A DNA stretch of 64,000 nucleotides, taken from the NCBI GenBank assembly GCA_964057225.1, contig OZ059897.1, positions 7,564,001 to 7,628,000 of the forward strand, read 5' to 3'. This stretch comes from Auanema rhodensis. Taxonomy: Eukaryota > Animalia > Nematoda. The translations under genes were made by a program, and so were the position numbers. Below are positions 1 through 64,000 of this stretch, piece by piece (the stretch's first letter is position 1; each line of letters starts with the position of its first letter). The notes under the pieces were generated by a model. That model had not been told where the DNA came from. It searched no databases and was given only the letters and a program-made list of their open reading frames with translations.

Positions 1-254
1 AATCAGATTTTCAACTACAGAGAAAATACGGAGAGCACCAGAGTCCCGATATCACACAGTAGAAGGCGGATCCATCGCCATTGGCCAAGGCATCGACCTC
101 ATTCTCACAAGTTGTCGATACGACACCGGTCGCTCTCCAAAGCCTTTCTCATTTTGCCTACATCCTCATCCTTATTCACCGCATTCTTTAACGTCTCAAC
201 ATCCCACACGTTACCAAGCACTCAAGGTTTTTTCAAACCAAGAGTTCTAGCAAG

Positions 255-3200
255 GTGGCTAAGAGATTCCATTCAGCCGTACCTATAAGTACGCATTTCG
301 ATTCCCAAGACTCAGCTCCCTTTACCAGAAGTCGAGCTCGAGCTCAAGACGTCGCTATATTAGAAGAGGAGCAGAAAGTCGACAAGAAGCCGGATAATTT
401 CCTTATTCCTACTACTGATTCTGTCTCACCTACTGAACAACTAGGCGACCCGGACTACGTACCTACTATAGAAGAAGAACTATCAATCATTGTGGAGGAA
501 CAAACACCGATCACTCCTAAAAAGGTACGCTCCTCTAATTCTAATAAAAATAAGAAAAATCAAAACATCAGCGACGCTTCTCTCTCTCTCTCACTAACTG
601 AACCAACCGATTCCCCTTTACTTTCAAAAACTTCTAGCGCGGGTGGGCTTAGTTCTCTTAGAAACATTGTTACTGATCTTTTTAACCTTTCGCCTAAAGA
701 TAAAACTTTCAACACCAAGCGCAAAAGCAGATATTCATCAGTCCCTAACATTAATATCTCACCAATTCAACCACCTGCACCAAATACCAGTATTCATCAA
801 ACTTCTACTCCCATCTTAACAACAACAGACTCACTTCCTAAGGCACCCAATAGACCTATTCCATCCACGCAAACAACCCCTATTTTGGAGACCCCACCAA
901 TAACAGGTAGAACGATCAAAATACCATCTACCCGTACGAATAACATCATGACGGAAGCTGTTTCCTCACTACCTGGGGCAGGGAAAACAACAATCGCGCA
1001 AGCCTTACTTTCGCCTTACTGTCCAACTTACGACGGCAGTCGTAACTTCCGTGATTTTACGGGTAAATTCAACTTGTTTGCTAATGCCATTGGCCTTGTT
1101 ATCCCTGAAAGGTTAGCACTTCTTCCTTTGCTTCTCAAAAATGAAGCAGCAGAAGAAGCTTACAGACAAGTTCCTGAACAACTTAAAACAACTGGTTCGT
1201 GGAATGATCTGATTAGAGCACTAACATCGAAGCTCTGCCCTGAATATAACCAAGACCCTGCACTTATTAACCTTCAAAACACCACGCAAGGGGAATTGAC
1301 AATTGATGCATACGCCCAAGCATTAAGAACAATGGCATTGAGTGCATTTGCATCTGATGACCCACATAAAGATCAAATACTGAGATCAACATTCCTCAGA
1401 GGACTTAAAAATTCTCTAAAACCAGCTGTGATCCGAGCAAAGCCAAAATCCTTCACAGAAGCGATTGAAGCAGCTCGCTGGGAGGAATCGATAGTGAACC
1501 AAACAACAGACACGCAATCGATGTTGGTCAACGCTGTGAACAAAGCACTAGCACCCTTTGCGCGTAATGATGAGAGACGAGATAGCCAAACATTTAATCG
1601 CAATTATCAACGCGATAACCAAATGATAAGAAATAATCAAAATTATCAAAATAATCAAAATTATCAAAATTATCAAAAAAATAAAAACTTTTCTAATTTC
1701 AATAATAATCGAAACCGTTACGGTTCTTTCGCTAATAATAATCGCCGTACAAATTATAACGAACAAGATAATAGGCAATCGAGTTCTGATTGGCATCAAA
1801 GAAATTATAATTTTCGTCATAACAACCAACGAGGTAGATTCAATAACAACAACGGACAAAGAAGAGTTCAATTCAAAAATCCAAGAGACAACTCAAGAGG
1901 AAGAGATAGAAGCTCAACAAGAATAAACTCGGTCACCCTTTCGCCTTTGACGCTCACAGTTATCATGGCAATAACAGCAGCAATATTCTTGCCCTGTGCA
2001 TCTACATATCAAATCTGTACAAGAGCAACAGGAGGCGCATTACTTATGCCACCAACAATCAGAAAATGCAGATTAACAGAGAAAAACCATGTGCTACGTA
2101 CAGAAGTTCATCTGTACACAAGAAATCACACAGCACACGAATGGGATGCGTGGCGTTGTTCAGAGGAAGTACACAAGTTATGCGTACGAGACCTGCTATT
2201 CCTCCGCGATACGAACAGAACAATAAATAGAATACAGCCCATAGGAGAGCGCGAATGCAGACAGGCGATCCGCGATCGCAAGTGGAATAACATAGAACTG
2301 CAACGCATTGATAGTATCACCCAAGCAACTCCGGAGCCCTCCTATGACCCAGCGCGCGCGTTCAACCGCGACGCGTGCGAGGAGCGGTCACGTCTAATAT
2401 TAGAGCGCGGAGTCATGACCCGTATGCCTGACGATACAATATTGTCAAACTTAATATTAAACACGGAAGGATGCAATGCACATCATGGTAATTGTGAATC
2501 AAGTACATCAATAATAATATGGGACCCACAAACCACTGCTTCACGTTGTAATTACATCGATATGCATACATATGACGCTATCATTAGTCAAGATACTATT
2601 TTAATCCCTAGTACACAATCGGCACTTATTCTTTCGAGCAAACCAACTCCGAAACCTATTTCTTCTTGCTTCAGGCAGCCAGCGTTCCATACGACATCAG
2701 GAAATTATATCATTCTTCCTAAATTTCCAAACGACAACAATATAACCACCCTTATTGAAAGAGAGTTCAAAAAGCTGCCGTTTAAAAGACCAAAACGTGC
2801 AGTCACCGAAGGATGTTCTTTCCCACTGGATCAAGATCGGATCAACGAAGTTGAAGATTATGAAACAGTATTGCTTCACGTCTGTCCATATACTTTCCTA
2901 AGACCATTAATGAGTAATCCCGGTATTACTTCAATTATTCCTATAATCAAAGGAAGACGTTTAGTAGATCCAACATACTCTCTAAAGGCATGGATAACAT
3001 CACATAAAGAAAAATTCGAATTTTTCTTCAGAATTCAAATAAATGAACATTCTGTTCGACATTTTCTCAAGCAATACGATTTCAGTGATAAAGAAGAAGC
3101 TCTGCTATATTATATAGCACAAAGAGAATTAGCCATTACTACAAAGGCAGCAATATCATACTTGACATCTGAACAGCTTCTCGAACAAATATCAGATCGT

Positions 3201-6200
3201 TTGACAGTAATCGAATTCGATGAAATCATAAGGAAGAAAGAAGGTTCATATCGCGAACGAATTGAAAGCATAGCTCTCAATTTAACCAATACACCAGTTA
3301 TAATTGAAGAAGGACTGACAGTTCCATCACGACAAGAAGTCCTACAAACGTTCATACAAATGCCACCAATAAGGAAACGTATACTAACTGACGAGGAAGA
3401 GAAGAAAAGCGAATTCATTAAGGCAACGATCAATTTACTAAGAGAACTAAAAACCCTCACAACAGTACGATGGAATAAAACTGCAGCATTTATTGATGAC
3501 AGAAAATTTATAAAATTGCCAGCATCACGACAATTCATGCCAAATACAGATAAACTATTTTATGACAGGAAGAATAATTATGGAATACCGATCGGTCCAC
3601 ACCCTAAGCTGATCAAGCCCAGCAATCTTTCAAAGAAATTATTATTGGAAATATTTTTACCCCTGCTCAATAATGTAAAAACACCTTATACATCGAGTAG
3701 GATAACACAAGAACAACTTCAAATCTTAATGGCAGAGAAAAATGAAACAAATTTTCGGCAAATCGCAACGCGGACATCCAGCGTCGCGGCAGGCGGCGCG
3801 GCTAGCGTCGCTGCAGGCGGCGCGGCTAGCGGCGCGGTTGTGACACCAGTCCAACCTTTGATCGAACAGAAGGGAACAATCCAATCAGTTACCACAATAC
3901 AGCCGCATATAACGAACAATCCTCACACAAATGCAACAACCACCACAAGAGCACCATCATGGAGGCAACAGCCATCAACAACGGCGCCTCACACGACCGC
4001 TGCGACAACAGCACGCACAACAACATCAACCGCTCGTTCGCCAACAACAACAAGAAGCTATGCCATATACAAAGACGCACAGATTCCAAAAATACAAGAG
4101 ACAACCGAAGCCTCTCCAACATTGATTCGAAAAAACCGAGCTTCCTCAACACCATCAGTAGAAACCTCAAATTTAGTGGAAGCAAATGCGAGATACATAG
4201 CAACGAAAATTGACTCGGTACAAGAGTTTCGTCAAAATATATCGAACAAAATAGCCCAAGATCATTTACAGTATGCTACTACAATGATCCAAGAGGAATT
4301 GCAGAAACATTTTGAAGAATCATACGAATCGATTTGCGAGATACAAAATCGGTATCTGGAATTATGGAAATCAATTCTACAAATTGAACCAACAATCGCA
4401 ATGCGAACAATACTGGGAAGAGAAGATATAGCCGCACGGTTTGTAGGCAATGAAATTTTGCATATACATGTATGCCCTACAGTGCTAGAGAAAACCATTT
4501 ATCACAATCACACCGTAAATGGCACATGCTATCTCGAAACCCCAGTCTGGACACAAGACGGACAGTTACTGTTTGCAGCACCCGGATCCAAGGATCTTTT
4601 ACCTCATGGTAAAGAAATAAGCTGTGATCACGTACCAACAGATATCTGGTCTAGCGAAGGTGAATGGAAAGGAATTAATGGGACTGCAGACGTCAATCTT
4701 GTATCAATGTGGGACGGACTTCATCACGAAAAAATAACACCATTAAAATTCACCGGAGCTCACTTATACACTAATTTATCGTCTCGTGTATACTCAATGA
4801 CCACAGCCATAGCTTACGGTGCGAGTTTAGCATCGATTCGTCAGAATCACGTTCTTCACACAATTCACAATGATCCAAAGATATCAGCTACATTCAGTGT
4901 ACTAAAGAAAAGTAGCGACTACATATCGAAAGCTCAAGAATTCACCAAGAGCACATGGAAGTCATTCATCGATACAATTGCAGGAACGATTGAGCGAACA
5001 CTAATAACGATCGGTGCAATTACATTATTTACCATCATACTCTTTGTGATAGGTTTCATTGTAAAGATCTATTTCTTCAAACCAGTAGGCATACCAGTTA
5101 TGCATATTGCACTCAAAGATCACGACAGTGATCTACCAACATACGAAGAAACTTTGGAATTAGTTAGTCATCCGGATCAACCGATTCCAAGACACATAAT
5201 GAAACAATACTATCCATCAATGCTCACATTCATACCAATCGCACTACCATTAGTTTGCTCGATTTCCAAAAAGAAAGATCAAGCACTACCACTTCTATGG
5301 ATGACTGTTAATGATAGACTGATCCTAACTTTATGGGACTCAGGTTCGTCCGTCAGTTACATAAGAATATCGACACTACACTACTTAGCTTTGAATGACT
5401 TTGTTAAGAAGAATACATTAAGAGCAACAACAGCGAACGGATCAGAATTTGTATTCATTGGTACTATCGACTTAACCGTCGAAATAGCCGGTTACGAAAT
5501 CGACCATACATTCTTCATATCAGACGACAAAGACTGTCCATCGCCAGCGTTGATTGGATTAGATTTCATGAAAACACTTGACTGTCAAAACATTGGCATG
5601 AAACTAAGACCATACAAAAGAACACTGGAAATTGGAAATCATGTAGTACCTTTGGCTAGCGGAATTAACGGGGATATTAACAGGATATCAAAAACTGTTA
5701 ATTTGATAACCTTGGAGCCGCGGAGTCTACTTCCTCGACAAGTTTTTAATTTCCAAGTCCAATTAGAGAACCCAATCGGAGAAGACTTAATCGCTATGAT
5801 TAAACCAAACGACAATACTCCTCTCTCACCTCGATACGACACAGCATTTCGCGATGTTAACTCCATCAATATCCAATTCCGGAACAATTCTAAAGAATTC
5901 ATAGAAATACCGGCCGGCACTGTGATTGCAGAAGCCGAAATAGGATCTATACCGGACTATGAAATCTTCTCAACAGAACAACAGTACGACTATATTCCAC
6001 CAGAAGCAGACTGGGAAGGCAAATTACCTCACTTCCCTGGTGATTTCATGAAAGAACTTGACCTAAAAGAGGCTGATCTTACGCAACGACAAAAAGACGA
6101 ACTACGAAACATCATTCGTCAACGTAAGAAGGCATTCCTCAATGAAGATAAAAAGATAGGATTGTTCAAAGGACCAGTAGAACACAAGATACCACTACGA

Positions 6201-8984
6201 ACGGATATGGATATGCCAAAGCCACGAATTTCACGTATACCTCTCGGGAAACAAGAAGAGGTAGAAAGACAAGTCCAAGAAATGCTCGAGCAAGGGATAA
6301 TAGAACGATCGACATCTTTGTTCAACAGCCCTGTCGTTCTCGTTAAGAAAAAAGACGAAACATTCCGTTTCGTTACGGATTTCCGAGCCTTAAATAACGT
6401 TACAAGAAAACAAACATATGTGATTCCTAACATCTCTGATATCATTGACTTAGCGGCTGGATCACAATACTTTTCTAATTTTGATCTTGTTTCTGGCTTT
6501 TTCCAAATACCATTATTGAAGAAGGATAGACCACTCACATCCTTTACCACCAATAGTGGGACTTATCAATACAGGAGAATGCCTATGGGATTATGTGGTG
6601 CGCCACATACCTTTCAAACAGCCGTGAGATATCTCCAAAGTAAATGTAAATGCCGACTATTTGTCTATTTGGACGATTTACTAGTCATATCAGACAGCGC
6701 AGAACAACACCTCGAAGACATCAAAGAAGTATTACTCGCTGTAGAAAGACTAGGATTTAAGATTAAACTCAAGAAATGTTCATTTGCAAGACCAGAAGTG
6801 AAATTTCTCGGACTCATTGTCGGAAGAGACGGAGTTAAGCCCGATCAACAGAAAGTTTCCGCCATCCGCGATTACCCTGCTCCTCAAACACCCACAGGAG
6901 TAAGAGCATTCTTAGGAATGGTCGGATTCTTTAGAAAATTTATTAAAGATTTTGCACATATAGCAAGTCCGCTGTATGACCTTACTAAGCTAGACGCAGA
7001 CTTCAATTGGACTAGCGAATGTCAACGTTCACTAGATAAGCTAAAGGAACGACTAATCGAAGCACCGGTACTGAAACCACCACGATCAGACCGAACTTTC
7101 ATCATTGAAAGTGATGGCAGCAACATCGCCATAGGCGCAGTATTACTGCAGCCCGAAGATCCAAACGAACCATTCAAGAACTTACATCCAATTGCTTTCG
7201 CAAGTAGGAAATTAGTAAAAGCAGAACGTAACTATGCTCCCATAGAGATAGAAGCCTTAGGCTTAGTTTACGCTCTAGCACAGTTTCGAACATACATACT
7301 TGGATCACATTCAATTTGCATCACCGATCATCGCCCATTGACAAGCTTACTAACTAGAAGAGACCTATTTGGAAGACTAGCAAAGTTCCAATTGGTCATA
7401 CAGGAATACGATATTGAGATCAAATATCGAGAAGGCAGATTAAACAAAGTCTGTGACGCACTCTCTAGATACATTGGAGATGAAGCTAACGATCCAAAGA
7501 CGTCGAACAAGAAACAAAAGACGAATTCGAAAGAGAAAATTGAGACACAACAAGTAAATGTTGTGAAGTTACCAGAATTCAGCTCAATCCAACAAAATAC
7601 TCCTTGGATCAAGAGAACAATAGCTGAGATTGAATACAGAACGAAGAAAAATATGATTCAAAATGATCGTTATTGTGTTATAAACAACTTACTCTACACA
7701 AAACCAAGCGTCAAAAGACCTCATCCAGCGTTAATATTGCCATCGGATAGTGATATAATTAACAAAATCATTGAAGAATTTCATGAAGACCCAACAATCG
7801 GGGCGCATCAAGGAATCAACAAAACAAAAGAAGCCATATTACGAAGATTTTCCTGGACTAACATGCAGAACGACATAGCAAAATACGTAAAACAGTGCAT
7901 CAAATGTGCACAACGAAAGAAAGATCCTCATGCTATGACCGTACAACCAATGGGTCAATTTAACATACCAACAAAACCATTTGAGAGAATACATATGGAT
8001 ATCATGGGACCATTCCCAACATCAAAAAGGAACAACAGCTATGTCCTCACAATACAAGACTCTTTCTCCAAATGGGCTACAACTATCGCCATACCAACAA
8101 TTGTTAGTGAAGTTGTCATTGATAGATTCCTCAGAAACTTTGTATATGTCTATGGACCACCGAATCGCTTAATAACAGACCGCGGTTCCAACTTCCTATC
8201 AAGGAAATTTGAAGACATGTGCGAAAAACTCGGTATCAAACATGAATCAACACTCCCACATCAGAAGAATTCCAATGGACAAGTAGAAAGACTTCATAGA
8301 ACGTTAGAAGAAGGACTAACACATTATCTCAACGAAGATGTCACTGATTGGGACATGTTTTTGCCAAAAATTACCTTTGCATTGAACACCACAACGCATG
8401 CAACCACAGGAATATCACCATACGTTGTACTATTCGGGAAAGAAAGCCGTTTGAGATTGGATAAAGATTTATACCCCGAAACAACTGAACCAAAGGAAAT
8501 TTCAAAGGAGATTGAAAATATTGAGAAAATCCGAAGCAAACAGAAAACAATCATTCAAGAAAATTTGGAAAAGCATCAAGAATTAGCAAAAAAGAAACAT
8601 GATGCTCGATTACGCACTCACGAAAGAGATATACAAGAAGGAGACTGCGTTATGTTAGCTGTGAAAATGCACAAGCCAGGACAAAAGCTTCGGAAAGCTT
8701 ATGATGGACCATTTGAAGTTATAAATGTGAAGGGAAACATGGTTCAAATCAAAAACCTTTTCGGAAAGATTCAAGACGTTCACAAGGACAATCTCAAATT
8801 ATTTAATCGAGAAACAGATGACGGAATCCCACATAAGCCCAGTACACGTACAGACAGCTCAGACGATGACAGCGATATCGAAATCATAGAGGTTATCAAC
8901 GGAAACAACAACGAGGAAGACTCTTATGACGAACCAGAAGACCTTTCGGATACAAATTGGCTACCATCAAGAAAAAACCATTAA
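255..8984 (+). CDS. E1 Gag-Env-Pol polyprotein (2909 aa from GTG; frame open from 192; first in-frame ATG ~948)
   Basis: Capsid-like YDGSRNF..F / QGELTIDAY / FLRGL motifs; protease LWDSGS (~5337); RT FVTDFRALN, FDLVSGFFQ, YLDD (~6666); RNase H IESDGS..IAFASRKL..TDHRPL..DALSR; integrase H-H-C-C, IHMDIMGP, ITDRGSNF, NGQVER, GPF. No internal stop or frameshift. Confidence 0.95.
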   Translation: MAKRFHSAVPISTHFDSQDSAPFTRSRARAQDVAILEEEQKVDKKPDNFLIPTTDSVSPTEQLGDPDYVPTIEEELSIIVEEQTPITPKKVRSSNSNKNKKNQNISDASLSLSLTEPTDSPLLSKTSSAGGLSSLRNIVTDLFNLSPKDKTFNTKRKSRYSSVPNINISPIQPPAPNTSIHQTSTPILTTTDSLPKAPNRPIPSTQTTPILETPPITGRTIKIPSTRTNNIMTEAVSSLPGAGKTTIAQALLSPYCPTYDGSRNFRDFTGKFNLFANAIGLVIPERLALLPLLLKNEAAEEAYRQVPEQLKTTGSWNDLIRALTSKLCPEYNQDPALINLQNTTQGELTIDAYAQALRTMALSAFASDDPHKDQILRSTFLRGLKNSLKPAVIRAKPKSFTEAIEAARWEESIVNQTTDTQSMLVNAVNKALAPFARNDERRDSQTFNRNYQRDNQMIRNNQNYQNNQNYQNYQKNKNFSNFNNNRNRYGSFANNNRRTNYNEQDNRQSSSDWHQRNYNFRHNNQRGRFNNNNGQRRVQFKNPRDNSRGRDRSSTRINSVTLSPLTLTVIMAITAAIFLPCASTYQICTRATGGALLMPPTIRKCRLTEKNHVLRTEVHLYTRNHTAHEWDAWRCSEEVHKLCVRDLLFLRDTNRTINRIQPIGERECRQAIRDRKWNNIELQRIDSITQATPEPSYDPARAFNRDACEERSRLILERGVMTRMPDDTILSNLILNTEGCNAHHGNCESSTSIIIWDPQTTASRCNYIDMHTYDAIISQDTILIPSTQSALILSSKPTPKPISSCFRQPAFHTTSGNYIILPKFPNDNNITTLIEREFKKLPFKRPKRAVTEGCSFPLDQDRINEVEDYETVLLHVCPYTFLRPLMSNPGITSIIPIIKGRRLVDPTYSLKAWITSHKEKFEFFFRIQINEHSVRHFLKQYDFSDKEEALLYYIAQRELAITTKAAISYLTSEQLLEQISDRLTVIEFDEIIRKKEGSYRERIESIALNLTNTPVIIEEGLTVPSRQEVLQTFIQMPPIRKRILTDEEEKKSEFIKATINLLRELKTLTTVRWNKTAAFIDDRKFIKLPASRQFMPNTDKLFYDRKNNYGIPIGPHPKLIKPSNLSKKLLLEIFLPLLNNVKTPYTSSRITQEQLQILMAEKNETNFRQIATRTSSVAAGGAASVAAGGAASGAVVTPVQPLIEQKGTIQSVTTIQPHITNNPHTNATTTTRAPSWRQQPSTTAPHTTAATTARTTTSTARSPTTTRSYAIYKDAQIPKIQETTEASPTLIRKNRASSTPSVETSNLVEANARYIATKIDSVQEFRQNISNKIAQDHLQYATTMIQEELQKHFEESYESICEIQNRYLELWKSILQIEPTIAMRTILGREDIAARFVGNEILHIHVCPTVLEKTIYHNHTVNGTCYLETPVWTQDGQLLFAAPGSKDLLPHGKEISCDHVPTDIWSSEGEWKGINGTADVNLVSMWDGLHHEKITPLKFTGAHLYTNLSSRVYSMTTAIAYGASLASIRQNHVLHTIHNDPKISATFSVLKKSSDYISKAQEFTKSTWKSFIDTIAGTIERTLITIGAITLFTIILFVIGFIVKIYFFKPVGIPVMHIALKDHDSDLPTYEETLELVSHPDQPIPRHIMKQYYPSMLTFIPIALPLVCSISKKKDQALPLLWMTVNDRLILTLWDSGSSVSYIRISTLHYLALNDFVKKNTLRATTANGSEFVFIGTIDLTVEIAGYEIDHTFFISDDKDCPSPALIGLDFMKTLDCQNIGMKLRPYKRTLEIGNHVVPLASGINGDINRISKTVNLITLEPRSLLPRQVFNFQVQLENPIGEDLIAMIKPNDNTPLSPRYDTAFRDVNSINIQFRNNSKEFIEIPAGTVIAEAEIGSIPDYEIFSTEQQYDYIPPEADWEGKLPHFPGDFMKELDLKEADLTQRQKDELRNIIRQRKKAFLNEDKKIGLFKGPVEHKIPLRTDMDMPKPRISRIPLGKQEEVERQVQEMLEQGIIERSTSLFNSPVVLVKKKDETFRFVTDFRALNNVTRKQTYVIPNISDIIDLAAGSQYFSNFDLVSGFFQIPLLKKDRPLTSFTTNSGTYQYRRMPMGLCGAPHTFQTAVRYLQSKCKCRLFVYLDDLLVISDSAEQHLEDIKEVLLAVERLGFKIKLKKCSFARPEVKFLGLIVGRDGVKPDQQKVSAIRDYPAPQTPTGVRAFLGMVGFFRKFIKDFAHIASPLYDLTKLDADFNWTSECQRSLDKLKERLIEAPVLKPPRSDRTFIIESDGSNIAIGAVLLQPEDPNEPFKNLHPIAFASRKLVKAERNYAPIEIEALGLVYALAQFRTYILGSHSICITDHRPLTSLLTRRDLFGRLAKFQLVIQEYDIEIKYREGRLNKVCDALSRYIGDEANDPKTSNKKQKTNSKEKIETQQVNVVKLPEFSSIQQNTPWIKRTIAEIEYRTKKNMIQNDRYCVINNLLYTKPSVKRPHPALILPSDSDIINKIIEEFHEDPTIGAHQGINKTKEAILRRFSWTNMQNDIAKYVKQCIKCAQRKKDPHAMTVQPMGQFNIPTKPFERIHMDIMGPFPTSKRNNSYVLTIQDSFSKWATTIAIPTIVSEVVIDRFLRNFVYVYGPPNRLITDRGSNFLSRKFEDMCEKLGIKHESTLPHQKNSNGQVERLHRTLEEGLTHYLNEDVTDWDMFLPKITFALNTTTHATTGISPYVVLFGKESRLRLDKDLYPETTEPKEISKEIENIEKIRSKQKTIIQENLEKHQELAKKKHDARLRTHERDIQEGDCVMLAVKMHKPGQKLRKAYDGPFEVINVKGNMVQIKNLFGKIQDVHKDNLKLFNRETDDGIPHKPSTRTDSSDDDSDIEIIEVINGNNNEEDSYDEPEDLSDTNWLPSRKNH
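948..1930 (+). other. gag: E1 Gag: capsid domain followed by an N/Q/R-rich low-complexity NC-like region with no CCHC knuckle
   Basis: Retrotransposon-gag-like motifs shared with E3 (P.YDG...F, EAYR, Q...S/T.....A, LRSTF..GL...., P..F.EA.E.A..EE). Boundaries approximate. Confidence 0.75.
1938..5080 (+). other. env: E1 envelope glycoprotein region (signal peptide, furin site, mucin-like tract, gB-like class III fusion core, TM anchor)
   Basis: Hydrophobic LTLTVIMAITAAIFLPCAST signal (~1938-2006); Cys-rich ectodomain with N-x-S/T sequons; KRPKR site (~2784-2798); Thr-rich tract (~3920-4050); CEIQNRYLELWKSILQIEPTIAMRTILGREDIAARFVGNEILHIHVC and CYLETPV resemble the herpesvirus gB core helix and CYSRP motif; TM ~5001-5078. 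Confidence 0.8.
5280..8984 (+). other. pol: E1 Pol: aspartic protease, reverse transcriptase, RNase H, integrase with acidic tail
   Basis: Catalytic motifs DSG, YLDD, RNase H D-E-D and integrase HHCC/DDE all present and intact. Confidence 0.95.
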
Positions 8985-9676
8985 CTCATGAGATATTATT
9001 GTAAATTGTTTTGTAATAACTTTCTTTAAAGTAATACTAGAACACAAATTTTGTAACGACTCCTCTAAAACAAGTCACTCTTAAGTCAAAAAGTAAACTA
9101 GAGCATAATGAACACGGGAAATGTGAGAAGATAATTCTTTTATCATATAGTTCGAACCTTCCTAATTTCAACTAACTTCCCCATACTAGATGAGATGAAA
9201 AATGAAAGACATAGTTTGCAACAATATCTGAGCAACAGTCTTCACTTGAGTAATCAATGACTCAATTTGGAAGTTATTTGGTATTACGCAAAACTTTTCT
9301 TTTTTTTTCTAAACTCACACAAATTGAAACAAACAACCGAGCTCTAGCAAAAAAAAATAGTTAACTTTTTATCTACACTTGTTGGAGCGCTATGCTTAAA
9401 AACTTTTTTTTTTATTTTATAAGCACGTTCGCCAATAAAACATAGTCTAGTATTCGTTAAAGAGGGTTAAAACTTTCATAATTTGGTTAAAAAATTTTTT
9501 TAATTCTTTTCAGATACTGATGTTTTATATTGTATTATGTTCATATTATAAGAATTTTACGTAAAATATTGTATTGTAACATGTACTTTAATACACACAT
9601 TAACCCTTCTGCTACAGTTAATCAAGTCAAAACTTTTGATTGTCGCGAGGACGCGACATAAACTCGAAAAAGGGCA

Positions 9677-10034
9677 CGTTCCATTCGGATGATCAATGCA
9701 TTACATTCATATGACGAAGCTGTAGCAGGCGGGTTAGAGTCAGAGAATGCGAGACTGAGAGAAGACGACCCGCCCTTTTCCATATTACAACACTTCAGCT
9801 TTGCCTCAGGGACGATCATGGATGGTTGGTCGTTCTCTCTCTGTTCTCTATTAGTTTAACCTTTACTTAGTTATATGTATCTTATTGTAATCACGTAGAT
9901 ATAATAAACCAATCTTTCTCGAGTCTTATGTTTATCCTTATGCTCCATGTTTAACCGCTACATCTGGAATACTACCACGCTCATCTTGTAGACTCCATTG
10001 GTCTGTAAGATCGACGCGGGAGCATAACGGAACG
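9677..10034 (+). repeat. E1 3' LTR (358 bp), termini CGTTCCATT...AACGGAACG
   Basis: Follows PPT + CA; both ends match the E2 5' LTR ends; terminal inverted repeat 8/9; AATAAA at 9903-9908. Confidence 0.9.
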
Positions 10035-10039
10035 ATGTA

Positions 10040-10112
10040 GCCTCGTTAGCTCAGCTGGTAAAGCGTTAGACTTTTAATCTAACGGTCAGGGGTTCGAGCC
10101 CCCTACATGGCT
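10040..10112 (+). pseudogene. Damaged first tRNA-Lys(UUU) copy
   Basis: D-stem GAGC>AAGC and 3' acceptor strand ACGGGGC>ACATGGC break pairing. Confidence 0.7.
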
Positions 10113-10298
10113 AATTTTTTTCATTCTATCTGTCCCGAACATGTAAAACTTAATTTTCTTACCTTGTTTAAACTTTTATTTATTCCAGAATCTTGAATTT
10201 TTCTTCAAATATAGATCTTTTTGAATTAAATTTAGAAGTAAATATACTATTCTATGAGTAAGTACTTCATTATTTTTATGAAATGGTGACGATATGTA

Positions 10299-10371
10299 GC
10301 CTCGTTAGCTCAGCTGGTAGAGCGTTAGACTTTTAATCTAACGGTCAGGGGTTCGAGCCCCCTACGGGGCT
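10299..10371 (+). tRNA. trnK-UUU: tRNA-Lys(UUU), consensus copy (representative of the large majority of copies)
   Basis: GCCTCGT/ACGGGGC acceptor; GCTC/GAGC D-stem; TTAGA-CTTTTAA-TCTAA anticodon arm; AGGGG-TTCGAGC-CCCCT T arm; U73; intact A and B boxes; no intron; no encoded CCA. Confidence 0.97.
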
Positions 10372-10373
10372 AA

Positions 10374-10379
10374 TTTTTT
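10374..10379 (+). terminator. RNA polymerase III oligo-T terminator (present after almost every copy)
   Basis: AA followed by T5-T7 directly after the discriminator base. Confidence 0.85.
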
Positions 10380-13300
10380 ACATTCTATCTGTCCCGAACA
10401 TGTAAAACTTAATTTTCTTACCTTGTTTGAACTTTTATTTATTCCAGAATCTTGAATTTTTCTTCAAATATAGATCTTTTTGAATTGAATTTAGAAGTAA
10501 ATATACTATTCTATGAGTAAGTACTTCATTATTTTTATGAAATGGTGACGATATGTAGCCTCGTTAGCTCAGCTGGTAGAGCGTTAGACTTTTAATCTAA
10601 CGGTCAGGGGTTCGAGCCCCCTACGGGGCTAATTTTTTTCATTCTATCTGTCCCGAAAATGTAAAACTTAATTTTCTTACCGTGTTCAAACTTTTATTTA
10701 TTCCAGAATCTTGAATTTTTCTTCAAATATAGATCTTTTTGAATTAAATTTAGAAGTAAATATAATATTGTATGAGGAAGTACTTCATTATTTTTATGAA
10801 ATGGTGACGATATGTAGCCTCGTTAGCTCAGCTGGTAGAGCGTTAGACTTTTAATCTAACGGTCAGGGGTTCGAGCCCCCTACGGGGCTAATTTTATTCA
10901 TTCTATCTGTCCCGAACATGTAAAACTTAATTTTCTTACCGTGTTCAAACTTTTATTTATTCCAGAATTTTGAATTTTTCTTCAAATATAGATCTTTTTG
11001 AATTAAATTTAGAAGTAAATATAATATTGTATGAGGAAGTACTTCATTATTTTTATGAAATGGTGACGATATGTAGCCTCTTTAGCTCAGCTGGTAGAGC
11101 GTTAGACTTTTAATCTAACGGTCAGGGGTTCGAGCCCCCTACGGGGCTAATTTTTTACATTCTATCTGTCCCGAACATGTAAAACTTAATTTTCTTACCT
11201 TGTTTGAACTTTTATTTATTCCAGAATCTTGAATTTTTCTTCAAATATAGATCTTTTTGAATTGAATTTAGAAGTAAATATACTATTCTATGAGTAAGTA
11301 CTTCATTATTTTTATGAAATGGTGACAATATGTAGCCTCGTTAGCTCAGCTGGTAGAGCGTTAGACTTTTAATCTAACGGTCAGGGGTTCGAGCCCCCTA
11401 CGGGGCTAATTTTTTTCATTCTATCTGTCCCGAACATGTAAAACTTAATTTTCTTACCTTGTTTAAACTTTCATTTATTCCAGAATCTTGAATTTTTCTT
11501 CAGATATAGATCTTTTTGAATTAAATTTAGAAGTAAATATACTATTCTATGAGTAAGTACTTCATTATTTTTATGAAATGGTGACGATATGTAGCCTCGT
11601 TAGCTCAGCTGGTAGAGCGTTAGACTTTTAATCTAACGGTCAGGGGTTCGAGCCCCCCACGGGGCTAATTTTTTACATTCTATCTGTCCCGAACATGTAA
11701 AACTTAATTTTCTTACCTTGTTTAAACTTTTATTTATTCCAGAATCTTGAATTTTTCTTCAAATATAGATCTTTTTGAATTAAATTTAGAACTAAATATA
11801 CTATTCTATGAGTAGGTACTTCATTAATTTTATGAAATGGTGACGATATGTGGCCTCGTTAGCTCAGCTGGTAGAGCGTTAGACTTTTAATCTAACGGTC
11901 AGGGGTTCGAGCCCCCTACGGGGCTAATTTGTCACATTCTATCGGTCCCGAACATGTAAAACTTAATTTTCTTACATTGTTTAAACTTTTATTTATTCCA
12001 GAATCTTGAATTTTTCTTCAAATATAGATCTTTTTGAATTAAATTTAGAAGTAAATATACTATTCTATGAGTAAGTACTTCATTATTTTTATGAAATGGT
12101 GACGATATGTAGCCTCGTTAGCTCAGCTGGTAGAGCGTTAGACTTTTAATCTAACGGTCAGGGGTTCGAGCCCCCTACGGGGCTAATTTTTTACATTCTA
12201 TCTGTCCCGAACATGTAAAACTTAATTTTCTTACCTTGTTTGAACTTTTATTTATTCCAGAATCTTGAATTTTTCTTCAAATATAGATCTTTTTGAATTG
12301 AATTTAGAAGTAAATATACGATTCTATGAGTAAGTACTTCATTATTTTTATGAAATGGTGACGATATGTAGCCTCGTTAGCTCAGCTGGTAGAGCGTTAG
12401 ACTTTTAATCTAACGGTTAGGGGTTCGAGCCCCCTACGGGGCTAATTTTTTTCATTCTATCTGTCCCGAACATGTAAAACTTAATTTTCTTACCTTGTTT
12501 AAACTTTCATTTATTCCAGAATCTTGAATTTTTCTTCAAATATAGATCTTTTTGAATTAAATTTAGAAGTAAATATACTATTCTATGAGTAAGTACTTCA
12601 TTATTTTTATGAAATGGTGACGATATGTAGCCTCGTTAGCTCAGCTGGTAGAGCGTTAGACTTTTAATCTAACGGTCAGGGGTTCGAGCCCCCCACGGGG
12701 CTAATTTTTTACATTCTATCTGTCCCGAACATGTAAAACTTAATTTTCTTACCTTGTTTAAACTTTTATTTATTCCAGAATCTTGAATTTTTCTTCAAAT
12801 ATAGATCTTTTTGAATTAAATTTAGAACTAAATATGCTATTCTATGAGTAGGTACTACATTAATTTTATGAAGTTAAGAGGATGTGTGGCCTCGTTAGCT
12901 CAGCTGGTAGAGCGTTAGACTTTTAATCTAACGGTCAGGGGTTCGAGCCCCCTACGGGGCTAATTTTTTACATTCTATCTGTCCCGAACATGTAAAACTT
13001 AATTTTCTTACCTTGTTTAAACTTTTATTTATTCCAGAATCTTGAATTTTTCTTCAAATATAGATCTTTTTGAATTAAATTTAGAAGTAAATATACTATT
13101 GTATGAGTAGGTACTTCATTATTTTTATGAAATGGCGACGATATGTAGCCTCGTTTGCTCAGCTGGTAGAGCGTTAGACTTTTAATCTAACGGTCAGGGG
13201 TTCGAGCCCCCTACGGGGCTAATTTTTAACATTCTATCTGTTCCGAACATGTAAAACTTTATTTTCTTACCTTGTTTAAACTTTTATTTATTCCAGAATC

Positions 13301-13665
13301 TTGAATTTTTCTTCAAATATAGATCTTTTTGAATTAAATTTAGAAGTAAATATACTATTGTATGAGTAGGTACTTCATTGTTTTTATGAAATGGCGACGA
13401 TATGTAGCCTCGTTAGCTCAGCTGGTAGAGCGTTAGACTTTTAATCTAACGGTCAGGGGTTCGAGCCCCCTACGGGGCTAATTTTTTACATTCTATCTGT
13501 TCCGAACATGTAAAACTTTATTTTCTTACCTTGTTTAAACTTTTATTTATTCCAGAATCTTGAATTTTTCTTCAAATATAGATCTTTTTGAATTAAATTT
13601 AGAAGTAAATATACTATTGTATGAGTAGGTACTTCATTATTTTTATGAAATGGCGACGATATGTA

Positions 13666-13738
13666 GCCTCGTTAGCTCAGCTGGTAAAGCGTTAGACTTT
13701 TAATATAACGGTCAGGGGTTCGAGCCCCCTACGGGGCT
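13666..13738 (+). pseudogene. tRNA-Lys variant with D-stem and anticodon-stem mismatches
   Basis: GGTAAAGC instead of GGTAGAGC, and TATAA instead of TCTAA. Confidence 0.6.
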
Positions 13739-16700
13739 AATTTTTTACATTCTATCTGTCCCGAACATGTAAAACTTTATTTTCTTACCTTGTTTGAACT
13801 TTCATTTATTCCAGAATCTTGAATTTTTCTTCAAATATAGATCTTTTTGAATTAAATTTAGAAGTAAATATACTATTGTATGAGTAGGTACTTCATTATT
13901 TTTATGAAATGGCGACGATATGTAGCCTCGTTAGCTCAGCTGGTAGAGCGTTAGACTTTTAATCTAACGGTCAGGGGTTCGAGCCCCCTACGGGGCTAAT
14001 TTTTAACATTCTATCTGTTCCGAACATGTAAAACTTTATATTCTTACCTTGTTTAAACTTTTATTTATTCCAGAATCTTGAATTTTTCTTCAAATATAGA
14101 TCTTTTTGAATTAAATTTAGAAATAAATATACTATTGTATGAGTAGGTACTTCATTATTTTTATGAAATGGCGACGATATGTAGCCTCGTTAGCTCAGCT
14201 GGTAGAGCGTTAGACTTTTAATCTAACGGTCAGGGGTTCGAGCCCCCTACGGGGCTAATTTTTTACATTCTATCTGTCCCGAACATGTAAAACTTTATTT
14301 TCTTACCTTGTTTGAACTTTCATTTATTCCAGAATCTTGAATTTTTCTTCAAATATAGATCTTTTTGAATTAAATTTAGAAGTAAATATACTATTGTATG
14401 AGTAGGTACTTCATTATTTTTATGAAATGGCGACGATATGTAGCCTCGTTAGCTCAGCTGGTAGAGCGTTAGACTTTTAATCTAACGGTCAGGGGTTCGA
14501 GCCCCCTACGGGGCTAATTTTTTACATTCTATCTGTCCCGAACATGTAAAACTTTATTTTCTTACCTTGTTTGAACTTTCATTTATTCCAGAATCTTGAA
14601 TTTTTCTTCAAATATAGATCTTTTTGAATTAAATTTAGAAGTAAATATACTATTGTATGAGTAGGTACTTCATTATTTTTATGAAATGGCGACGATATGT
14701 AGCCTCGTTAGCTCAGCTGGTAGAGCGTTAGACTTTTAATCTAACGGTCAGGGGTTCGAGCCCCCTACGGGGCTAATTTTTTACATTCTATCTGTTCCGA
14801 ACATGTAAAACTTTATTTTCTTACCTTGTTTAAACTTTTATTTATTCCAGAATCTTGAATTTTTCTTCAAATATAGATCTTTTTGAATTAAATTTAGAAG
14901 TAAATATACTATTGTATGAGTAGGTACTTCATTATTTTTATGAAATGGCGACGATATGTAGCCTCGTTAGCTCAGCTGGTAGAGCGTTAGACTTTTAATC
15001 TAACGGTCAGGGGTTCGAGCCCCCTACGGGGCTAATTTTTTACATTCTATCTGTCCCGAACATGTAAAACTTTATTTTCTTACCTTGTTTGAACTTTCAT
15101 TTATTCCAGAATCTTGAATTTTTCTTCAAATATAGATCTTTTTGAATTAAATTTAAAAGTAAATATACTATTCTATGAGTAGGTACTTCATTATTTTTAT
15201 GAAATGGCGACGATATGTAGCCTCGTTAGCTCAGCTGGTAGAGCGTTAGACTTTTAATCTAACGGTCAGGGGTTCGAGCCCCCTACGGGGCTAATTTTTA
15301 ACATTCTATCTGTTCCGAACATGTAAAACTTAATTTTCTTACCTTGTTTGAACTTTCATTTATTCCAGAATCTTGAATTTTTCTTCAAATATAGATCTTT
15401 TTGAATTAAATTTAAAAGTAAATATACTATTCTATGAGTAGGTACTTCATTAATTTTATGAAGTTAGGAGGATGTGTAGCCTCGTTAGCTCAGCTGGTAG
15501 AGCGTTAGACTTTTAATCTAACGGTCAGGGGTTCGAGCCCCCTACGGGGCTAATTTTTTACATTCTATCTGTCCCGAACATGTAAAACTTAATTTTCTTA
15601 CCTTGTTTAAACTTTCATTTATTCCAGAATCTTGAATTTTTCTTCAAATATAGATCTTTTTGAATTAAATTTAAAAGTAAATATACTATTCTATGAGTAG
15701 GTACTTCATTATTTTTATGAAATGGCGACGATATGTAGCCTCGTTAGCTCAGCTGGTAGAGCGTTAGACTTTTAATCTAACGGTCAGGGGTTCGAGCCCC
15801 CTACGGGGCTAATTTTTTACATTCTATCTGTCCCGAACATGTAAAACTTTATTTTCTTACCTTGTTTGAACTTTCATTTATTCCAGAATCTTGAATTTTT
15901 CTTCAAATATAGATCTTTTTGAATTAAATTTAAAAGTAAATATACTATTCTATGAGTAGGTACTTCATTAATTTTATGAAGTTAGGAGGATGTGTAGCCT
16001 CGTTAGCTCAGCTGGTAGAGCGTTAGACTTTTAATCTAACGGTCAGGGGTTCGAGACCCCTACGGGGCTAATTTTTTACATTCTATCTGTCCCGAACATG
16101 TAAAACTTAATTTTCTTACCTTGTTTAAACTTTTATTTATTCCAGAATCTTGAATTTTTCTTCAAATATAGATCTTTTTGAATTAAATTTAGAAGTAAAT
16201 ATACTATTCTATGAGTAAGTACTTCATTATTTTTATGAAATGGTGACGATATGTAGCCTCGTTAGCTCAGCTGGTAGAGCGTTAGACTTTTAATCTAACG
16301 GTCAGGGGTTCGAGCCCCCTACGGGGCTAATTTTTTACATTCTATCTGTCCCGAACATGTAAAACTTAATTTTCTTACCTTGTTTAAACTTTCATTTATT
16401 CCAGAATCTTGAATTTTTCTTCAAATATAGATCTTTTTGAATTAAATTTAGAAGTAAATATAATATTGTATGAGTAAGTACTTCATTATTTTTATGAAAT
16501 GGTGACGATATGTAGCCTCGTTAGCTCAGCTGGTAGAGCGTTAGACTTTTAATCTAACGGTCAGGGGTTCGAGCCCCCTACGGGGCTAATTTTTTACATT
16601 CTATCTGTTCCGAACATGTAAAACTTTATATTCTTACCTTGTTTAAACTTTTATTTATTCCAGAATCTTGAATTTTTCTTCAAATATAGATCTTTTTGAA

Positions 16701-19700
16701 TTAAATTTAGAAATAAATATACTATTGTATGAGTAGGTACTTCATTATTTTTATGAAATGGCGACGATATGTAGCCTCGTTAGCTCAGCTGGTAGAGCGT
16801 TAGACTTTTAATCTAACGGTCAGGGGTTCGAGCCCCCTACGGGGCTAATTTTTTACATTCTATCTGTCCCGAACATGTAAAACTTTATTTTCTTACCTTG
16901 TTTGAACTTTCATTTATTCCAGAATCTTGAATTTTTCTTCAAATATAGATCTTTTTGAATTAAATTTAGAAGTAAATATACTATTGTATGAGTAGGTACT
17001 TCATTATTTTTATGAAATGGCGACGATATGTAGCCTCGTTAGCTCAGCTGGTAGAGCGTTAGACTTTTAATCTAACGGTCAGGGGTTCGAGCCCCCTACG
17101 GGGCTAATTTTTTACATTCTATCTGTCCCGAACATGTAAAACTTTATTTTCTTACCTTGTTTGAACTTTCATTTATTCCAGAATCTTGAATTTTTCTTCA
17201 AATATAGATCTTTTTGAATTAAATTTAGAAGTAAATATACTATTGTATGAGTAGGTACTTCATTATTTTTATGAAATGGCGACGATATGTAGCCTCGTTA
17301 GCTCAGCTGGTAGAGCGTTAGACTTTTAATCTAACGGTCAGGGGTTCGAGCCCCCTACGGGGCTAATTTTTTACATTCTATCTGTTCCGAACATGTAAAA
17401 CTTTATTTTCTTACCTTGTTTAAACTTTTATTTATTCCAGAATCTTGAATTTTTCTTCAAATATAGATCTTTTTGAATTAAATTTAGAAGTAAATATACT
17501 ATTGTATGAGTAGGTACTTCATTATTTTTATGAAATGGCGACGATATGTAGCCTCGTTAGCTCAGCTGGTAGAGCGTTAGACTTTTAATCTAACGGTCAG
17601 GGGTTCGAGCCCCCTACGGGGCTAATTTTTTACATTCTATCTGTCCCGAACATGTAAAACTTTATTTTCTTACCTTGTTTGAACTTTCATTTATTCCAGA
17701 ATCTTGAATTTTTCTTCAAATATAGATCTTTTTGAATTAAATTTAAAAGTAAATATACTATTCTATGAGTAGGTACTTCATTATTTTTATGAAATGGCGA
17801 CGATATGTAGCCTCGTTAGCTCAGCTGGTAGAGCGTTAGACTTTTAATCTAACGGTCAGGGGTTCGAGCCCCCTACGGGGCTAATTTTTAACATTCTATC
17901 TGTTCCGAACATGTAAAACTTAATTTTCTTACCTTGTTTGAACTTTCATTTATTCCAGAATCTTGAATTTTTCTTCAAATATAGATCTTTTTGAATTAAA
18001 TTTAAAAGTAAATATACTATTCTATGAGTAGGTACTTCATTAATTTTATGAAGTTAGGAGGATGTGTAGCCTCGTTAGCTCAGCTGGTAGAGCGTTAGAC
18101 TTTTAATCTAACGGTCAGGGGTTCGAGCCCCCTACGGGGCTAATTTTTTACATTCTATCTGTCCCGAACATGTAAAACTTAATTTTCTTACCTTGTTTAA
18201 ACTTTTATTTATTCCAGAATCTTGAATTTTTCTTCAAATATAGATCTTTTTGAATTAAATTTAGAAGTAAATATACTATTCTATGAGTAAGTACTTCATT
18301 ATTTTTATGAAATGGTGACGATATGTAGCCTCGTTAGCTCAGCTGGTAGAGCGTTAGACTTTTAATCTAACGGTCAGGGGTTCGAGCCCCCTACGGGGCT
18401 AATTTTTTACATTCTATCTGTCCCGAACATGTAAAACTTAATTTTCTTACCTTGTTTAAACTTTTATTTATTCCAGAATCTTGAATTTTTCTTCAAATAT
18501 AGATCTTTTTGAATTAAATTTAGAAGTAAATATAATATTGTATGAGTAAGTACTTCATTATTTTTATGAAATGGTGACGATATGTAGCCTCGTTAGCTCA
18601 GCTGGTAGAGCGTTAGACTTTTAATCTAACGGTCAGGGGTTCGAGCCCCCTACGGGGCTAATTTTTTACATTCTATCTGTCCCGAACATGTAAAACTTAA
18701 TTTTCTTACCTTGTTTAAACTTTTATTTATTCCAGAATCTTGAATTTTTCTTCAAATATAGATCTTTTTGAATTAAATTTAGAAGTAAATATACTATTCT
18801 ATGAGTAAGTACTTCATTATTTTTATGAAATGGTGACGATATGTAGCCTCGTTAGCTCAGCTGGTAGAGCGTTAGACTTTTAATCTAACGGTCAGGGGTT
18901 CGAGCCCCCTACGGGGCTAATTTTTTACATTCTATCTGTCCCGAACATGTAAAACTTAATTTTCTTACCTTGTTTAAACTTTTATTCATTCCAGAATCTT
19001 GAATTTTTCTTCAAATATAGATCTTTTTGAATTAAATTTAGAAGTAAATATACTATTCTATGAGTAAGTACTTCATTATTTTTATGAAATGGTGACGATA
19101 TGTAGCCTCGTTAGCTCAGCTGGTAGAGCGTTAGACTTTTAATCTAACGGTCAGGGGTTCGAGCCCCCTACGGGGCTAATTTTTTACATTCTATCTGTCC
19201 CGAACATGTAAAACTTAATTTTCTTACCTTGTTTAAACTTTTATTTATTCCAGAATCTTGAATTTTTCTTCAAATATAGATCTTTTTGAATTAAATTTAG
19301 AAGTAAATATACTATTGTATGAGTAGGTACTTCATTATTTTTATGAAATGGCGACGATATGTAGCCTCGTTAGCTCAGCTGGTAGAGCGTTAGACTTTTA
19401 ATCTAACGGTCAGGGGTTCGAGCCCCCTACGGGGCTAATTTTTTACATTCTATCTGTCCCGAACATGTAAAACTTTATTTTCTTACCTTGTTTGAACTTT
19501 CATTTATTCCAGAATCTTGAATTTTTCTTCAAATATAGATCTTTTTGAATTAAATTTAGAAGTAAATATACTATTCTATGAGTAAGTACTTCATTATTTT
19601 TATGAAATGGTGACGATATGTAGCCTCGTTAGCTCAGCTGGTAGAGCGTTAGACTTTTAATCTAACGGTCAGGGGTTCGAGCCCCCTACGGGGCTAATTT

Positions 19701-22700
19701 TTTACATTCTATCTGTCCCGAACATGTAAAACTTAATTTTCTTACCTTGTTTAAACTTTTATTTATTCCAGAATCTTGAATTTTTCTTCAAATATAGATC
19801 TTTTTGAATTAAATTTAGAAGTAAATATACTATTGTATGAGTAGGTACTTCATTATTTTTATGAAATGGCGACGATATGTAGCCTCGTTAGCTCAGCTGG
19901 TAGAGCGTTAGACTTTTAATCTAACGGTCAGGGGTTCGAGCCCCCTACGGGGCTAATTTTTTACATTCTATCTGTCCCGAACATGTAAAACTTTATTTTC
20001 TTACCTTGTTTGAACTTTCATTTATTCCAGAATCTTGAATTTTTCTTCAAATATAGATCTTTTTGAATTAAATTTAGAAGTAAATATACTATTGTATGAG
20101 TAGGTACTTCATTATTTTTATGAAATGGCGACGATATGTAGCCTCGTTAGCTCAGCTGGTAGAGCGTTAGACTTTTAATCTAACGGTCAGGGGTTCGAGC
20201 CCCCTACGGGGCTAATTTTTTACATTCTATCTGTTCCGAACATGTAAAACTTCATTTTCTTACCTTGTTTAAACTTTTATTTATTCCAGAATCTTGAATT
20301 TTTCTTCAAATATAGATCTTTTTGAATTAAATTTAGAAGTAAATATACTATTGTATGAGTAGGTACTTCATTATTTTTATGAAATGGCGACGATATGTAG
20401 CCTCGTTAGCTCAGCTGGTAGAGCGTTAGACTTTTAATCTAACGGTCAGGGGTTCGAGCCCCCTACGGGGCTAATTTTTTACATTCTATCTGTCCCGAAC
20501 ATGTAAAACTTAATTTTTATACCTTGTTCAAACTTTTATTTATTCCAGAATCTTGAATTTTTCTTCAAATATAGATCTTTTTGAATTAAATTTAGAAGTA
20601 AATATACTATTCTATGAGTAAGTACTTCATTATTTTTATGAAATGGTGACGATATGTAGCCTCGTTAGCTCAGCTGGTAGAGCGTTAGACTTTTAATCTA
20701 ACGGTCAGGGGTTCGAGCCCCCTACGGGGCTAATTTTTTACATTCTATCTGTCCCGAACATGTAAAACTTAATTTTCTTACCTTGTTTAAACTTTTATTT
20801 ATTCCAGAATCTTGAATTTTTCTTCAAATATAGATCTTTTTGAATTAAATTTAGAAGTAAATATAATATTGTATGAGTAAGTACTTCATTATTTTTATGA
20901 AATGGTGACGATATGTAGCCTCGTTAGCTCAGCTGGTAGAGCGTTAGACTTTTAATCTAACGGTCAGGGGTTCGAGCCCCCTACGGGGCTAATTGTTTAC
21001 ATTCTATCTGTCCCGAACATGTAAAACTTAATTTTCTTACCTTGTTTAAACTTTTATTTATTCCAGAATCTTGAATTTTTCTTCAAATATAGATCTTTTT
21101 GAATTAAATTTAGAAGTAAATATACTATTCTATGAGTAAGTACTTCATTATTTTTATGAAATGGTGACGATATGTAGCCTCGTTAGCTCAGCTGGTAGAG
21201 CGTTAGACTTTTAATCTAACGGTCAGGGGTTCGAGCCCCCTACGGGGCTAATTTTTTACATTCTATCTGTCCCGAACATGTAAAACTTAATTTTCTTACC
21301 TTGTTTAAACTTTTATTCATTCCAGAATCTTGAATTTTTCTTCAAATATAGATCTTTTTGAATTAAATTTAGAAGTAAATATACTATTGTATGAGTAGGT
21401 ACTTCATTATTTTTATGAAATGGCGACGATATGTAGCCTCGTTAGCTCAGCTGGTAGAGCGTTAGACTTTTAATCTAACGGTCAGGGGTTCGAGCCCCCT
21501 ACGGGGCTAATTTTTTACATTCTATCTGTCCCGAACATGTAAAACTTAATTTTCTTACCTTGTTTAAACTTTTATTTATTCCAGAATCTTGAATTTTTCT
21601 TCAAATATAGATCTTTTTGAATTAAATTTAGAAGTAAATATAATATTGTATGAGTAAGTACTTCATTATTTTTATGAAATGGTGACGATATGTAGCCTCG
21701 TTAGCTCAGCTGGTAGAGCGTTAGACTTTTAATCTAACGGTCAGGGGTTCGAGCCCCCTACGGGGCTAATTTTTTACATTCTATCTGTCCCGAACATGTA
21801 AAACTTAATTTTCTTACCTTGTTTAAACTTTTATTTATTCCAGAATCTTGAATTTTTCTTCAAATATAGATCTTTTTGAATTAAATTTAGAAGTAAATAT
21901 ACTATTCTATGAGTAAGTACTTCATTATTTTTATGAAATGGTGACGATATGTAGCCTCGTTAGCTCAGCTGGTAGAGCGTTAGACTTTTAATCTAACGGT
22001 CAGGGGTTCGAGCCCCCTACGGGGCTAATTTTTTACATTCTATCTGTCCCGAACATGTAAAACTTAATTTTCTTACCTTGTTTAAACTTTTATTCATTCC
22101 AGAATCTTGAATTTTTCTTCAAATATAGATCTTTTTGAATTAAATTTAGAAGTAAATATACTATTGTATGAGTAGGTACTTCATTATTTTTATGAAATGG
22201 CGACGGTATGTAGCCTAGTTAGCTCAGCTGGTAGAGCGTTAGACTTTTAATCTAACGGTCAGGGGTTCGAGCCCCCTACGGGGCTAATTTTTAACATTCT
22301 ATCTGTCCCGAACATGTAAAACTTAATTTTCTTACCTTGTTTAAACTTTTATTTATTCCAGAATCTTGAATTTTTCTTCAAATATAGATCTTTTTGAATT
22401 AAATTTAGAAGTAAATATACTATTCTATGAGTAAGTACTTCATTATTTTTATGAAATGGTGACGATATGTAGCCTCGTTAGCTCAGCTGGTAGAGCGTTA
22501 GACTTTTAATCTAACGGTCAGGGGTTCGAGCCCCCTACGGGGCTAATTTTTTACATTCTATCTGTTCCGAACATGTAAAACTTCATTTTCTTACCTTGTT
22601 TAAACTTTTATTTATTCCAGAATCTTGAATTTTTCTTCAAATATAGATCTTTTTGAATTAAATTTAGAAGTAAATATACTATTCTATGAGTAAGTACTTC

Positions 22701-25700
22701 ATTATTTTTATGAAATGGTGGCGATGTGTAGCCTCGTTAGCTCAGCTGGTAGAGCGTTAGACTTTTAATCTAACGGTCAGGGGTTCGAGCCCCCTACGGG
22801 GCTAATTTTTTACATTCTATCTGTCCCGAACATGTAAAACTTAATTTTCTTACCTTGTTTAAACTTTTATTTATTCCAGAATCTTGAATTTTTCTTCAAA
22901 TATAGATCTTTTTGAATTAAATTTAGAAGTAAATATACTATTCTATGAGTAAGTACTTCATTATTTTTATGAAATGGTGACGATATGTAGCCTCGTTAGC
23001 TCAGCTGGTAGAGCGTTAGACTTTTAATCTAACGGTCAGGGGTTCGAGCCCCCTACGGGGCTAATTTTTTACATTCTATCTGTTCCGAACATGTAAAACT
23101 TCATTTTCTTACCTTGTTTAAACTTTTATTTATTCCAGAATCTTGAATTTTTCTTCAAATATAGATCTTTTTGAATTAAATTTAGAAGTAAATATACTAT
23201 TCTATGAGTAAGTACTTCATTATTTTTATGAAATGGTGGCGATGTGTAGCCTCGTTAGCTCAGCTGGTAGAGCGTTAGACTTTTAATCTAACGGTCAGGG
23301 GTTCGAGCCCCCTACGGGGCTAATTTTTTACATTCTATCTGTCCCGAACATGTAAAACTTAATTTTCTTACCTTGTTTAAACTTTTATTTATTCCAGAAT
23401 CTTGAATTTTTCTTCAAATATAGATCTTTTTGAATTAAATTTAGAAGTAAATATACTATTGTATGAGTAGGTTCTTCATTATTTTTATGAAATGGCGACG
23501 ATATGTAGCCTCGTTAGCTCAGCTGGTAGAGCGTTAGACTTTTAATCTAACGGTCAGGGGTTCGAGCCCCCTACGGGGCTAATTTTTTACATTCTATCTG
23601 TCCCGAACATGTGAAACTTTATTTTCTTACCTTGTTTGAACTTTCATTTATTCCAGAATCTTGAATTTTTCTTCAAATATAGATCTTTTTGAATTAAATT
23701 TAAAAGTAAATATACTATTCTATGAGTAGGTACTTCATTAATTTTATGAAGTTAGGAGGATGTGTAGCCTCGTTAGCTCAGCTGGTAGAGCGTTAGACTT
23801 TTAATCTAACGGTCAGGGGTTCGAGCCCCCTACGGGGCTAATTTTTTACATTCTATCTGTTCCGAACATGTAAAACTTCATTTTCTTACCTTGTTTGAAC
23901 TTTCATTTATTCCAGAATCTTGAATTTTTCTTCAAATATAGATCTTTTTGAATTAAATTTAAAAGTAAATATACTATTCTATGAGTAGGTACTTCATTAA
24001 TTTTATGAAGTTAGGAGGATGTGTAGCCTCGTTAGCTCAGCTGGTAGAGCGTTAGACTTTTAATCTAACGGTCAGGGGTTCGAGCCCCCTACGGGGCTAA
24101 TTTTTTACATTCTATCTGTCCCGAACATGTGAAACTTTATTTTCTTACCTTGTTTGAACTTTCATTTATTCCAGAATCTTGAATTTTTCTTCAAATATAG
24201 ATCTTTTTGAATTAAATTTAGAAGTAAATATACTATTGTATGAGTAGGTTCTTCATTATTTTTATGAAATGGCGACGATATGTAGCCTCGTTAGCTCAGC
24301 TGGTAGAGCGTTAGACTTTTAATCTAACGGTCAGGGGTTCGAGCCCCCTACGGGGCTAATTTTTTACATTCTATCTGTTCCGAACATGTAAAACTTCATT
24401 TTCTTACCTTGTTTGAACTTTCATTTATTCCAGAATCTTGAATTTTTCTTCAAATATAGATCTTTTTGAATTAAATTTAAAAGTAAATATACTATTCTAT
24501 GAGTAGGTACTTCATTAATTTTATGAAGTTAGGAGGATGTGTAGCCTCGTTAGCTCAGCTGGTAGAGCGTTAGACTTTTAATCTAACGGTCAGGGGTTCG
24601 AGCCCCCTACGGGGCTAATTTTTTACATTCTATCTGTCCCGAACATGTAAAACTTAATTTTCTTACGTTGTTTAAACTTTTATTTATTCCAGAATCTTGA
24701 ATTTTTCTTCAAATATAGATCTTTTTGAATTAAATTTAGAAGTAAATATACTATTGTATGAGTAGGTTCTTCATTATTTTTATGAAATGGCGACGATATG
24801 TAGCCTCGTTAGCTCAGCTGGTAGAGCGTTAGACTTTTAATCTAACGGTCAGGGGTTCGAGCCCCCTACGGGGCTAATTTTTTACATTCTATCTGTTCCG
24901 AACATGTAAAACTTCATTTTCTTACCTTGTTTGAACTTTCATTTATTCCAGAATCTTGAATTTTTCTTCAAATATAGATCTTTTTGAATTAAATTTAGAA
25001 GTAAATATACTATTCTATGAGTAAGTACTTCATTATTTTTATGAAATGGTGACGATATGTAGCCTCGTTAGCTCAGCTGGTAGAGCGTTAGACTTTTAAT
25101 CTAACGGTCAGGGGTTCGAGCCCCCTACGGGGCTAATTTTTTACATTCTATCTGTTCCGAACATGTAAAACTTCATTTTCTTACCTTGTTTAAACTTTTA
25201 TTTATTCCAGAATCTTGAATTTTTCTTCAAATATAGATCTTTTTGAATTAAATTTAGAAGTAAATATACTATTCTATGAGTAAGTACTTCATTATTTTTA
25301 TGAAATGGTGGCGATGTGTAGCCTCGTTAGCTCAGCTGGTAGAGCGTTAGACTTTTAATCTAACGGTCAGGGGTTCGAGCCCCCTACGGGGCTAATTTTT
25401 TACATTCTATCTGTCCCGAACATGTAAAACTTAATTTTCTTACCTTGTTTAAACTTTTATTTATTCCAGAATCTTGAATTTTTCTTCAAATATAGATCTT
25501 TTTGAATTAAATTTAGAAGTAAATATACTATTCTATGAGTAAGTACTTCATTATTTTTATGAAATGGTGACGATATGTAGCCTCGTTAGCTCAGCTGGTA
25601 GAGCGTTAGACTTTTAATCTAACGGTCAGGGGTTCGAGCCCCCTACGGGGCTAATTTTTTACATTCTATCTGTTCCGAACATGTAAAACTTCATTTTCTT

Positions 25701-28700
25701 ACCTTGTTTAAACTTTTATTTATTCCAGAATCTTGAATTTTTCTTCAAATATAGATCTTTTTGAATTAAATTTAGAAGTAAATATACTATTCTATGAGTA
25801 AGTACTTCATTATTTTTATGAAATGGTGGCGATGTGTAGCCTCGTTAGCTCAGCTGGTAGAGCGTTAGACTTTTAATCTAACGGTCAGGGGTTCGAGCCC
25901 CCTACGGGGCTAATTTTTTACATTCTATCTGTCCCGAACATGTAAAACTTAATTTTCTTACCTTGTTTAAACTTTTATTTATTCCAGAATCTTGAATTTT
26001 TCTTCAAATATAGATCTTTTTGAATTAAATTTAGAAGTAAATATACTATTGTATGAGTAGGTTCTTCATTATTTTTATGAAATGGCGACGATATGTAGCC
26101 TCGTTAGCTCAGCTGGTAGAGCGTTAGACTTTTAATCTAACGGTCAGGGGTTCGAGCCCCCTACGGGGCTAATTTTTTACATTCTATCTGTCCCGAACAT
26201 GTGAAACTTTATTTTCTTACCTTGTTTGAACTTTCATTTATTCCAGAATCTTGAATTTTTCTTCAAATATAGATCTTTTTGAATTAAATTTAAAAGTAAA
26301 TATACTATTCTATGAGTAGGTACTTCATTAATTTTATGAAGTTAGGAGGATGTGTAGCCTCGTTAGCTCAGCTGGTAGAGCGTTAGACTTTTAATCTAAC
26401 GGTCAGGGGTTCGAGCCCCCTACGGGGCTAATTTTTTACATTCTATCTGTTCCGAACATGTAAAACTTCATTTTCTTACCTTGTTTGAACTTTCATTTAT
26501 TCCAGAATCTTGAATTTTTCTTCAAATATAGATCTTTTTGAATTAAATTTAAAAGTAAATATACTATTCTATGAGTAGGTACTTCATTAATTTTATGAAG
26601 TTAGGAGGATGTGTAGCCTCGTTAGCTCAGCTGGTAGAGCGTTAGACTTTTAATCTAACGGTCAGGGGTTCGAGCCCCCTACGGGGCTAATTTTTTACAT
26701 TCTATCTGTCCCGAACATGTGAAACTTTATTTTCTTACCTTGTTTGAACTTTCATTTATTCCAGAATCTTGAATTTTTCTTCAAATATAGATCTTTTTGA
26801 ATTAAATTTAGAAGTAAATATACTATTGTATGAGTAGGTTCTTCATTATTTTTATGAAATGGCGACGATATGTAGCCTCGTTAGCTCAGCTGGTAGAGCG
26901 TTAGACTTTTAATCTAACGGTCAGGGGTTCGAGCCCCCTACGGGGCTAATTTTTTACATTCTATCTGTTCCGAACATGTAAAACTTCATTTTCTTACCTT
27001 GTTTGAACTTTCATTTATTCCAGAATCTTGAATTTTTCTTCAAATATAGATCTTTTTGAATTAAATTTAAAAGTAAATATACTATTCTATGAGTAGGTAC
27101 TTCATTAATTTTATGAAGTTAGGAGGATGTGTAGCCTCGTTAGCTCAGCTGGTAGAGCGTTAGACTTTTAATCTAACGGTCAGGGGTTCGAGCCCCCTAC
27201 GGGGCTAATTTTTTACATTCTATCTGTCCCGAACATGTAAAACTTAATTTTCTTACCTTGTTTAAACTTTTATTTATTCCAGAATCTTGAATTTTTCTTC
27301 AAATATAGATCTTTTTGAATTAAATTTAGAAGTAAATATACTATTGTATGAGTAGGTACTTCATTATTTTTATGAAATGGCGACGATATGTAGCCTCGTT
27401 AGCTCAGCTGGTAGAGCGTTAGACTTTTAATCTAACGGTCAGGGGTTCGAGCCCCCTACGGGGCTAATTTTTAACATTCTATCTGTTCCGAACATGTAAA
27501 ACTTAATTTTCTTACCTTGTTTAAACTTTTATTCATTCCAGAATCTTGAATTTTTCTTCAAATATAGATCTTTTTGAATTAAATTTAGAAGTAAATATAA
27601 TATTGTATGAGTAAGTACTTCATTATTTTTATGAAATGGTGACGATATGTAGCCTCGTTAGCTCAGCTGGTAGAGCGTTAGACTTTTAATCTAACGGTCA
27701 GGGGTTCGAGCCCCCTACGGGGCTAATTGTTTACATTCTATCTGTCCCGAACATGTAAAACTTAATTTTCTTACCTTGTTTAAACTTTTATTTATTCCAG
27801 AATCTTGAATTTTTCTTCAAATATAGATCTTTTTGAATTAAATTTAGAAGTAAATATACTATTCTATGAGTAAGTACTTCATTATTTTTATGAAATGGTG
27901 ACGATATGTAGCCTCGTTAGCTCAGCTGGTAGAGCGTTAGACTTTTAATCTAACGGTCAGGGGTTCGAGCCCCCTACGGGGCTAATTTTTTACATTCTAT
28001 CTGTCCCGAACATGTAAAACTTAATTTTCTTACCTTGTTTAAACTTTTATTCATTCCAGAATCTTGAATTTTTCTTCAAATATAGATCTTTTTGAATTAA
28101 ATTTAGAAGTAAATATACTATTGTATGAGTAGGTACTTCATTATTTTTATGAAATGGCGACGATATGTAGCCTCGTTAGCTCAGCTGGTAGAGCGTTAGA
28201 CTTTTAATCTAACGGTCAGGGGTTCGAGCCCCCTACGGGGCTAATTTTTTACATTCTATCTGTCCCGAACATGTAAAACTTAATATTCTTACCTTGTTTA
28301 AACTTTTATTTATTCCAGAATCTTGAATTTTTCTTCAAATATAGATCTTTTTGAATTAAATTTAGAAGTAAATATAATATTGTATGAGTAAGTACTTCAT
28401 TATTTTTATGAAATGGTGACGATATGTAGCCTCGTTAGCTCAGCTGGTAGAGCGTTAGACTTTTAATCTAACGGTCAGGGGTTCGAGCCCCCTACGGGGC
28501 TAATTTTTTACATTCTATCTGTCCCGAACATGTAAAACTTAATTTTCTTACCTTGTTTAAACTTTTATTTATTCCAGAATCTTGAATTTTTCTTCAAATA
28601 TAGATCTTTTTGAATTAAATTTAGAAGTAAATATACTATTGTATGAGTAGGTACTTCATTATTTTTATGAAATGGCGACGATATGTAGCCTCGTTAGCTC

Positions 28701-31700
28701 AGCTGGTAGAGCGTTAGACTTTTAATCTAACGGTCAGGGGTTCGAGCCCCCTACGGGGCTAATTTTTAACATTCTATCTGTTCCGAACATGTAAAACTTA
28801 ATTTTCTTACCTTGTTTAAACTTTTATTCATTCCAGAATCTTGAATTTTTCTTCAAATATAGATCTTTTTGAATTAAATTTAGAAGTAAATATAATATTG
28901 TATGAGTAAGTACTTCATTATTTTTATGAAATGGTGACGATATGTAGCCTCGTTAGCTCAGCTGGTAGAGCGTTAGACTTTTAATCTAACGGTCAGGGGT
29001 TCGAGCCCCCTACGGGGCTAATTGTTTACATTCTATCTGTCCCGAACATGTAAAACTTAATTTTCTTACCTTGTTTAAACTTTTATTTATTCCAGAATCT
29101 TGAATTTTTCTTCAAATATAGATCTTTTTGAATTAAATTTAGAAGTAAATATACTATTCTATGAGTAAGTACTTCATTATTTTTATGAAATGGTGACGAT
29201 ATGTAGCCTCGTTAGCTCAGCTGGTAGAGCGTTAGACTTTTAATCTAACGGTCAGGGGTTCGAGCCCCCTACGGGGCTAATTTTTTACATTCTATCTGTC
29301 CCGAACATGTAAAACTTAATTTTCTTACCTTGTTTAAACTTTTATTCATTCCAGAATCTTGAATTTTTCTTCAAATATAGATCTTTTTGAATTAAATTTA
29401 GAAGTAAATATACTATTGTATGAGTAGGTACTTCATTATTTTTATGAAATGGCGACGATATGTAGCCTCGTTAGCTCAGCTGGTAGAGCGTTAGACTTTT
29501 AATCTAACGGTCAGGGGTTCGAGCCCCCTACGGGGCTAATTTTTTACATTCTATCTGTCCCGAACATGTAAAACTTAATTTTCTTACCTTGTTTAAACTT
29601 TTATTTATTCCAGAATCTTGAATTTTTCTTCAAATATAGATCTTTTTGAATTAAATTTAGAAGTAAATATAATATTGTATGAGTAAGTACTTCATTATTT
29701 TTATGAAATGGTGACGATATGTAGCCTCGTTAGCTCAGCTGGTAGAGCGTTAGACTTTTAATCTAACGGTCAGGGGTTCGAGCCCCCTACGGGGCTAATT
29801 TTTTACATTCTATCTGTCCCGAACATGTAAAACTTAATTTTCTTACCTTGTTTAAACTTTTATTTATTCCAGAATCTTGAATTTTTCTTCAAATATAGAT
29901 CTTTTTGAATTAAATTTAGAAGTAAATATACTATTGTATGAGTAGGTACTTCATTATTTTTATGAAATGGCGACGATATGTAGCCTCGTTAGCTCAGCTG
30001 GTAGAGCGTTAGACTTTTAATCTAACGGTCAGGGGTTCGAGCCCCCTACGGGGCTAATTTTTAACATTCTATCTGTTCCGAACATGTAAAACTTAATTTT
30101 CTTACCTTGTTTAAACTTTTATTCATTCCAGAATCTTGAATTTTTCTTCAAATATAGATCTTTTTGAATTAAATTTAGAAGTAAATATAATATTGTATGA
30201 GTAAGTACTTCATTATTTTTATGAAATGGTGACGATATGTAGCCTCGTTAGCTCAGCTGGTAGAGCGTTAGACTTTTAATCTAACGGTCAGGGGTTCGAG
30301 CCCCCTACGGGGCTAATTGTTTACATTCTATCTGTCCCGAACATGTAAAACTTAATTTTCTTACCTTGTTTAAACTTTTATTTATTCCAGAATCTTGAAT
30401 TTTTCTTCAAATATAGATCTTTTTGAATTAAATTTAGAAGTAAATATACTATTCTATGAGTAAGTACTTCATTATTTTTATGAAATGGTGACGATATGTA
30501 GCCTCGTTAGCTCAGCTGGTAGAGCGTTAGACTTTTAATCTAACGGTCAGGGGTTCGAGCCCCCTACGGGGCTAATTTTTTACATTCTATCTGTCCCGAA
30601 CATGTAAAACTTAATTTTCTTACCTTGTTTAAACTTTTATTCATTCCAGAATCTTGAATTTTTCTTCAAATATAGATCTTTTTGAATTAAATTTAGAAGT
30701 AAATATACTATTGTATGAGTAGGTACTTCATTATTTTTATGAAATGGCGACGATATGTAGCCTCGTTAGCTCAGCTGGTAGAGCGTTAGACTTTTAATCT
30801 AACGGTCAGGGGTTCGAGCCCCCTACGGGGCTAATTTTTTACATTCTATCTGTCCCGAACATGTAAAACTTAATTTTCTTACCTTGTTTAAACTTTTATT
30901 TATTCCAGAATCTTGAATTTTTCTTCAAATATAGATCTTTTTGAATTAAATTTAGAAGTAAATATAATATTGTATGAGTAAGTACTTCATTATTTTTATG
31001 AAATGGTGACGATATGTAGCCTCGTTAGCTCAGCTGGTAGAGCGTTAGACTTTTAATCTAACGGTCAGGGGTTCGAGCCCCCTACGGGGCTAATTTTTTA
31101 CATTCTATCTGTCCCGAACATGTAAAACTTAATTTTCTTACCTTGTTTAAACTTTTATTTATTCCAGAATCTTGAATTTTTCTTCAAATATAGATCTTTT
31201 TGAATTAAATTTAGAAGTAAATATACTATTCTATGAGTAAGTACTTCATTATTTTTATGAAATGGTGACGATATGTAGCCTCGTTAGCTCAGCTGGTAGA
31301 GCGTTAGACTTTTAATCTAACGGTCAGGGGTTCGAGCCCCCTACGGGGCTAATTTTTTACATTCTATCTGTCCCGAACATGTAAAACTTAATTTTCTTAC
31401 CTTGTTTAAACTTTTATTCATTCCAGAATCTTGAATTTTTCTTCAAATATAGATCTTTTTGAATTAAATTTAGAAGTAAATATACTATTGTATGAGTAGG
31501 TACTTCATTATTTTTATGAAATGGCGACGGTATGTAGCCTCGTTAGCTCAGCTGGTAGAGCGTTAGACTTTTAATCTAACGGTCAGGGGTTCGAGCCCCC
31601 TACGGGGCTAATTTTTAACATTCTATCTGTCCCGAACATGTAAAACTTAATTTTCTTACCTTGTTTAAACTTTTATTTATTCCAGAATCTTGAATTTTTC

Positions 31701-32054
31701 TTCAAATATAGATCTTTTTGAATTAAATTTAGAAGTAAATATACTATTCTATGAGTAAGTACTTCATTATTTTTATGAAATGGTGACGATATGTAGCCTC
31801 GTTAGCTCAGCTGGTAGAGCGTTAGACTTTTAATCTAACGGTCAGGGGTTCGAGCCCCCTACGGGGCTAATTTTTTACATTCTATCTGTTCCGAACATGT
31901 AAAACTTCATTTTCTTACCTTGTTTAAACTTTTATTTATTCCAGAATCTTGAATTTTTCTTCAAATATAGATCTTTTTGAATTAAATTTAGAAGTAAATA
32001 TACTATTCTATGAGTAAGTACTTCATTATTTTTATGAAATGGTGGCGATGTGTA

Positions 32055-32127
32055 GCCTCGTTAGCTCAGCTGGTAGAGCGTTAGATTTTTAATCTAACGG
32101 TCAGGGGTTCGAGCCCCCTACGGGGCT
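32055..32127 (+). pseudogene. tRNA-Lys variant C32>T creating an internal T5 run
   Basis: TTAGATTTTTAATC; an internal T5 is expected to terminate Pol III. Confidence 0.5.
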
Positions 32128-35100
32128 AATTTTTTACATTCTATCTGTCCCGAACATGTAAAACTTAATTTTCTTACCTTGTTTAAACTTTTATTTATTC
32201 CAGAATCTTGAATTTTTCTTCAAATATAGATCTTTTTGAATTAAATTTAGAAGTAAATATACTATTCTATGAGTAAGTACTTCATTATTTTTATGAAATG
32301 GTGACGATATGTAGCCTCGTTAGCTCAGCTGGTAGAGCGTTAGACTTTTAATCTAACGGTCAGGGGTTCGAGCCCCCTACGGGGCTAATTTTTTACATTC
32401 TATCTGTTCCGAACATGTAAAACTTCATTTTCTTACCTTGTTTAAACTTTTATTTATTCCAGAATCTTGAATTTTTCTTCAAATATAGATCTTTTTGAAT
32501 TAAATTTAGAAGTAAATATACTATTCTATGAGTAAGTACTTCATTATTTTTATGAAATGGTGGCGATGTGTAGCCTCGTTAGCTCAGCTGGTAGAGCGTT
32601 AGACTTTTAATCTAACGGTCAGGGGTTCGAGCCCCCTACGGGGCTAATTTTTTACATTCTATCTGTCCCGAACATGTAAAACTTAATTTTCTTACCTTGT
32701 TTAAACTTTTATTTATTCCAGAATCTTGAATTTTTCTTCAAATATAGATCTTTTTGAATTAAATTTAGAAGTAAATATACTATTGTATGAGTAGGTTCTT
32801 CATTATTTTTATGAAATGGCGACGATATGTAGCCTCGTTAGCTCAGCTGGTAGAGCGTTAGACTTTTAATCTAACGGTCAGGGGTTCGAGCCCCCTACGG
32901 GGCTAATTTTTTACATTCTATCTGTCCCGAACATGTGAAACTTTATTTTCTTACCTTGTTTGAACTTTCATTTATTCCAGAATCTTGAATTTTTCTTCAA
33001 ATATAGATCTTTTTGAATTAAATTTAAAAGTAAATATACTATTCTATGAGTAGGTACTTCATTAATTTTATGAAGTTAGGAGGATGTGTAGCCTCGTTAG
33101 CTCAGCTGGTAGAGCGTTAGACTTTTAATCTAACGGTCAGGGGTTCGAGCCCCCTACGGGGCTAATTTTTTACATTCTATCTGTTCCGAACATGTAAAAC
33201 TTCATTTTCTTACCTTGTTTGAACTTTCATTTATTCCAGAATCTTGAATTTTTCTTCAAATATAGATCTTTTTGAATTAAATTTAAAAGTAAATATACTA
33301 TTCTATGAGTAGGTACTTCATTAATTTTATGAAGTTAGGAGGATGTGTAGCCTCGTTAGCTCAGCTGGTAGAGCGTTAGACTTTTAATCTAACGGTCAGG
33401 GGTTCGAGCCCCCTACGGGGCTAATTTTTTACATTCTATCTGTCCCGAACATGTGAAACTTTATTTTCTTACCTTGTTTGAACTTTCATTTATTCCAGAA
33501 TCTTGAATTTTTCTTCAAATATAGATCTTTTTGAATTAAATTTAGAAGTAAATATACTATTGTATGAGTAGGTTCTTCATTATTTTTATGAAATGGCGAC
33601 GATATGTAGCCTCGTTAGCTCAGCTGGTAGAGCGTTAGACTTTTAATCTAACGGTCAGGGGTTCGAGCCCCCTACGGGGCTAATTTTTTACATTCTATCT
33701 GTTCCGAACATGTAAAACTTCATTTTCTTACCTTGTTTGAACTTTCATTTATTCCAGAATCTTGAATTTTTCTTCAAATATAGATCTTTTTGAATTAAAT
33801 TTAAAAGTAAATATACTATTCTATGAGTAGGTACTTCATTAATTTTATGAAGTTAGGAGGATGTGTAGCCTCGTTAGCTCAGCTGGTAGAGCGTTAGACT
33901 TTTAATCTAACGGTCAGGGGTTCGAGCCCCCTACGGGGCTAATTTTTTACATTCTATCTGTCCCGAACATGTAAAACTTAATTTTCTTACCTTGTTTAAA
34001 CTTTTATTTATTCCAGAATCTTGAATTTTTCTTCAAATATAGATCTTTTTGAATTAAATTTAGAAGTAAATATACTATTGTATGAGTAGGTACTTCATTA
34101 TTTTTATGAAATGGCGACGATATGTAGCCTCGTTAGCTCAGCTGGTAGAGCGTTAGACTTTTAATCTAACGGTCAGGGGTTCGAGCCCCCTACGGGGCTA
34201 ATTTTTAACATTCTATCTGTTCCGAACATGTAAAACTTTATTTTCTTACCTTGTTTAAACTTTTATTTATTACAGAATCTTGAATTTTTCTTCAAATATA
34301 GATCTTTTTGAATTAAATTTAGAAGTAAATATACTATTGTATGAGTAGGTACTTCATTATTTTTATGAAATGGCGACGATATGTAGCCTCGTTAGCTCAG
34401 CTGGTAGAGCGTTAGACTTTTAATCTAACGGTCAGGGGTTCGAGCCCCCTACGGGGCTAATTTTTTACATTCTATCTGTCCCGAACATGTAAAACTTAAT
34501 TTTCTTACCTTGTTTAAACTTTTATTTATTCCAGAATCTTGAATTTTTCTTCAAATATAGATCTTTTTGAATTAAATTTAGAAGTAAATATACTATTCTA
34601 TGAGTAAGTACTTCATTATTTTTATGAAATGGTGACGATATGTAGCCTCGTTAGCTCAGCTGGTAGAGCGTTAGACTTTTAATCTAACGGTCAGGGGTTC
34701 GAGCCCCCTACGGGGCTAATTTTTTACATTCTATCTGTCCCGAACATGTAAAACTTAATTTTCTTACCTTGTTTAAACTTTTATTCATTCCAGAATCTTG
34801 AATTTTTCTTCAAATATAGATCTTTTTGAATTAAATTTAGAAGTAAATATACTATTGTATGAGTAGGTACTTCATTATTTTTATGAAATGGCGACGATAT
34901 GTAGCCTCGTTAGCTCAGCTGGTAGAGCGTTAGACTTTTAATCTAACGGTCAGGGGTTCGAGCCCCCTACGGGGCTAATTTTTAACATTCTATCTGTTCC
35001 GAACATGTAAAACTTCATTTTCTTACCTTGTTTAAACTTTTATTTATTCCAGAATCTTGAATTTTTCTTCAAATATAGATCTTTTTGAATTAAATTTAGA

Positions 35101-38100
35101 AGTAAATATACTATTCTATGAGTAAGTACTTCATTATTTTTATGAAATGGTGACGATATGTAGCCTCGTTAGCTCAGCTGGTAGAGCGTTAGACTTTTAA
35201 TCTAACGGTCAGGGGTTCGAGCCCCCTACGGGGCTAATTTTTTACATTCTATCTGTCCCGAACATGTAAAACTTAATTTTCTTACCTTGTTTAAACTTTT
35301 ATTCATTCCAGAATCTTGAATTTTTCTTCAAATATAGATCTTTTTGAATTAAATTTAGAAGTAAATATACTATTGTATGAGTAGGTACTTCATTATTTTT
35401 ATGAAATGGCGACGATATGTAGCCTCGTTAGCTCAGCTGGTAGAGCGTTAGACTTTTAATCTAACGGTCAGGGGTTCGAGCCCCCTACGGGGCTAATTTT
35501 TAACATTCTATCTGTTCCGAACATGTAAAACTTCATTTTCTTACCTTGTTTAAACTTTTATTTATTCCAGAATCTTGAATTTTTCTTCAAATATAGATCT
35601 TTTTGAATTAAATTTAGAAGTAAATATACTATTGTATGAGTAGGTACTTCATTATTTTTATGAAATGGCGACGATATGTAGCCTCGTTAGCTCAGCTGGT
35701 AGAGCGTTAGACTTTTAATCTAACGGTCAGGGGTTCGAGCCCCCTACGGGGCTAATTTTTTACATTCTATCTGTCCCGAACATGTAAAACTTAATTTTCT
35801 TACCTTGTTTAAACTTTTATTCATTCCAGAATCTTGAATTTTTCTTCAAATATAGATCTTTTTGAATTAAATTTAGAAGTAAATATACTATTGTATGAGT
35901 AGGTACTTCATTATTTTTATGAAATGGCGACGATATGTAGCCTCGTTAGCTCAGCTGGTAGAGCGTTAGACTTTTAATCTAACGGTCAGGGGTTCGAGCC
36001 CCCTACGGGGCTAATTTTTAACATTCTATCTGTTCCGAACATGTAAAACTTCATTTTCTTACCTTGTTTAAACTTTTATTTATTCCAGAATCTTGAATTT
36101 TTCTTCAAATATAGATCTTTTTGAATTAAATTTAGAAGTAAATATACTATTGTATGAGTAGGTACTTCATTATTTTTATGAAATGGCGACGATATGTAGC
36201 CTCGTTAGCTCAGCTGGTAGAGCGTTAGACTTTTAATCTAACGGTCAGGGGTTCGAGCCCCCTACGGGGCTAATTTTTAACATTCTATCTGTTCCGAACA
36301 TGTAAAACTTCATTTTCTTGCCTTGTTTAAACTTTTATTTATTACAGAATCTTGAATTTTTCTTCAAATATAGATCTTTTTGAATTAAATTTAGAAGTAA
36401 ATATACTATTCTATGAGTAAGTACTTCATTATTTTTATGAAATGGTGACGATATGTAGCCTCGTTAGCTCAGCTGGTAGAGCGTTAGACTTTTAATCTAA
36501 CGGTCAGGGGTTCGAGCCCCCTACGGGGCTAATTTTTTACATTCTATCTGTCCCGAACATGTAAAACTTAATTTTCTTACCTTGTTTAAACTTTTATTCA
36601 TTCCAGAATCTTGAATTTTTCTTCAAATATAGATCTTTTTGAATTAAATTTAGAAGTAAATATACTATTGTATGAGTAGGTACTTCATTATTTTTATGAA
36701 ATGGCGACGATATGTAGCCTCGTTAGCTCAGCTGGTAGAGCGTTAGACTTTTAATCTAACGGTCAGGGGTTCGAGCCCCCTACGGGGCTAATTTTTTACA
36801 TTCTATCTGTCCCGAACATGTAAAACTTAATTTTCTTACCTTGTTTAAACTTTTATTCATTCCAGAATCTTGAATTTTTCTTCAAATATAGATCTTTTTG
36901 AATTAAATTTAGAAGTAAATATACTATTGTATGAGTAGGTACTTCATTATTTTTATGAAATGGCGACGATATGTAGCCTCGTTAGCTCAGCTGGTAGAGC
37001 GTTAGACTTTTAATCTAACGGTCAGGGGTTCGAGCCCCCTACGGGGCTAATTTTTAACATTCTATCTGTTCCGAACATGTAAAACTTCATTTTCTTACCT
37101 TGTTTAAACTTTTATTTATTCCAGAATCTTGAATTTTTCTTCAAATATAGATCTTTTTGAATTAAATTTAGAAGTAAATATACTATTGTATGAGTAGGTA
37201 CTTCATTATTTTTATGAAATGGCGACGATATGTAGCCTCGTTAGCTCAGCTGGTAGAGCGTTAGACTTTTAATCTAACGGTCAGGGGTTCGAGCCCCCTA
37301 CGGGGCTAATTTTTTACATTCTATCTGTCCCGAACATGTAAAACTTAATTTTCTTACCTTGTTTAAACTTTTATTTATTCCAGAATCTTGAATTTTTCTT
37401 CAAATATAGATCTTTTTGAATTAAATTTAGAAGTAAATATACTATTGTATGAGTAAGTACTTCATTATTTTTATGAAATGGTGACGATATGTAGCCTCGT
37501 TAGCTCAGCTGGTAGAGCGTTAGACTTTTAATCTAACGGTCAGGGGTTCGAGCCCCCTACGGGGCTAATTTTTTACATTCTATCTGTCCCGAACATGTAA
37601 AACTTAATTTTCTTACCTTGTTTAAACTTTTATTTATTCCAGAATCTTGAATTTTTCTTCAAATATAGATCTTTTTGAATTAAATTTAGAAGTAAATATA
37701 ATATTGTATGAGTAAGTACTTCATTATTTTTATGAAATGGTGACGATATGTAGCCTCGTTAGCTCAGCTGGTAGAGCGTTAGACTTTTAATCTAACGGTC
37801 AGGGGTTCGAGCCCCCTACGGGGCTAATTTTTTACATTCTATCTGTCCCGAACATGTAAAACTTAATTTTCTTACCTTGTTTAAACTTTTATTTATTCCA
37901 GAATCTTGAATTTTTCTTCAAATATAGATCTTTTTGAATTAAATTTAAAAGTAAATATACTATTCTATGAGTAGGTACTTCATTAATTTTATGAAGTTAG
38001 GAGGATGTGTAGCCTCGTTAGCTCAGCTGGTAGAGCGTTAGACTTTTAATCTAACGGTCAGGGGTTCGAGCCCCCTACGGGGCTAATTTTTTACATTCTA

Positions 38101-41100
38101 TCTGTCCCGAACATGTAAAACTTAATTTTCTTACCTTGTTTAAACTTTTATTTATTCCAGAATCTTGAATTTTTCTTCAAATATAGATCTTTTTGAATTA
38201 AATTTAGAAGTAAATATACTATTGTATGAGTAGGTACTTCATTATTTTTATGAAATGGCGACGATATGTAGCCTCGTTAGCTCAGCTGGTAGAGCGTTAG
38301 ACTTTTAATCTAACGGTCAGGGGTTCGAGCCCCCTACGGGGCTAATTTTTAACATTCTATCTGTTCCGAACATGTAAAAGTTTATTTTCTTACCTTGTTT
38401 AAACTTTTATTTATTACAGAATCTTGAATTTTTCTTCAAATATAGATCTTTTTGAATTAAATTTAGAAGTAAATATACTATTGTATGAGTAGGTACTTCA
38501 TTATTTTTATGAAATGGCGACGATATGTAGCCTCGTTAGCTCAGCTGGTAGAGCGTTAGACTTTTAATCTAACGGTCAGGGGTTCGAGCCCCCTACGGGG
38601 CTAATTTTTTACATTCTATCTGTCCCGAACATGTAAAACTTAATTTTCTTACCTTGTTTAAACTTTTATTTATTCCAGAATCTTGAATTTTTCTTCAAAT
38701 ATAGATCTTTTTGAATTAAATTTAGAAGTAAATATACTATTGTATGAGTAGGTACTTCATTATTTTTATGAAATGGCGACGATATGTAGCCTCGTTAGCT
38801 CAGCTGGTAGAGCGTTAGACTTTTAATCTAACGGTCAGGGGTTCGAGCCCCCTACGGGGCTAATTTTTTACATTCTATCTGTCCCGAACATGTAAAACTT
38901 AATTTTCTTACCTTGTTTAAACTTTTATTTATTCCAGAATCTTGAATTTTTCTTCAAATATAGATCTTTTTGAATTAAATTTAGAAGTAAATATACTATT
39001 CTATGAGTAAGTACTTCATTATTTTTATGAAATGGTGACGATATGTAGCCTCGTTAGCTCAGCTGGTAGAGCGTTAGACTTTTAATCTAACGGTCAGGGG
39101 TTCGAGCCCCCTACGGGGCTAATTTTTAACATTCTATCTGTTCCGAACATGTAAAACTTCATTTTCTTACCTTGTTTAAACTTTTATTTATTCCAGAATC
39201 TTGAATTTTTCTTCAAATATAGATCTTTTTGAATTAAATTTAGAAGTAAATATACTATTGTATGAGTAGGTACTTCATTATTTTTATGAAATGGCGACGA
39301 TATGTAGCCTCGTTAGCTCAGCTGGTAGAGCGTTAGACTTTTAATCTAACGGTCAGGGGTTCGAGCCCCCTACGGGGCTAATTTTTTACATTCTATCTGT
39401 CCCGAACATGTAAAACTTAATTTTCTTACCTTGTTTAAACTTTTATTTATTCCAGAATCTTGAATTTTTCTTCAAATATAGATCTTTTTGAATTAAATTT
39501 AGAAGTAAATATACTATTGTATGAGTAAGTACTTCATTATTTTTATGAAATGGTGACGATATGTAGCCTCGTTAGCTCAGCTGGTAGAGCGTTAGACTTT
39601 TAATCTAACGGTCAGGGGTTCGAGCCCCCTACGGGGCTAATTTTTTACATTCTATCTGTCCCGAACATGTAAAACTTAATTTTCTTACCTTGTTTAAACT
39701 TTTATTTATTCCAGAATCTTGAATTTTTCTTCAAATATAGATCTTTTTGAATTAAATTTAGAAGTAAATATACTATTGTATGAGTAGGTACTTCATTATT
39801 TTTATGAAATGGCGACGATATGTAGCCTCGTTAGCTCAGCTGGTAGAGCGTTAGACTTTTAATCTAACGGTCAGGGGTTCGAGCCCCCTACGGGGCTAAT
39901 TTTTTACATTCTATCTGTCCCGAACATGTAAAACTTTATTTTCTTACCTTGTTTGAACTTTCATTTATTCCAGAATCTTGAATTTTTCTTCAAATATAGA
40001 TCTTTTTGAATTAAATTTAAAAGTAAATATACTATTCTATGAGTAGGTACTTCATTAATTTTATGAAGTTAGGAGGATGTGTAGCCTCGTTAGCTCAGCT
40101 GGTAGAGCGTTAGACTTTTAATCTAACGGTCAGGGGTTCGAGCCCCCTACGGGGCTAATTTTTTACATTCTATCTGTCCCGAACATGTAAAACTTAATTT
40201 TCTTACGTTGTTTAAACTTTTATTTATTCCAGAATCTTGAATTTTTCTTCAAATATAGATCTTTTTGAATTAAATTTAGAAGTAAATATACTATTCTATG
40301 AGTAAGTACTTCATTATTTTTATGAAATGGTGACGATATGTAGCCTCGTTAGCTCAGCTGGTAGAGCGTTAGACTTTTAATCTAACGGTCAGGGGTTCGA
40401 GCCCCCTACGGGGCTAATTTTTTACATTCTATCTGTCCCGAACATGTAAAACTTAATTTTCTTACCTTGTTTAAACTTTTATTTATTCCAGAATCTTGAA
40501 TTTTTCTTCAAATATAGATCTTTTTGAATTAAATTTAGAAGTAAATATACTATTGTATGAGTAAGTACTTCATTATTTTTATGAAATGGTGACGATATGT
40601 AGCCTCGTTAGCTCAGCTGGTAGAGCGTTAGACTTTTAATCTAACGGTCAGGGGTTCGAGCCCCCTACGGGGCTAATTTTTTACATTCTATCTGTCCCGA
40701 ACATGTAAAACTTAATTTTCTTACCTTGTTTAAACTTTTATTTATTCCAGAATCTTGAATTTTTCTTCAAATATAGATCTTTTTGAATTAAATTTAGAAG
40801 TAAATATACTATTGTATGAGTAGGTACTTCATTATTTTTATGAAATGGCGACGATATGTAGCCTCGTTAGCTCAGCTGGTAGAGCGTTAGACTTTTAATC
40901 TAACGGTCAGGGGTTCGAGCCCCCTACGGGGCTAATTTTTTACATTCTATCTGTCCCGAACATGTAAAACTTTATTTTCTTACCTTGTTTGAACTTTCAT
41001 TTATTCCAGAATCTTGAATTTTTCTTCAAATATAGATCTTTTTGAATTAAATTTAAAAGTAAATATACTATTCTATGAGTAGGTACTTCATTAATTTTAT

Positions 41101-42155
41101 GAAGTTAGGAGGATGTGTAGCCTCGTTAGCTCAGCTGGTAGAGCGTTAGACTTTTAATCTAACGGTCAGGGGTTCGAGCCCCCTACGGGGCTAATTTTTT
41201 ACATTCTATCTGTCCCGAACATGTAAAACTTAATTTTCTTACGTTGTTTAAACTTTTATTTATTCCAGAATCTTGAATTTTTCTTCAAATATAGATCTTT
41301 TTGAATTAAATTTAGAAGTAAATATACTATTCTATGAGTAAGTACTTCATTATTTTTATGAAATGGTGATGATATGTAGCCTCGTTAGCTCAGCTGGTAG
41401 AGCGTTAGACTTTTAATCTAACGGTCAGGGGTTCGAGCCCCCTACGGGGCTAATTTTTTACATTCTATCTGTCCCGAACATGTAAAACTTAATTTTCTTA
41501 CCTTGTTTAAACTTTTATTTATTCCAGAATCTTGAATTTTTCTTCAAATATAGATCTTTTTGAATTAAATTTAGAAGTAAATATAATATTGTATGAGTAA
41601 GTACTTCATTATTTTTATGAAATGGTGACGATATGTAGCCTCGTTAGCTCAGCTGGTAGAGCGTTAGACTTTTAATCTAACGGTCAGGGGTTCGAGCCCC
41701 CTACGGGGCTAATTTTTTACATTCTATCTGTCCCGAACATGTAAAACTTAATTTTCTTACCTTGTTTAAACTTTTATTTATTCCAGAATCTTGAATTTTT
41801 CTTCAAATATAGATCTTTTTGAATTAAATTTAGAATTAAATATACTATTGTATGAGTAGGTACTTCATTATTTTTATGAAATGGCGACGATATGTAGCCT
41901 CGTTAGCTCAGCTGGTAGAGCGTTAGACTTTTAATCTAACGGTCAGGGGTTCGAGCCCCCTACGGGGCTAATTTTTAACATTCTATCTGTTCCGAACATG
42001 TAAAACTTAATTTTCTTACCTTGTTTAAACTTTTATTTATTCCAGAATCTTGAATTTTTCTTCAAATATAGATCTTTTTGAATTAAATTTAGAAGTAAAT
42101 ATACTATTGTATGAGTAGGTACTTCATTATTTTTATGAAATGGCGACGATATGTA

Positions 42156-42227
42156 GCCTCGTTAGCTCAGCTGGTAGAGCGTTAGACTTTTAATCTAACG
42201 GTCAGGGTTCGAGCCCCCTACGGGGCT
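42156..42227 (+). pseudogene. tRNA-Lys variant with 1-nt deletion in the T stem
   Basis: GTCAGGGTTCGA (one G lost); the same lesion is seen at 63808. Confidence 0.55.
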
Positions 42228-43190
42228 AATTTTTTACATTCTATCTGTCCCGAACATGTAAAACTTTATTTTCTTACCTTGTTTGAACTTTCATTTATTC
42301 CAGAATCTTGAATTTTTCTTCAAATATAGATCTTTTTGAATTAAATTTAAAAGTAAATATACTATTCTATGAGTAGGTACTTCATTAATTTTATGAAGTT
42401 AGGAGGATGTGTAGCCTCGTTAGCTCAGCTGGTAGAGCGTTAGACTTTTAATCTAACGGTCAGGGGTTCGAGCCCCCTACGGGGCTAATTTTTTACATTC
42501 TATCTGTCCCGAGCATGTAAAACTTAATTTTCTTACCTTGTTTAAACTTTTATTTATTCCAGAATCTTGAATTTTTCTTCAAATTTAGATCTTTTTGAAT
42601 TAAATTTAGAAGTAAATATACTATTGTATGAGTAGGTACTTCATTATTTTTATGAAATGGCGACGATATGTAGCCTCGTTAGCTCAGCTGGTAGAGCGTT
42701 AGACTTTTAATCTAACGGTCAGGGGTTCGAGCCCCCTACGGGGCTAATTTTTTACATTCTATCTGTCCCGAGCATGTAAAACTTAATTTTCTTACCTTGT
42801 TTAAACTTTTATTTATTCCAGAATCTTGAATTTTTCTTCAAATATAGATCTTTTTGAATTAAATTCAGAAGTAAATATAGTATTGTATGAGTAGGTACTT
42901 CATTAATTTTATGAAGTTAGGAGGATGTGTAGCCTCGTTAGCTCAGCTGGTAGAGCGTTAGACTTTTAATCTAACGGTCAGGGGTTCGAGCCCCCTACGG
43001 GGCTAATTTTTTACATTCTATCTGTCCCGAACATGTAGAACTTAATTTTCTTAGCTTGTTTAAACTTTCATTTATTCCAGAATCTTGAATTTTTCTTCAA
43101 ATATAGATGTTTTTGAATTAAATTTAGAAGTAAATATACTATTGTATGAGTAGGTACTTCATTATTTTTATGAAATGGCGACGATATGTA

Positions 43191-43263
43191 GCCTCGTTAG
43201 CTCAGCTGGTAGAGCGTTAGACTTTTAATCTAACGGTCAGGGGTTCGAGCCCCCTACGGGGCT
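43191..43263 (+). tRNA. trnK-UUU: tRNA-Lys(UUU), last copy of block 1
   Basis: Consensus sequence; its T-run terminator is fused directly to the truncated E2 LTR. Confidence 0.95.
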
Positions 43264-43269
43264 AATTTT

Positions 43270-43586
43270 TCGATCCTATAGACCAATAAAGCCTACAAGA
43301 TGAGTGTGATAGTATTCCAGATGTAGCGGTAGATAAAGAGCATAATGGATAAACATAAGACTCGAGAAAGAAAGGTTTATTATGTCTACATGATTACAAT
43401 AAGTTATATAAGTCTACATAAAGATATAAAGTGAAAGAGAGCTAAGAAAGGAAGACCAACCATCCATAGTCATTCAATAAGGCAAAGCTGAAGTCTGTGT
43501 TCCATATGATGGGCGTGTCGTCCTCTCTCAGCCTCATGTCGTCTGATTCTAACCCGCCTGCTACGTATTGATTTCCGAATGGAACG
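43270..43586 (-). repeat. E2 3' LTR lacking its terminal ~20 bp
   Basis: Matches 46246-46562; CGTTCCGTTATGCTCTCACG is missing at the array junction. Confidence 0.92.
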
Positions 43587-44234
43587 TGCCATTTTTTCGA
43601 GTTTATGTCGCGTCCCCGCGAATAGCAAAATATGTGGCTTGTTTCAATCGTAGCAGAAGGTTTAGTTTTAAAAATAAAAATTACAATGTTAACATAAAAA
43701 TAGTAAAGATAAATTACAATATAATGTTAAACAATAGTATCTGAAAAGAATTCAATAAAAATTATTTGAAAATACATGAATATTAAGTAATAAAACAATC
43801 TTTTAGAATACCAGGGCTATATTTTGTCAGCGAGAGTGCGCAAAATAGCTTTTTAGGCACGACGCTGCATGTCTAACTTGTTTGAGTATAGAGAAACGAG
43901 AGTCATGCTATATTATCGATGGAGCTAGCATGTTTCCTCAGCGTATTCAAAGCGAATTGTAATAATAAAAAAATGAAAATAAATTAAATCCCATATAATT
44001 TCCAAAATTGAATCATTAACTACTTGATAAGGACTGTTGCTCAGATGAATATGCAATATAATGTCTCTTATCTTTCATTTCTTCTTTATTTACCGGAAAT
44101 TATTTGAAATTGATGTTTTTTTTTTTTTTTTGAAAAATTGAAGTATTATAATCATATATGCTTTGAAACTGAAGTGCTTTTTGATTATTAGCTTACATCT
44201 CGTCTTACTCAAGTTTTTCAATGATATAATAATA

Positions 44235-44887
44235 TTAATAGCTCTGGTTTTTTAAAAGAGAGTTGATACAAAGTTTTACAATAATTTTATCAATCTCGAA
44301 ATTATTTCTTTCATCGTCTTCTTCTTGGTGGTAGCCAATTTGGTCCGATGGGTCTTCTGGTTCTGTTTCTTCAGTAGAGTCATAGTTATCGTTACCATTT
44401 ATGACTTTTATGATCTCAATATCGCTGTCGTCGTCCGTGTCATAAGTCGTTGTATTTGATCGCAAAAGTTTGAGATTGTCTTTGTGTACGTTTTGAATTT
44501 TTCCAAATGGATTCTTGAGTTGTACCATGTTTCCTTCAACGTTGTTGACTTCTTAGCAGTAACTGGTGTTTGTTCTTCCATTGTGATGGATGTTTCTTCT
44601 CCTCCTGGTGGTACGTAATCCTCGTCGCTTAATCGTTCAGTAGGTGAATAAGTGCCTGCACGAGGAGTAAAGAATTTGTCGGTTTTGTGCTCGGCTTTCT
44701 GCTCGTCTTCGATTATAGCGATGCTCTGCGCGCGAGCTCGGCTTCTGGTGAGTGGAGCTGAGTCTCGCAGATCAAAATCAGTTCGTGTACTGAGAGGTAC
44801 AGCTGATCGGAATCGCTTATCCACTTTGGTAGTGCTCTTGGTTTGGAAAAACCTTGAGTGTTTAGTAACGTGGGGGATTTTGAGACG
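44235..44887 (-). pseudogene. E2 polyprotein remnant: N-terminal ~110 codons fused out of frame to the last ~90 codons of integrase
   Basis: KRFRSAVPLST..SAPLTRSRARAQ..EEQTPVTAKK matches the E1 N-terminus; EVNNVEGNMVQLKNPFGKIQNVHKDNLKL..DDDSDIEII matches the E1 C-terminus; junction ~44549-44552. Confidence 0.9.
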
Positions 44888-46212
44888 TTAATGAGTGTTA
44901 TGGATAAGGAGTTTTGGAAAAGGAATGAGAAAGCTGTGAGTAACTGGTTTGTATAGTCGGCGTTAAGGAATGAATCTAAGTTGTGGCCATCAACAGAGAT
45001 CCGCCTAAATTTGGACTTTGTTCGCTCTCCAATTTAATATTCTTAAATGTATATAATTCAACCAGTTTGTATATGTTCAAAAATGTTCAGTGCTCACTTG
45101 ATTGATGCCTGAGCAATCTCATTAGTCCTTATTCCCATTTTTTTTTCTTTTTCTGACAATTCTGATCTTCTTGGACTCACGAGTGATCGAAAATGCCACG
45201 AAAATGGACTTTGGTAAATGTTCAAAGGATTTTAGCGGTTTTCATAATGTACATTCGTAATAGCATTACTCTTTTAAGGAAGCAATTTGGAAAACGAATG
45301 AGTACCGTAGTCCCATCATGATCAGAAATCTAGTTTTAAAATTATGGCTAGGAATAGATGACTAAAGATTACAATAACTATATTTAAAGAATTATGGTGT
45401 TTAGGAATGAGTCTTATGCTTCAAAACAACAATAACGGTATGAGGAAGGTGACATATAGTAAGGGGAGAAAATCCAAACTGATATGCTTAAGCCAACACG
45501 ACCTGATAGACAATCACTAATAATAATTCAGTTCGTAAAATTGTACAGGATTTTTCGGACTATAGCGATCTTAAAATTCACTTTTCATAATATTCCTCCC
45601 ATTTAGGTGAGGTTTCCCGTGTAAATTCAATGCGTTATCAAATTATTTTTGGATGTTAATGGCAAAAAGTTGTCTGAACAGAAATGTAACGCAAAATAAA
45701 ATAGTCCTGATCGCAAAATATGAAATAATCTCAATTTGGTGCGCAAAATTGTTTCATCCACAAAAAACAAAGAAATAACCGTGGCTATTCTTTCCTCGAA
45801 GCCAAAATCAATCCTTAAAAGAAGAAAGTGTGGGCATAAATCTCAAAAAAAAATTATCCTTGGGTGAATTTGTTCACTAATTCATCCTAGGGTCCTCAAA
45901 AATGCTTCGAGTTCGGGTAACAGAGTATTCGATGTTAACAGCAAGGATATAAAAATTGTTGGGTTCAGACAGACAGAAAATTGTGAACAAACGGGAAAAC
46001 GTAACTTCAGTTTCAAAAAATATAAAATATCCATCTCCAAAAGGAGTGGTCCTTGCATCTGTTCCCTTTTAAACGTTGTTGGCCCCACCGTATTGTGTTA
46101 AGACATGGAGTAGATGGTTTAGAGATATAAGAGAATTCAGATTCAATGAATTGTATTGAAAATAAAGAAATATAAGAGAAAATAGTCAAGAAATCAAGAT
46201 AAAAATGTTCGA

Positions 46213-46225
46213 GGTGGAACCTCCA
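46213..46225 (-). promoter_or_regulatory. E2 primer-binding site, complementary to the tRNA-Gln 3' end
   Basis: TGGAGGTTCCACC directly after the 5' LTR; complement of GGTGGAACCT-CCA, as I recall the metazoan tRNA-Gln 3' end. Confidence 0.8.
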
Positions 46226-46562
46226 CGTTCCGTTATGCTCTCACGTCGATCCTATAGACCAATAAAGCCTACAAGATGAGTGTGATAGTATTCCAGATGT
46301 AGCGGTAGATAAAGAGCATAATGGATAAACATAAGACTCGAGAAAGAAAGGTTTATTATGTCTACATGATTACAATAAGTTATATAAGTCTACATAAAGA
46401 TATAAAGTGAAAGAGAGCTAAGAAAGGAAGACCAACCATCCATAGTCATTCCATAAGGCAAAGCTGAAGTCTGTGTTCCATATGAAGGGCGTGTCGTCCT
46501 CTCTCAGCCTCATGTCGTCTGATTCTAACCCGCCTGCTACGTATTGATTTCCGAATGGAACG
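46226..46562 (-). repeat. E2 5' LTR (337 bp), termini CGTTCC...GGAACG
   Basis: Bounded by array sequence on one side and the PBS on the other; near-identical to 43270-43586. Confidence 0.93.
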
Positions 46563-46576
46563 GGCAACGATATGTA

Positions 46577-46649
46577 GCCTCGTTAGCTCAGCTGGTAGAG
46601 CGTTATACTTTTAATCTAACGGTCAGGGGTTCGAGCCCCCTACGGGGCT
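46577..46649 (+). pseudogene. tRNA-Lys variant next to E2 with an anticodon-stem mismatch
   Basis: TTATA instead of TTAGA. Confidence 0.5.
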
Positions 46650-46835
46650 AATTTTTAACATTCTATCTGTTCCGAACATGTAAAACTTTATTTTCTTACC
46701 TTGTTTAAACTTTTATTCATTCCAGAATCTTGAATTTTTCTTCAAATATAGATCTTTTTGAATTAAATTTAGAAGTAAATATACTATTGTATGAGTAGGT
46801 ACTTCATTAATTTTATGAAGTTAGGAGGATGTGTA

Positions 46836-46908
46836 GCCTCGTTAGCTCAGCTGGTAGAGCGTTAGACTTTTAATCTAACGGTCAGGGGTTCGAGCCCCCT
46901 ACGGGGCT
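46836..46908 (+). tRNA. trnK-UUU: tRNA-Lys(UUU), representative of block 2
   Basis: Consensus cloverleaf. Confidence 0.95.
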
Positions 46909-49900
46909 AATTTTTTACATTCTATCTGTCCCGAACATGTAAAACTTAATTTTCTTACCTTGTTTAAACTTTTATTCATTCCAGAATCTTGAATTTTTCT
47001 TCAAATATAGATCTTTTTGAATTAAATTTAGAAGTAAATATACTATTGTATGAGTAGGTACTTCATTAATTTTATGAAGTTAGGAGGATGTGTAGCCTCG
47101 TTAGCTCAGCTGGTAGAGCGTTAGACTTTTAATCTAACGGTCAGGGGTTCGAGCCCCCTACGGGGCTAATTTTTTACATTCTATCTGTCCCGAACATGTA
47201 AAACTTTATTTTCTCACCTTGTTTGAACTTTTATTTATTCCAGAATCTTGAATTTTTTTTCAAATATAGATCTTTTTGAATTAAATTTAAAAGTAAATAT
47301 ACTATTCTATGAGTAGGTACTTCATTAATTTTATGAAGTTAGGAGGATGTGTAGCCTCGTTAGCTCAGCTGGTAGAGCGTTAGACTTTTAATCTAACGGT
47401 CAGGGGTTCGAGCCCCCTACGGGGCTAATTTTTTACATTCTATCTGTCCCGAACATGTAAAACTTAATTTTCTTACCTTGTTTAAACTTTTATTCATTCC
47501 AGAATCTTGAATTTTTTTTCAAATATAGATCTTTTTGAATTAAATTTAAAAGTAAATATACTATTCTATGAGTAGGTACTTCATTAATTTTATGAAGTTA
47601 GGAGGATGTGTAGCCTCGTTAGCTCAGCTGGTAGAGCGTTAGACTTTTAATCTAACGGTCAGGGGTTCGAGCCCCCTACGGGGCTAATTTTTTACATTCT
47701 ATCTGTCCCGAACATGTAAAACTTAATTTTCTTACCTTGTTTAAACTTTTATTTATTCCAGAATCTTGAATTTTTCTTCAAATATAGATCTTTTTGAATT
47801 AAATTTAGAAGTAAATATACTATTGTATGAGTAAGTACTTCATTATTTTTATGAAATGGTGACGATATGTAGCCTCGTTAGCTCAGCTGGTAGAGCGTTA
47901 GACTTTTAATCTAACGGTCAGGGGTTCGAGCCCCTTACGGGGCTAATTTTTTACATTCTATCTGTCCCGAACATGTAAAACTTAATTTTCTTACCTTGTT
48001 TAAACTTTTATTTATTCCAGAATCTTGAATTTTTCTTCAAATATAGATCTTTTTGAATTAAATTTAGAAGTAAATATACTATTGTATGAGTAGGTACTTC
48101 ATTATTTTTATGAAATGGCGACGATATGTAGCCTCGTTAGCTCAGCTGGTAGAGCGTTAGACTTTTAATCTAACGGTCAGGGGTTCGAGCCCCCTACGGG
48201 GCTAATTTTTTACATTCTATCTGTCCCGAACATGTAAAACTTTATTTTCTTACCTTGTTTGAACTTTCATTTATTCCAGAATCTTGAATTTTTCTTCAAA
48301 TATAGATCTTTTTGAATTAAATTTAAAAGTAAATATACTATTCTATGAGTAGGTACTTCATTAATTTTATGAAGTTAGGAGGATGTGTAGCCTCGTTAGC
48401 TCAGCTGGTAGAGCGTTAGACTTTTAATCTAACGGTCAGGGGTTCGAGCCCCCTACGGGGCTAATTTTTACATTCTATCTGTCCCGAACATGTAAAACTT
48501 AATTTTCTTACCTTGTTTAAACTTTTATTTATTCCAGAATCTTGAATTTTTCTTCAAATATAGATCTTTTTGAATTAAATTTAGAAGTAAATATACTATT
48601 CTATGAGTAAGTACTTCATTATTTTTATGAAATGGTGACGATATGTAGCCTCGTTAGCTCAGCTGGTAGAGCGTTAGACTTTTAATCTAACGGTCAGGGG
48701 TTCGAGCCCCCTACGGGGCTAATTTTTTACATTCTATCTGTCCCGAACATGTAAAACTTAATTTTCTTACCTTGTTTAAACTTTTATTTATTCCAGAATC
48801 TTGAATTTTTCTTCAAATATAGATCTTTTTGAATTAAATTTAGAAGTAAATATAATATTGTATGAGTAAGTACTTCATTATTTTTATGAAATGGCGTCGA
48901 TATGTAGCCTCGTTAGCTCAGCTGGTAGAGCGTTAGACTTTTAATCTAACGGTCAGGGGTTCGAGCCCCCTACGGGGCTAATTTTTAACATTCTATCTGT
49001 TCCGAACATGTAAAACTTTATTTTCTTACCTTGTTTAAACTTTTATTTATTCCAGAATCTTGAATTTTTCTTCAAATATAGATCTTTTTGAATTAAATTT
49101 AGAAGTAAATATACTATTGTATGAGTAGGTACTTCATTATTTTTATGAAGTTAGGAGGATGTGTAGCCTCGTTAGCTCAGCTGGTAGAGCGTTAGACTTT
49201 TAATCTAACGGTCAGGGGTTCGAGCCCCCTACGGGGCTAATTTTTTACATTCTATCTGTCCCGAACATGTAAAACTTAATTTTCTTACCTTGTTTAAACT
49301 TTTATTTATTCCAGAATCTTGAATTTTTCTTCAAATATAGATCTTTTTGAATTAAATTTAGAAGTAAATATACTATTGTATGAGTAGGTACTTCATTAAT
49401 TTTATGAAGTTAGGAGGATGTGTAGCCTCGTTAGCTCAGCTGGTAGAGCGTTAGACTTTTAATCTAACGGTCAGGGGTTCGAGCCCCCTACGGGGCTAAT
49501 TTTTACATTCTATCTGTCCCGAACATGTAAAACTTTATTTTCTTACCTTGTTTGAACTTTCATTTATTCCAGAATCTTGAATTTTTCTTCAAATATAGAT
49601 CTTTTTGAATTAAATTTAAAAGTAAATATACTATTCTATGAGTAGGTACTTCATTAATTTTATGAAGTTAGGAGGATGTGTAGCCTCGTTAGCTCAGCTG
49701 GTAGAGCGTTAGACTTTTAATCTAACGGTCAGGGGTTCGAGCCCCCTACGGGGCTAATTTTTTACATTCTATCTGTCCCGAACATGTAAAACTTTATTTT
49801 CTTACCTTGTTTGAACTTTCATTTATTCCAGAATCTTGAATTTTTCTTCAAATATAGATCTTTTTGAATTAAATTTAAAAGTAAATATACTATTCTATGA

Positions 49901-50199
49901 GTAGGTACTTCATTAATTTTATGAAGTTAGGAGGATGTGTAGCCTCGTTAGCTCAGCTGGTAGAGCGTTAGACTTTTAATCTAACGGTCAGGGGTTCGAG
50001 CCCCCTACGGGGCTAATTTTTACATTCTATCTGTCCCGAACATGTAAAACTTAATTTTCTTACCTTGTTTAAACTTTTATTTATTCCAGAATCTTGAATT
50101 TTTCTTCAAATATAGATCTTTTTGAATTAAATTTAGAAGTAAATATACTATTCTATGAGTAAGTACTTCATTATTTTTATGAAATGGTGACGATATGTA

Positions 50200-50272
50200 G
50201 CCTCGTTAGCTCAGCTGGTAGAGCGTTAGACTTTTAATCTAACGGTCAGGGGTTTGAGCCCCCTACGGGGCT
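50200..50272 (+). pseudogene. tRNA-Lys variant next to E3 with a B-box mutation
   Basis: GGTTTGAG instead of GGTTCGAG (invariant C56). Confidence 0.6.
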
Positions 50273-50371
50273 AATTTTTTACATTCTATCTGTCCCGAAC
50301 ATGTAAAACTTAATTTTCTTACCTTGTTTAAACTTTTATTTATTCCAGAATCTTGAATTTTTCTTCAAATA

Positions 50372-50787
50372 TGTTACATACATATCTCAAAGGAAAGCAG
50401 CTGACCATGGCAGCTGCTATTATTAAACTAATGCAGATAGTTTTTAAGCAATTCTGAGAATATTCTAGATGCACTTTTTATAAACTTTGTAACAATTTGT
50501 GTAAACTGAGTAGGAGTTGTATGGATATATAAACCTGAGTCCTCAAGACTCAGGATCTCATTATCTCATTATCTTACTTTCTCTTTATCTTCTTTATATT
50601 CTCTTTCTTAACTCTAGCTTTAATCTTTGTATAATTATATTATAATGCGAACAATAAACCTTTATATATTTCATCTCTTGTTTCTTATTTCACCTTACAT
50701 TACACACTTATATTTAAAATCATACTCATCGTCTCATAATCTGTTTGGATATCTCAACTTGGAACCATTGAGAATCTAAATGGAACG
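50372..50787 (+). repeat. E3 5' LTR (TGTTAC...GGAACG)
   Basis: Direct repeat of 62265-62680; TATATAAA at 50526-50533; AATAAA at 50653-50658. Confidence 0.97.
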
Positions 50788-50805
50788 TGGAGGTTCCGCC
50801 GAGAT
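50788..50805 (+). promoter_or_regulatory. E3 primer-binding site, tRNA-Gln
   Basis: TGGAGGTTCCGCCGAGAT immediately 3' of the LTR; complementary to ATCTCGGTGGAACCTCCA with one G:U pair. Confidence 0.85.
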
Positions 50806-51987
50806 CCTTCCTTTTGGACAGGATCTCGTAAAGGAACTCAAGCGCTACCGTCTACATCTCTTATTCAATTAAAAATCTTATCTCTCTCTTAAAGTTAGCT
50901 TATAATATTTTCTTAAAAACTCTAAAACTTTTCTATTAAAAATTATATCCAAAAACTCTTTACAAAAACTCAGTTTTCCATTCATTATATTCTCATAAAT
51001 CATTTTCAATTATTCATAAGAGTACTTATATCATTTATCATTCTCTCTATCCAAAATCCTATATACGAAAATTATTCAAATTCAATAATTAACTTTTCTA
51101 AGAATTATAAGTTTATTTTCACATTTTTGAACAAAAATAGTTGAGTTCTTTATAAAATTAATTTAGAAATAAAAAAGAATATTGCTTCTATACCTCTCAA
51201 TCTTAATCATCTTACCATATTATCTGAATCTTCATCTTATCATACTATCTTAATCATCCTATCATACCATATTTTCATTATTTTCTTTATGTTCGTTTAT
51301 AAAACTATTATTCTTATGCTACTACACTGTATTCTCATAAACCCACCCCTTCCCCCCCCCCCGTAATTTCATAAGCAAGAAATCCCGTGTTAAACACGAC
51401 AGTAAAAATATTTATTAGGCGCAGCGTATCCAAGTTCCGATTACCTTAGCACCTGAAAAAACGAAAAATAATTAAATTAATCAATAAGTTTTAACTCATA
51501 CGCAAAAACCATCCCCCCCTCGTTAAGAATAATGCCAGACACTCAAGAGACTCGAGCGGAGGCCGACACTCAGGATAAGACGTACGCCCCATGAAATAAT
51601 TAGAGAATTTTTGAATTAAAATCTGCCCCACATTGATATAAATAATAAGAGTGGTCTCGCCATCATAGAGTCAGGGAGCAGGATGCAGAAGGCAGCTGAC
51701 ATACCTGTGACTCAGATAGGTTAATGAGGTCTGGGAAAATGAAATGATTGCGAAAATTCTATTTTGTATCCTTGTCCCAAAAGACTGGCGAACTATTAAC
51801 TTTCATTTCATGCCTTTTTCACAATATAGAACTTGTCCCTTCGAAAAGGCACACTAGTTTCAAACCTGTGTTAGACCCGGACGAGCTATATTGGTAAAGA
51901 GATTACTTGCAAGACTAGCTACCTTCATAAGAATCGCGCACACAAACCCAACATTATTCTTTACGTTTTTCTATATATAAAATTATT

Positions 51988-54900
51988 TTGGCACACGTTG
52001 GATATAACAAATTTCCTTACAGGATACCAACGATGCTGCTCAATACTGGTCCAAAACCTCCGCTGGACCCTGCTGCCACTTCAAATATTATAAGAAGGAA
52101 AAGACAACCGCCCGCAACATATTCTCCCCCCTCTGCAAAACAAGCGAAGTTAAGCATTAAAACAAAGTCAATGGTAATACATACCCCAAGACATCGCGGC
52201 ATTCAAAAACAATTCACCAATCCCAAATCACATGAAAAAACGAAGAAACAAAAAACAGACATAGTCGAAAGAAACACCTTAGAAAAGAAAATTATCCCAA
52301 ACATTAAACCTATTCCTAAAAACATAGCAAGCAAAGGGAACCCTCAAAACCCCCCAACCAACACCATACCAAATACAATCAACCCAATCAATCCTTTAAT
52401 AGCCACCCCTAGAAGAAGCAATACACCAACCACACAAAAATCACCTACGCCCGCACTTTCTTCAACCACACCCGCAGTAAGCTCATCCCCACCTCTACGA
52501 AACTCACCTTCATCCATTGATCATTCTACATCCGGGCATTCTCTATCTCCGTCTCTTCCATCGCAAACTAATCAAGCAAATACTTTTGTTGCAGAAAACA
52601 AGAGAATTAACCCAAGAATGGACCCAATGGACGAAGGCGCACCACTTACGCAAACCTCGGGAAGGGCACCTGTTCCAACACCTACAATCATCCCTCAACC
52701 AGCAGCGATTCCGTCCGCCATACGCGATATAAAAGCTCCACGCTACGATGGAAAAACACCATTCAACCGCTATCTACTATACCTAGATGAACACTTCAAC
52801 GCTACAAGAACAACTATGCCCGAACGTCTTCAAAGCATACAATTATTGCTAGAAGATGATCGAGCAAGAGAAGCGTACAGAAAACTCACAACCGAAGATA
52901 AGCGACTCGGATGGGACCATGTCAAGAAGCGACTCTCAGAAATGATCACACCGAAAAAACAGAGAGAACGAGCAATGCACCGCCTACATGGCTTGAAACA
53001 ATTACCAACGGAATCGGTACAAAGCTTTGCAACAAGATGTTCTAACGAAGCCTACTCGGCTATGGACATGAACAACGAAAGTGAGCTTAACATGCTCCGA
53101 TCCACCTTCACCTGGGGACTAAGACCCGAAATAAGCGAACACGTTAGCCGTCTAGACCCACCAAACTTTGAGGAAGCTTACGAAATGGCCTTACGAGAAG
53201 AACTCTTTATACAAAATAGACCAACATCGTTTGTCAACAATATAGAGAAGTCGTTCAACAACCTCAACATTCGAGACTCAAAGGACAACAATCAATACCA
53301 GAGAAACGAATCTAAGGATTTCAAAGGAACCAAACCGATGTATAATGGCAATGGCAAACCACACAACCGATATCCGGACAGATACAACAACCAATATCGG
53401 CCTCATCAACACCAATACAGGAACCATAACTCACGATTCTCTCAAAATAAGGGATCAAGACAAAACTACTTCGACAGATCACGGAACAGAAGCCAAGAAA
53501 GACCATACTATCGAAACCGCGATCAAAACTATAGCGGACACAACAACCGGCGACAATCAAATAATCACGAACAATACCCCTCTCAATACAATCGAAGCCA
53601 ATACAACAATTATAGAAGTCGCCCGCGCAGCACCTCCAATGGACCGGAACGGTATAGAGAACGCACACAGAGCCCAGGAGTACGTTTTCAAGTCAACAAC
53701 GTCACAGAAAACGAAGTACCGAACAACAAAAGAAAATCAACACCATTCCTACCCCTCTTTATCACAATTATCGCACTCATTATAAACACATGCAGTGCAG
53801 AAACAACGTACCAGTTATGCACAGGAAACAGAGGAGGAATATATGTCGAGCCGCCATCTCCAACAGCTTGCCGATTCATCGCACCAACTAATAACCATAT
53901 CCAGAAGACTACAGCAGAATTGTTCATCCAAAACCTACAACCAAAAGAATGGGAAGCATGGAAATGTGCAATTGAAACTTACCAACTCTGCATTCACGAC
54001 GTTTTCTTCATCAGAGAAACTAATGTCTCACTAGCAAAAGTTTCACCAACAACACTGCAAGAATGTTCGTCAGCTATTAAAGAAAGAATATTCAACGGTA
54101 CCAACCTTCAAAGAGAAGCACCAGGACTCTATGGAACTCCATTCCCAGAGACAACCATTACTAATGGTATATGGAAACAGGAATGCGAACAACGTACCAG
54201 ATTCATAGCTGAACGAGGACACATGACCAGCCTACAAGACAATACAGTACTCTCAGATATATTCATAAACGACAACGGATGCACCAGTGACAAAGGACAA
54301 TGCCTAACCAACAACGCTCTCATCATATGGACCCCACCATCAGAAAAACATAGTTGCTCGTACACTTCATTAGGCTCTCACGAAGTTTTTATATCAGAAG
54401 ACACCATATTGATTCCCGGAATTCAAAGTGCTTTTATTCTAAACAATAAAACACCGGAAAAAGAAGCCTCCTCATGCTTACAAAAAGAGATATTTACTAC
54501 AAATAGCGGAACTCTAATCTCCTTCAACTCAACCTCAAGCTTAGGACGATCAAGAAGACACGCAATCACGGAATACCCTAAAGGATTCTTGACAGTTCAT
54601 CAATACCCCTCGCTAAGATATTCAGCCAGCAAAACCGGAACTATTCTACTATATACAACCTATATTCAACGGAAAAGACTTGACATCCATTACAATCTCA
54701 ATAACATAACAAATATGTTACCTAAGTATATCGCAATCTTCAAATACCTAGGTATAAATTTTGATGTTATCAAAAATCGTCTTATATGGCACAAATATGA
54801 AGACGTCAACATAGCCATTCTACACGCCCTAGGAGAAGCAGAAATAAGAGAAGCAACAAAAATCGCGATCGATAATCTATCGTATAAGGAACTTACGCAT

Positions 54901-57900
54901 AAACTTAGCAAACGGATCACAATTAAGGATTTTAAGAAGATACTACCAACCAAAACAGGAGACTACTATGAAATCGCGAAAGAAATTGCTTACTCACTTG
55001 CGGAAATACCAACTACGTTAGCTACAGGAGAAACAACACCATCTTTAGAAGAATACTTATATCAACTCATGCCACCAAGAAAACCAAGACTCACCAAGAC
55101 ACGAAACGATTTAGAACTGTACGAACAACTAGCACAAGCAAAAATTATCCTGAACGCAATAAATAATCCGAAAAAGCTACATTCAAAAGAAGAATACGAA
55201 GCAGAAATGAAGAAATGGATCAAATATGAAAAAGAACTGAACTTACCACCATTACAACTGCCAAACTACACAGTTATCTTCGATGGCGACGATATATTCT
55301 ACGGCTTCCGGAAAAGAAATCCTACAAATTATAGCATTACACAAGAGGATAGTGAAAAATTTTATAATCATTATCTACCCCTTATCAGTACTCCCGGAAC
55401 ACGACCTTTTGCAACCACAATTAGAAGCACTTCGACCCCCCTACAAACTACTACTACAACCACTACCACGACCCCTAAGCCTACAACCATAAGGAACGTC
55501 ATCACTTCGACAATCACACCCAAAACACATATATCCACAACAACTAGACCCAAACCAACAATACCCACGTCTTCATCAACTACTACTACTACTACCACTA
55601 CTACTACTACTACTTCTACTACTGCTAGACCCAGATCAACAACAACCACAACACCTACAACAACCACAACTATATTCACCACTCATCGACCAACACAATC
55701 ATTCTCCACCCCCCAATCTACATTCAATATTACTACAAACCCAATCACAATCACCTCAAGCCAGGAATACAATAGGAAAGAATCACTCACCAAGTCACCG
55801 CCTCCAAGAACTACAAAAAGATCTATCACTACCACTCGCAGCACACCTGAAGAAATATCATCACATATTGGTAAGAAAGCTCACGTAGACTACCTTAAAG
55901 CTAAGAACGATATCGTCCAAAAATGGAATGAACATCTTCATCAACAAGAAACGCAATCTCATCTACAATATGCCACTACCAATCTGGAAGATGATATCAT
56001 ACGTACGTTCACAACAAACAGAAACAACATCTGCCACGTACAAAATAAACAACTACTTACCTGGTGGGCTATTCTTCAAATAAATCCTACTATAGGGATG
56101 CGTACAATGCTACGACGACAGGATATATCTGCAAGATTCATAAATGATAAACTAATTTATGTAATGCCATGCACACCAATTCAAATTACAAAAACATACC
56201 GCGATCACAAAGTCAACAGCACGTGTTTTCTGGAAACCCCAGTCGAAACGGAACATCACGGCCAACTGTTCATCCTACCAGGTACAAGAGACCTCACACC
56301 GATGGCACATGCCATACCATGCGGATTCACAATCAAGGATCCCTGGAAAGAAAACGATCAATGGACTAATAATAACCAATCAATAAATGTAACATCACCA
56401 GCATACATCGACGAGTTAGGATCAATCAACCTAGAACATATCAAGTTTAATGGAAGCAACATTTTCAACAATCTAACAGAATCAACGTTTCCTATGGCAC
56501 TAGCAATATCATATGGATCCAGCTTAGCAACGCTACAAGCTACTTTACCAGGAAGAATAAAACCTATAATCAAACAAAGATTAATTCCTAACATGAACCC
56601 TGTTACCCTAACAGCAGGAGCAGCCAGCAGCTTACTACTCAGCTACGAACATACAAAAGAAGCTATAACCTGGAAAATGTTTGACTTTCTGTCACCAATA
56701 TGGGAAAAGATTCAAACCTGGACACTACGCGTACTTGCTATCATTGGATCAATCATCATAACAATTGGCATAATCACACTCGCCACCTGGATAATAAAAA
56801 TATACGCATGTAGTTCAAGGATACCCATCAACAATGTCAAATGGGAAGCAGAATACTTACAACCACTATCAACTGAAGACACAAGAACAGAAACATCTCA
56901 TCCTTCTCCGTCCGCTCCATACGTCGACAACCATCACAACAGCTGTCAACTCACATTGTATGATCCTTCAGCACCAATTCCTGAACACATTTATGAAGCT
57001 TATTTCCCTACAAGCATGAAGAAAGAAAACATAAACTACATAGGAGGATCACAATTACCGTTTGTCCCGATTTCAATCCACAATCACATCTTTAAGGCAC
57101 TATGGGACACGGGAGCATCAGCATCATACATGCGAGAATCCACCTTCAAACAACTGCCCGCTGCAACGATGGTACTAAAACAAACAACAGCGATAGTCGC
57201 GAATAAATCTAAATTCTCATTTATGGGATACACAAGGATCCTCATAACAATAGGAACAACAGAAACAGAACACAAATTTTATGTAGCAGAAGATAACTAC
57301 TGTCCAGCACCAGTGTTACTTGGAATAGACTTCATGGAAGCATTACATCAACAAGGAATTTACACCTCACTTCGACCGCTGGATAAAACAATTGTTATCG
57401 GCACAACACATGTTCCACTAGCACGAGAAACATCTCCGTGGGAACACCAGACCACGAAAGCATATGTGGTTAGCTTAGAAAACAAAACGCTAAGACCAGG
57501 AGAAACAAGAACGCTCACGCTAGAAGTACACGATCCAGAAAGCTATGAACAGGCGTTTCTAGATTGTAAGAAACCAGGCAACAAACTCTCTTTCACGCCT
57601 ACTATATTTACGCCAACTGGATACGGAGTACAAATTTACGCGACGAACATATGCAAACAGCCACTCGAAATTCAAATGAATCAAGAAATAGGGATAGCAG
57701 AAGCGATACCAAAGGACAACCAAGAAAAATACGAAGGACAATACATACCTCCAGAAGCTCGATGGGAAGAACAACTGCCATATTTCCCAGACAATTTCAT
57801 CAATGAGCTTGACCTTTCAGAAGCCTGCTTCTCACAAATCGAACAACAGCAACTGAAAGAAATAATTTTACTACATAAACAAGCGTTTCTCAACGAAGAT

Positions 57901-60900
57901 AGAAATATCGGACTCTTCCTAGGACCAATTGAACACTCCATTCCAATCATGCCAGGAAAAACACCATCATTCAAAATTACTTATCGTATACCACTCTCCC
58001 AACAAGAAGAAGTGGAGAAACAAATAGAAGAAATGCTACAACAAAGAATCATTGAACCATCAAACTCAATGACAACTAGTCCAGTAATTTTGGTGAAGAA
58101 GAAAGACAAAACTTACAGATTTGTAACGGACTTTCGAGCTTTGAATGCAATCACTCAGAAACAAGTATATGTTATATCAAACATACAGGACATCCTAGAT
58201 TTGGCCGCTGGAGCAAGGATCTTCAGCAACTTTGATTTAGTATCTGGATTTTTCCAAATACCTCTTAAGAAAGAAGATCGTCATCTTACAGCTTTCACAA
58301 CAACAAGTGGAACTTATCAATATTGTCGAATGCCGATGGGATTATGTGGATCACCCCATACTTTTCAAAACGCAGTACGATACCTGCAATCAATGGTTAA
58401 ATGCAAGCTATTCGTATATCTAGATGATTTACTGTTAATCTCTGAATCTACGACAGCACATTTAAAAGATATTGAAGAAGTTTTGGAAGCAGTAACTCAA
58501 ATAGGATTCAAAATAAAACTGAAGAAATGCGCATTCGCAAGAAAGGAAGTAAAATTTCTAGGATACATAGTTGGACAAGAAGGAATTAAACCGGACCCAC
58601 ATAAAATTAAGGCAATACAAGATTATCCCCAACCAAAATCAACAACAGGAGTAAGAGCTTTCATGGGAGTAGTAAACTACTTCAGAAGGTTCATAAAGAA
58701 CGCTGCAGGAATAGCAACACCACTCTACAACCTCACTCGGAAAGACACTCCATTCAAATGGACAGAAGAAGAAGAAATTGCTTTTAATACTTTGAAGAAA
58801 ACATTGACTCAAGCACCTGTGTTACAAGCACCAATCCCGAAGCGACCATATGTTATTGAAAGTGATGGAAGTATGATAGCAGTTGGCGCTGTACTACTTC
58901 AAGCGAAAGACGATCAAGAACCATTACATCCAATAGCTTTTGCTAGTCGGAAACTCAACAAAGCTGAAAGGAATTATCCACCAATAGAAGTAGAAGCATT
59001 AGCTCTTACATTCGCCGTCAAACAATTTCGCACCTACATACTAGGAACAGCAACCAAAATTATCACGGACCATAGACCACTCACTAGTTTAATGACTAGA
59101 AAGGATTTAATAGGTCGTTTAGCAAAATTTCAAATTGTTTTACAAGAATACGATATTGAAATTATCTACAGACCAGGAAAATTAAACAGTGTATGTGACG
59201 CATTATCACGATATTTTGAAGATGAAATCAACGAAGCAAAACCACCAGCAAAGAAGAAAAACGAAAGAAAAACGACGGAAGATACTATTCATCAGATAAA
59301 CACCTTCACGATAGCAGATATTCGATCAGTTCAGAATCAATCAAATTGGATAAAAGAAACTATGGATAAAATAAAGAACAATACAGCTGGACGACAACTG
59401 ACGGACAGATATATTGTGTACAACGATGTACTATACTCAAAACCAAAAAGAAGCCTACAAGTACCACGAACAATTTTACCACGAGAAGAACACATAATTA
59501 ATCCAATTATGAAGAAATTTCATGAAGATCCGACACTCGGAGCTCATCTAGGAATAAACAAAACAATGGACTCAATATCAAGACGATTTACATGGACTGG
59601 AATGCAAGAAGACATTACAAACTACATCAACAGATGTCTTGCTTGTGCAAAAAGAAAGAACAATCCTCACGAAGCAACGGTGGAACCAATGAAAAATTTT
59701 CCAACATCAACAAAACCATGGCAAAGAGTACACATGGATATACTCGGACCATTACCTAGGACAGAACAAGAAAACAGATATGTTCTTTCAATTCAAGATT
59801 CTTTTTCAAAATGGATAATCGCAATTCCGCTAATCAGACAAACATCAGAAGAAATTATATCAGCTATCGAAAAATACCTCTTCTATGTTTTTGGACCACC
59901 TGTCACTATCATCACAGACAATGGATCTAATTTTATTTCAAACGATTTCACCACTATGTGCAGTAATTTTGGAACTACACACCACACTACTATGCCGTAT
60001 TACAAAAACGCTAACGGACAAGTAGAAAGATTACATCGGACGATCGAAGAAGCATTAACAGCCTACGTTAATGACGAACAAAACGATTGGGATAAGATAC
60101 TTCCGAAGATTATTTTTACACTCAACAGATTACCAAACGCCACCACTAAAACATCACCATACGAATGTTTGTTTGGACAAGTAGCACGTCTACCCATTGA
60201 CAAAAACTTGGAAACACCGGAAGAACAAAATACCACGGATCAGCTCAAAAACTTAAGAGATATTCAAGAAAAAGTCAAGGAAAAGATTGCCACCAATGAA
60301 GAAAGAATGAAGCAGAAATACGATCAAGCACATAGGACAAAAGAAAGAATATTAGATATAGGAGATCGAGTATTTGTACAAAGAGCGAACCCAAGCAACA
60401 AATTACAAATACGAAGAGATGGACCTTACCGGATAGTGACAATTGAAGGAAACAACATCAGCATAACGGACCAAGATGGAAATATTATAAAAGCTCACAA
60501 AAATAACATACGTTATTTTCCACCAGACGATAATCTTATATCAACAAGAAATAATGAAGAAGAGGAAGAAGAGGACCAAGACATAGCAAACGAAGAAGAA
60601 GAAGAAGAAGAAGCAAGTTGGAATAATCTGGATGAATGGGAACAAACCAATAATACGGAAAATAACAACAACTGTTACCCAACAGGCAGTCCAGATACTC
60701 TCGCGCAACTGTTACCTATCACAGGGAATAACAGAGGAGTAAACGAAGAAGAAATTGAACATAACTCAGAAACACCTGACGACCTTGCTACAGCAAGAAG
60801 AATAACAAATTCTAATATACAATTAGAAGATGAATCAACAACAATCGACAGAATTCAAGAGGACCTCAGACAGCTGACACCTTTCTCTCAAGAAGAAGGT

Positions 60901-61233
60901 CCTAATCAAAACGATATAGAAGATAATAACGCAAAAACATACGAAAAGCTACGAGATCAATTCAAGAATGAAAACAGAAAGGAGCTATTTGAGGACAGAA
61001 ACAAAAACTCACCAGCAATCAAAAATTGGAACACTACACTTGCCGCAGCACTAGGAATAGGAAATGAAAACTCACGCCCGTATCATGTTAAACTACAACC
61101 CAAAAGAAAAACACAAGACGAAGAAATCAGAAGTAATGGAGAATTGGAACTACATGGAAAAGCGGATCAAAGCAAAAAGCAGCAGAATAAATCTCCAACG
61201 CAAAACAAAGGAGAACAAGTACGAAACTTTTAA
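51988..61233 (+). CDS. E3 Gag-Env-Pol polyprotein (3081 aa from TTG; first ATG at 52033)
   Basis: Colinear with E1: capsid (PRYDGKTPF), N/R/Q/Y-rich region, signal peptide, env, TM, protease LWDTGA (~57106), RT YLDD (~58417), RNase H, integrase HHCC/DDE/GPY, long acidic tail. Confidence 0.95.
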   Translation: MAHVGYNKFPYRIPTMLLNTGPKPPLDPAATSNIIRRKRQPPATYSPPSAKQAKLSIKTKSMVIHTPRHRGIQKQFTNPKSHEKTKKQKTDIVERNTLEKKIIPNIKPIPKNIASKGNPQNPPTNTIPNTINPINPLIATPRRSNTPTTQKSPTPALSSTTPAVSSSPPLRNSPSSIDHSTSGHSLSPSLPSQTNQANTFVAENKRINPRMDPMDEGAPLTQTSGRAPVPTPTIIPQPAAIPSAIRDIKAPRYDGKTPFNRYLLYLDEHFNATRTTMPERLQSIQLLLEDDRAREAYRKLTTEDKRLGWDHVKKRLSEMITPKKQRERAMHRLHGLKQLPTESVQSFATRCSNEAYSAMDMNNESELNMLRSTFTWGLRPEISEHVSRLDPPNFEEAYEMALREELFIQNRPTSFVNNIEKSFNNLNIRDSKDNNQYQRNESKDFKGTKPMYNGNGKPHNRYPDRYNNQYRPHQHQYRNHNSRFSQNKGSRQNYFDRSRNRSQERPYYRNRDQNYSGHNNRRQSNNHEQYPSQYNRSQYNNYRSRPRSTSNGPERYRERTQSPGVRFQVNNVTENEVPNNKRKSTPFLPLFITIIALIINTCSAETTYQLCTGNRGGIYVEPPSPTACRFIAPTNNHIQKTTAELFIQNLQPKEWEAWKCAIETYQLCIHDVFFIRETNVSLAKVSPTTLQECSSAIKERIFNGTNLQREAPGLYGTPFPETTITNGIWKQECEQRTRFIAERGHMTSLQDNTVLSDIFINDNGCTSDKGQCLTNNALIIWTPPSEKHSCSYTSLGSHEVFISEDTILIPGIQSAFILNNKTPEKEASSCLQKEIFTTNSGTLISFNSTSSLGRSRRHAITEYPKGFLTVHQYPSLRYSASKTGTILLYTTYIQRKRLDIHYNLNNITNMLPKYIAIFKYLGINFDVIKNRLIWHKYEDVNIAILHALGEAEIREATKIAIDNLSYKELTHKLSKRITIKDFKKILPTKTGDYYEIAKEIAYSLAEIPTTLATGETTPSLEEYLYQLMPPRKPRLTKTRNDLELYEQLAQAKIILNAINNPKKLHSKEEYEAEMKKWIKYEKELNLPPLQLPNYTVIFDGDDIFYGFRKRNPTNYSITQEDSEKFYNHYLPLISTPGTRPFATTIRSTSTPLQTTTTTTTTTPKPTTIRNVITSTITPKTHISTTTRPKPTIPTSSSTTTTTTTTTTTTSTTARPRSTTTTTPTTTTTIFTTHRPTQSFSTPQSTFNITTNPITITSSQEYNRKESLTKSPPPRTTKRSITTTRSTPEEISSHIGKKAHVDYLKAKNDIVQKWNEHLHQQETQSHLQYATTNLEDDIIRTFTTNRNNICHVQNKQLLTWWAILQINPTIGMRTMLRRQDISARFINDKLIYVMPCTPIQITKTYRDHKVNSTCFLETPVETEHHGQLFILPGTRDLTPMAHAIPCGFTIKDPWKENDQWTNNNQSINVTSPAYIDELGSINLEHIKFNGSNIFNNLTESTFPMALAISYGSSLATLQATLPGRIKPIIKQRLIPNMNPVTLTAGAASSLLLSYEHTKEAITWKMFDFLSPIWEKIQTWTLRVLAIIGSIIITIGIITLATWIIKIYACSSRIPINNVKWEAEYLQPLSTEDTRTETSHPSPSAPYVDNHHNSCQLTLYDPSAPIPEHIYEAYFPTSMKKENINYIGGSQLPFVPISIHNHIFKALWDTGASASYMRESTFKQLPAATMVLKQTTAIVANKSKFSFMGYTRILITIGTTETEHKFYVAEDNYCPAPVLLGIDFMEALHQQGIYTSLRPLDKTIVIGTTHVPLARETSPWEHQTTKAYVVSLENKTLRPGETRTLTLEVHDPESYEQAFLDCKKPGNKLSFTPTIFTPTGYGVQIYATNICKQPLEIQMNQEIGIAEAIPKDNQEKYEGQYIPPEARWEEQLPYFPDNFINELDLSEACFSQIEQQQLKEIILLHKQAFLNEDRNIGLFLGPIEHSIPIMPGKTPSFKITYRIPLSQQEEVEKQIEEMLQQRIIEPSNSMTTSPVILVKKKDKTYRFVTDFRALNAITQKQVYVISNIQDILDLAAGARIFSNFDLVSGFFQIPLKKEDRHLTAFTTTSGTYQYCRMPMGLCGSPHTFQNAVRYLQSMVKCKLFVYLDDLLLISESTTAHLKDIEEVLEAVTQIGFKIKLKKCAFARKEVKFLGYIVGQEGIKPDPHKIKAIQDYPQPKSTTGVRAFMGVVNYFRRFIKNAAGIATPLYNLTRKDTPFKWTEEEEIAFNTLKKTLTQAPVLQAPIPKRPYVIESDGSMIAVGAVLLQAKDDQEPLHPIAFASRKLNKAERNYPPIEVEALALTFAVKQFRTYILGTATKIITDHRPLTSLMTRKDLIGRLAKFQIVLQEYDIEIIYRPGKLNSVCDALSRYFEDEINEAKPPAKKKNERKTTEDTIHQINTFTIADIRSVQNQSNWIKETMDKIKNNTAGRQLTDRYIVYNDVLYSKPKRSLQVPRTILPREEHIINPIMKKFHEDPTLGAHLGINKTMDSISRRFTWTGMQEDITNYINRCLACAKRKNNPHEATVEPMKNFPTSTKPWQRVHMDILGPLPRTEQENRYVLSIQDSFSKWIIAIPLIRQTSEEIISAIEKYLFYVFGPPVTIITDNGSNFISNDFTTMCSNFGTTHHTTMPYYKNANGQVERLHRTIEEALTAYVNDEQNDWDKILPKIIFTLNRLPNATTKTSPYECLFGQVARLPIDKNLETPEEQNTTDQLKNLRDIQEKVKEKIATNEERMKQKYDQAHRTKERILDIGDRVFVQRANPSNKLQIRRDGPYRIVTIEGNNISITDQDGNIIKAHKNNIRYFPPDDNLISTRNNEEEEEEDQDIANEEEEEEEASWNNLDEWEQTNNTENNNNCYPTGSPDTLAQLLPITGNNRGVNEEEIEHNSETPDDLATARRITNSNIQLEDESTTIDRIQEDLRQLTPFSQEEGPNQNDIEDNNAKTYEKLRDQFKNENRKELFEDRNKNSPAIKNWNTTLAAALGIGNENSRPYHVKLQPKRKTQDEEIRSNGELELHGKADQSKKQQNKSPTQNKGEQVRNF
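53746..56810 (+). other. env: E3 envelope glycoprotein region (gB-like class III)
   Basis: Signal FLPLFITIIALIINTCSA; Cys pattern conserved with E1; RSRR furin site (54547-54558); Thr-rich mucin (~55410-55740); CHVQNKQLLTWWAILQINPTIGMRTML..ISARF..PC and CFLETPV; TM ~56725-56805. Confidence 0.8.
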
Positions 61234-61436
61234 TTAACTAACAAAAATCGTAGAATTGTAAAAATAATTTTTCTTTCTTTCGTATAGTACATTAAACATA
61301 AGACATAGATCAAAAACCACCGAAATTCTAATTTCTATCCTTTAATTTTAACAAATTGTAACAATCACTGAAAAACAAACTATATAAAGAGAAAATTTTG
61401 ATAGAGAAAAATTCAATAACACTTTTCTTACTCAAA

Positions 61437-61985
61437 ATGACCTCCTCTCTCGCCAACGTCACACTCTCTACATTCCTCGCAACTCCAACACCACTGGTCC
61501 CTCTAGCGACCACTATTGAACAAGAATGGATAGAGGTAGAAAACCTTCGTGAAGGTCTTCTACCTATCAACTGCATGAAGCCCAACTTAGGACCAATAAT
61601 AAGCCTCCAAACGAGCAAATTGGAAAAGAAGACACAGCACATCCTATTTATGATGGAACTATTGGAGGAGAAAACCAAAAACTATAAGGAAAACGATCTG
61701 AAGGAGCTTCGCCAGCATCAAAAGAAATGGACAGAAGGATGTTCTCTCAGCCAGAAAGAGAACAGAATCCGACACATAATGCTGGGACAACCCGCCAGAA
61801 CGCAGACCACAGCTGACATCTATAAAGCAATGCCGACATGGACAACACAGATGACACAACAAGCTGTAGGAAATAGCGGAACCGAAGAAGAAGCATCGTG
61901 GATAGAGATAGGGCAAGACCTATCAGTAGTAATCAAAAAAACTACTGACAAAAAGGACTACCAACATGTCCGCATCAAAAAGTAA
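61437..61985 (+). CDS. E3 accessory ORF2 (182 aa from ATG), unknown function
   Basis: AAAATG context; coding-like composition between two AT-rich tracts; lies inside the element between pol and the 3' LTR; no family recognised. Confidence 0.6.
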   Translation: MTSSLANVTLSTFLATPTPLVPLATTIEQEWIEVENLREGLLPINCMKPNLGPIISLQTSKLEKKTQHILFMMELLEEKTKNYKENDLKELRQHQKKWTEGCSLSQKENRIRHIMLGQPARTQTTADIYKAMPTWTTQMTQQAVGNSGTEEEASWIEIGQDLSVVIKKTTDKKDYQHVRIKK

Positions 61986-62264
61986 GGCAAAAGCAGTTAG
62001 CCAAACCATCAGAACAATGGAGCTGCTTGGACTAGCATCAATGACGGAAATGATCCAGGAAATTGACCAACTGGCGGATTAAAGAAGAGAGGAAAGGTTT
62101 AAATCATTTATAAAATTCTATCTCTTAAAAATTTTTCTCTTTATCAATAATTTGTTGAAAAATTTGCTTTATCTCATGCCATTTTTTTTTAATTTTTATT
62201 TTTCTCTCTTAATTATTATTTGCATATAACAGCTGAGGTCAGCTGACTTGTATCCGTTGGGGCA

Positions 62265-62680
62265 TGTTACATACATATCTCAAAGGAAAGCAGCTGACCA
62301 TGGCAGCTGCTATTATTAAACTAATGCAGATAGTTTTTAAGCAATTCTGAGAATATTCTAGATGCACTTTTTATAAACTTTGTAACAATTTGTGTAAACT
62401 GAGTAGGAGTTGTATGGATATATAAACCTGAGTCCTCAAGACTCAGGATCTCATTATCTCATTATCTTACTTTCTCTTTATCTTCTTTATATTCTCTTTC
62501 TTAACTCTAGCTTTAATCTTTGTATAATTATATTATAATGCGAACAATAAACCTTTATATATTTCATCTCTTGTTTCTTATTTCACCTTACATTACACAC
62601 TTATATTTAAAATCATACTCATCGTCTCATAATCTGTTTGGATATCTCAACTTGGAACCATTGAGAATCTAAATGGAACG
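62265..62680 (+). repeat. E3 3' LTR
   Basis: Same sequence as 50372-50787; preceded by GGGG-CA. Confidence 0.97.
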
Positions 62681-64000
62681 AATATAGATCTTTTTGAATT
62701 AAATTTAGAAGTAAATATAATATTGTATGAGTAAGTACTTCATTATTTTTATGAAATGGCGACGATATGTAGCCTCGTTAGCTCAGCTGGTAGAGCGTTA
62801 GACTTTTAATCTAACGGTCAGGGGTTCGAGCCCCCTACGGGGCTAATTTTTAACATTCTATCTGTTCCGAACATGTAAAACTTTATTTTCTTACCTTGTT
62901 TAAACTTTTATTTATTCCAGAATCTTGAATTTTTCTTCAAATATAGATCTTTTTGAATTAAATTTAGAAGTAAATATACTATTGTATGAGTAGGTACTTC
63001 ATTATTTTTATGAAGTTAGGAGGATGTGTAGCCTCGTTAGCTCAGCTGGTAGAGCGTTAGACTTTTAATCTAACGGTCAGGGGTTCGAGCCCCCTACGGG
63101 GCTAATTTTTTACATTCTATCTGTCCCGAACATGTAAAACTTAATTTTCTTACCTTGTTTAAACTTTTATTTATTCCAGAATCTTGAATTTTTCTTCAAA
63201 TATAGATCTTTTTGAATTAAATTTAGAAGTAAATATACTATTGTATGAGTAGGTACTTCATTATTTTTATGAAATGGCGACGATATGTAGCCTCGTTAGC
63301 TCAGCTGGTAGAGCGTTAGACTTTTAATCTAACGGTCAGGGGTTCGAGCCCCCTACGGGGCTAATTTTTAACATTCTATCTGTTCCGAACATGTAAAACT
63401 TTATTTTCTTACCTTGTTTAAACTTTTATTTATTCCAGAATCTTGAATTTTTCTTCAAATATAGATCTTTTTGAATTAAATTTAGAAGTAAATATACTAT
63501 TGTATGAGTAGGTACTTCATTAATTTTATGAAGTTAGGAGGATGTGTAGCCTCGTTAGCTCAGCTGGTAGAGCGTTAGACTTTTAATCTAACGGTCAGGG
63601 GTTCGAGCCCCCTACGGGGCTAATTTTTTACATTCTATCTGTCCCGAACATGTAAAACTTAATTTTCTTACCTTGTTTAAACTTTTATTTATTCCAGAAT
63701 CTTGAATTTTTCTTCAAATATAGATCTTTTTGAATTAAATTTAGAAGTAAATATACTATTGTATGAGTAGGTACTTCATTATTTTTATGAAATGGCGACG
63801 ATATGTAGCCTCGTTAGCTCAGCTGGTAGAGCGTTAGACTTTTAATCTAACGGTCAGGGTTCGAGCCCCCTACGGGGCTAATTTTTTACATTCTATCTGT
63901 CCCGAACATGTAAAACTTTATTTTCTTACCTTGTTTGAACTTTCATTTATTCCAGAGTCTTGAATTTTTCTTCAAATATAGATCTTTTTGAATTAAATTT
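62681..64000 (+). repeat. tRNA-Lys(UUU) array block 3: 5 copies, running off the window
   Basis: Gene starts 62772, 63031, 63290, 63549, 63808 (the last with the T-stem deletion). Confidence 0.96.
62772..62844 (+). tRNA. trnK-UUU: tRNA-Lys(UUU), representative of block 3
   Basis: Consensus cloverleaf. Confidence 0.95.

Follow-up and report, generated by a model that had tools for sequence, protein, structure and literature searches.

Three LTR retrotransposons in a tRNA-Lys array

The window, that is, the whole stretch of 64,000 nucleotides of Auanema rhodensis DNA analysed here, holds a tandem tRNA-Lys(TTT) array and three LTR retrotransposons (E1, E2 and E3). E1 occupies 1-10034, E2 (minus strand) 43271-46562 and E3 50372-62680, and these three stretches break the array. 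The features on which the analysis rests are the following:

192..8984, + strand: E1 open frame of 2930 aa from stop to stop, without interruption; the 5' end of the element lies outside the window
8265..8267, + strand: Lys codon of the E1 integrase, aligned with Pro214 of the PFV integrase
9666..9674, + strand: E1 polypurine tract, followed by a CA spacer (9675-9676) and then the LTR
9677..10034, + strand: E1 3' LTR, 358 bp, CGTTCC...GGAACG, whose terminal 6 bp form a perfect inverted repeat
10035..64000, + strand: host target, the tandem tRNA-Lys(TTT) array, 149 genes, 259-bp unit, interrupted by E2 and E3
43271..43586, - strand: E2 3' LTR, beginning with CG; its final 21 bp and part of an array unit are gone
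43587..46213, - strand: E2 interior, 2.6 kb, with remnants only of an E1-like gag start and pol end
46214..46225, - strand: E2 primer-binding site, directly after CG (GGAACG, then TGG), tRNA-Gln type of Caenorhabditis elements, 12/12
46226..46562, - strand: E2 5' LTR, 337 bp, CG...CG, 81% identity to the E1 LTR
50368..50371, + strand: E3 left target-site duplication, 4 bp, AATA
50372..50787, + strand: E3 5' LTR, 416 bp, TG...CG (TGTTAC...GGAACG)
50788..50799, + strand: E3 primer-binding site of the tRNA-Gln type, 11/12, beginning right behind CG
51931..61233, + strand: E3 open frame of 3100 aa from stop to stop, without interruption, domain order as in E1; integrase Lys at about 60004-60006
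62265..62680, + strand: E3 3' LTR, identical to the 5' LTR, TG...CG
62681..62684, + strand: E3 right target-site duplication, 4 bp, AATA

A domain search placed gag, a gB-like env, protease, reverse transcriptase (RT), RNase H and integrase, in this order, along the E1 frame. The pol order protease-RT-RNase H-integrase of Ty3/gypsy elements (Metaviridae) is present in both E1 and E3, as is a DDE integrase with a zinc finger (PF17921, PF00665), and their pol groups with nematode elements in an integrase tree built without the sequences of PMC13524379. The env between gag and pol was recognised by PF24664 (above cut-off in E1) and PF00606 (below cut-off in E1 and E3), and this region is homologous to Caenorhabditis proteins. 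TG...CA ends, which are usual for Ty3/gypsy but do not define it, are absent here; the family includes other exceptions (PMC3601003, Table 3). The polyproteins of E1 and E3 are 38% identical. The env regions of E1 (about 3700-4200) and E3 (55400-55900) contain a long Thr/Pro/Ser-rich, mucin-like stretch within the gB-like domain, and downstream of the E3 polyprotein the 3' untranslated part holds a 207-codon stop-to-stop frame (61362-61985).

E3 alone has the complete set of paired LTRs, primer site, polypurine tract (a short purine run) and duplication, while E1 and E2 are partial. Its identical LTRs, clean duplication and open frame show that it is young. For E1, the 5' LTR, primer site and target-site duplication fall outside the window. 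Because the last 21 bp are missing from the U5 side of its 3' LTR, E2 lacks a duplication, and its U5 boundary is supported by the junction with the primer site and by the comparison with E1. At 3.3 kb and non-coding, E2 looks like a non-autonomous derivative. Close E2 copies cover all 30 bins in four public sequencing runs, so E2 looks like a non-autonomous family; these copies carry a 36-bp and a 12-bp stretch that are absent from the window copy.

Large tRNA arrays have been reported for Auanema (bioRxiv 10.64898/2026.08.27.747507). In the tRNA-Lys array, a few upstream variants account for 56, 48, 28 and 6 of the 146 units scored, and the E2 host flank at 46563-46569 differs from every common array variant at its fourth base. 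The distance from the insertion to the downstream tRNA gene is 5, 14 and 91 bp (from window positions 10035, 46563 and 62681, respectively). That two of three insertions lie at most 15 bp before a tRNA gene has a p of about 0.01-0.02, a value to be read with the post hoc choice of the 15-bp limit, the few insertions and the location of other junctions outside the tRNA-Lys array. These two insertions lie close to where Pol III transcription probably starts, as Ty3 insertions do, although the numbers are weak.

The CG termini of the LTRs

The first-pass annotation had described the LTRs of E1 and E2 as CGTTCC...GGAACG and those of E3 as TGTTAC...GGAACG. The E1/E2 reading was confirmed on the E1 3' LTR and the complete E2 5' LTR, and the E3 reading on two identical LTRs of 416 bp. 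The same annotation held that the ends were fixed independently by the primer-site junction, the polypurine-tract junction, the comparison between LTRs and the E3 duplication. E3 has all four kinds of evidence; for E1 neither primer site nor duplication lies in the window, and E2 has no duplication. Counted inwards from the 3' terminus, the nearest CA is 10 nt away in E1 and E2 and 20 nt away in E3, and therefore a small shift of the boundary cannot yield a CA end. The E1 and E3 LTRs show no significant similarity (best E 2.6), yet they share their last six bases, for which base composition gives a chance of about 3e-5. GGAACG followed by TGG is common to elements with 38% protein identity and unrelated LTR interiors. 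In each of the three elements, the purine tract is separated from the LTR by a CA spacer (9675-9676, 43587-43588 and 62263-62264). With this spacer, the cDNA could carry C-purine-TG at both ends until it is trimmed.

The E3 target is AT-rich, and its duplication can be read as 4 bp, with the LTR starting at TG, or as 5 bp, with the LTR starting one base later. Every register that respects the identity between the two LTRs ends at the CG at 62680; the 5' LTR rules out any that would end later. The 5-bp reading is not preferred, as a site outside the window gives 4 bp (see below) and the spacer after the purine tract lines up with TG. Decay of CpG was also considered as the source of the E3 TG and was rejected, since CpG is not depleted in the window (observed/expected 0.85-1.06).

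Further copies were sought in public sequencing data. The E1 end is present in eleven public runs of three studies, six of which were examined (X1, X2, X3, X4, X7 and X8). The E1 LTR was compared with contigs of X1, X2, X4 and X7 (15 of 31 loose contig ends listed), and the E2 interior with both LTR ends was compared with contigs of X2, X7, X8 and X3 (24 of 72 loose ends listed). X1 gave one contig only, on the tRNA part. X2 may be the source sample, and one of its contigs covers 9665-10076 without a single difference. One X7 contig is identical to the E1 LTR and continues into a different flank from two bases after the CG, and an X4 contig presents, in order, the tract, a CG start, a different LTR interior, a CG end and the primer site. 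Among the loose ends listed, long X2 and X7 contigs cease to match at precisely 10034. At the terminal positions of the E1 LTR, the list of differences, which covers differences away from contig ends, has no other letter.

For E2, contigs break precisely at the U5 CG (46226) in all four runs (6 contigs, with two variants of one flank) and precisely at the U3 CG (43586) in two of the four (5 contigs), again among the loose ends listed. Read along the element, CTTG is both the end of the U3 host flank and the start of the U5 host flank, at a site that is absent from the window. CTTG is thus a candidate 4-bp duplication, and we infer that the two outside junctions belong to one insertion. The independent host sites come to about five, of which only that of E3 has its two flanks together in a single piece. 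Further LTR subtypes in X2, X4, X7, X8 and X3 share only the first 13 or the last 15 bases with E1/E2 (window 9689 and 46240), which shows that the CG-ended signal is retained while LTR interiors turn over. Collecting more copies had been proposed as a check, with CA-ended copies as the outcome that would count against CG ends; among the loose ends listed, contigs break at CG ends in four runs.

We regard the CG ends as confirmed. That they arise from misplaced boundaries, an assembly error or mutation after insertion is highly improbable: the AT-rich E3 target does permit several duplication registers, and the window contains no duplications for E1 and E2, but all 3' ends are without a CA within 10 nt, the ends agree between 5' and 3' LTRs and across the three elements, and contigs from several runs agree and break at CG. 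As far as the duplications show, these ends were made by integrase.

Integrase and the joining of CG ends

Aligning the integrase residues that contact the LTR end had also been proposed as a check, and it brought out a difference: in both E1 and E3, the position of PFV Pro214 is occupied by Lys instead of Pro. In the PFV integrase, Pro214-Gly218 forms a wedge between the DNA strands and is stacked on adenine (PMC6784120), although the contacts of residues 212-214 are described as van der Waals only, with the removed dinucleotide (PMC3395085). Among 270 proteins, 264 cover this loop, with Pro in 208, His in 24, Lys in 15, Ser in 7 and other residues in 10. All 15 Lys-bearing proteins fall within one clade of 16 tips (FastTree, midpoint root, support 0.95), which is nested among His-bearing nematode elements and whose named members are rhabditid nematodes without exception. 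The nearest integrases are those of Auanema (54-72% identical), followed by Caenorhabditis, Diploscapter and Heterorhabditis. His at the position of PFV Asn224 was considered as a marker of the clade and discarded, as it is not clade-specific (32/118).

DNA of the Lys clade was also looked for outside the host. In viral contigs, the E1 integrase found no match, query A3 found one distant locus and query A4 none; metagenomes gave 80 loci, all of them 42% identical or less, and prokaryote genomes gave 16 weak matches (28-38%); none of this DNA belonged to a Lys-clade relative. Of 81 loci (L001-L081), 18 had long direct repeats, most of them truncated by the end of a contig. A TG or CA end was readable at five of the 81, four of which also had a readable loop, and these four distant loci keep Pro, which makes for a small control only. 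The structure predicted by AlphaFold for the E1 integrase (mean pLDDT 59.5, with loop residues 202-214 under 50) is uninformative on the loop, and the fold search confirmed an integrase and nothing more.

From the alignment, Lys in the end-binding loop possibly helps the use of CG. Against a causal link, Pro is missing more widely than the Lys clade, namely in sister nematode elements with His or Ser, and the RSV integrase has Ser at the loop Pro position and uses CA ends (PMC7955051). For one residue on one clade, shared ancestry alone is a sufficient explanation.

The first-pass annotation had attributed the CG ends to an integrase lineage with altered end specificity. The part of this proposal that stands is that G-ended DNA is joined, as the ends and duplications show; altered specificity is too strong a term, as E3 was joined through CA-3' at its U3 terminus and through CG-3' at its U5 terminus. 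Such a mixed pair in a single element favours relaxed (C-purine) over switched recognition. On balance, we therefore lean towards a nematode-type Ty3/gypsy family (gag-env-pol) with CG-ended LTRs, whose integrase is likely able to join 3' ends of either C-purine type (CG or CA) and may be helped in this by Lys. During reverse transcription, U5 and U3 each have a different LTR as template, so that the two ends can change separately. The tRNA-Gln would prime directly at the U5 CG, and the polypurine tract would leave the two-base CA spacer at U3, to be trimmed by integrase before concerted joining with a 4-bp stagger. Within the signal TGTT...AACA reported for metazoan LTR ends (PMC3601003, Table 3), only the outermost base pair would have changed (A:T to G:C), with the penultimate C retained. 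The U5 CG, found in E1/E2 and E3, probably came first, and the U3 CG, found in E1/E2 only, later.

A less probable reading, though one to be taken seriously, is that the integrase is ordinary and that most enzymes of this kind would accept the change of the last base from A to G, which then drifted to fixation, with Lys as an unrelated marker of the clade. It needs a single transition per end with the penultimate C kept, and it agrees with the use of CA by RSV in spite of the missing Pro, with the loss of Pro across a wider nematode group and with the numerous other non-TG..CA ends that exist; moreover, where CpG is not depleted, nothing erodes a CG end. General tolerance, however, predicts that CG ends should be common, and none is among the motifs named in the available text of a survey of 50 plants (bioRxiv 10.1101/137141). 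The U5 CG also persisted between E1/E2 and E3 while the remaining LTR diverged beyond alignment. That the integrase instead prefers CG, the TG start of E3 being a tolerated relic or the product of recombination, would suit the five of six end types that are CG in the three elements, the perfect CG-ended inverted repeats of E1/E2 and the further LTR subtypes that start or end likewise; we nevertheless consider it improbable, because the young E3 was joined with a CA end.

A broader reading is put forward tentatively, and we rate it as rather unlikely: CG ends and the Lys loop would together mark an entire clade of env-bearing elements in rhabditid nematodes (Auanema, Caenorhabditis, Diploscapter and Heterorhabditis), in which integrase would have co-evolved to read the last G, with E3 as a TG...CG intermediate. 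If true, this clade would be a natural and active exception to the rule of the invariant CA, standing beside the best-studied intasomes.

Comparison with known elements

Ends outside the TG..CA rule are known in plants, among them Tos17, TARE1, AtRE1 and TGTT/AACA (bioRxiv 10.1101/137141, PMC5659011), for which some authors likewise proposed divergence of the integrase (PMC5659011), as well as in the Drosophila Zam group (AG...YT; PMC3601003) and in the diatom elements CoDi3.2, CoDi4.2 and CoDi4.3 (PMC2806351). Like E1-E3, these are genuine LTR ends. Unlike E1-E3, they belong mostly to copia or insect gypsy elements, and the motifs named in the sources at hand neither start with C nor end in CG; E1-E3, for their part, differ by one transition per end within the metazoan signal. 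The first T, which the plant survey called invariable (bioRxiv 10.1101/137141), is broken by E1 and E2. Nematode elements with CG ends are not described in the literature searched, where motif spellings vary and key papers were covered in part, nor are such ends mentioned in the available parts of PMC7084138 and PMC13332604. Both the exceptions to TG..CA and the element group are thus already known, and what appears to be new is the CG ends in nematode gag-env-pol elements.

The earlier expectation that LTR finders requiring TG..CA would miss the family holds for a strict filter, which misses all three elements. Allowing one mismatch would pass E3 only, judging from the options described in bioRxiv 10.1101/137141, and the group itself has been found by homology and self-BLAST (PMC13524379). 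For the annotation of nematode repeats, CG...CG and TG...CG with 4-bp duplications are motifs to be allowed. In the chemistry of retroviral integrases, CA is regarded as an invariant part of the LTR end (PMC6784120, PMC3395085). A young family that cleanly joins CG, a sister whose two ends differ (CA and CG), and a candidate residue together make the reason for the conservation of CA testable.

Nematode gag-env-pol elements with a gB-type env have already been described, together with the cysteine bridges and trimer fold of their Env (PMC13524379). E1 and E3 resemble them in the gag-env-pol order and the gB-like env, and E2 and E3 in the primer site abutting the LTR. The tRNA-Gln type is found in eight of 30 nematode rows of supplementary file 1 (30 of 36 rows considered), two of them identical to the 12 nt of E2; for the elements in these 30 rows, and in the parts of PMC13524379 available, no terminal dinucleotides, duplications, CG ends or insertions into tRNA arrays are given. 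Cer1 of Caenorhabditis elegans is likewise a nematode Ty3/gypsy element with a single long frame and a primer site adjacent to the 5' LTR (PMC3315495), but its primer site is of the tRNA-Pro type (PMC3315495, PMC10309623), unlike the tRNA-Gln type of E2 and E3, and it has been classed among the non-env elements (PMC13524379). The label "Cer1-like" was dropped because of the different primer site.

Among solved structures, the integrases of Ty3 and PFV are the best matches both by sequence (E 4.5e-26 and 2.4e-23, respectively) and by fold, and both keep the loop Pro, unlike E1 and E3 with their Lys. The ends of Ty3 are CA. Those of PFV are CA as well (PMC6784120, PMC3395085), in contrast to the CG found here, and PFV trims only U5 (PMC6784120), whereas the spacer of E1, E2 and E3 lies at U3. 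Ty3 also targets tRNA genes (title of 7q5b).

What the first reader, a model, noticed from the sequence alone, without database searches (positions are those of the whole stretch)
9677..62680. Three independent insertions of related elements in one tRNA-Lys array: candidate tRNA-gene-targeting retrovirus family
Seen: the E1 LTR ends 5 nt upstream of a tRNA gene (10034/10040). The E2 5' LTR starts 14 nt upstream of one, in opposite orientation (46562/46577). E3 sits mid-spacer, 99 nt downstream of one gene and 91 nt upstream of the next. No other transposon type occurs in ~38 kb of array. Known: yeast Ty3 integrates at Pol III start sites via TFIIIB/TFIIIC; Ty1 and Dictyostelium TRE/DGLT-A elements also target tRNA genes. 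Inference: the E1/E2 lineage targets the Pol III initiation zone and E3 may use a different offset. A ~150-copy array is a redundant safe harbour. tRNA targeting by an env-bearing metazoan element would be notable.
Basis: partly seen in the sequence, partly recalled or inferred. Interest (0 to 1): 0.85.

Follow-up and report, generated by a model that had tools for sequence, protein, structure and literature searches.

The report
Envelope-bearing retroelements inside a tRNA array
Three copies of an already described kind of nematode virus-like retroelement (gag, envelope and pol in one reading frame) sit inside a 149-gene tRNA-Lys tandem array. Two of them end 5 and 14 bases from a tRNA gene's start, which hints at yeast-Ty3-style homing to tRNA genes in an animal, but two junctions cannot prove it.

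Summary
The window holds 149 tRNA-Lys(UUU) genes on one strand, period 259 bp, interrupted only by three LTR elements. E1 (1-10034, +) ends 5 nt before a tRNA. E2 (43270-46562, minus) starts 14 nt before a tRNA. E3 (50372-62680, +) lies mid-spacer with a 4-bp target duplication and identical LTRs.

The elements are Ty3/gypsy-type. Gag, a class III (gB / Monjiviricetes G-type) fusion glycoprotein and PR-RT-RNaseH-IN lie in one 2909- or 3081-codon frame. This GAG-ENV-POL kind is already published for nematodes, and the nearest relatives here are Auanema and Caenorhabditis proteins.

Corrections to the finding:
- E2 is a coding-deficient derivative. It lacks about 165 nt of adjoining spacer and has no target duplication.
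- E1's 5' end lies off the window.

tRNA targeting is suggestive only. In a periodic array, offset and local sequence are confounded. E3 does not fit. The E1 integrase lacks Ty3's second beta-barrel.

The decisive distribution test needed other copies to be fetched. That was barred, so I left it out.

The parts
1..10034 (+). E1: LTR element that runs off the window start (5' LTR not in the window)
   Evidence: One open frame plus a 3' LTR. The right terminus is complete and matches the E2 and E3 termini.
255..8984 (+). E1 single reading frame, 2909 codons with no stop: gag - env - PR - RT - RNaseH - IN
   Evidence: Pfam hits by residue: gag 288-419, fusion glycoprotein 1338-1609 (47.1 bits against a cut-off of 27), PR 1684-1773, RT 2030-2188, RNaseH 2252-2385, IN 2499-2668.
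1116..1511 (+). E1 gag capsid-like domain
   Evidence: Pfam Retrotrans_gag and Ty3_capsid.
1929..5099 (+). E1 env: internal signal/anchor-like hydrophobic segment, Cys-rich ectodomain with a class III fusion domain, then a transmembrane segment
   Evidence: Hydrophobic segments at residues 559-585 and 1579-1615. Pfam Monjiviricetes_fusion and Glycoprotein_B. Weak hits to solved gB chains. 291 relatives in the representative library.
5304..8801 (+). E1 pol: PR, RT, RNaseH, IN (HHCC, catalytic core, one SH3-like barrel)
   Evidence: AF2 model with pLDDT 82. Foldseek finds retroviral and Ty3 integrases.
8844..8981 (+). E1 acidic, low-confidence C-terminal tail of IN
9677..10034 (+). E1 3' LTR (358 nt), preceded by a purine-rich tract
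10040..43263 (+). tRNA-Lys(UUU) array, segment A: 129 genes, period 259
10040..10112 (+). tRNA gene 5 nt downstream of E1; it carries three private substitutions
   Evidence: It has one of the lowest Rfam scores in the array (58.2 bits).
43270..46562 (-). E2: 3.3-kb coding-deficient relative of E1 in the opposite orientation. Nearly the whole gag-env-pol frame is absent (one large internal deletion), and no ORF exceeds 138 codons.
46226..46562 (-). E2 5' LTR (337 nt, complete terminus); its outer end lies 14 nt from tRNA 46577
46213..46225 (-). E2 primer-binding site next to the 5' LTR
   Evidence: It is like the E3 site and matches the array's tRNA-Lys for only 5 nt.
43270..43586 (-). E2 3' LTR. 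It is shorter than its partner at the outer edge and abuts the T-run of tRNA 43191-43263.
   Evidence: The LTR pair has 2 mismatches in 313 nt.
46577..50272 (+). tRNA-Lys array, segment B: 15 genes
50368..50371 (.). E3 target-site duplication, left copy (AATA; 5 bp if the next T belongs to the flank)
   Evidence: Uninterrupted units hold this sequence once.
50372..62680 (+). E3: complete 12,309-bp LTR element in mid-spacer
50372..50787 (+). E3 5' LTR (416 nt), followed by the primer-binding site at 50788-50800
   Evidence: No mismatch was found between the two LTRs.
51988..61233 (+). E3 single reading frame, 3081 codons with no stop: gag - env - PR - RT - RNaseH - IN - long acidic tail
   Evidence: Collinear with E1 at 28% and 43.5% identity.
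53737..56811 (+). E3 env (signal-like segment, ectodomain, transmembrane segment)
   Evidence: Hydrophobic segments at residues 584-605 and 1575-1608. Glycoprotein_B hit below the cut-off. 43.5% identity to E1 across the fusion domain.
57055..60003 (+). E3 pol domains PR, RT, RNaseH, IN
62265..62680 (+). E3 3' LTR
62681..62684 (.). E3 target-site duplication, right copy
62772..64000 (+). tRNA-Lys array, segment C: 5 genes; it runs off the window

Best explanation
What is shown: three separate integrations of envelope-bearing Ty3/gypsy elements of the nematode GAG-ENV-POL kind into a large tRNA-Lys tandem array.

What is inferred: the E1/E2 lineage chooses its site through its integrase being held by the Pol III pre-initiation machinery on the tRNA promoter. 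This would be the kind of tether that Ty3, Tj1 and DGLT-A evolved independently. Integration would then fall within about 15 bp upstream of the mature tRNA start, in either orientation, leaving the gene itself intact. E2, which has no coding capacity, would have been placed by an integrase supplied by an autonomous relative. E3, from a sister family with about 43% pol identity, either has a looser window or is not tethered. The 150-copy array makes every such hit harmless, so copies persist there.

Each element would be expressed as one membrane-threaded polyprotein: gag in the cytosol, env ectodomain in the ER lumen between a signal-like segment and a transmembrane segment, and PR-RT-IN back in the cytosol. 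This is inferred from the hydrophobic segments only.
For: - Exact junctions: complete LTR termini lie 5 nt (E1) and 14 nt (E2) upstream of tRNA genes.
- The two elements are in opposite orientations.
- Uniform-null chance is 0.0029 for both E1 and E2, and 0.0085 for at least 2 of 3 insertions.
- A TATA-like T/A run lies about 20-29 nt upstream of each gene, so both junctions fall between it and the gene (read directly).
- The three putative target duplications share no motif. This argues against a simple sequence-specific target.
- All three interruptions of about 38 kb of array belong to one clade, and no other transposon type is present.
- The insertions are young: E3 LTRs are identical, and the E2 LTR pair has 2 mismatches in 313 nt.
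- Ty3/gypsy lineages have evolved Pol III targeting several times in compact genomes (PMC5911963, PMC6101501, PMC5006619).
- Ty1 shows that a short motif in a disordered integrase tail can suffice (PMC7459421). E1 and E3 both end in disordered acidic tails.
Against: - Only two informative junctions exist, and the category was chosen after seeing them.
- If 'just downstream' or 'inside the gene' would also have been flagged, the chance value rises towards 0.1 (my estimate).
- In a 259-bp periodic array, position relative to the tRNA and local sequence or structure cannot be separated.
- E3 sits mid-spacer.
- The far side of E2 is rearranged, so only one of its junctions is original.
- The E1 5' junction is outside the window.
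- The E1 integrase model has one SH3-like barrel and no second barrel of the Ty3 type. Pfam finds no chromodomain or other targeting domain.
- The paper that describes this element kind does not mention tRNA genes or integration sites.
- No copy outside the array could be examined.
Confidence: 0.4

Rival explanations
1. Passive accumulation. The elements integrate with little site preference, insertions elsewhere in a compact genome are removed by selection, and a redundant 150-copy array tolerates them. The -5 and -14 offsets would then be chance.
For: - E3 sits mid-spacer.
- Only two junctions support the offset claim.
- Every position in the array is within about 93 nt of a tRNA gene.
- No targeting domain is recognised in the integrases.
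- The window was selected because it looked unusual.
Against: - The uniform-null chance is 0.003-0.009.
- A passive sink should sample the genome's transposon diversity, yet all three insertions are one uncommon clade.
- The insertions are young, so there has been little time for selective sorting.
Confidence: 0.3
2. Regional or physical preference without a Pol III tether. Integration would favour this array's chromatin state (a repeat or heterochromatin-like domain), or bendable, nucleosome-free T/A-rich DNA such as the tract just upstream of each gene.
For: - Three copies of one clade lie in 64 kb.
- The spacer is AT-rich (GC 0.32-0.33), with a T/A run upstream of each gene.
- The E3 duplication is A/T only.
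- Bendability near the start site modulates even Ty3 (PMC8632968).
Against: - There is no chromodomain.
- The E1 and E2 duplications are not A/T-only and lie downstream of the T/A run.
- Much of the 186-nt spacer is equally AT-rich, yet two of three hits are in its last 14 nt.
Confidence: 0.2
3. The three are not independent insertions. One insertion would have been copied by array duplication, or the arrangement would be an assembly artefact.
For: The array shows multi-unit higher-order duplications.
Against: - E1 and E2 are in opposite orientations and their LTRs are only 74-81% identical.
- E3 has no DNA-level match to E2 and 28-43% protein identity to E1.
- The three junction positions within the unit all differ.
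- E3 has a clean 4-bp duplication.
Confidence: 0.03

Closest known systems
GAG-ENV-POL Ty3/gypsy elements with gB-type env of Nematoda, Bryozoa and Platyhelminthes ('ancient errantiviruses', Chary and Hayashi, eLife 2026, PMC13524379; 'non-canonical nematode endogenous retroviruses', Sacco et al. 2022, cited there; that paper was not held)
   Same: - LTRs, primer-binding site, Ty3/gypsy pol order, and a class III fusion glycoprotein placed between gag and pol.
- The ectodomain is flanked by two hydrophobic segments.
- Relatives are nematode proteins: Auanema and Caenorhabditis.
   Different: - Here gag, env and pol are one uninterrupted frame of about 3000 codons. The paper's text does not say this, although database relatives also fuse env and pol.
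- Location in a tRNA array and tRNA-proximal junctions are not reported there.
Saccharomyces Ty3 (also Tj1, Tyl3/Ylt1)
   Same: - Ty3/gypsy integrase fold. Solved structure 7q5b is among the Foldseek hits.
- Junctions lie a few bp upstream of a tRNA gene, in both orientations, with the gene left intact.
   Different: - Ty3 has no env.
- The Ty3 integrase holds TFIIIB through a CTD plus a vestigial chromodomain (PMC8632968). The E1 model has only one barrel.
- Ty3 specificity is proven on hundreds of sites; here there are two.
- Ty3 makes a 5-bp duplication; E3 makes 4 (or 5) bp.
Dictyostelium DGLT-A and Skipper-2
   Same: - DGLT-A is a single-ORF Ty3/gypsy element that inserts 13-33 bp upstream of the mature tRNA sequence in either orientation (PMC5911963). 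E2 at -14 fits this window.
   Different: - Amoebozoan host, no env, and about a third of the coding length.
- E1 at -5 lies outside the DGLT-A window.
Dada DNA transposons and Utopia-type non-LTR elements of animals
   Same: Animal mobile elements that use multicopy small-RNA genes as safe landing sites (PMC8869645, PMC4640811).
   Different: They are a different transposon class with a sequence-specific mechanism, and they insert inside the RNA gene rather than upstream of it.
Caenorhabditis elegans Cer1
   Same: A nematode Ty3/gypsy element. Pol relatives of E1 come from Caenorhabditis species.
   Different: Cer1 lacks a fusion glycoprotein. No tRNA association turned up for it in the library searches.

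Membership tests
Nematode-type GAG-ENV-POL Ty3/gypsy elements with gB-type env | Long terminal repeats with a target-site duplication | tested here: met
   E3 has 416-nt LTRs with no mismatch found and a 4-bp duplication. E2 has an LTR pair with 2 mismatches in 313 nt. For E1 only the 3' LTR is in the window.
Nematode-type GAG-ENV-POL Ty3/gypsy elements with gB-type env | Pol domain order PR-RT-RNaseH-IN (Ty3/gypsy, not Bel/Pao or copia) | tested here: met
   Pfam hits above cut-off in that order in E1 and E3. No Peptidase_A17 hit.
Nematode-type GAG-ENV-POL Ty3/gypsy elements with gB-type env | Class III (herpes gB / Monjiviricetes G type) fusion glycoprotein | tested here: met
   E1 scores 47.1 bits on Monjiviricetes_fusion against a cut-off of 27 and gives weak hits to gB chains in the PDB. 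E3 is below the cut-off on its own but 43.5% identical to E1 across the domain. No fold was predicted for env.
Nematode-type GAG-ENV-POL Ty3/gypsy elements with gB-type env | Env placed between gag and pol | tested here: met
   Residue order in both frames.
Nematode-type GAG-ENV-POL Ty3/gypsy elements with gB-type env | Nematode host | tested here: inconclusive
   The best named relatives are Auanema sp. JU1783 and Caenorhabditis species, at 44-63% identity in pol and 48% in env. No host gene other than the tRNA is in the window.
Pol III-gene-targeting Ty3/gypsy elements (Ty3 / Tj1 / DGLT-A type) | Many independent insertions confined to a narrow window upstream of Pol III genes | tested here: inconclusive
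   Two of two E1/E2 junctions lie at -5 and -14, while E3 is at +99/-91. The sample is far too small and confined to one array.
Pol III-gene-targeting Ty3/gypsy elements (Ty3 / Tj1 / DGLT-A type) | Either orientation, target gene left intact | tested here: met
   E1 is on the + strand and E2 on the minus strand. Both neighbouring genes are complete.
Pol III-gene-targeting Ty3/gypsy elements (Ty3 / Tj1 / DGLT-A type) | Association with different Pol III genes (other tRNA species, 5S, U6) | not tested
   The window holds one tRNA species only. Fetching other copies was barred and left out.
Pol III-gene-targeting Ty3/gypsy elements (Ty3 / Tj1 / DGLT-A type) | Ty3-type integrase C-terminus: SH3-like CTD plus vestigial chromodomain as tandem barrels (PMC8632968) | tested here: not met
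   The AF2 model of E1 residues 2480-2909 (pLDDT 82) has one barrel followed by a tail with pLDDT below 50. No chromodomain appears in Pfam. This excludes the Ty3 device, not tethering by another motif.
Pol III-gene-targeting Ty3/gypsy elements (Ty3 / Tj1 / DGLT-A type) | Integrase contact with TFIIIB or a Pol III subunit | not testable with these tools
   No host Brf1, TBP or AC40 sequence is at hand.
Insect errantiviruses (gypsy, ZAM, Idefix) | F-type env downstream of pol (GAG-POL-ENV) | tested here: not met
   The env is class III and lies upstream of pol.
Chromoviruses | Chromodomain at the integrase C-terminus | tested here: not met

The most novel reading that the evidence does not exclude
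A clade of envelope-bearing nematode Ty3/gypsy elements directs integration to the Pol III start zone of tRNA genes. It would be the first Pol III-gene-targeting LTR retroelement in an animal, evolved independently of the yeast and amoeba cases, and working without the Ty3-type chromodomain.
Probability: 0.35. Interest if true: 0.8.

Novelty: new variant of a known kind. Interest (0 to 1): 0.55.

Why it matters
In the 2018 review I read (PMC5911963), Pol III-directed integration is listed only for LTR and non-LTR elements of yeasts and social amoebae. It is the textbook case of a mobile element choosing a harmless site. An animal example, in an element that also carries a viral fusion protein, would show the strategy arising a further time. 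It would also give a natural animal system in which integration-site choice can be read directly from genome sequence.

Even without targeting, the locus is a clean record of young, apparently intact GAG-ENV-POL elements. It shows that gag, env and pol can be encoded as one membrane-threaded polyprotein.

Tried and rejected
- **Full-length relatives.** A word-based search with the env region, restricted to full-length polyprotein relatives, found only two Auanema proteins. An env-only search found one. The exhaustive representative search was needed to see the 291 relatives.
- **Targeting domains.** Pfam at a lax threshold on both integrase tails, on the gag regions and on the E3 3' ORF gave nothing beyond a weak SH3_Tf2-1 hit.
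- **Is the array's tRNA the primer?** No. The primer-binding sites of E2 and E3 match the array's tRNA-Lys for only 5 nt.
- **Is E3 a close DNA relative of E1/E2?** No blastn match between E2 and E3; the relatedness is at protein level only.
- **Is the E3 195-codon 3' ORF conserved?** It gives no hit in E1 or E2.
- **Solo LTRs or older remnants in the array.** None; the spacing is constant.
- **Other RNA families.** None besides tRNA.
- **Literature.** I found no paper on tRNA-proximal LTR elements in nematodes, or on such tRNA arrays. Sacco et al. 2022 is not held, and the supplements of PMC13524379 are not held.
- **Rejected readings.** Insect-type errantivirus, chromovirus, Bel/Pao, one insertion copied by array duplication, and a human contig. 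The window is not human, so that rule was not triggered.
Full report
**Observation.** ARAGORN finds 149 tRNA-Lys(UUU) genes, all on the + strand, spaced 258-259 bp apart. Rfam confirms each one (mostly 69.7 bits) and sets the gene bounds at 73 nt, for example 10040-10112. It finds no other RNA family in the window. Of the 149 genes, 134 share one sequence. The units show multi-unit higher-order duplications, so the array is being actively homogenised.
- E1 occupies 1-10034. Its LTR ends 5 nt before gene 10040.
- E2 occupies 43270-46562. Its outer LTR end is 14 nt before gene 46577.
- E3 occupies 50372-62680. It lies 99 nt after gene 50200-50272 and 91 nt before gene 62772.

**Anatomy of the elements.**
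- E3 is complete at 12,309 bp. It has two 416-nt LTRs with no mismatch found and a 4-bp duplication of host sequence that occurs once in intact units. A primer-binding site directly follows the 5' LTR, and a purine-rich tract precedes the 3' LTR.
- E1 runs off the window start. The window holds its reading frame and its 358-nt 3' LTR (9677-10034).
- E2 is 3.3 kb and lies in the opposite orientation. Its LTRs are 74-81% identical to the E1 LTR, and its own LTR pair differs at 2 of 313 positions.
- E2 has lost almost the whole coding region through one large internal deletion. No ORF exceeds 138 codons, so it is non-autonomous.
- The complete E2 LTR is the one next to tRNA 46577. The LTR at the other end is shorter at its outer edge and abuts the terminator T-run of the preceding tRNA. 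About 165 nt of host spacer is therefore missing, and no duplication can be read.
- E1/E2 and E3 share six-base inverted LTR termini of the same type and nearly the same primer-binding site. That site matches the array's tRNA-Lys for only 5 nt, so the primer tRNA is not the target tRNA.

**Coding capacity.**
- E1 (255-8984, 2909 codons) and E3 (51988-61233, 3081 codons) are each one uninterrupted frame.
- Pfam places the domains in this order: a Ty3-type capsid domain, a class III viral fusion glycoprotein, aspartic protease, RT, RNase H, and integrase with an HHCC finger. For the glycoprotein, E1 scores 47.1 bits on Monjiviricetes_fusion against a cut-off of 27, with herpes gB as second hit.
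- A signal/anchor-like hydrophobic segment follows gag, and a transmembrane segment precedes the protease.
- The two polyproteins are collinear, with 28% identity over the first 1040 residues and 43.5% from the fusion domain to the integrase.
- Solved gB chains return as weak named hits.
- The env region has 291 relatives in the representative library, many inside proteins of 2000-3300 residues. Three of these were checked: two carry env-PR-RT-RNaseH-IN by Pfam, and in the third the env match is not seen by Pfam.
- The best named relatives are Auanema sp. JU1783 and Caenorhabditis remanei, brenneri, japonica and auriculariae. The host is most likely a rhabditid nematode.

**What is already known.** Chary and Hayashi (eLife 2026, PMC13524379) report env-bearing Ty3/gypsy elements across Metazoa. 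They state that those of Nematoda, Bryozoa and Platyhelminthes carry only gB-type env, in the order GAG-ENV-POL, and they cite Sacco et al. 2022 for nematodes. The element kind is therefore known. That paper has no occurrence of 'tRNA gene', 'integration site' or 'target site'. The review of Pol III targeting (PMC5911963) lists Ty1, Ty3, Ty4, Tj1, Tca8, Tyl3, Ylt1, Tyl6, DGLT-A, Skipper-2 and TRE elements. All of these are from yeasts or dictyostelids. My library searches found no nematode case.

**Is there targeting? For:**
- Both authentic E1/E2-lineage junctions have complete LTR termini and lie in the last 14 nt before a tRNA gene, in opposite orientations. They fall between a TATA-like T/A run (about -29 to -20) and the gene, where a Pol III start site is expected.
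- On a uniform null over the 259-bp unit the chance is 0.0029 for both, and 0.0085 for at least 2 of 3 insertions.
- The three putative duplications share no motif.
- All three interruptions belong to one uncommon clade.
- The insertions are young.

**Is there targeting? Against:**
- There are only two data points, and they were classed after the fact. If other 'notable' classes are allowed, the chance rises towards 0.1 (my estimate).
- In a periodic array, offset and local sequence are the same variable.
- E3 is mid-spacer.
- One side of E2 is rearranged.
- The E1 5' junction is unseen.
- The AF2 model of the E1 integrase region (pLDDT 82) shows an HHCC domain, a catalytic core, a long helix and one SH3-like barrel, then a disordered acidic tail. 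The tandem barrel with a vestigial chromodomain, by which Ty3 holds TFIIIB (PMC8632968), is absent. Foldseek returns foamy-virus and Ty3 integrases alike.
- This rules out the Ty3 device but not a short tethering motif of the Ty1 kind (PMC7459421).

I therefore rate Pol III-tethered targeting of the E1/E2 lineage at about 0.4, passive tolerance at 0.3, regional or physical preference at 0.2, and non-independence or artefact at about 0.03.

- The decisive distribution test needs other genomic copies of these families with their flanks. I therefore ran no collection scan, no related-locus search and no encoding-contig look-up for them.
The only majority sequence computed was of the host array unit. 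It was used for counting differences and was not printed.

**Verdict.** The element kind is already known. The tRNA-targeting reading is a reasonable but unproven hypothesis, worth a genome-wide junction survey.

Noticed in passing
window 255-8984 and 51988-61233: Gag, env and pol form one uninterrupted frame of about 3000 codons. A signal-like segment follows gag and a transmembrane segment precedes the protease, which suggests a membrane-threaded polyprotein. The paper describing GAG-ENV-POL elements does not mention this, but database relatives (P0001, P0002, P0137, P0162) also fuse env with pol domains.
   Followed up: partly
window 10040-10112, 46577-46649, 50200-50272: tRNA genes that directly flank an insertion carry private substitutions in 3 of 5 cases, against 12 of 144 elsewhere (Fisher p = 0.007). 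Gene 10040 has three, two of them at the 3' end of the gene. This fits reduced homogenisation, or relaxed constraint, beside an insertion or at an array edge.
   Followed up: partly
window 10040-43263: The array shows higher-order repeats: blocks of 5-8 units with the same variant pattern recur two or three times. This indicates recent multi-unit duplications. A 149+-gene array of a single tRNA species is itself unusual for a nematode-like genome.
   Followed up: partly
window 43264-43270 and 46563-46576: E2 has replaced almost exactly one whole spacer. One end sits at the T-run terminator of one tRNA gene, and the other sits 14 nt before the next gene. Whether this is a later deletion or an aberrant integration is unresolved.
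   Followed up: partly
window 61398-61985: A 195-codon ORF lies between the E3 pol and the 3' LTR. It has no Pfam hit and no counterpart in E1 or E2. It may be spurious or lineage-specific.
   Followed up: yes
window 50788-51987 and 44911-46225: Unusually long (1.2-1.3 kb) leaders without long ORFs lie between the primer-binding site and the start of the gag frame in E3 and E2. In E1 the frame is open for 231 codons before the first ATG.
   Followed up: no
window 8844-8981 and 60520-61230: Both integrases end in acidic, low-complexity tails. The E3 tail is about 170 residues longer than the E1 tail. No fold or family match was found.
   Followed up: partly

Follow-up and report, generated by a model that had tools for sequence, protein, structure and literature searches.

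The window analysed here, a stretch of 64,000 bp from the nematode Auanema rhodensis, consists for the most part of tandem copies of one tRNA-Lys(UUU) gene. This raises the question of whether the copies are working genes maintained by selection, a satellite that happens to contain a tRNA, a structural element of the chromosome or a product of the assembly. The layout of the array, the variation among its copies, and the mobile elements found within and beside it were investigated.

Layout of the array and anatomy of its unit

ARAGORN detected 149 tRNA-Lys(ttt) genes in the whole window, all on the forward strand and in blocks of 129, 15 and 5, and TRF reported a period of 259 bp with 96-97% matches at 10035-43270, 46569-50372 and 62681-64000. 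The number, orientation and period of the copies given in an original prediction, made from the letters of the sequence, were thereby confirmed. The same prediction had treated all of 10035-64000 as array, but about 15.6 kb of this span consists of two LTR retrotransposon insertions. It had overlooked that the interruptions of the array are LTR retrotransposons. The window contained the following features:

1..10034, + strand: element A, a GAG-ENV-POL Ty3/gypsy element whose 5' LTR lies outside the window (open reading frame, domains, LTR)
10035..43269, + strand: array block I, 129 tRNA-Lys(UUU) genes (TRF, ARAGORN, unit alignment)
10299..10371, + strand: example copy of the majority tRNA-Lys(UUU) gene, the body of which is identical in 134 of 149 copies
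43270..46562, - strand: element C, an internally deleted relative of element A (LTRs, primer site)
46563..50371, + strand: array block II, 15 genes (TRF, ARAGORN)
50372..62680, + strand: element B, a full-length GAG-ENV-POL element (open reading frame, domains, LTRs, target duplication)
62681..64000, + strand: array block III, 5 genes, reaching past the end of the window (TRF, ARAGORN)

As block III continues beyond the window, 149 genes is a minimum. The longest uninterrupted head-to-tail run was formed by the 129 genes of block I. The repeating unit was composed of a 73-bp gene, a T-run terminator and a 186-bp AT-rich spacer with a GC content of 24%, adding up to 259 bp, and each unit carried a full cloverleaf, the internal promoter boxes and the T-run. 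The majority gene scored 69.7 bits against the Rfam tRNA model with all 21 stem pairs standard, and a run of at least five T directly 3' of the gene was present in 143 of the 149 copies; together with the 134 identical bodies, this bears out the earlier statement that most copies have an intact cloverleaf and a terminator. Of 146 complete units 142 measured 259 bp and four 258 bp, and 71 distinct sequences were found among them. TRF reported no short tandem repeats inside the units. The possibility that the spacer holds another RNA gene was considered and rejected: between 43000 and 62900 no Rfam family other than the tRNA reached its gathering score, and two matches to LTRs fell far below it.

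A scan of metagenomes with a 41-letter tRNA pattern gave a single match, a solitary gene (locus L001) that was identical to the arrayed gene at 72 of 73 bases, including U73, and had unrelated flanks. Such identity indicates a normal, conserved isodecoder in the array rather than a derivative that has decayed. A tRNA-derived SINE or a Helenus-type miniature LTR element was rejected as the identity of the unit, since the gene is intact; the degenerate tRNA part expected of a tRNA-derived SINE, satellite or Helenus-type unit was not observed, given the number of identical bodies, the near-identical homologue and the constraint described below. Contigs of two sequencing runs (X10 and X11) contained the tRNA body of the array with other flanks, so this tRNA may have other sources than the array.

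The stretch was found in 15 sequencing runs from four studies, and six of these runs were compared on the basis of their contigs. Summed contig depth, which gives a rough ratio instead of a copy number and for one study may derive from the source of the window itself, was 3,250-34,800 for the unit against 145-177 for the interior of element B in run X5, and 19,200-97,700 against 640 for a contig with the LTR of element A in run X7. In run X10 the unit reached 260-350, and a contig bridging the element A joint without a difference had a depth of 8. By these rough figures the unit exceeded element sequence in depth by factors of tens to hundreds in the contigs of three DNA studies, which makes wholesale inflation of the assembly, the outcome that the original prediction had named as speaking against itself, unlikely. 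A many-copy array is indicated in at least two other studies. The right joint of element B was also present in run X4. In run X11, which is guessed to be RNA and is uninformative on expression, the whole unit appeared as one circular contig of 289 bases.

Variation, constraint and turnover

Diversity was lower in the gene (0.003) than in the spacer (0.040), in agreement with the earlier remark that variation falls mainly in the spacer. Sites with a variant shared by at least three copies numbered 0 of 73 in the gene against 28 of 186 in the spacer (Fisher p = 8e-5), and the contrast persisted in the 98 interior units (0 against 23, p = 4e-4), with the reservation that block duplication is the origin of shared variants, which do not count as independent events and make these p-values overstate the evidence. 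A gap of 79 bp free of common variants was obtained in 0.07% of 20,000 random placements. Singleton sites were equally frequent in both parts (12 of 73 in the gene, 28 of 186 in the spacer, p = 0.85). No variant of the gene body occurred in more than two copies, and spacer variants of intermediate frequency, present in 3-10 copies, likewise had no counterpart in the gene. Among the 15 variant genes, nine had a broken stem pair and two were without one base in the G run of the T stem, while three were altered only at an unpaired base (one of them in the T loop) and one retained its pair.

Since singletons are equally frequent in gene and spacer and common variants are confined to the spacer, purifying selection on the tRNA is suggested. 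Mutations of the gene would arise without spreading, as expected under selection on the product or on the promoter. Part of this constraint could be historical, if the common spacer haplotypes are older than the amplification or if the gene was converted from tRNA genes elsewhere.

At 17 common sites, 41 spacer haplotypes were distinguished. The description of the array as homogeneous consequently holds for the 259-bp repeat as such but not for the spacers, the haplotypes of which are arranged in duplicated blocks. A spacer stretch of 42 bp at unit positions 147-188 (for example 10445-10486 in the window) had no variant in three or more copies (p of about 0.01 by simulation), and low variation thus extends beyond the gene. 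Element B is inserted within this stretch, which also contained a short inverted repeat, and an additional A-type joint was located at the edge of the stretch. Just upstream of the gene, at unit positions 234-255, a linked haplotype of 6-7 substitutions was shared by about 29 units. As it covers the expected start of RNA polymerase III transcription, it may alter transcription, and it can serve to tag transcripts.

Near-identical runs of 14, 10, 9, 8 and 5-6 units recurred at lags of 36, 5, 26, 10 and 4 units, respectively, against a longest recurrent run of five units in 200 shuffles. The duplicates included a block of eight units with no differences and one of 14 units with two. A single fixed higher-order period was rejected, as lags of 5, 10, 26 and 36 units were only local. 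In block I, rare alleles per unit amounted to 2.13 in units 1-15 and 0.73 in units 114-128, with values of 0.07-0.2 in between. Unequal exchange homogenises the interior of an array and spares its edges, and the combination of block duplications and divergent margins seen in the alignment is the pattern expected if the array is turned over in this way. Mutated genes were found in three of the five positions adjoining an insertion and in 12 of the 144 others (p = 0.007), a difference that was noticed post hoc. The first gene (10040-10112), next to element A, had three substitutions that break pairs of the D and acceptor stems, and from its sequence it looks like a decaying edge copy.

Origin and maintenance of the array

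Judged from its sequence, the locus is probably a tandem series of tRNA-Lys(UUU) genes that are still intact; it likely provides a large share of this tRNA, is likely under purifying selection and turned over by unequal exchange, and has received three Ty3/gypsy insertions. At least some of the units would be transcribed one by one by RNA polymerase III, mutant gene copies would be removed before they could spread, unequal exchange would turn the array over, and retrotransposons would persist because the redundant array tolerates their insertion. The strongest competitor, although unlikely, is a mostly silent satellite that was seeded from a tRNA locus and drifts in copy number, with the working genes dispersed elsewhere and the apparent constraint left by past selection or conversion. 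With three retrotransposons in 64 kb the region does seem rich in repeats and tolerant of them, X10 and X11 contain the tRNA body next to other flanks, and the equal frequency of singletons in gene and spacer would be in line with such a satellite. Yet spacer variants carried by 3-10 copies are younger than the main haplotypes and are still absent from the gene, and terminator runs have been retained in nearly all copies (143 of 149). It is improbable that the array is chiefly a structural element in which dense TFIIIC sites act as a boundary, a condensin-loading site or a pairing site and selection acts on the A and B boxes. A role as boundary has reportedly been proposed in humans for a tRNA tandem repeat at 1q23.3 (PMC4041453), and the second block of low variation in the spacer would fit a structural role, but the constraint extends past the promoter boxes over the whole gene, including the acceptor and anticodon stems, which fits selection on the RNA.

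The AT-richness of the spacer (24% GC) and a ratio of AAA to AAG of 126:69 and 150:57 in two frames, which belong to the elements and not to host genes, would agree with an array amplified by selection for the decoding of AAA codons in an AT-rich genome. This is a still more remote proposition, as similar nematode arrays carry tRNAs for Trp and Ser; the choice of isotype appears haphazard, and these precedents suggest that an amplified isotype need not follow codon demand. Least probable of all is over-expansion of a short repeat by the assembly. Some of the duplicated blocks are nearly or fully identical, so the exact count is possibly somewhat off, but 71 of the 146 units are distinct, blocks are nested and margins diverge, element B is cleanly inserted with a target duplication, its right joint recurs in X4 and the A joint in X10, and the unit is far deeper than the elements in three studies, one of them possibly the source of the window. 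An intact, selected array of tRNA genes accordingly remains the preferred reading.

The consulted parts of Eccles et al. (2018; PMC5765664) describe, for Nippostrongylus brasiliensis, about 150 copies of a tRNA-Trp unit roughly 200 bp long, in tandem, and 90 tandem tRNA-Ser copies with an 80-bp spacer. Like those arrays, as far as they are described there, the present one joins one conserved tRNA gene to a species-specific spacer, head to tail, while it differs in its isotype, Lys(UUU), and in its 259-bp unit; those parts make no mention of selection, block structure or retrotransposon insertions. Of the features that mark the Nippostrongylus type, an intact gene with a non-conserved spacer and about 90 or more head-to-tail copies were present, and transcription of the genes is predicted. 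Beyond this precedent, nothing further on nematode tRNA arrays was found in the literature searched, which covered few subscription papers. Clusters of 50 or more tRNA genes have also been reported in Nematostella and in teleosts (passages of PMC2888827). In the light of these partly consulted sources (PMC5765664, PMC2888827), the original view that such arrays are unusual in animals and best known from Entamoeba was overstated. Array units of Entamoeba hold up to five tRNA genes separated by short tandem repeats, according to sections of PMC2652664; on that account the long tandem tRNA arrays are a shared trait, whereas the single gene per unit and the lack of a short tandem repeat set the present array apart. 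The array is a further example of a nematode single-tRNA array, a phenomenon that was already known. It offers a clean, well-resolved case in which a sign of selection can be measured on the gene body and the insertions within are dated, useful for asking what selection does to a single copy in a set of 150, and it warns that tRNA counts from short reads may be far too low in nematodes.

Retrotransposons in the array and their insertion sites

Element A contained one open frame at 192-8984 (2930 codons from stop to stop), and its 3' LTR (9677-10034) ended 5 bp upstream of the first tRNA gene. Element B likewise had a single open frame, at 51931-61233 (3100 codons from stop to stop), between two identical LTRs of 416 bp (50372-50787 and 62265-62680). 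The four bases AATA, at mid-spacer unit positions 169-172, were duplicated on either side of it; identical LTRs and a clean target duplication point to a very recent insertion. The LTRs of element C (46226-46562 and 43270-43586) differed at two positions in 317 bp and were 81% alike to those of element A. The LTR at 43270-43586 had lost its outer 20 bp along with adjacent spacer, and the 5' LTR started 14 bp upstream of the tRNA gene at 46577. Element C has kept a long 5' leader (about 44910-46210) and has lost nearly all coding sequence (joint near 44540), and it may be a non-autonomous derivative.

In both A and B the domains were ordered as gag, fusion glycoprotein, protease, reverse transcriptase (RT), RNase H, then integrase. 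PF24664 was found above the cut-off in element A, between gag and protease, and PF00606 below the cut-off in element B (E = 5.5e-5). The two elements were about 66% alike in the RT region and 28% identical over gag and the first part of env. The RT region of element B shared 59-62% of its residues with Caenorhabditis proteins of like domain content and envelope families, the highest identities among the 120 of 271 matches listed. The top-scoring matches, from Cordylochernes, were about 40% identical and owed their high score to repeated domains in long gene models; they were disregarded in judging the host. When compared by eye with the listed 12-base end of tRNA-Gln, the primer site of element C was an exact match and that of element B had one mismatch; the site of element A lies beyond the window. 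Priming on the arrayed tRNA-Lys was accordingly rejected, and priming on tRNA-Gln would make the elements independent of the arrayed tRNA.

Nematode GAG-ENV-POL Ty3/gypsy elements carry their genes in this same order, with env between gag and protease and with RT, RNase H and integrase behind, and have a gB-type envelope, as given in parts of a study (eLife 2026, PMC13524379). In the 15 of its 36 nematode table rows that were covered, a tRNA-Gln primer site is entered for eight, all Caenorhabditis, with none in six and another in one. Elements A and B agree with the elements described there in gene order and in having a gB-like or mononegaviral-like fusion domain, and B and C in the tRNA-Gln site; insertion into a tRNA array, as seen here, is absent from the passages of PMC13524379 on them. 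From the RT identities and these shared traits alone, the host would most likely be a nematode, with the reservation that bryozoans and flatworms have elements of the same gene order.

Joints lay at most 20 bp upstream of a tRNA gene in two of three cases in the window (p = 0.017) and in two of four (p = 0.032) when an additional joint from other runs was included, the 20-bp limit having been chosen post hoc in both calculations. This additional joint, of A type, was at unit position 146 in runs X1 and X4, and its short side spanned only 24-25 bases. An A-type LTR end 5 bp upstream of a gene was also found in X4, with four differences in 29 bases. None of the four joints was inside a tRNA gene, which is not significant (p = 0.27). 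Among the best-supported matches listed, A-type LTR ends with non-array flanks occurred in X4, X7 and X10 and an LTR of element B with another flank in X11, and exclusive targeting of the array was rejected on these grounds.

It is conceivable, though doubtful, that A and C represent a family of envelope-carrying animal Ty3/gypsy elements tethered, as yeast Ty3 is, to the RNA polymerase III start of tRNA genes, for which the tandem tRNA arrays of the host would serve as a safe haven. If so, LTR integration directed by RNA polymerase III would extend from fungi and amoebae to an animal, the array would be shown to be loaded with RNA polymerase III factors in the germline, and it would matter more than as a further array. 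Ty3/gypsy elements with insertion sites just upstream of tRNA genes (Ty3, Tj1, Tca8 and DGLT-A) are tabulated for fungi and social amoebae only in the consulted part of PMC5911963, whereas A-type LTRs here were also found in mid-spacer and in non-array flanks. Element B, in mid-spacer, also differs from these targeted elements, which are sited just upstream of the genes. The literature searched, which covered few subscription papers, yielded no LTR element of animals that targets tRNA genes as Ty3 does and nothing on insertion of Cer1-type elements near tRNA genes. In animals, multicopy tRNA genes are targeted by Dada transposons and by NeSL/LIN non-LTR elements (passages of PMC8869645 and PMC4640811). 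As presented there, these share with the present elements the use of redundant tRNA genes as tolerated insertion sites, but they are sequence-specific DNA transposons and non-LTR elements, respectively, and Dada inserts inside the gene, where none of the four joints was located.

LTRs usually begin with TG and end with CA. The ends observed here were non-canonical, with CG...CG in elements A and C, formed by a 6-bp inverted repeat, and TG...CG in element B (9677-10034, 46226-46562 and 50372-50787). The last six bases of the LTR were common to A, B and C in spite of the limited likeness of A and B in the RT region. In the envelope regions of both A (about 3780-4210) and B (about 55370-55890), the fusion protein is interrupted midway by a long mucin-like insert rich in Thr and Ser. 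Element B further had an open frame of 207 codons between pol and the 3' LTR (61362-61985), which is possibly an accessory gene.
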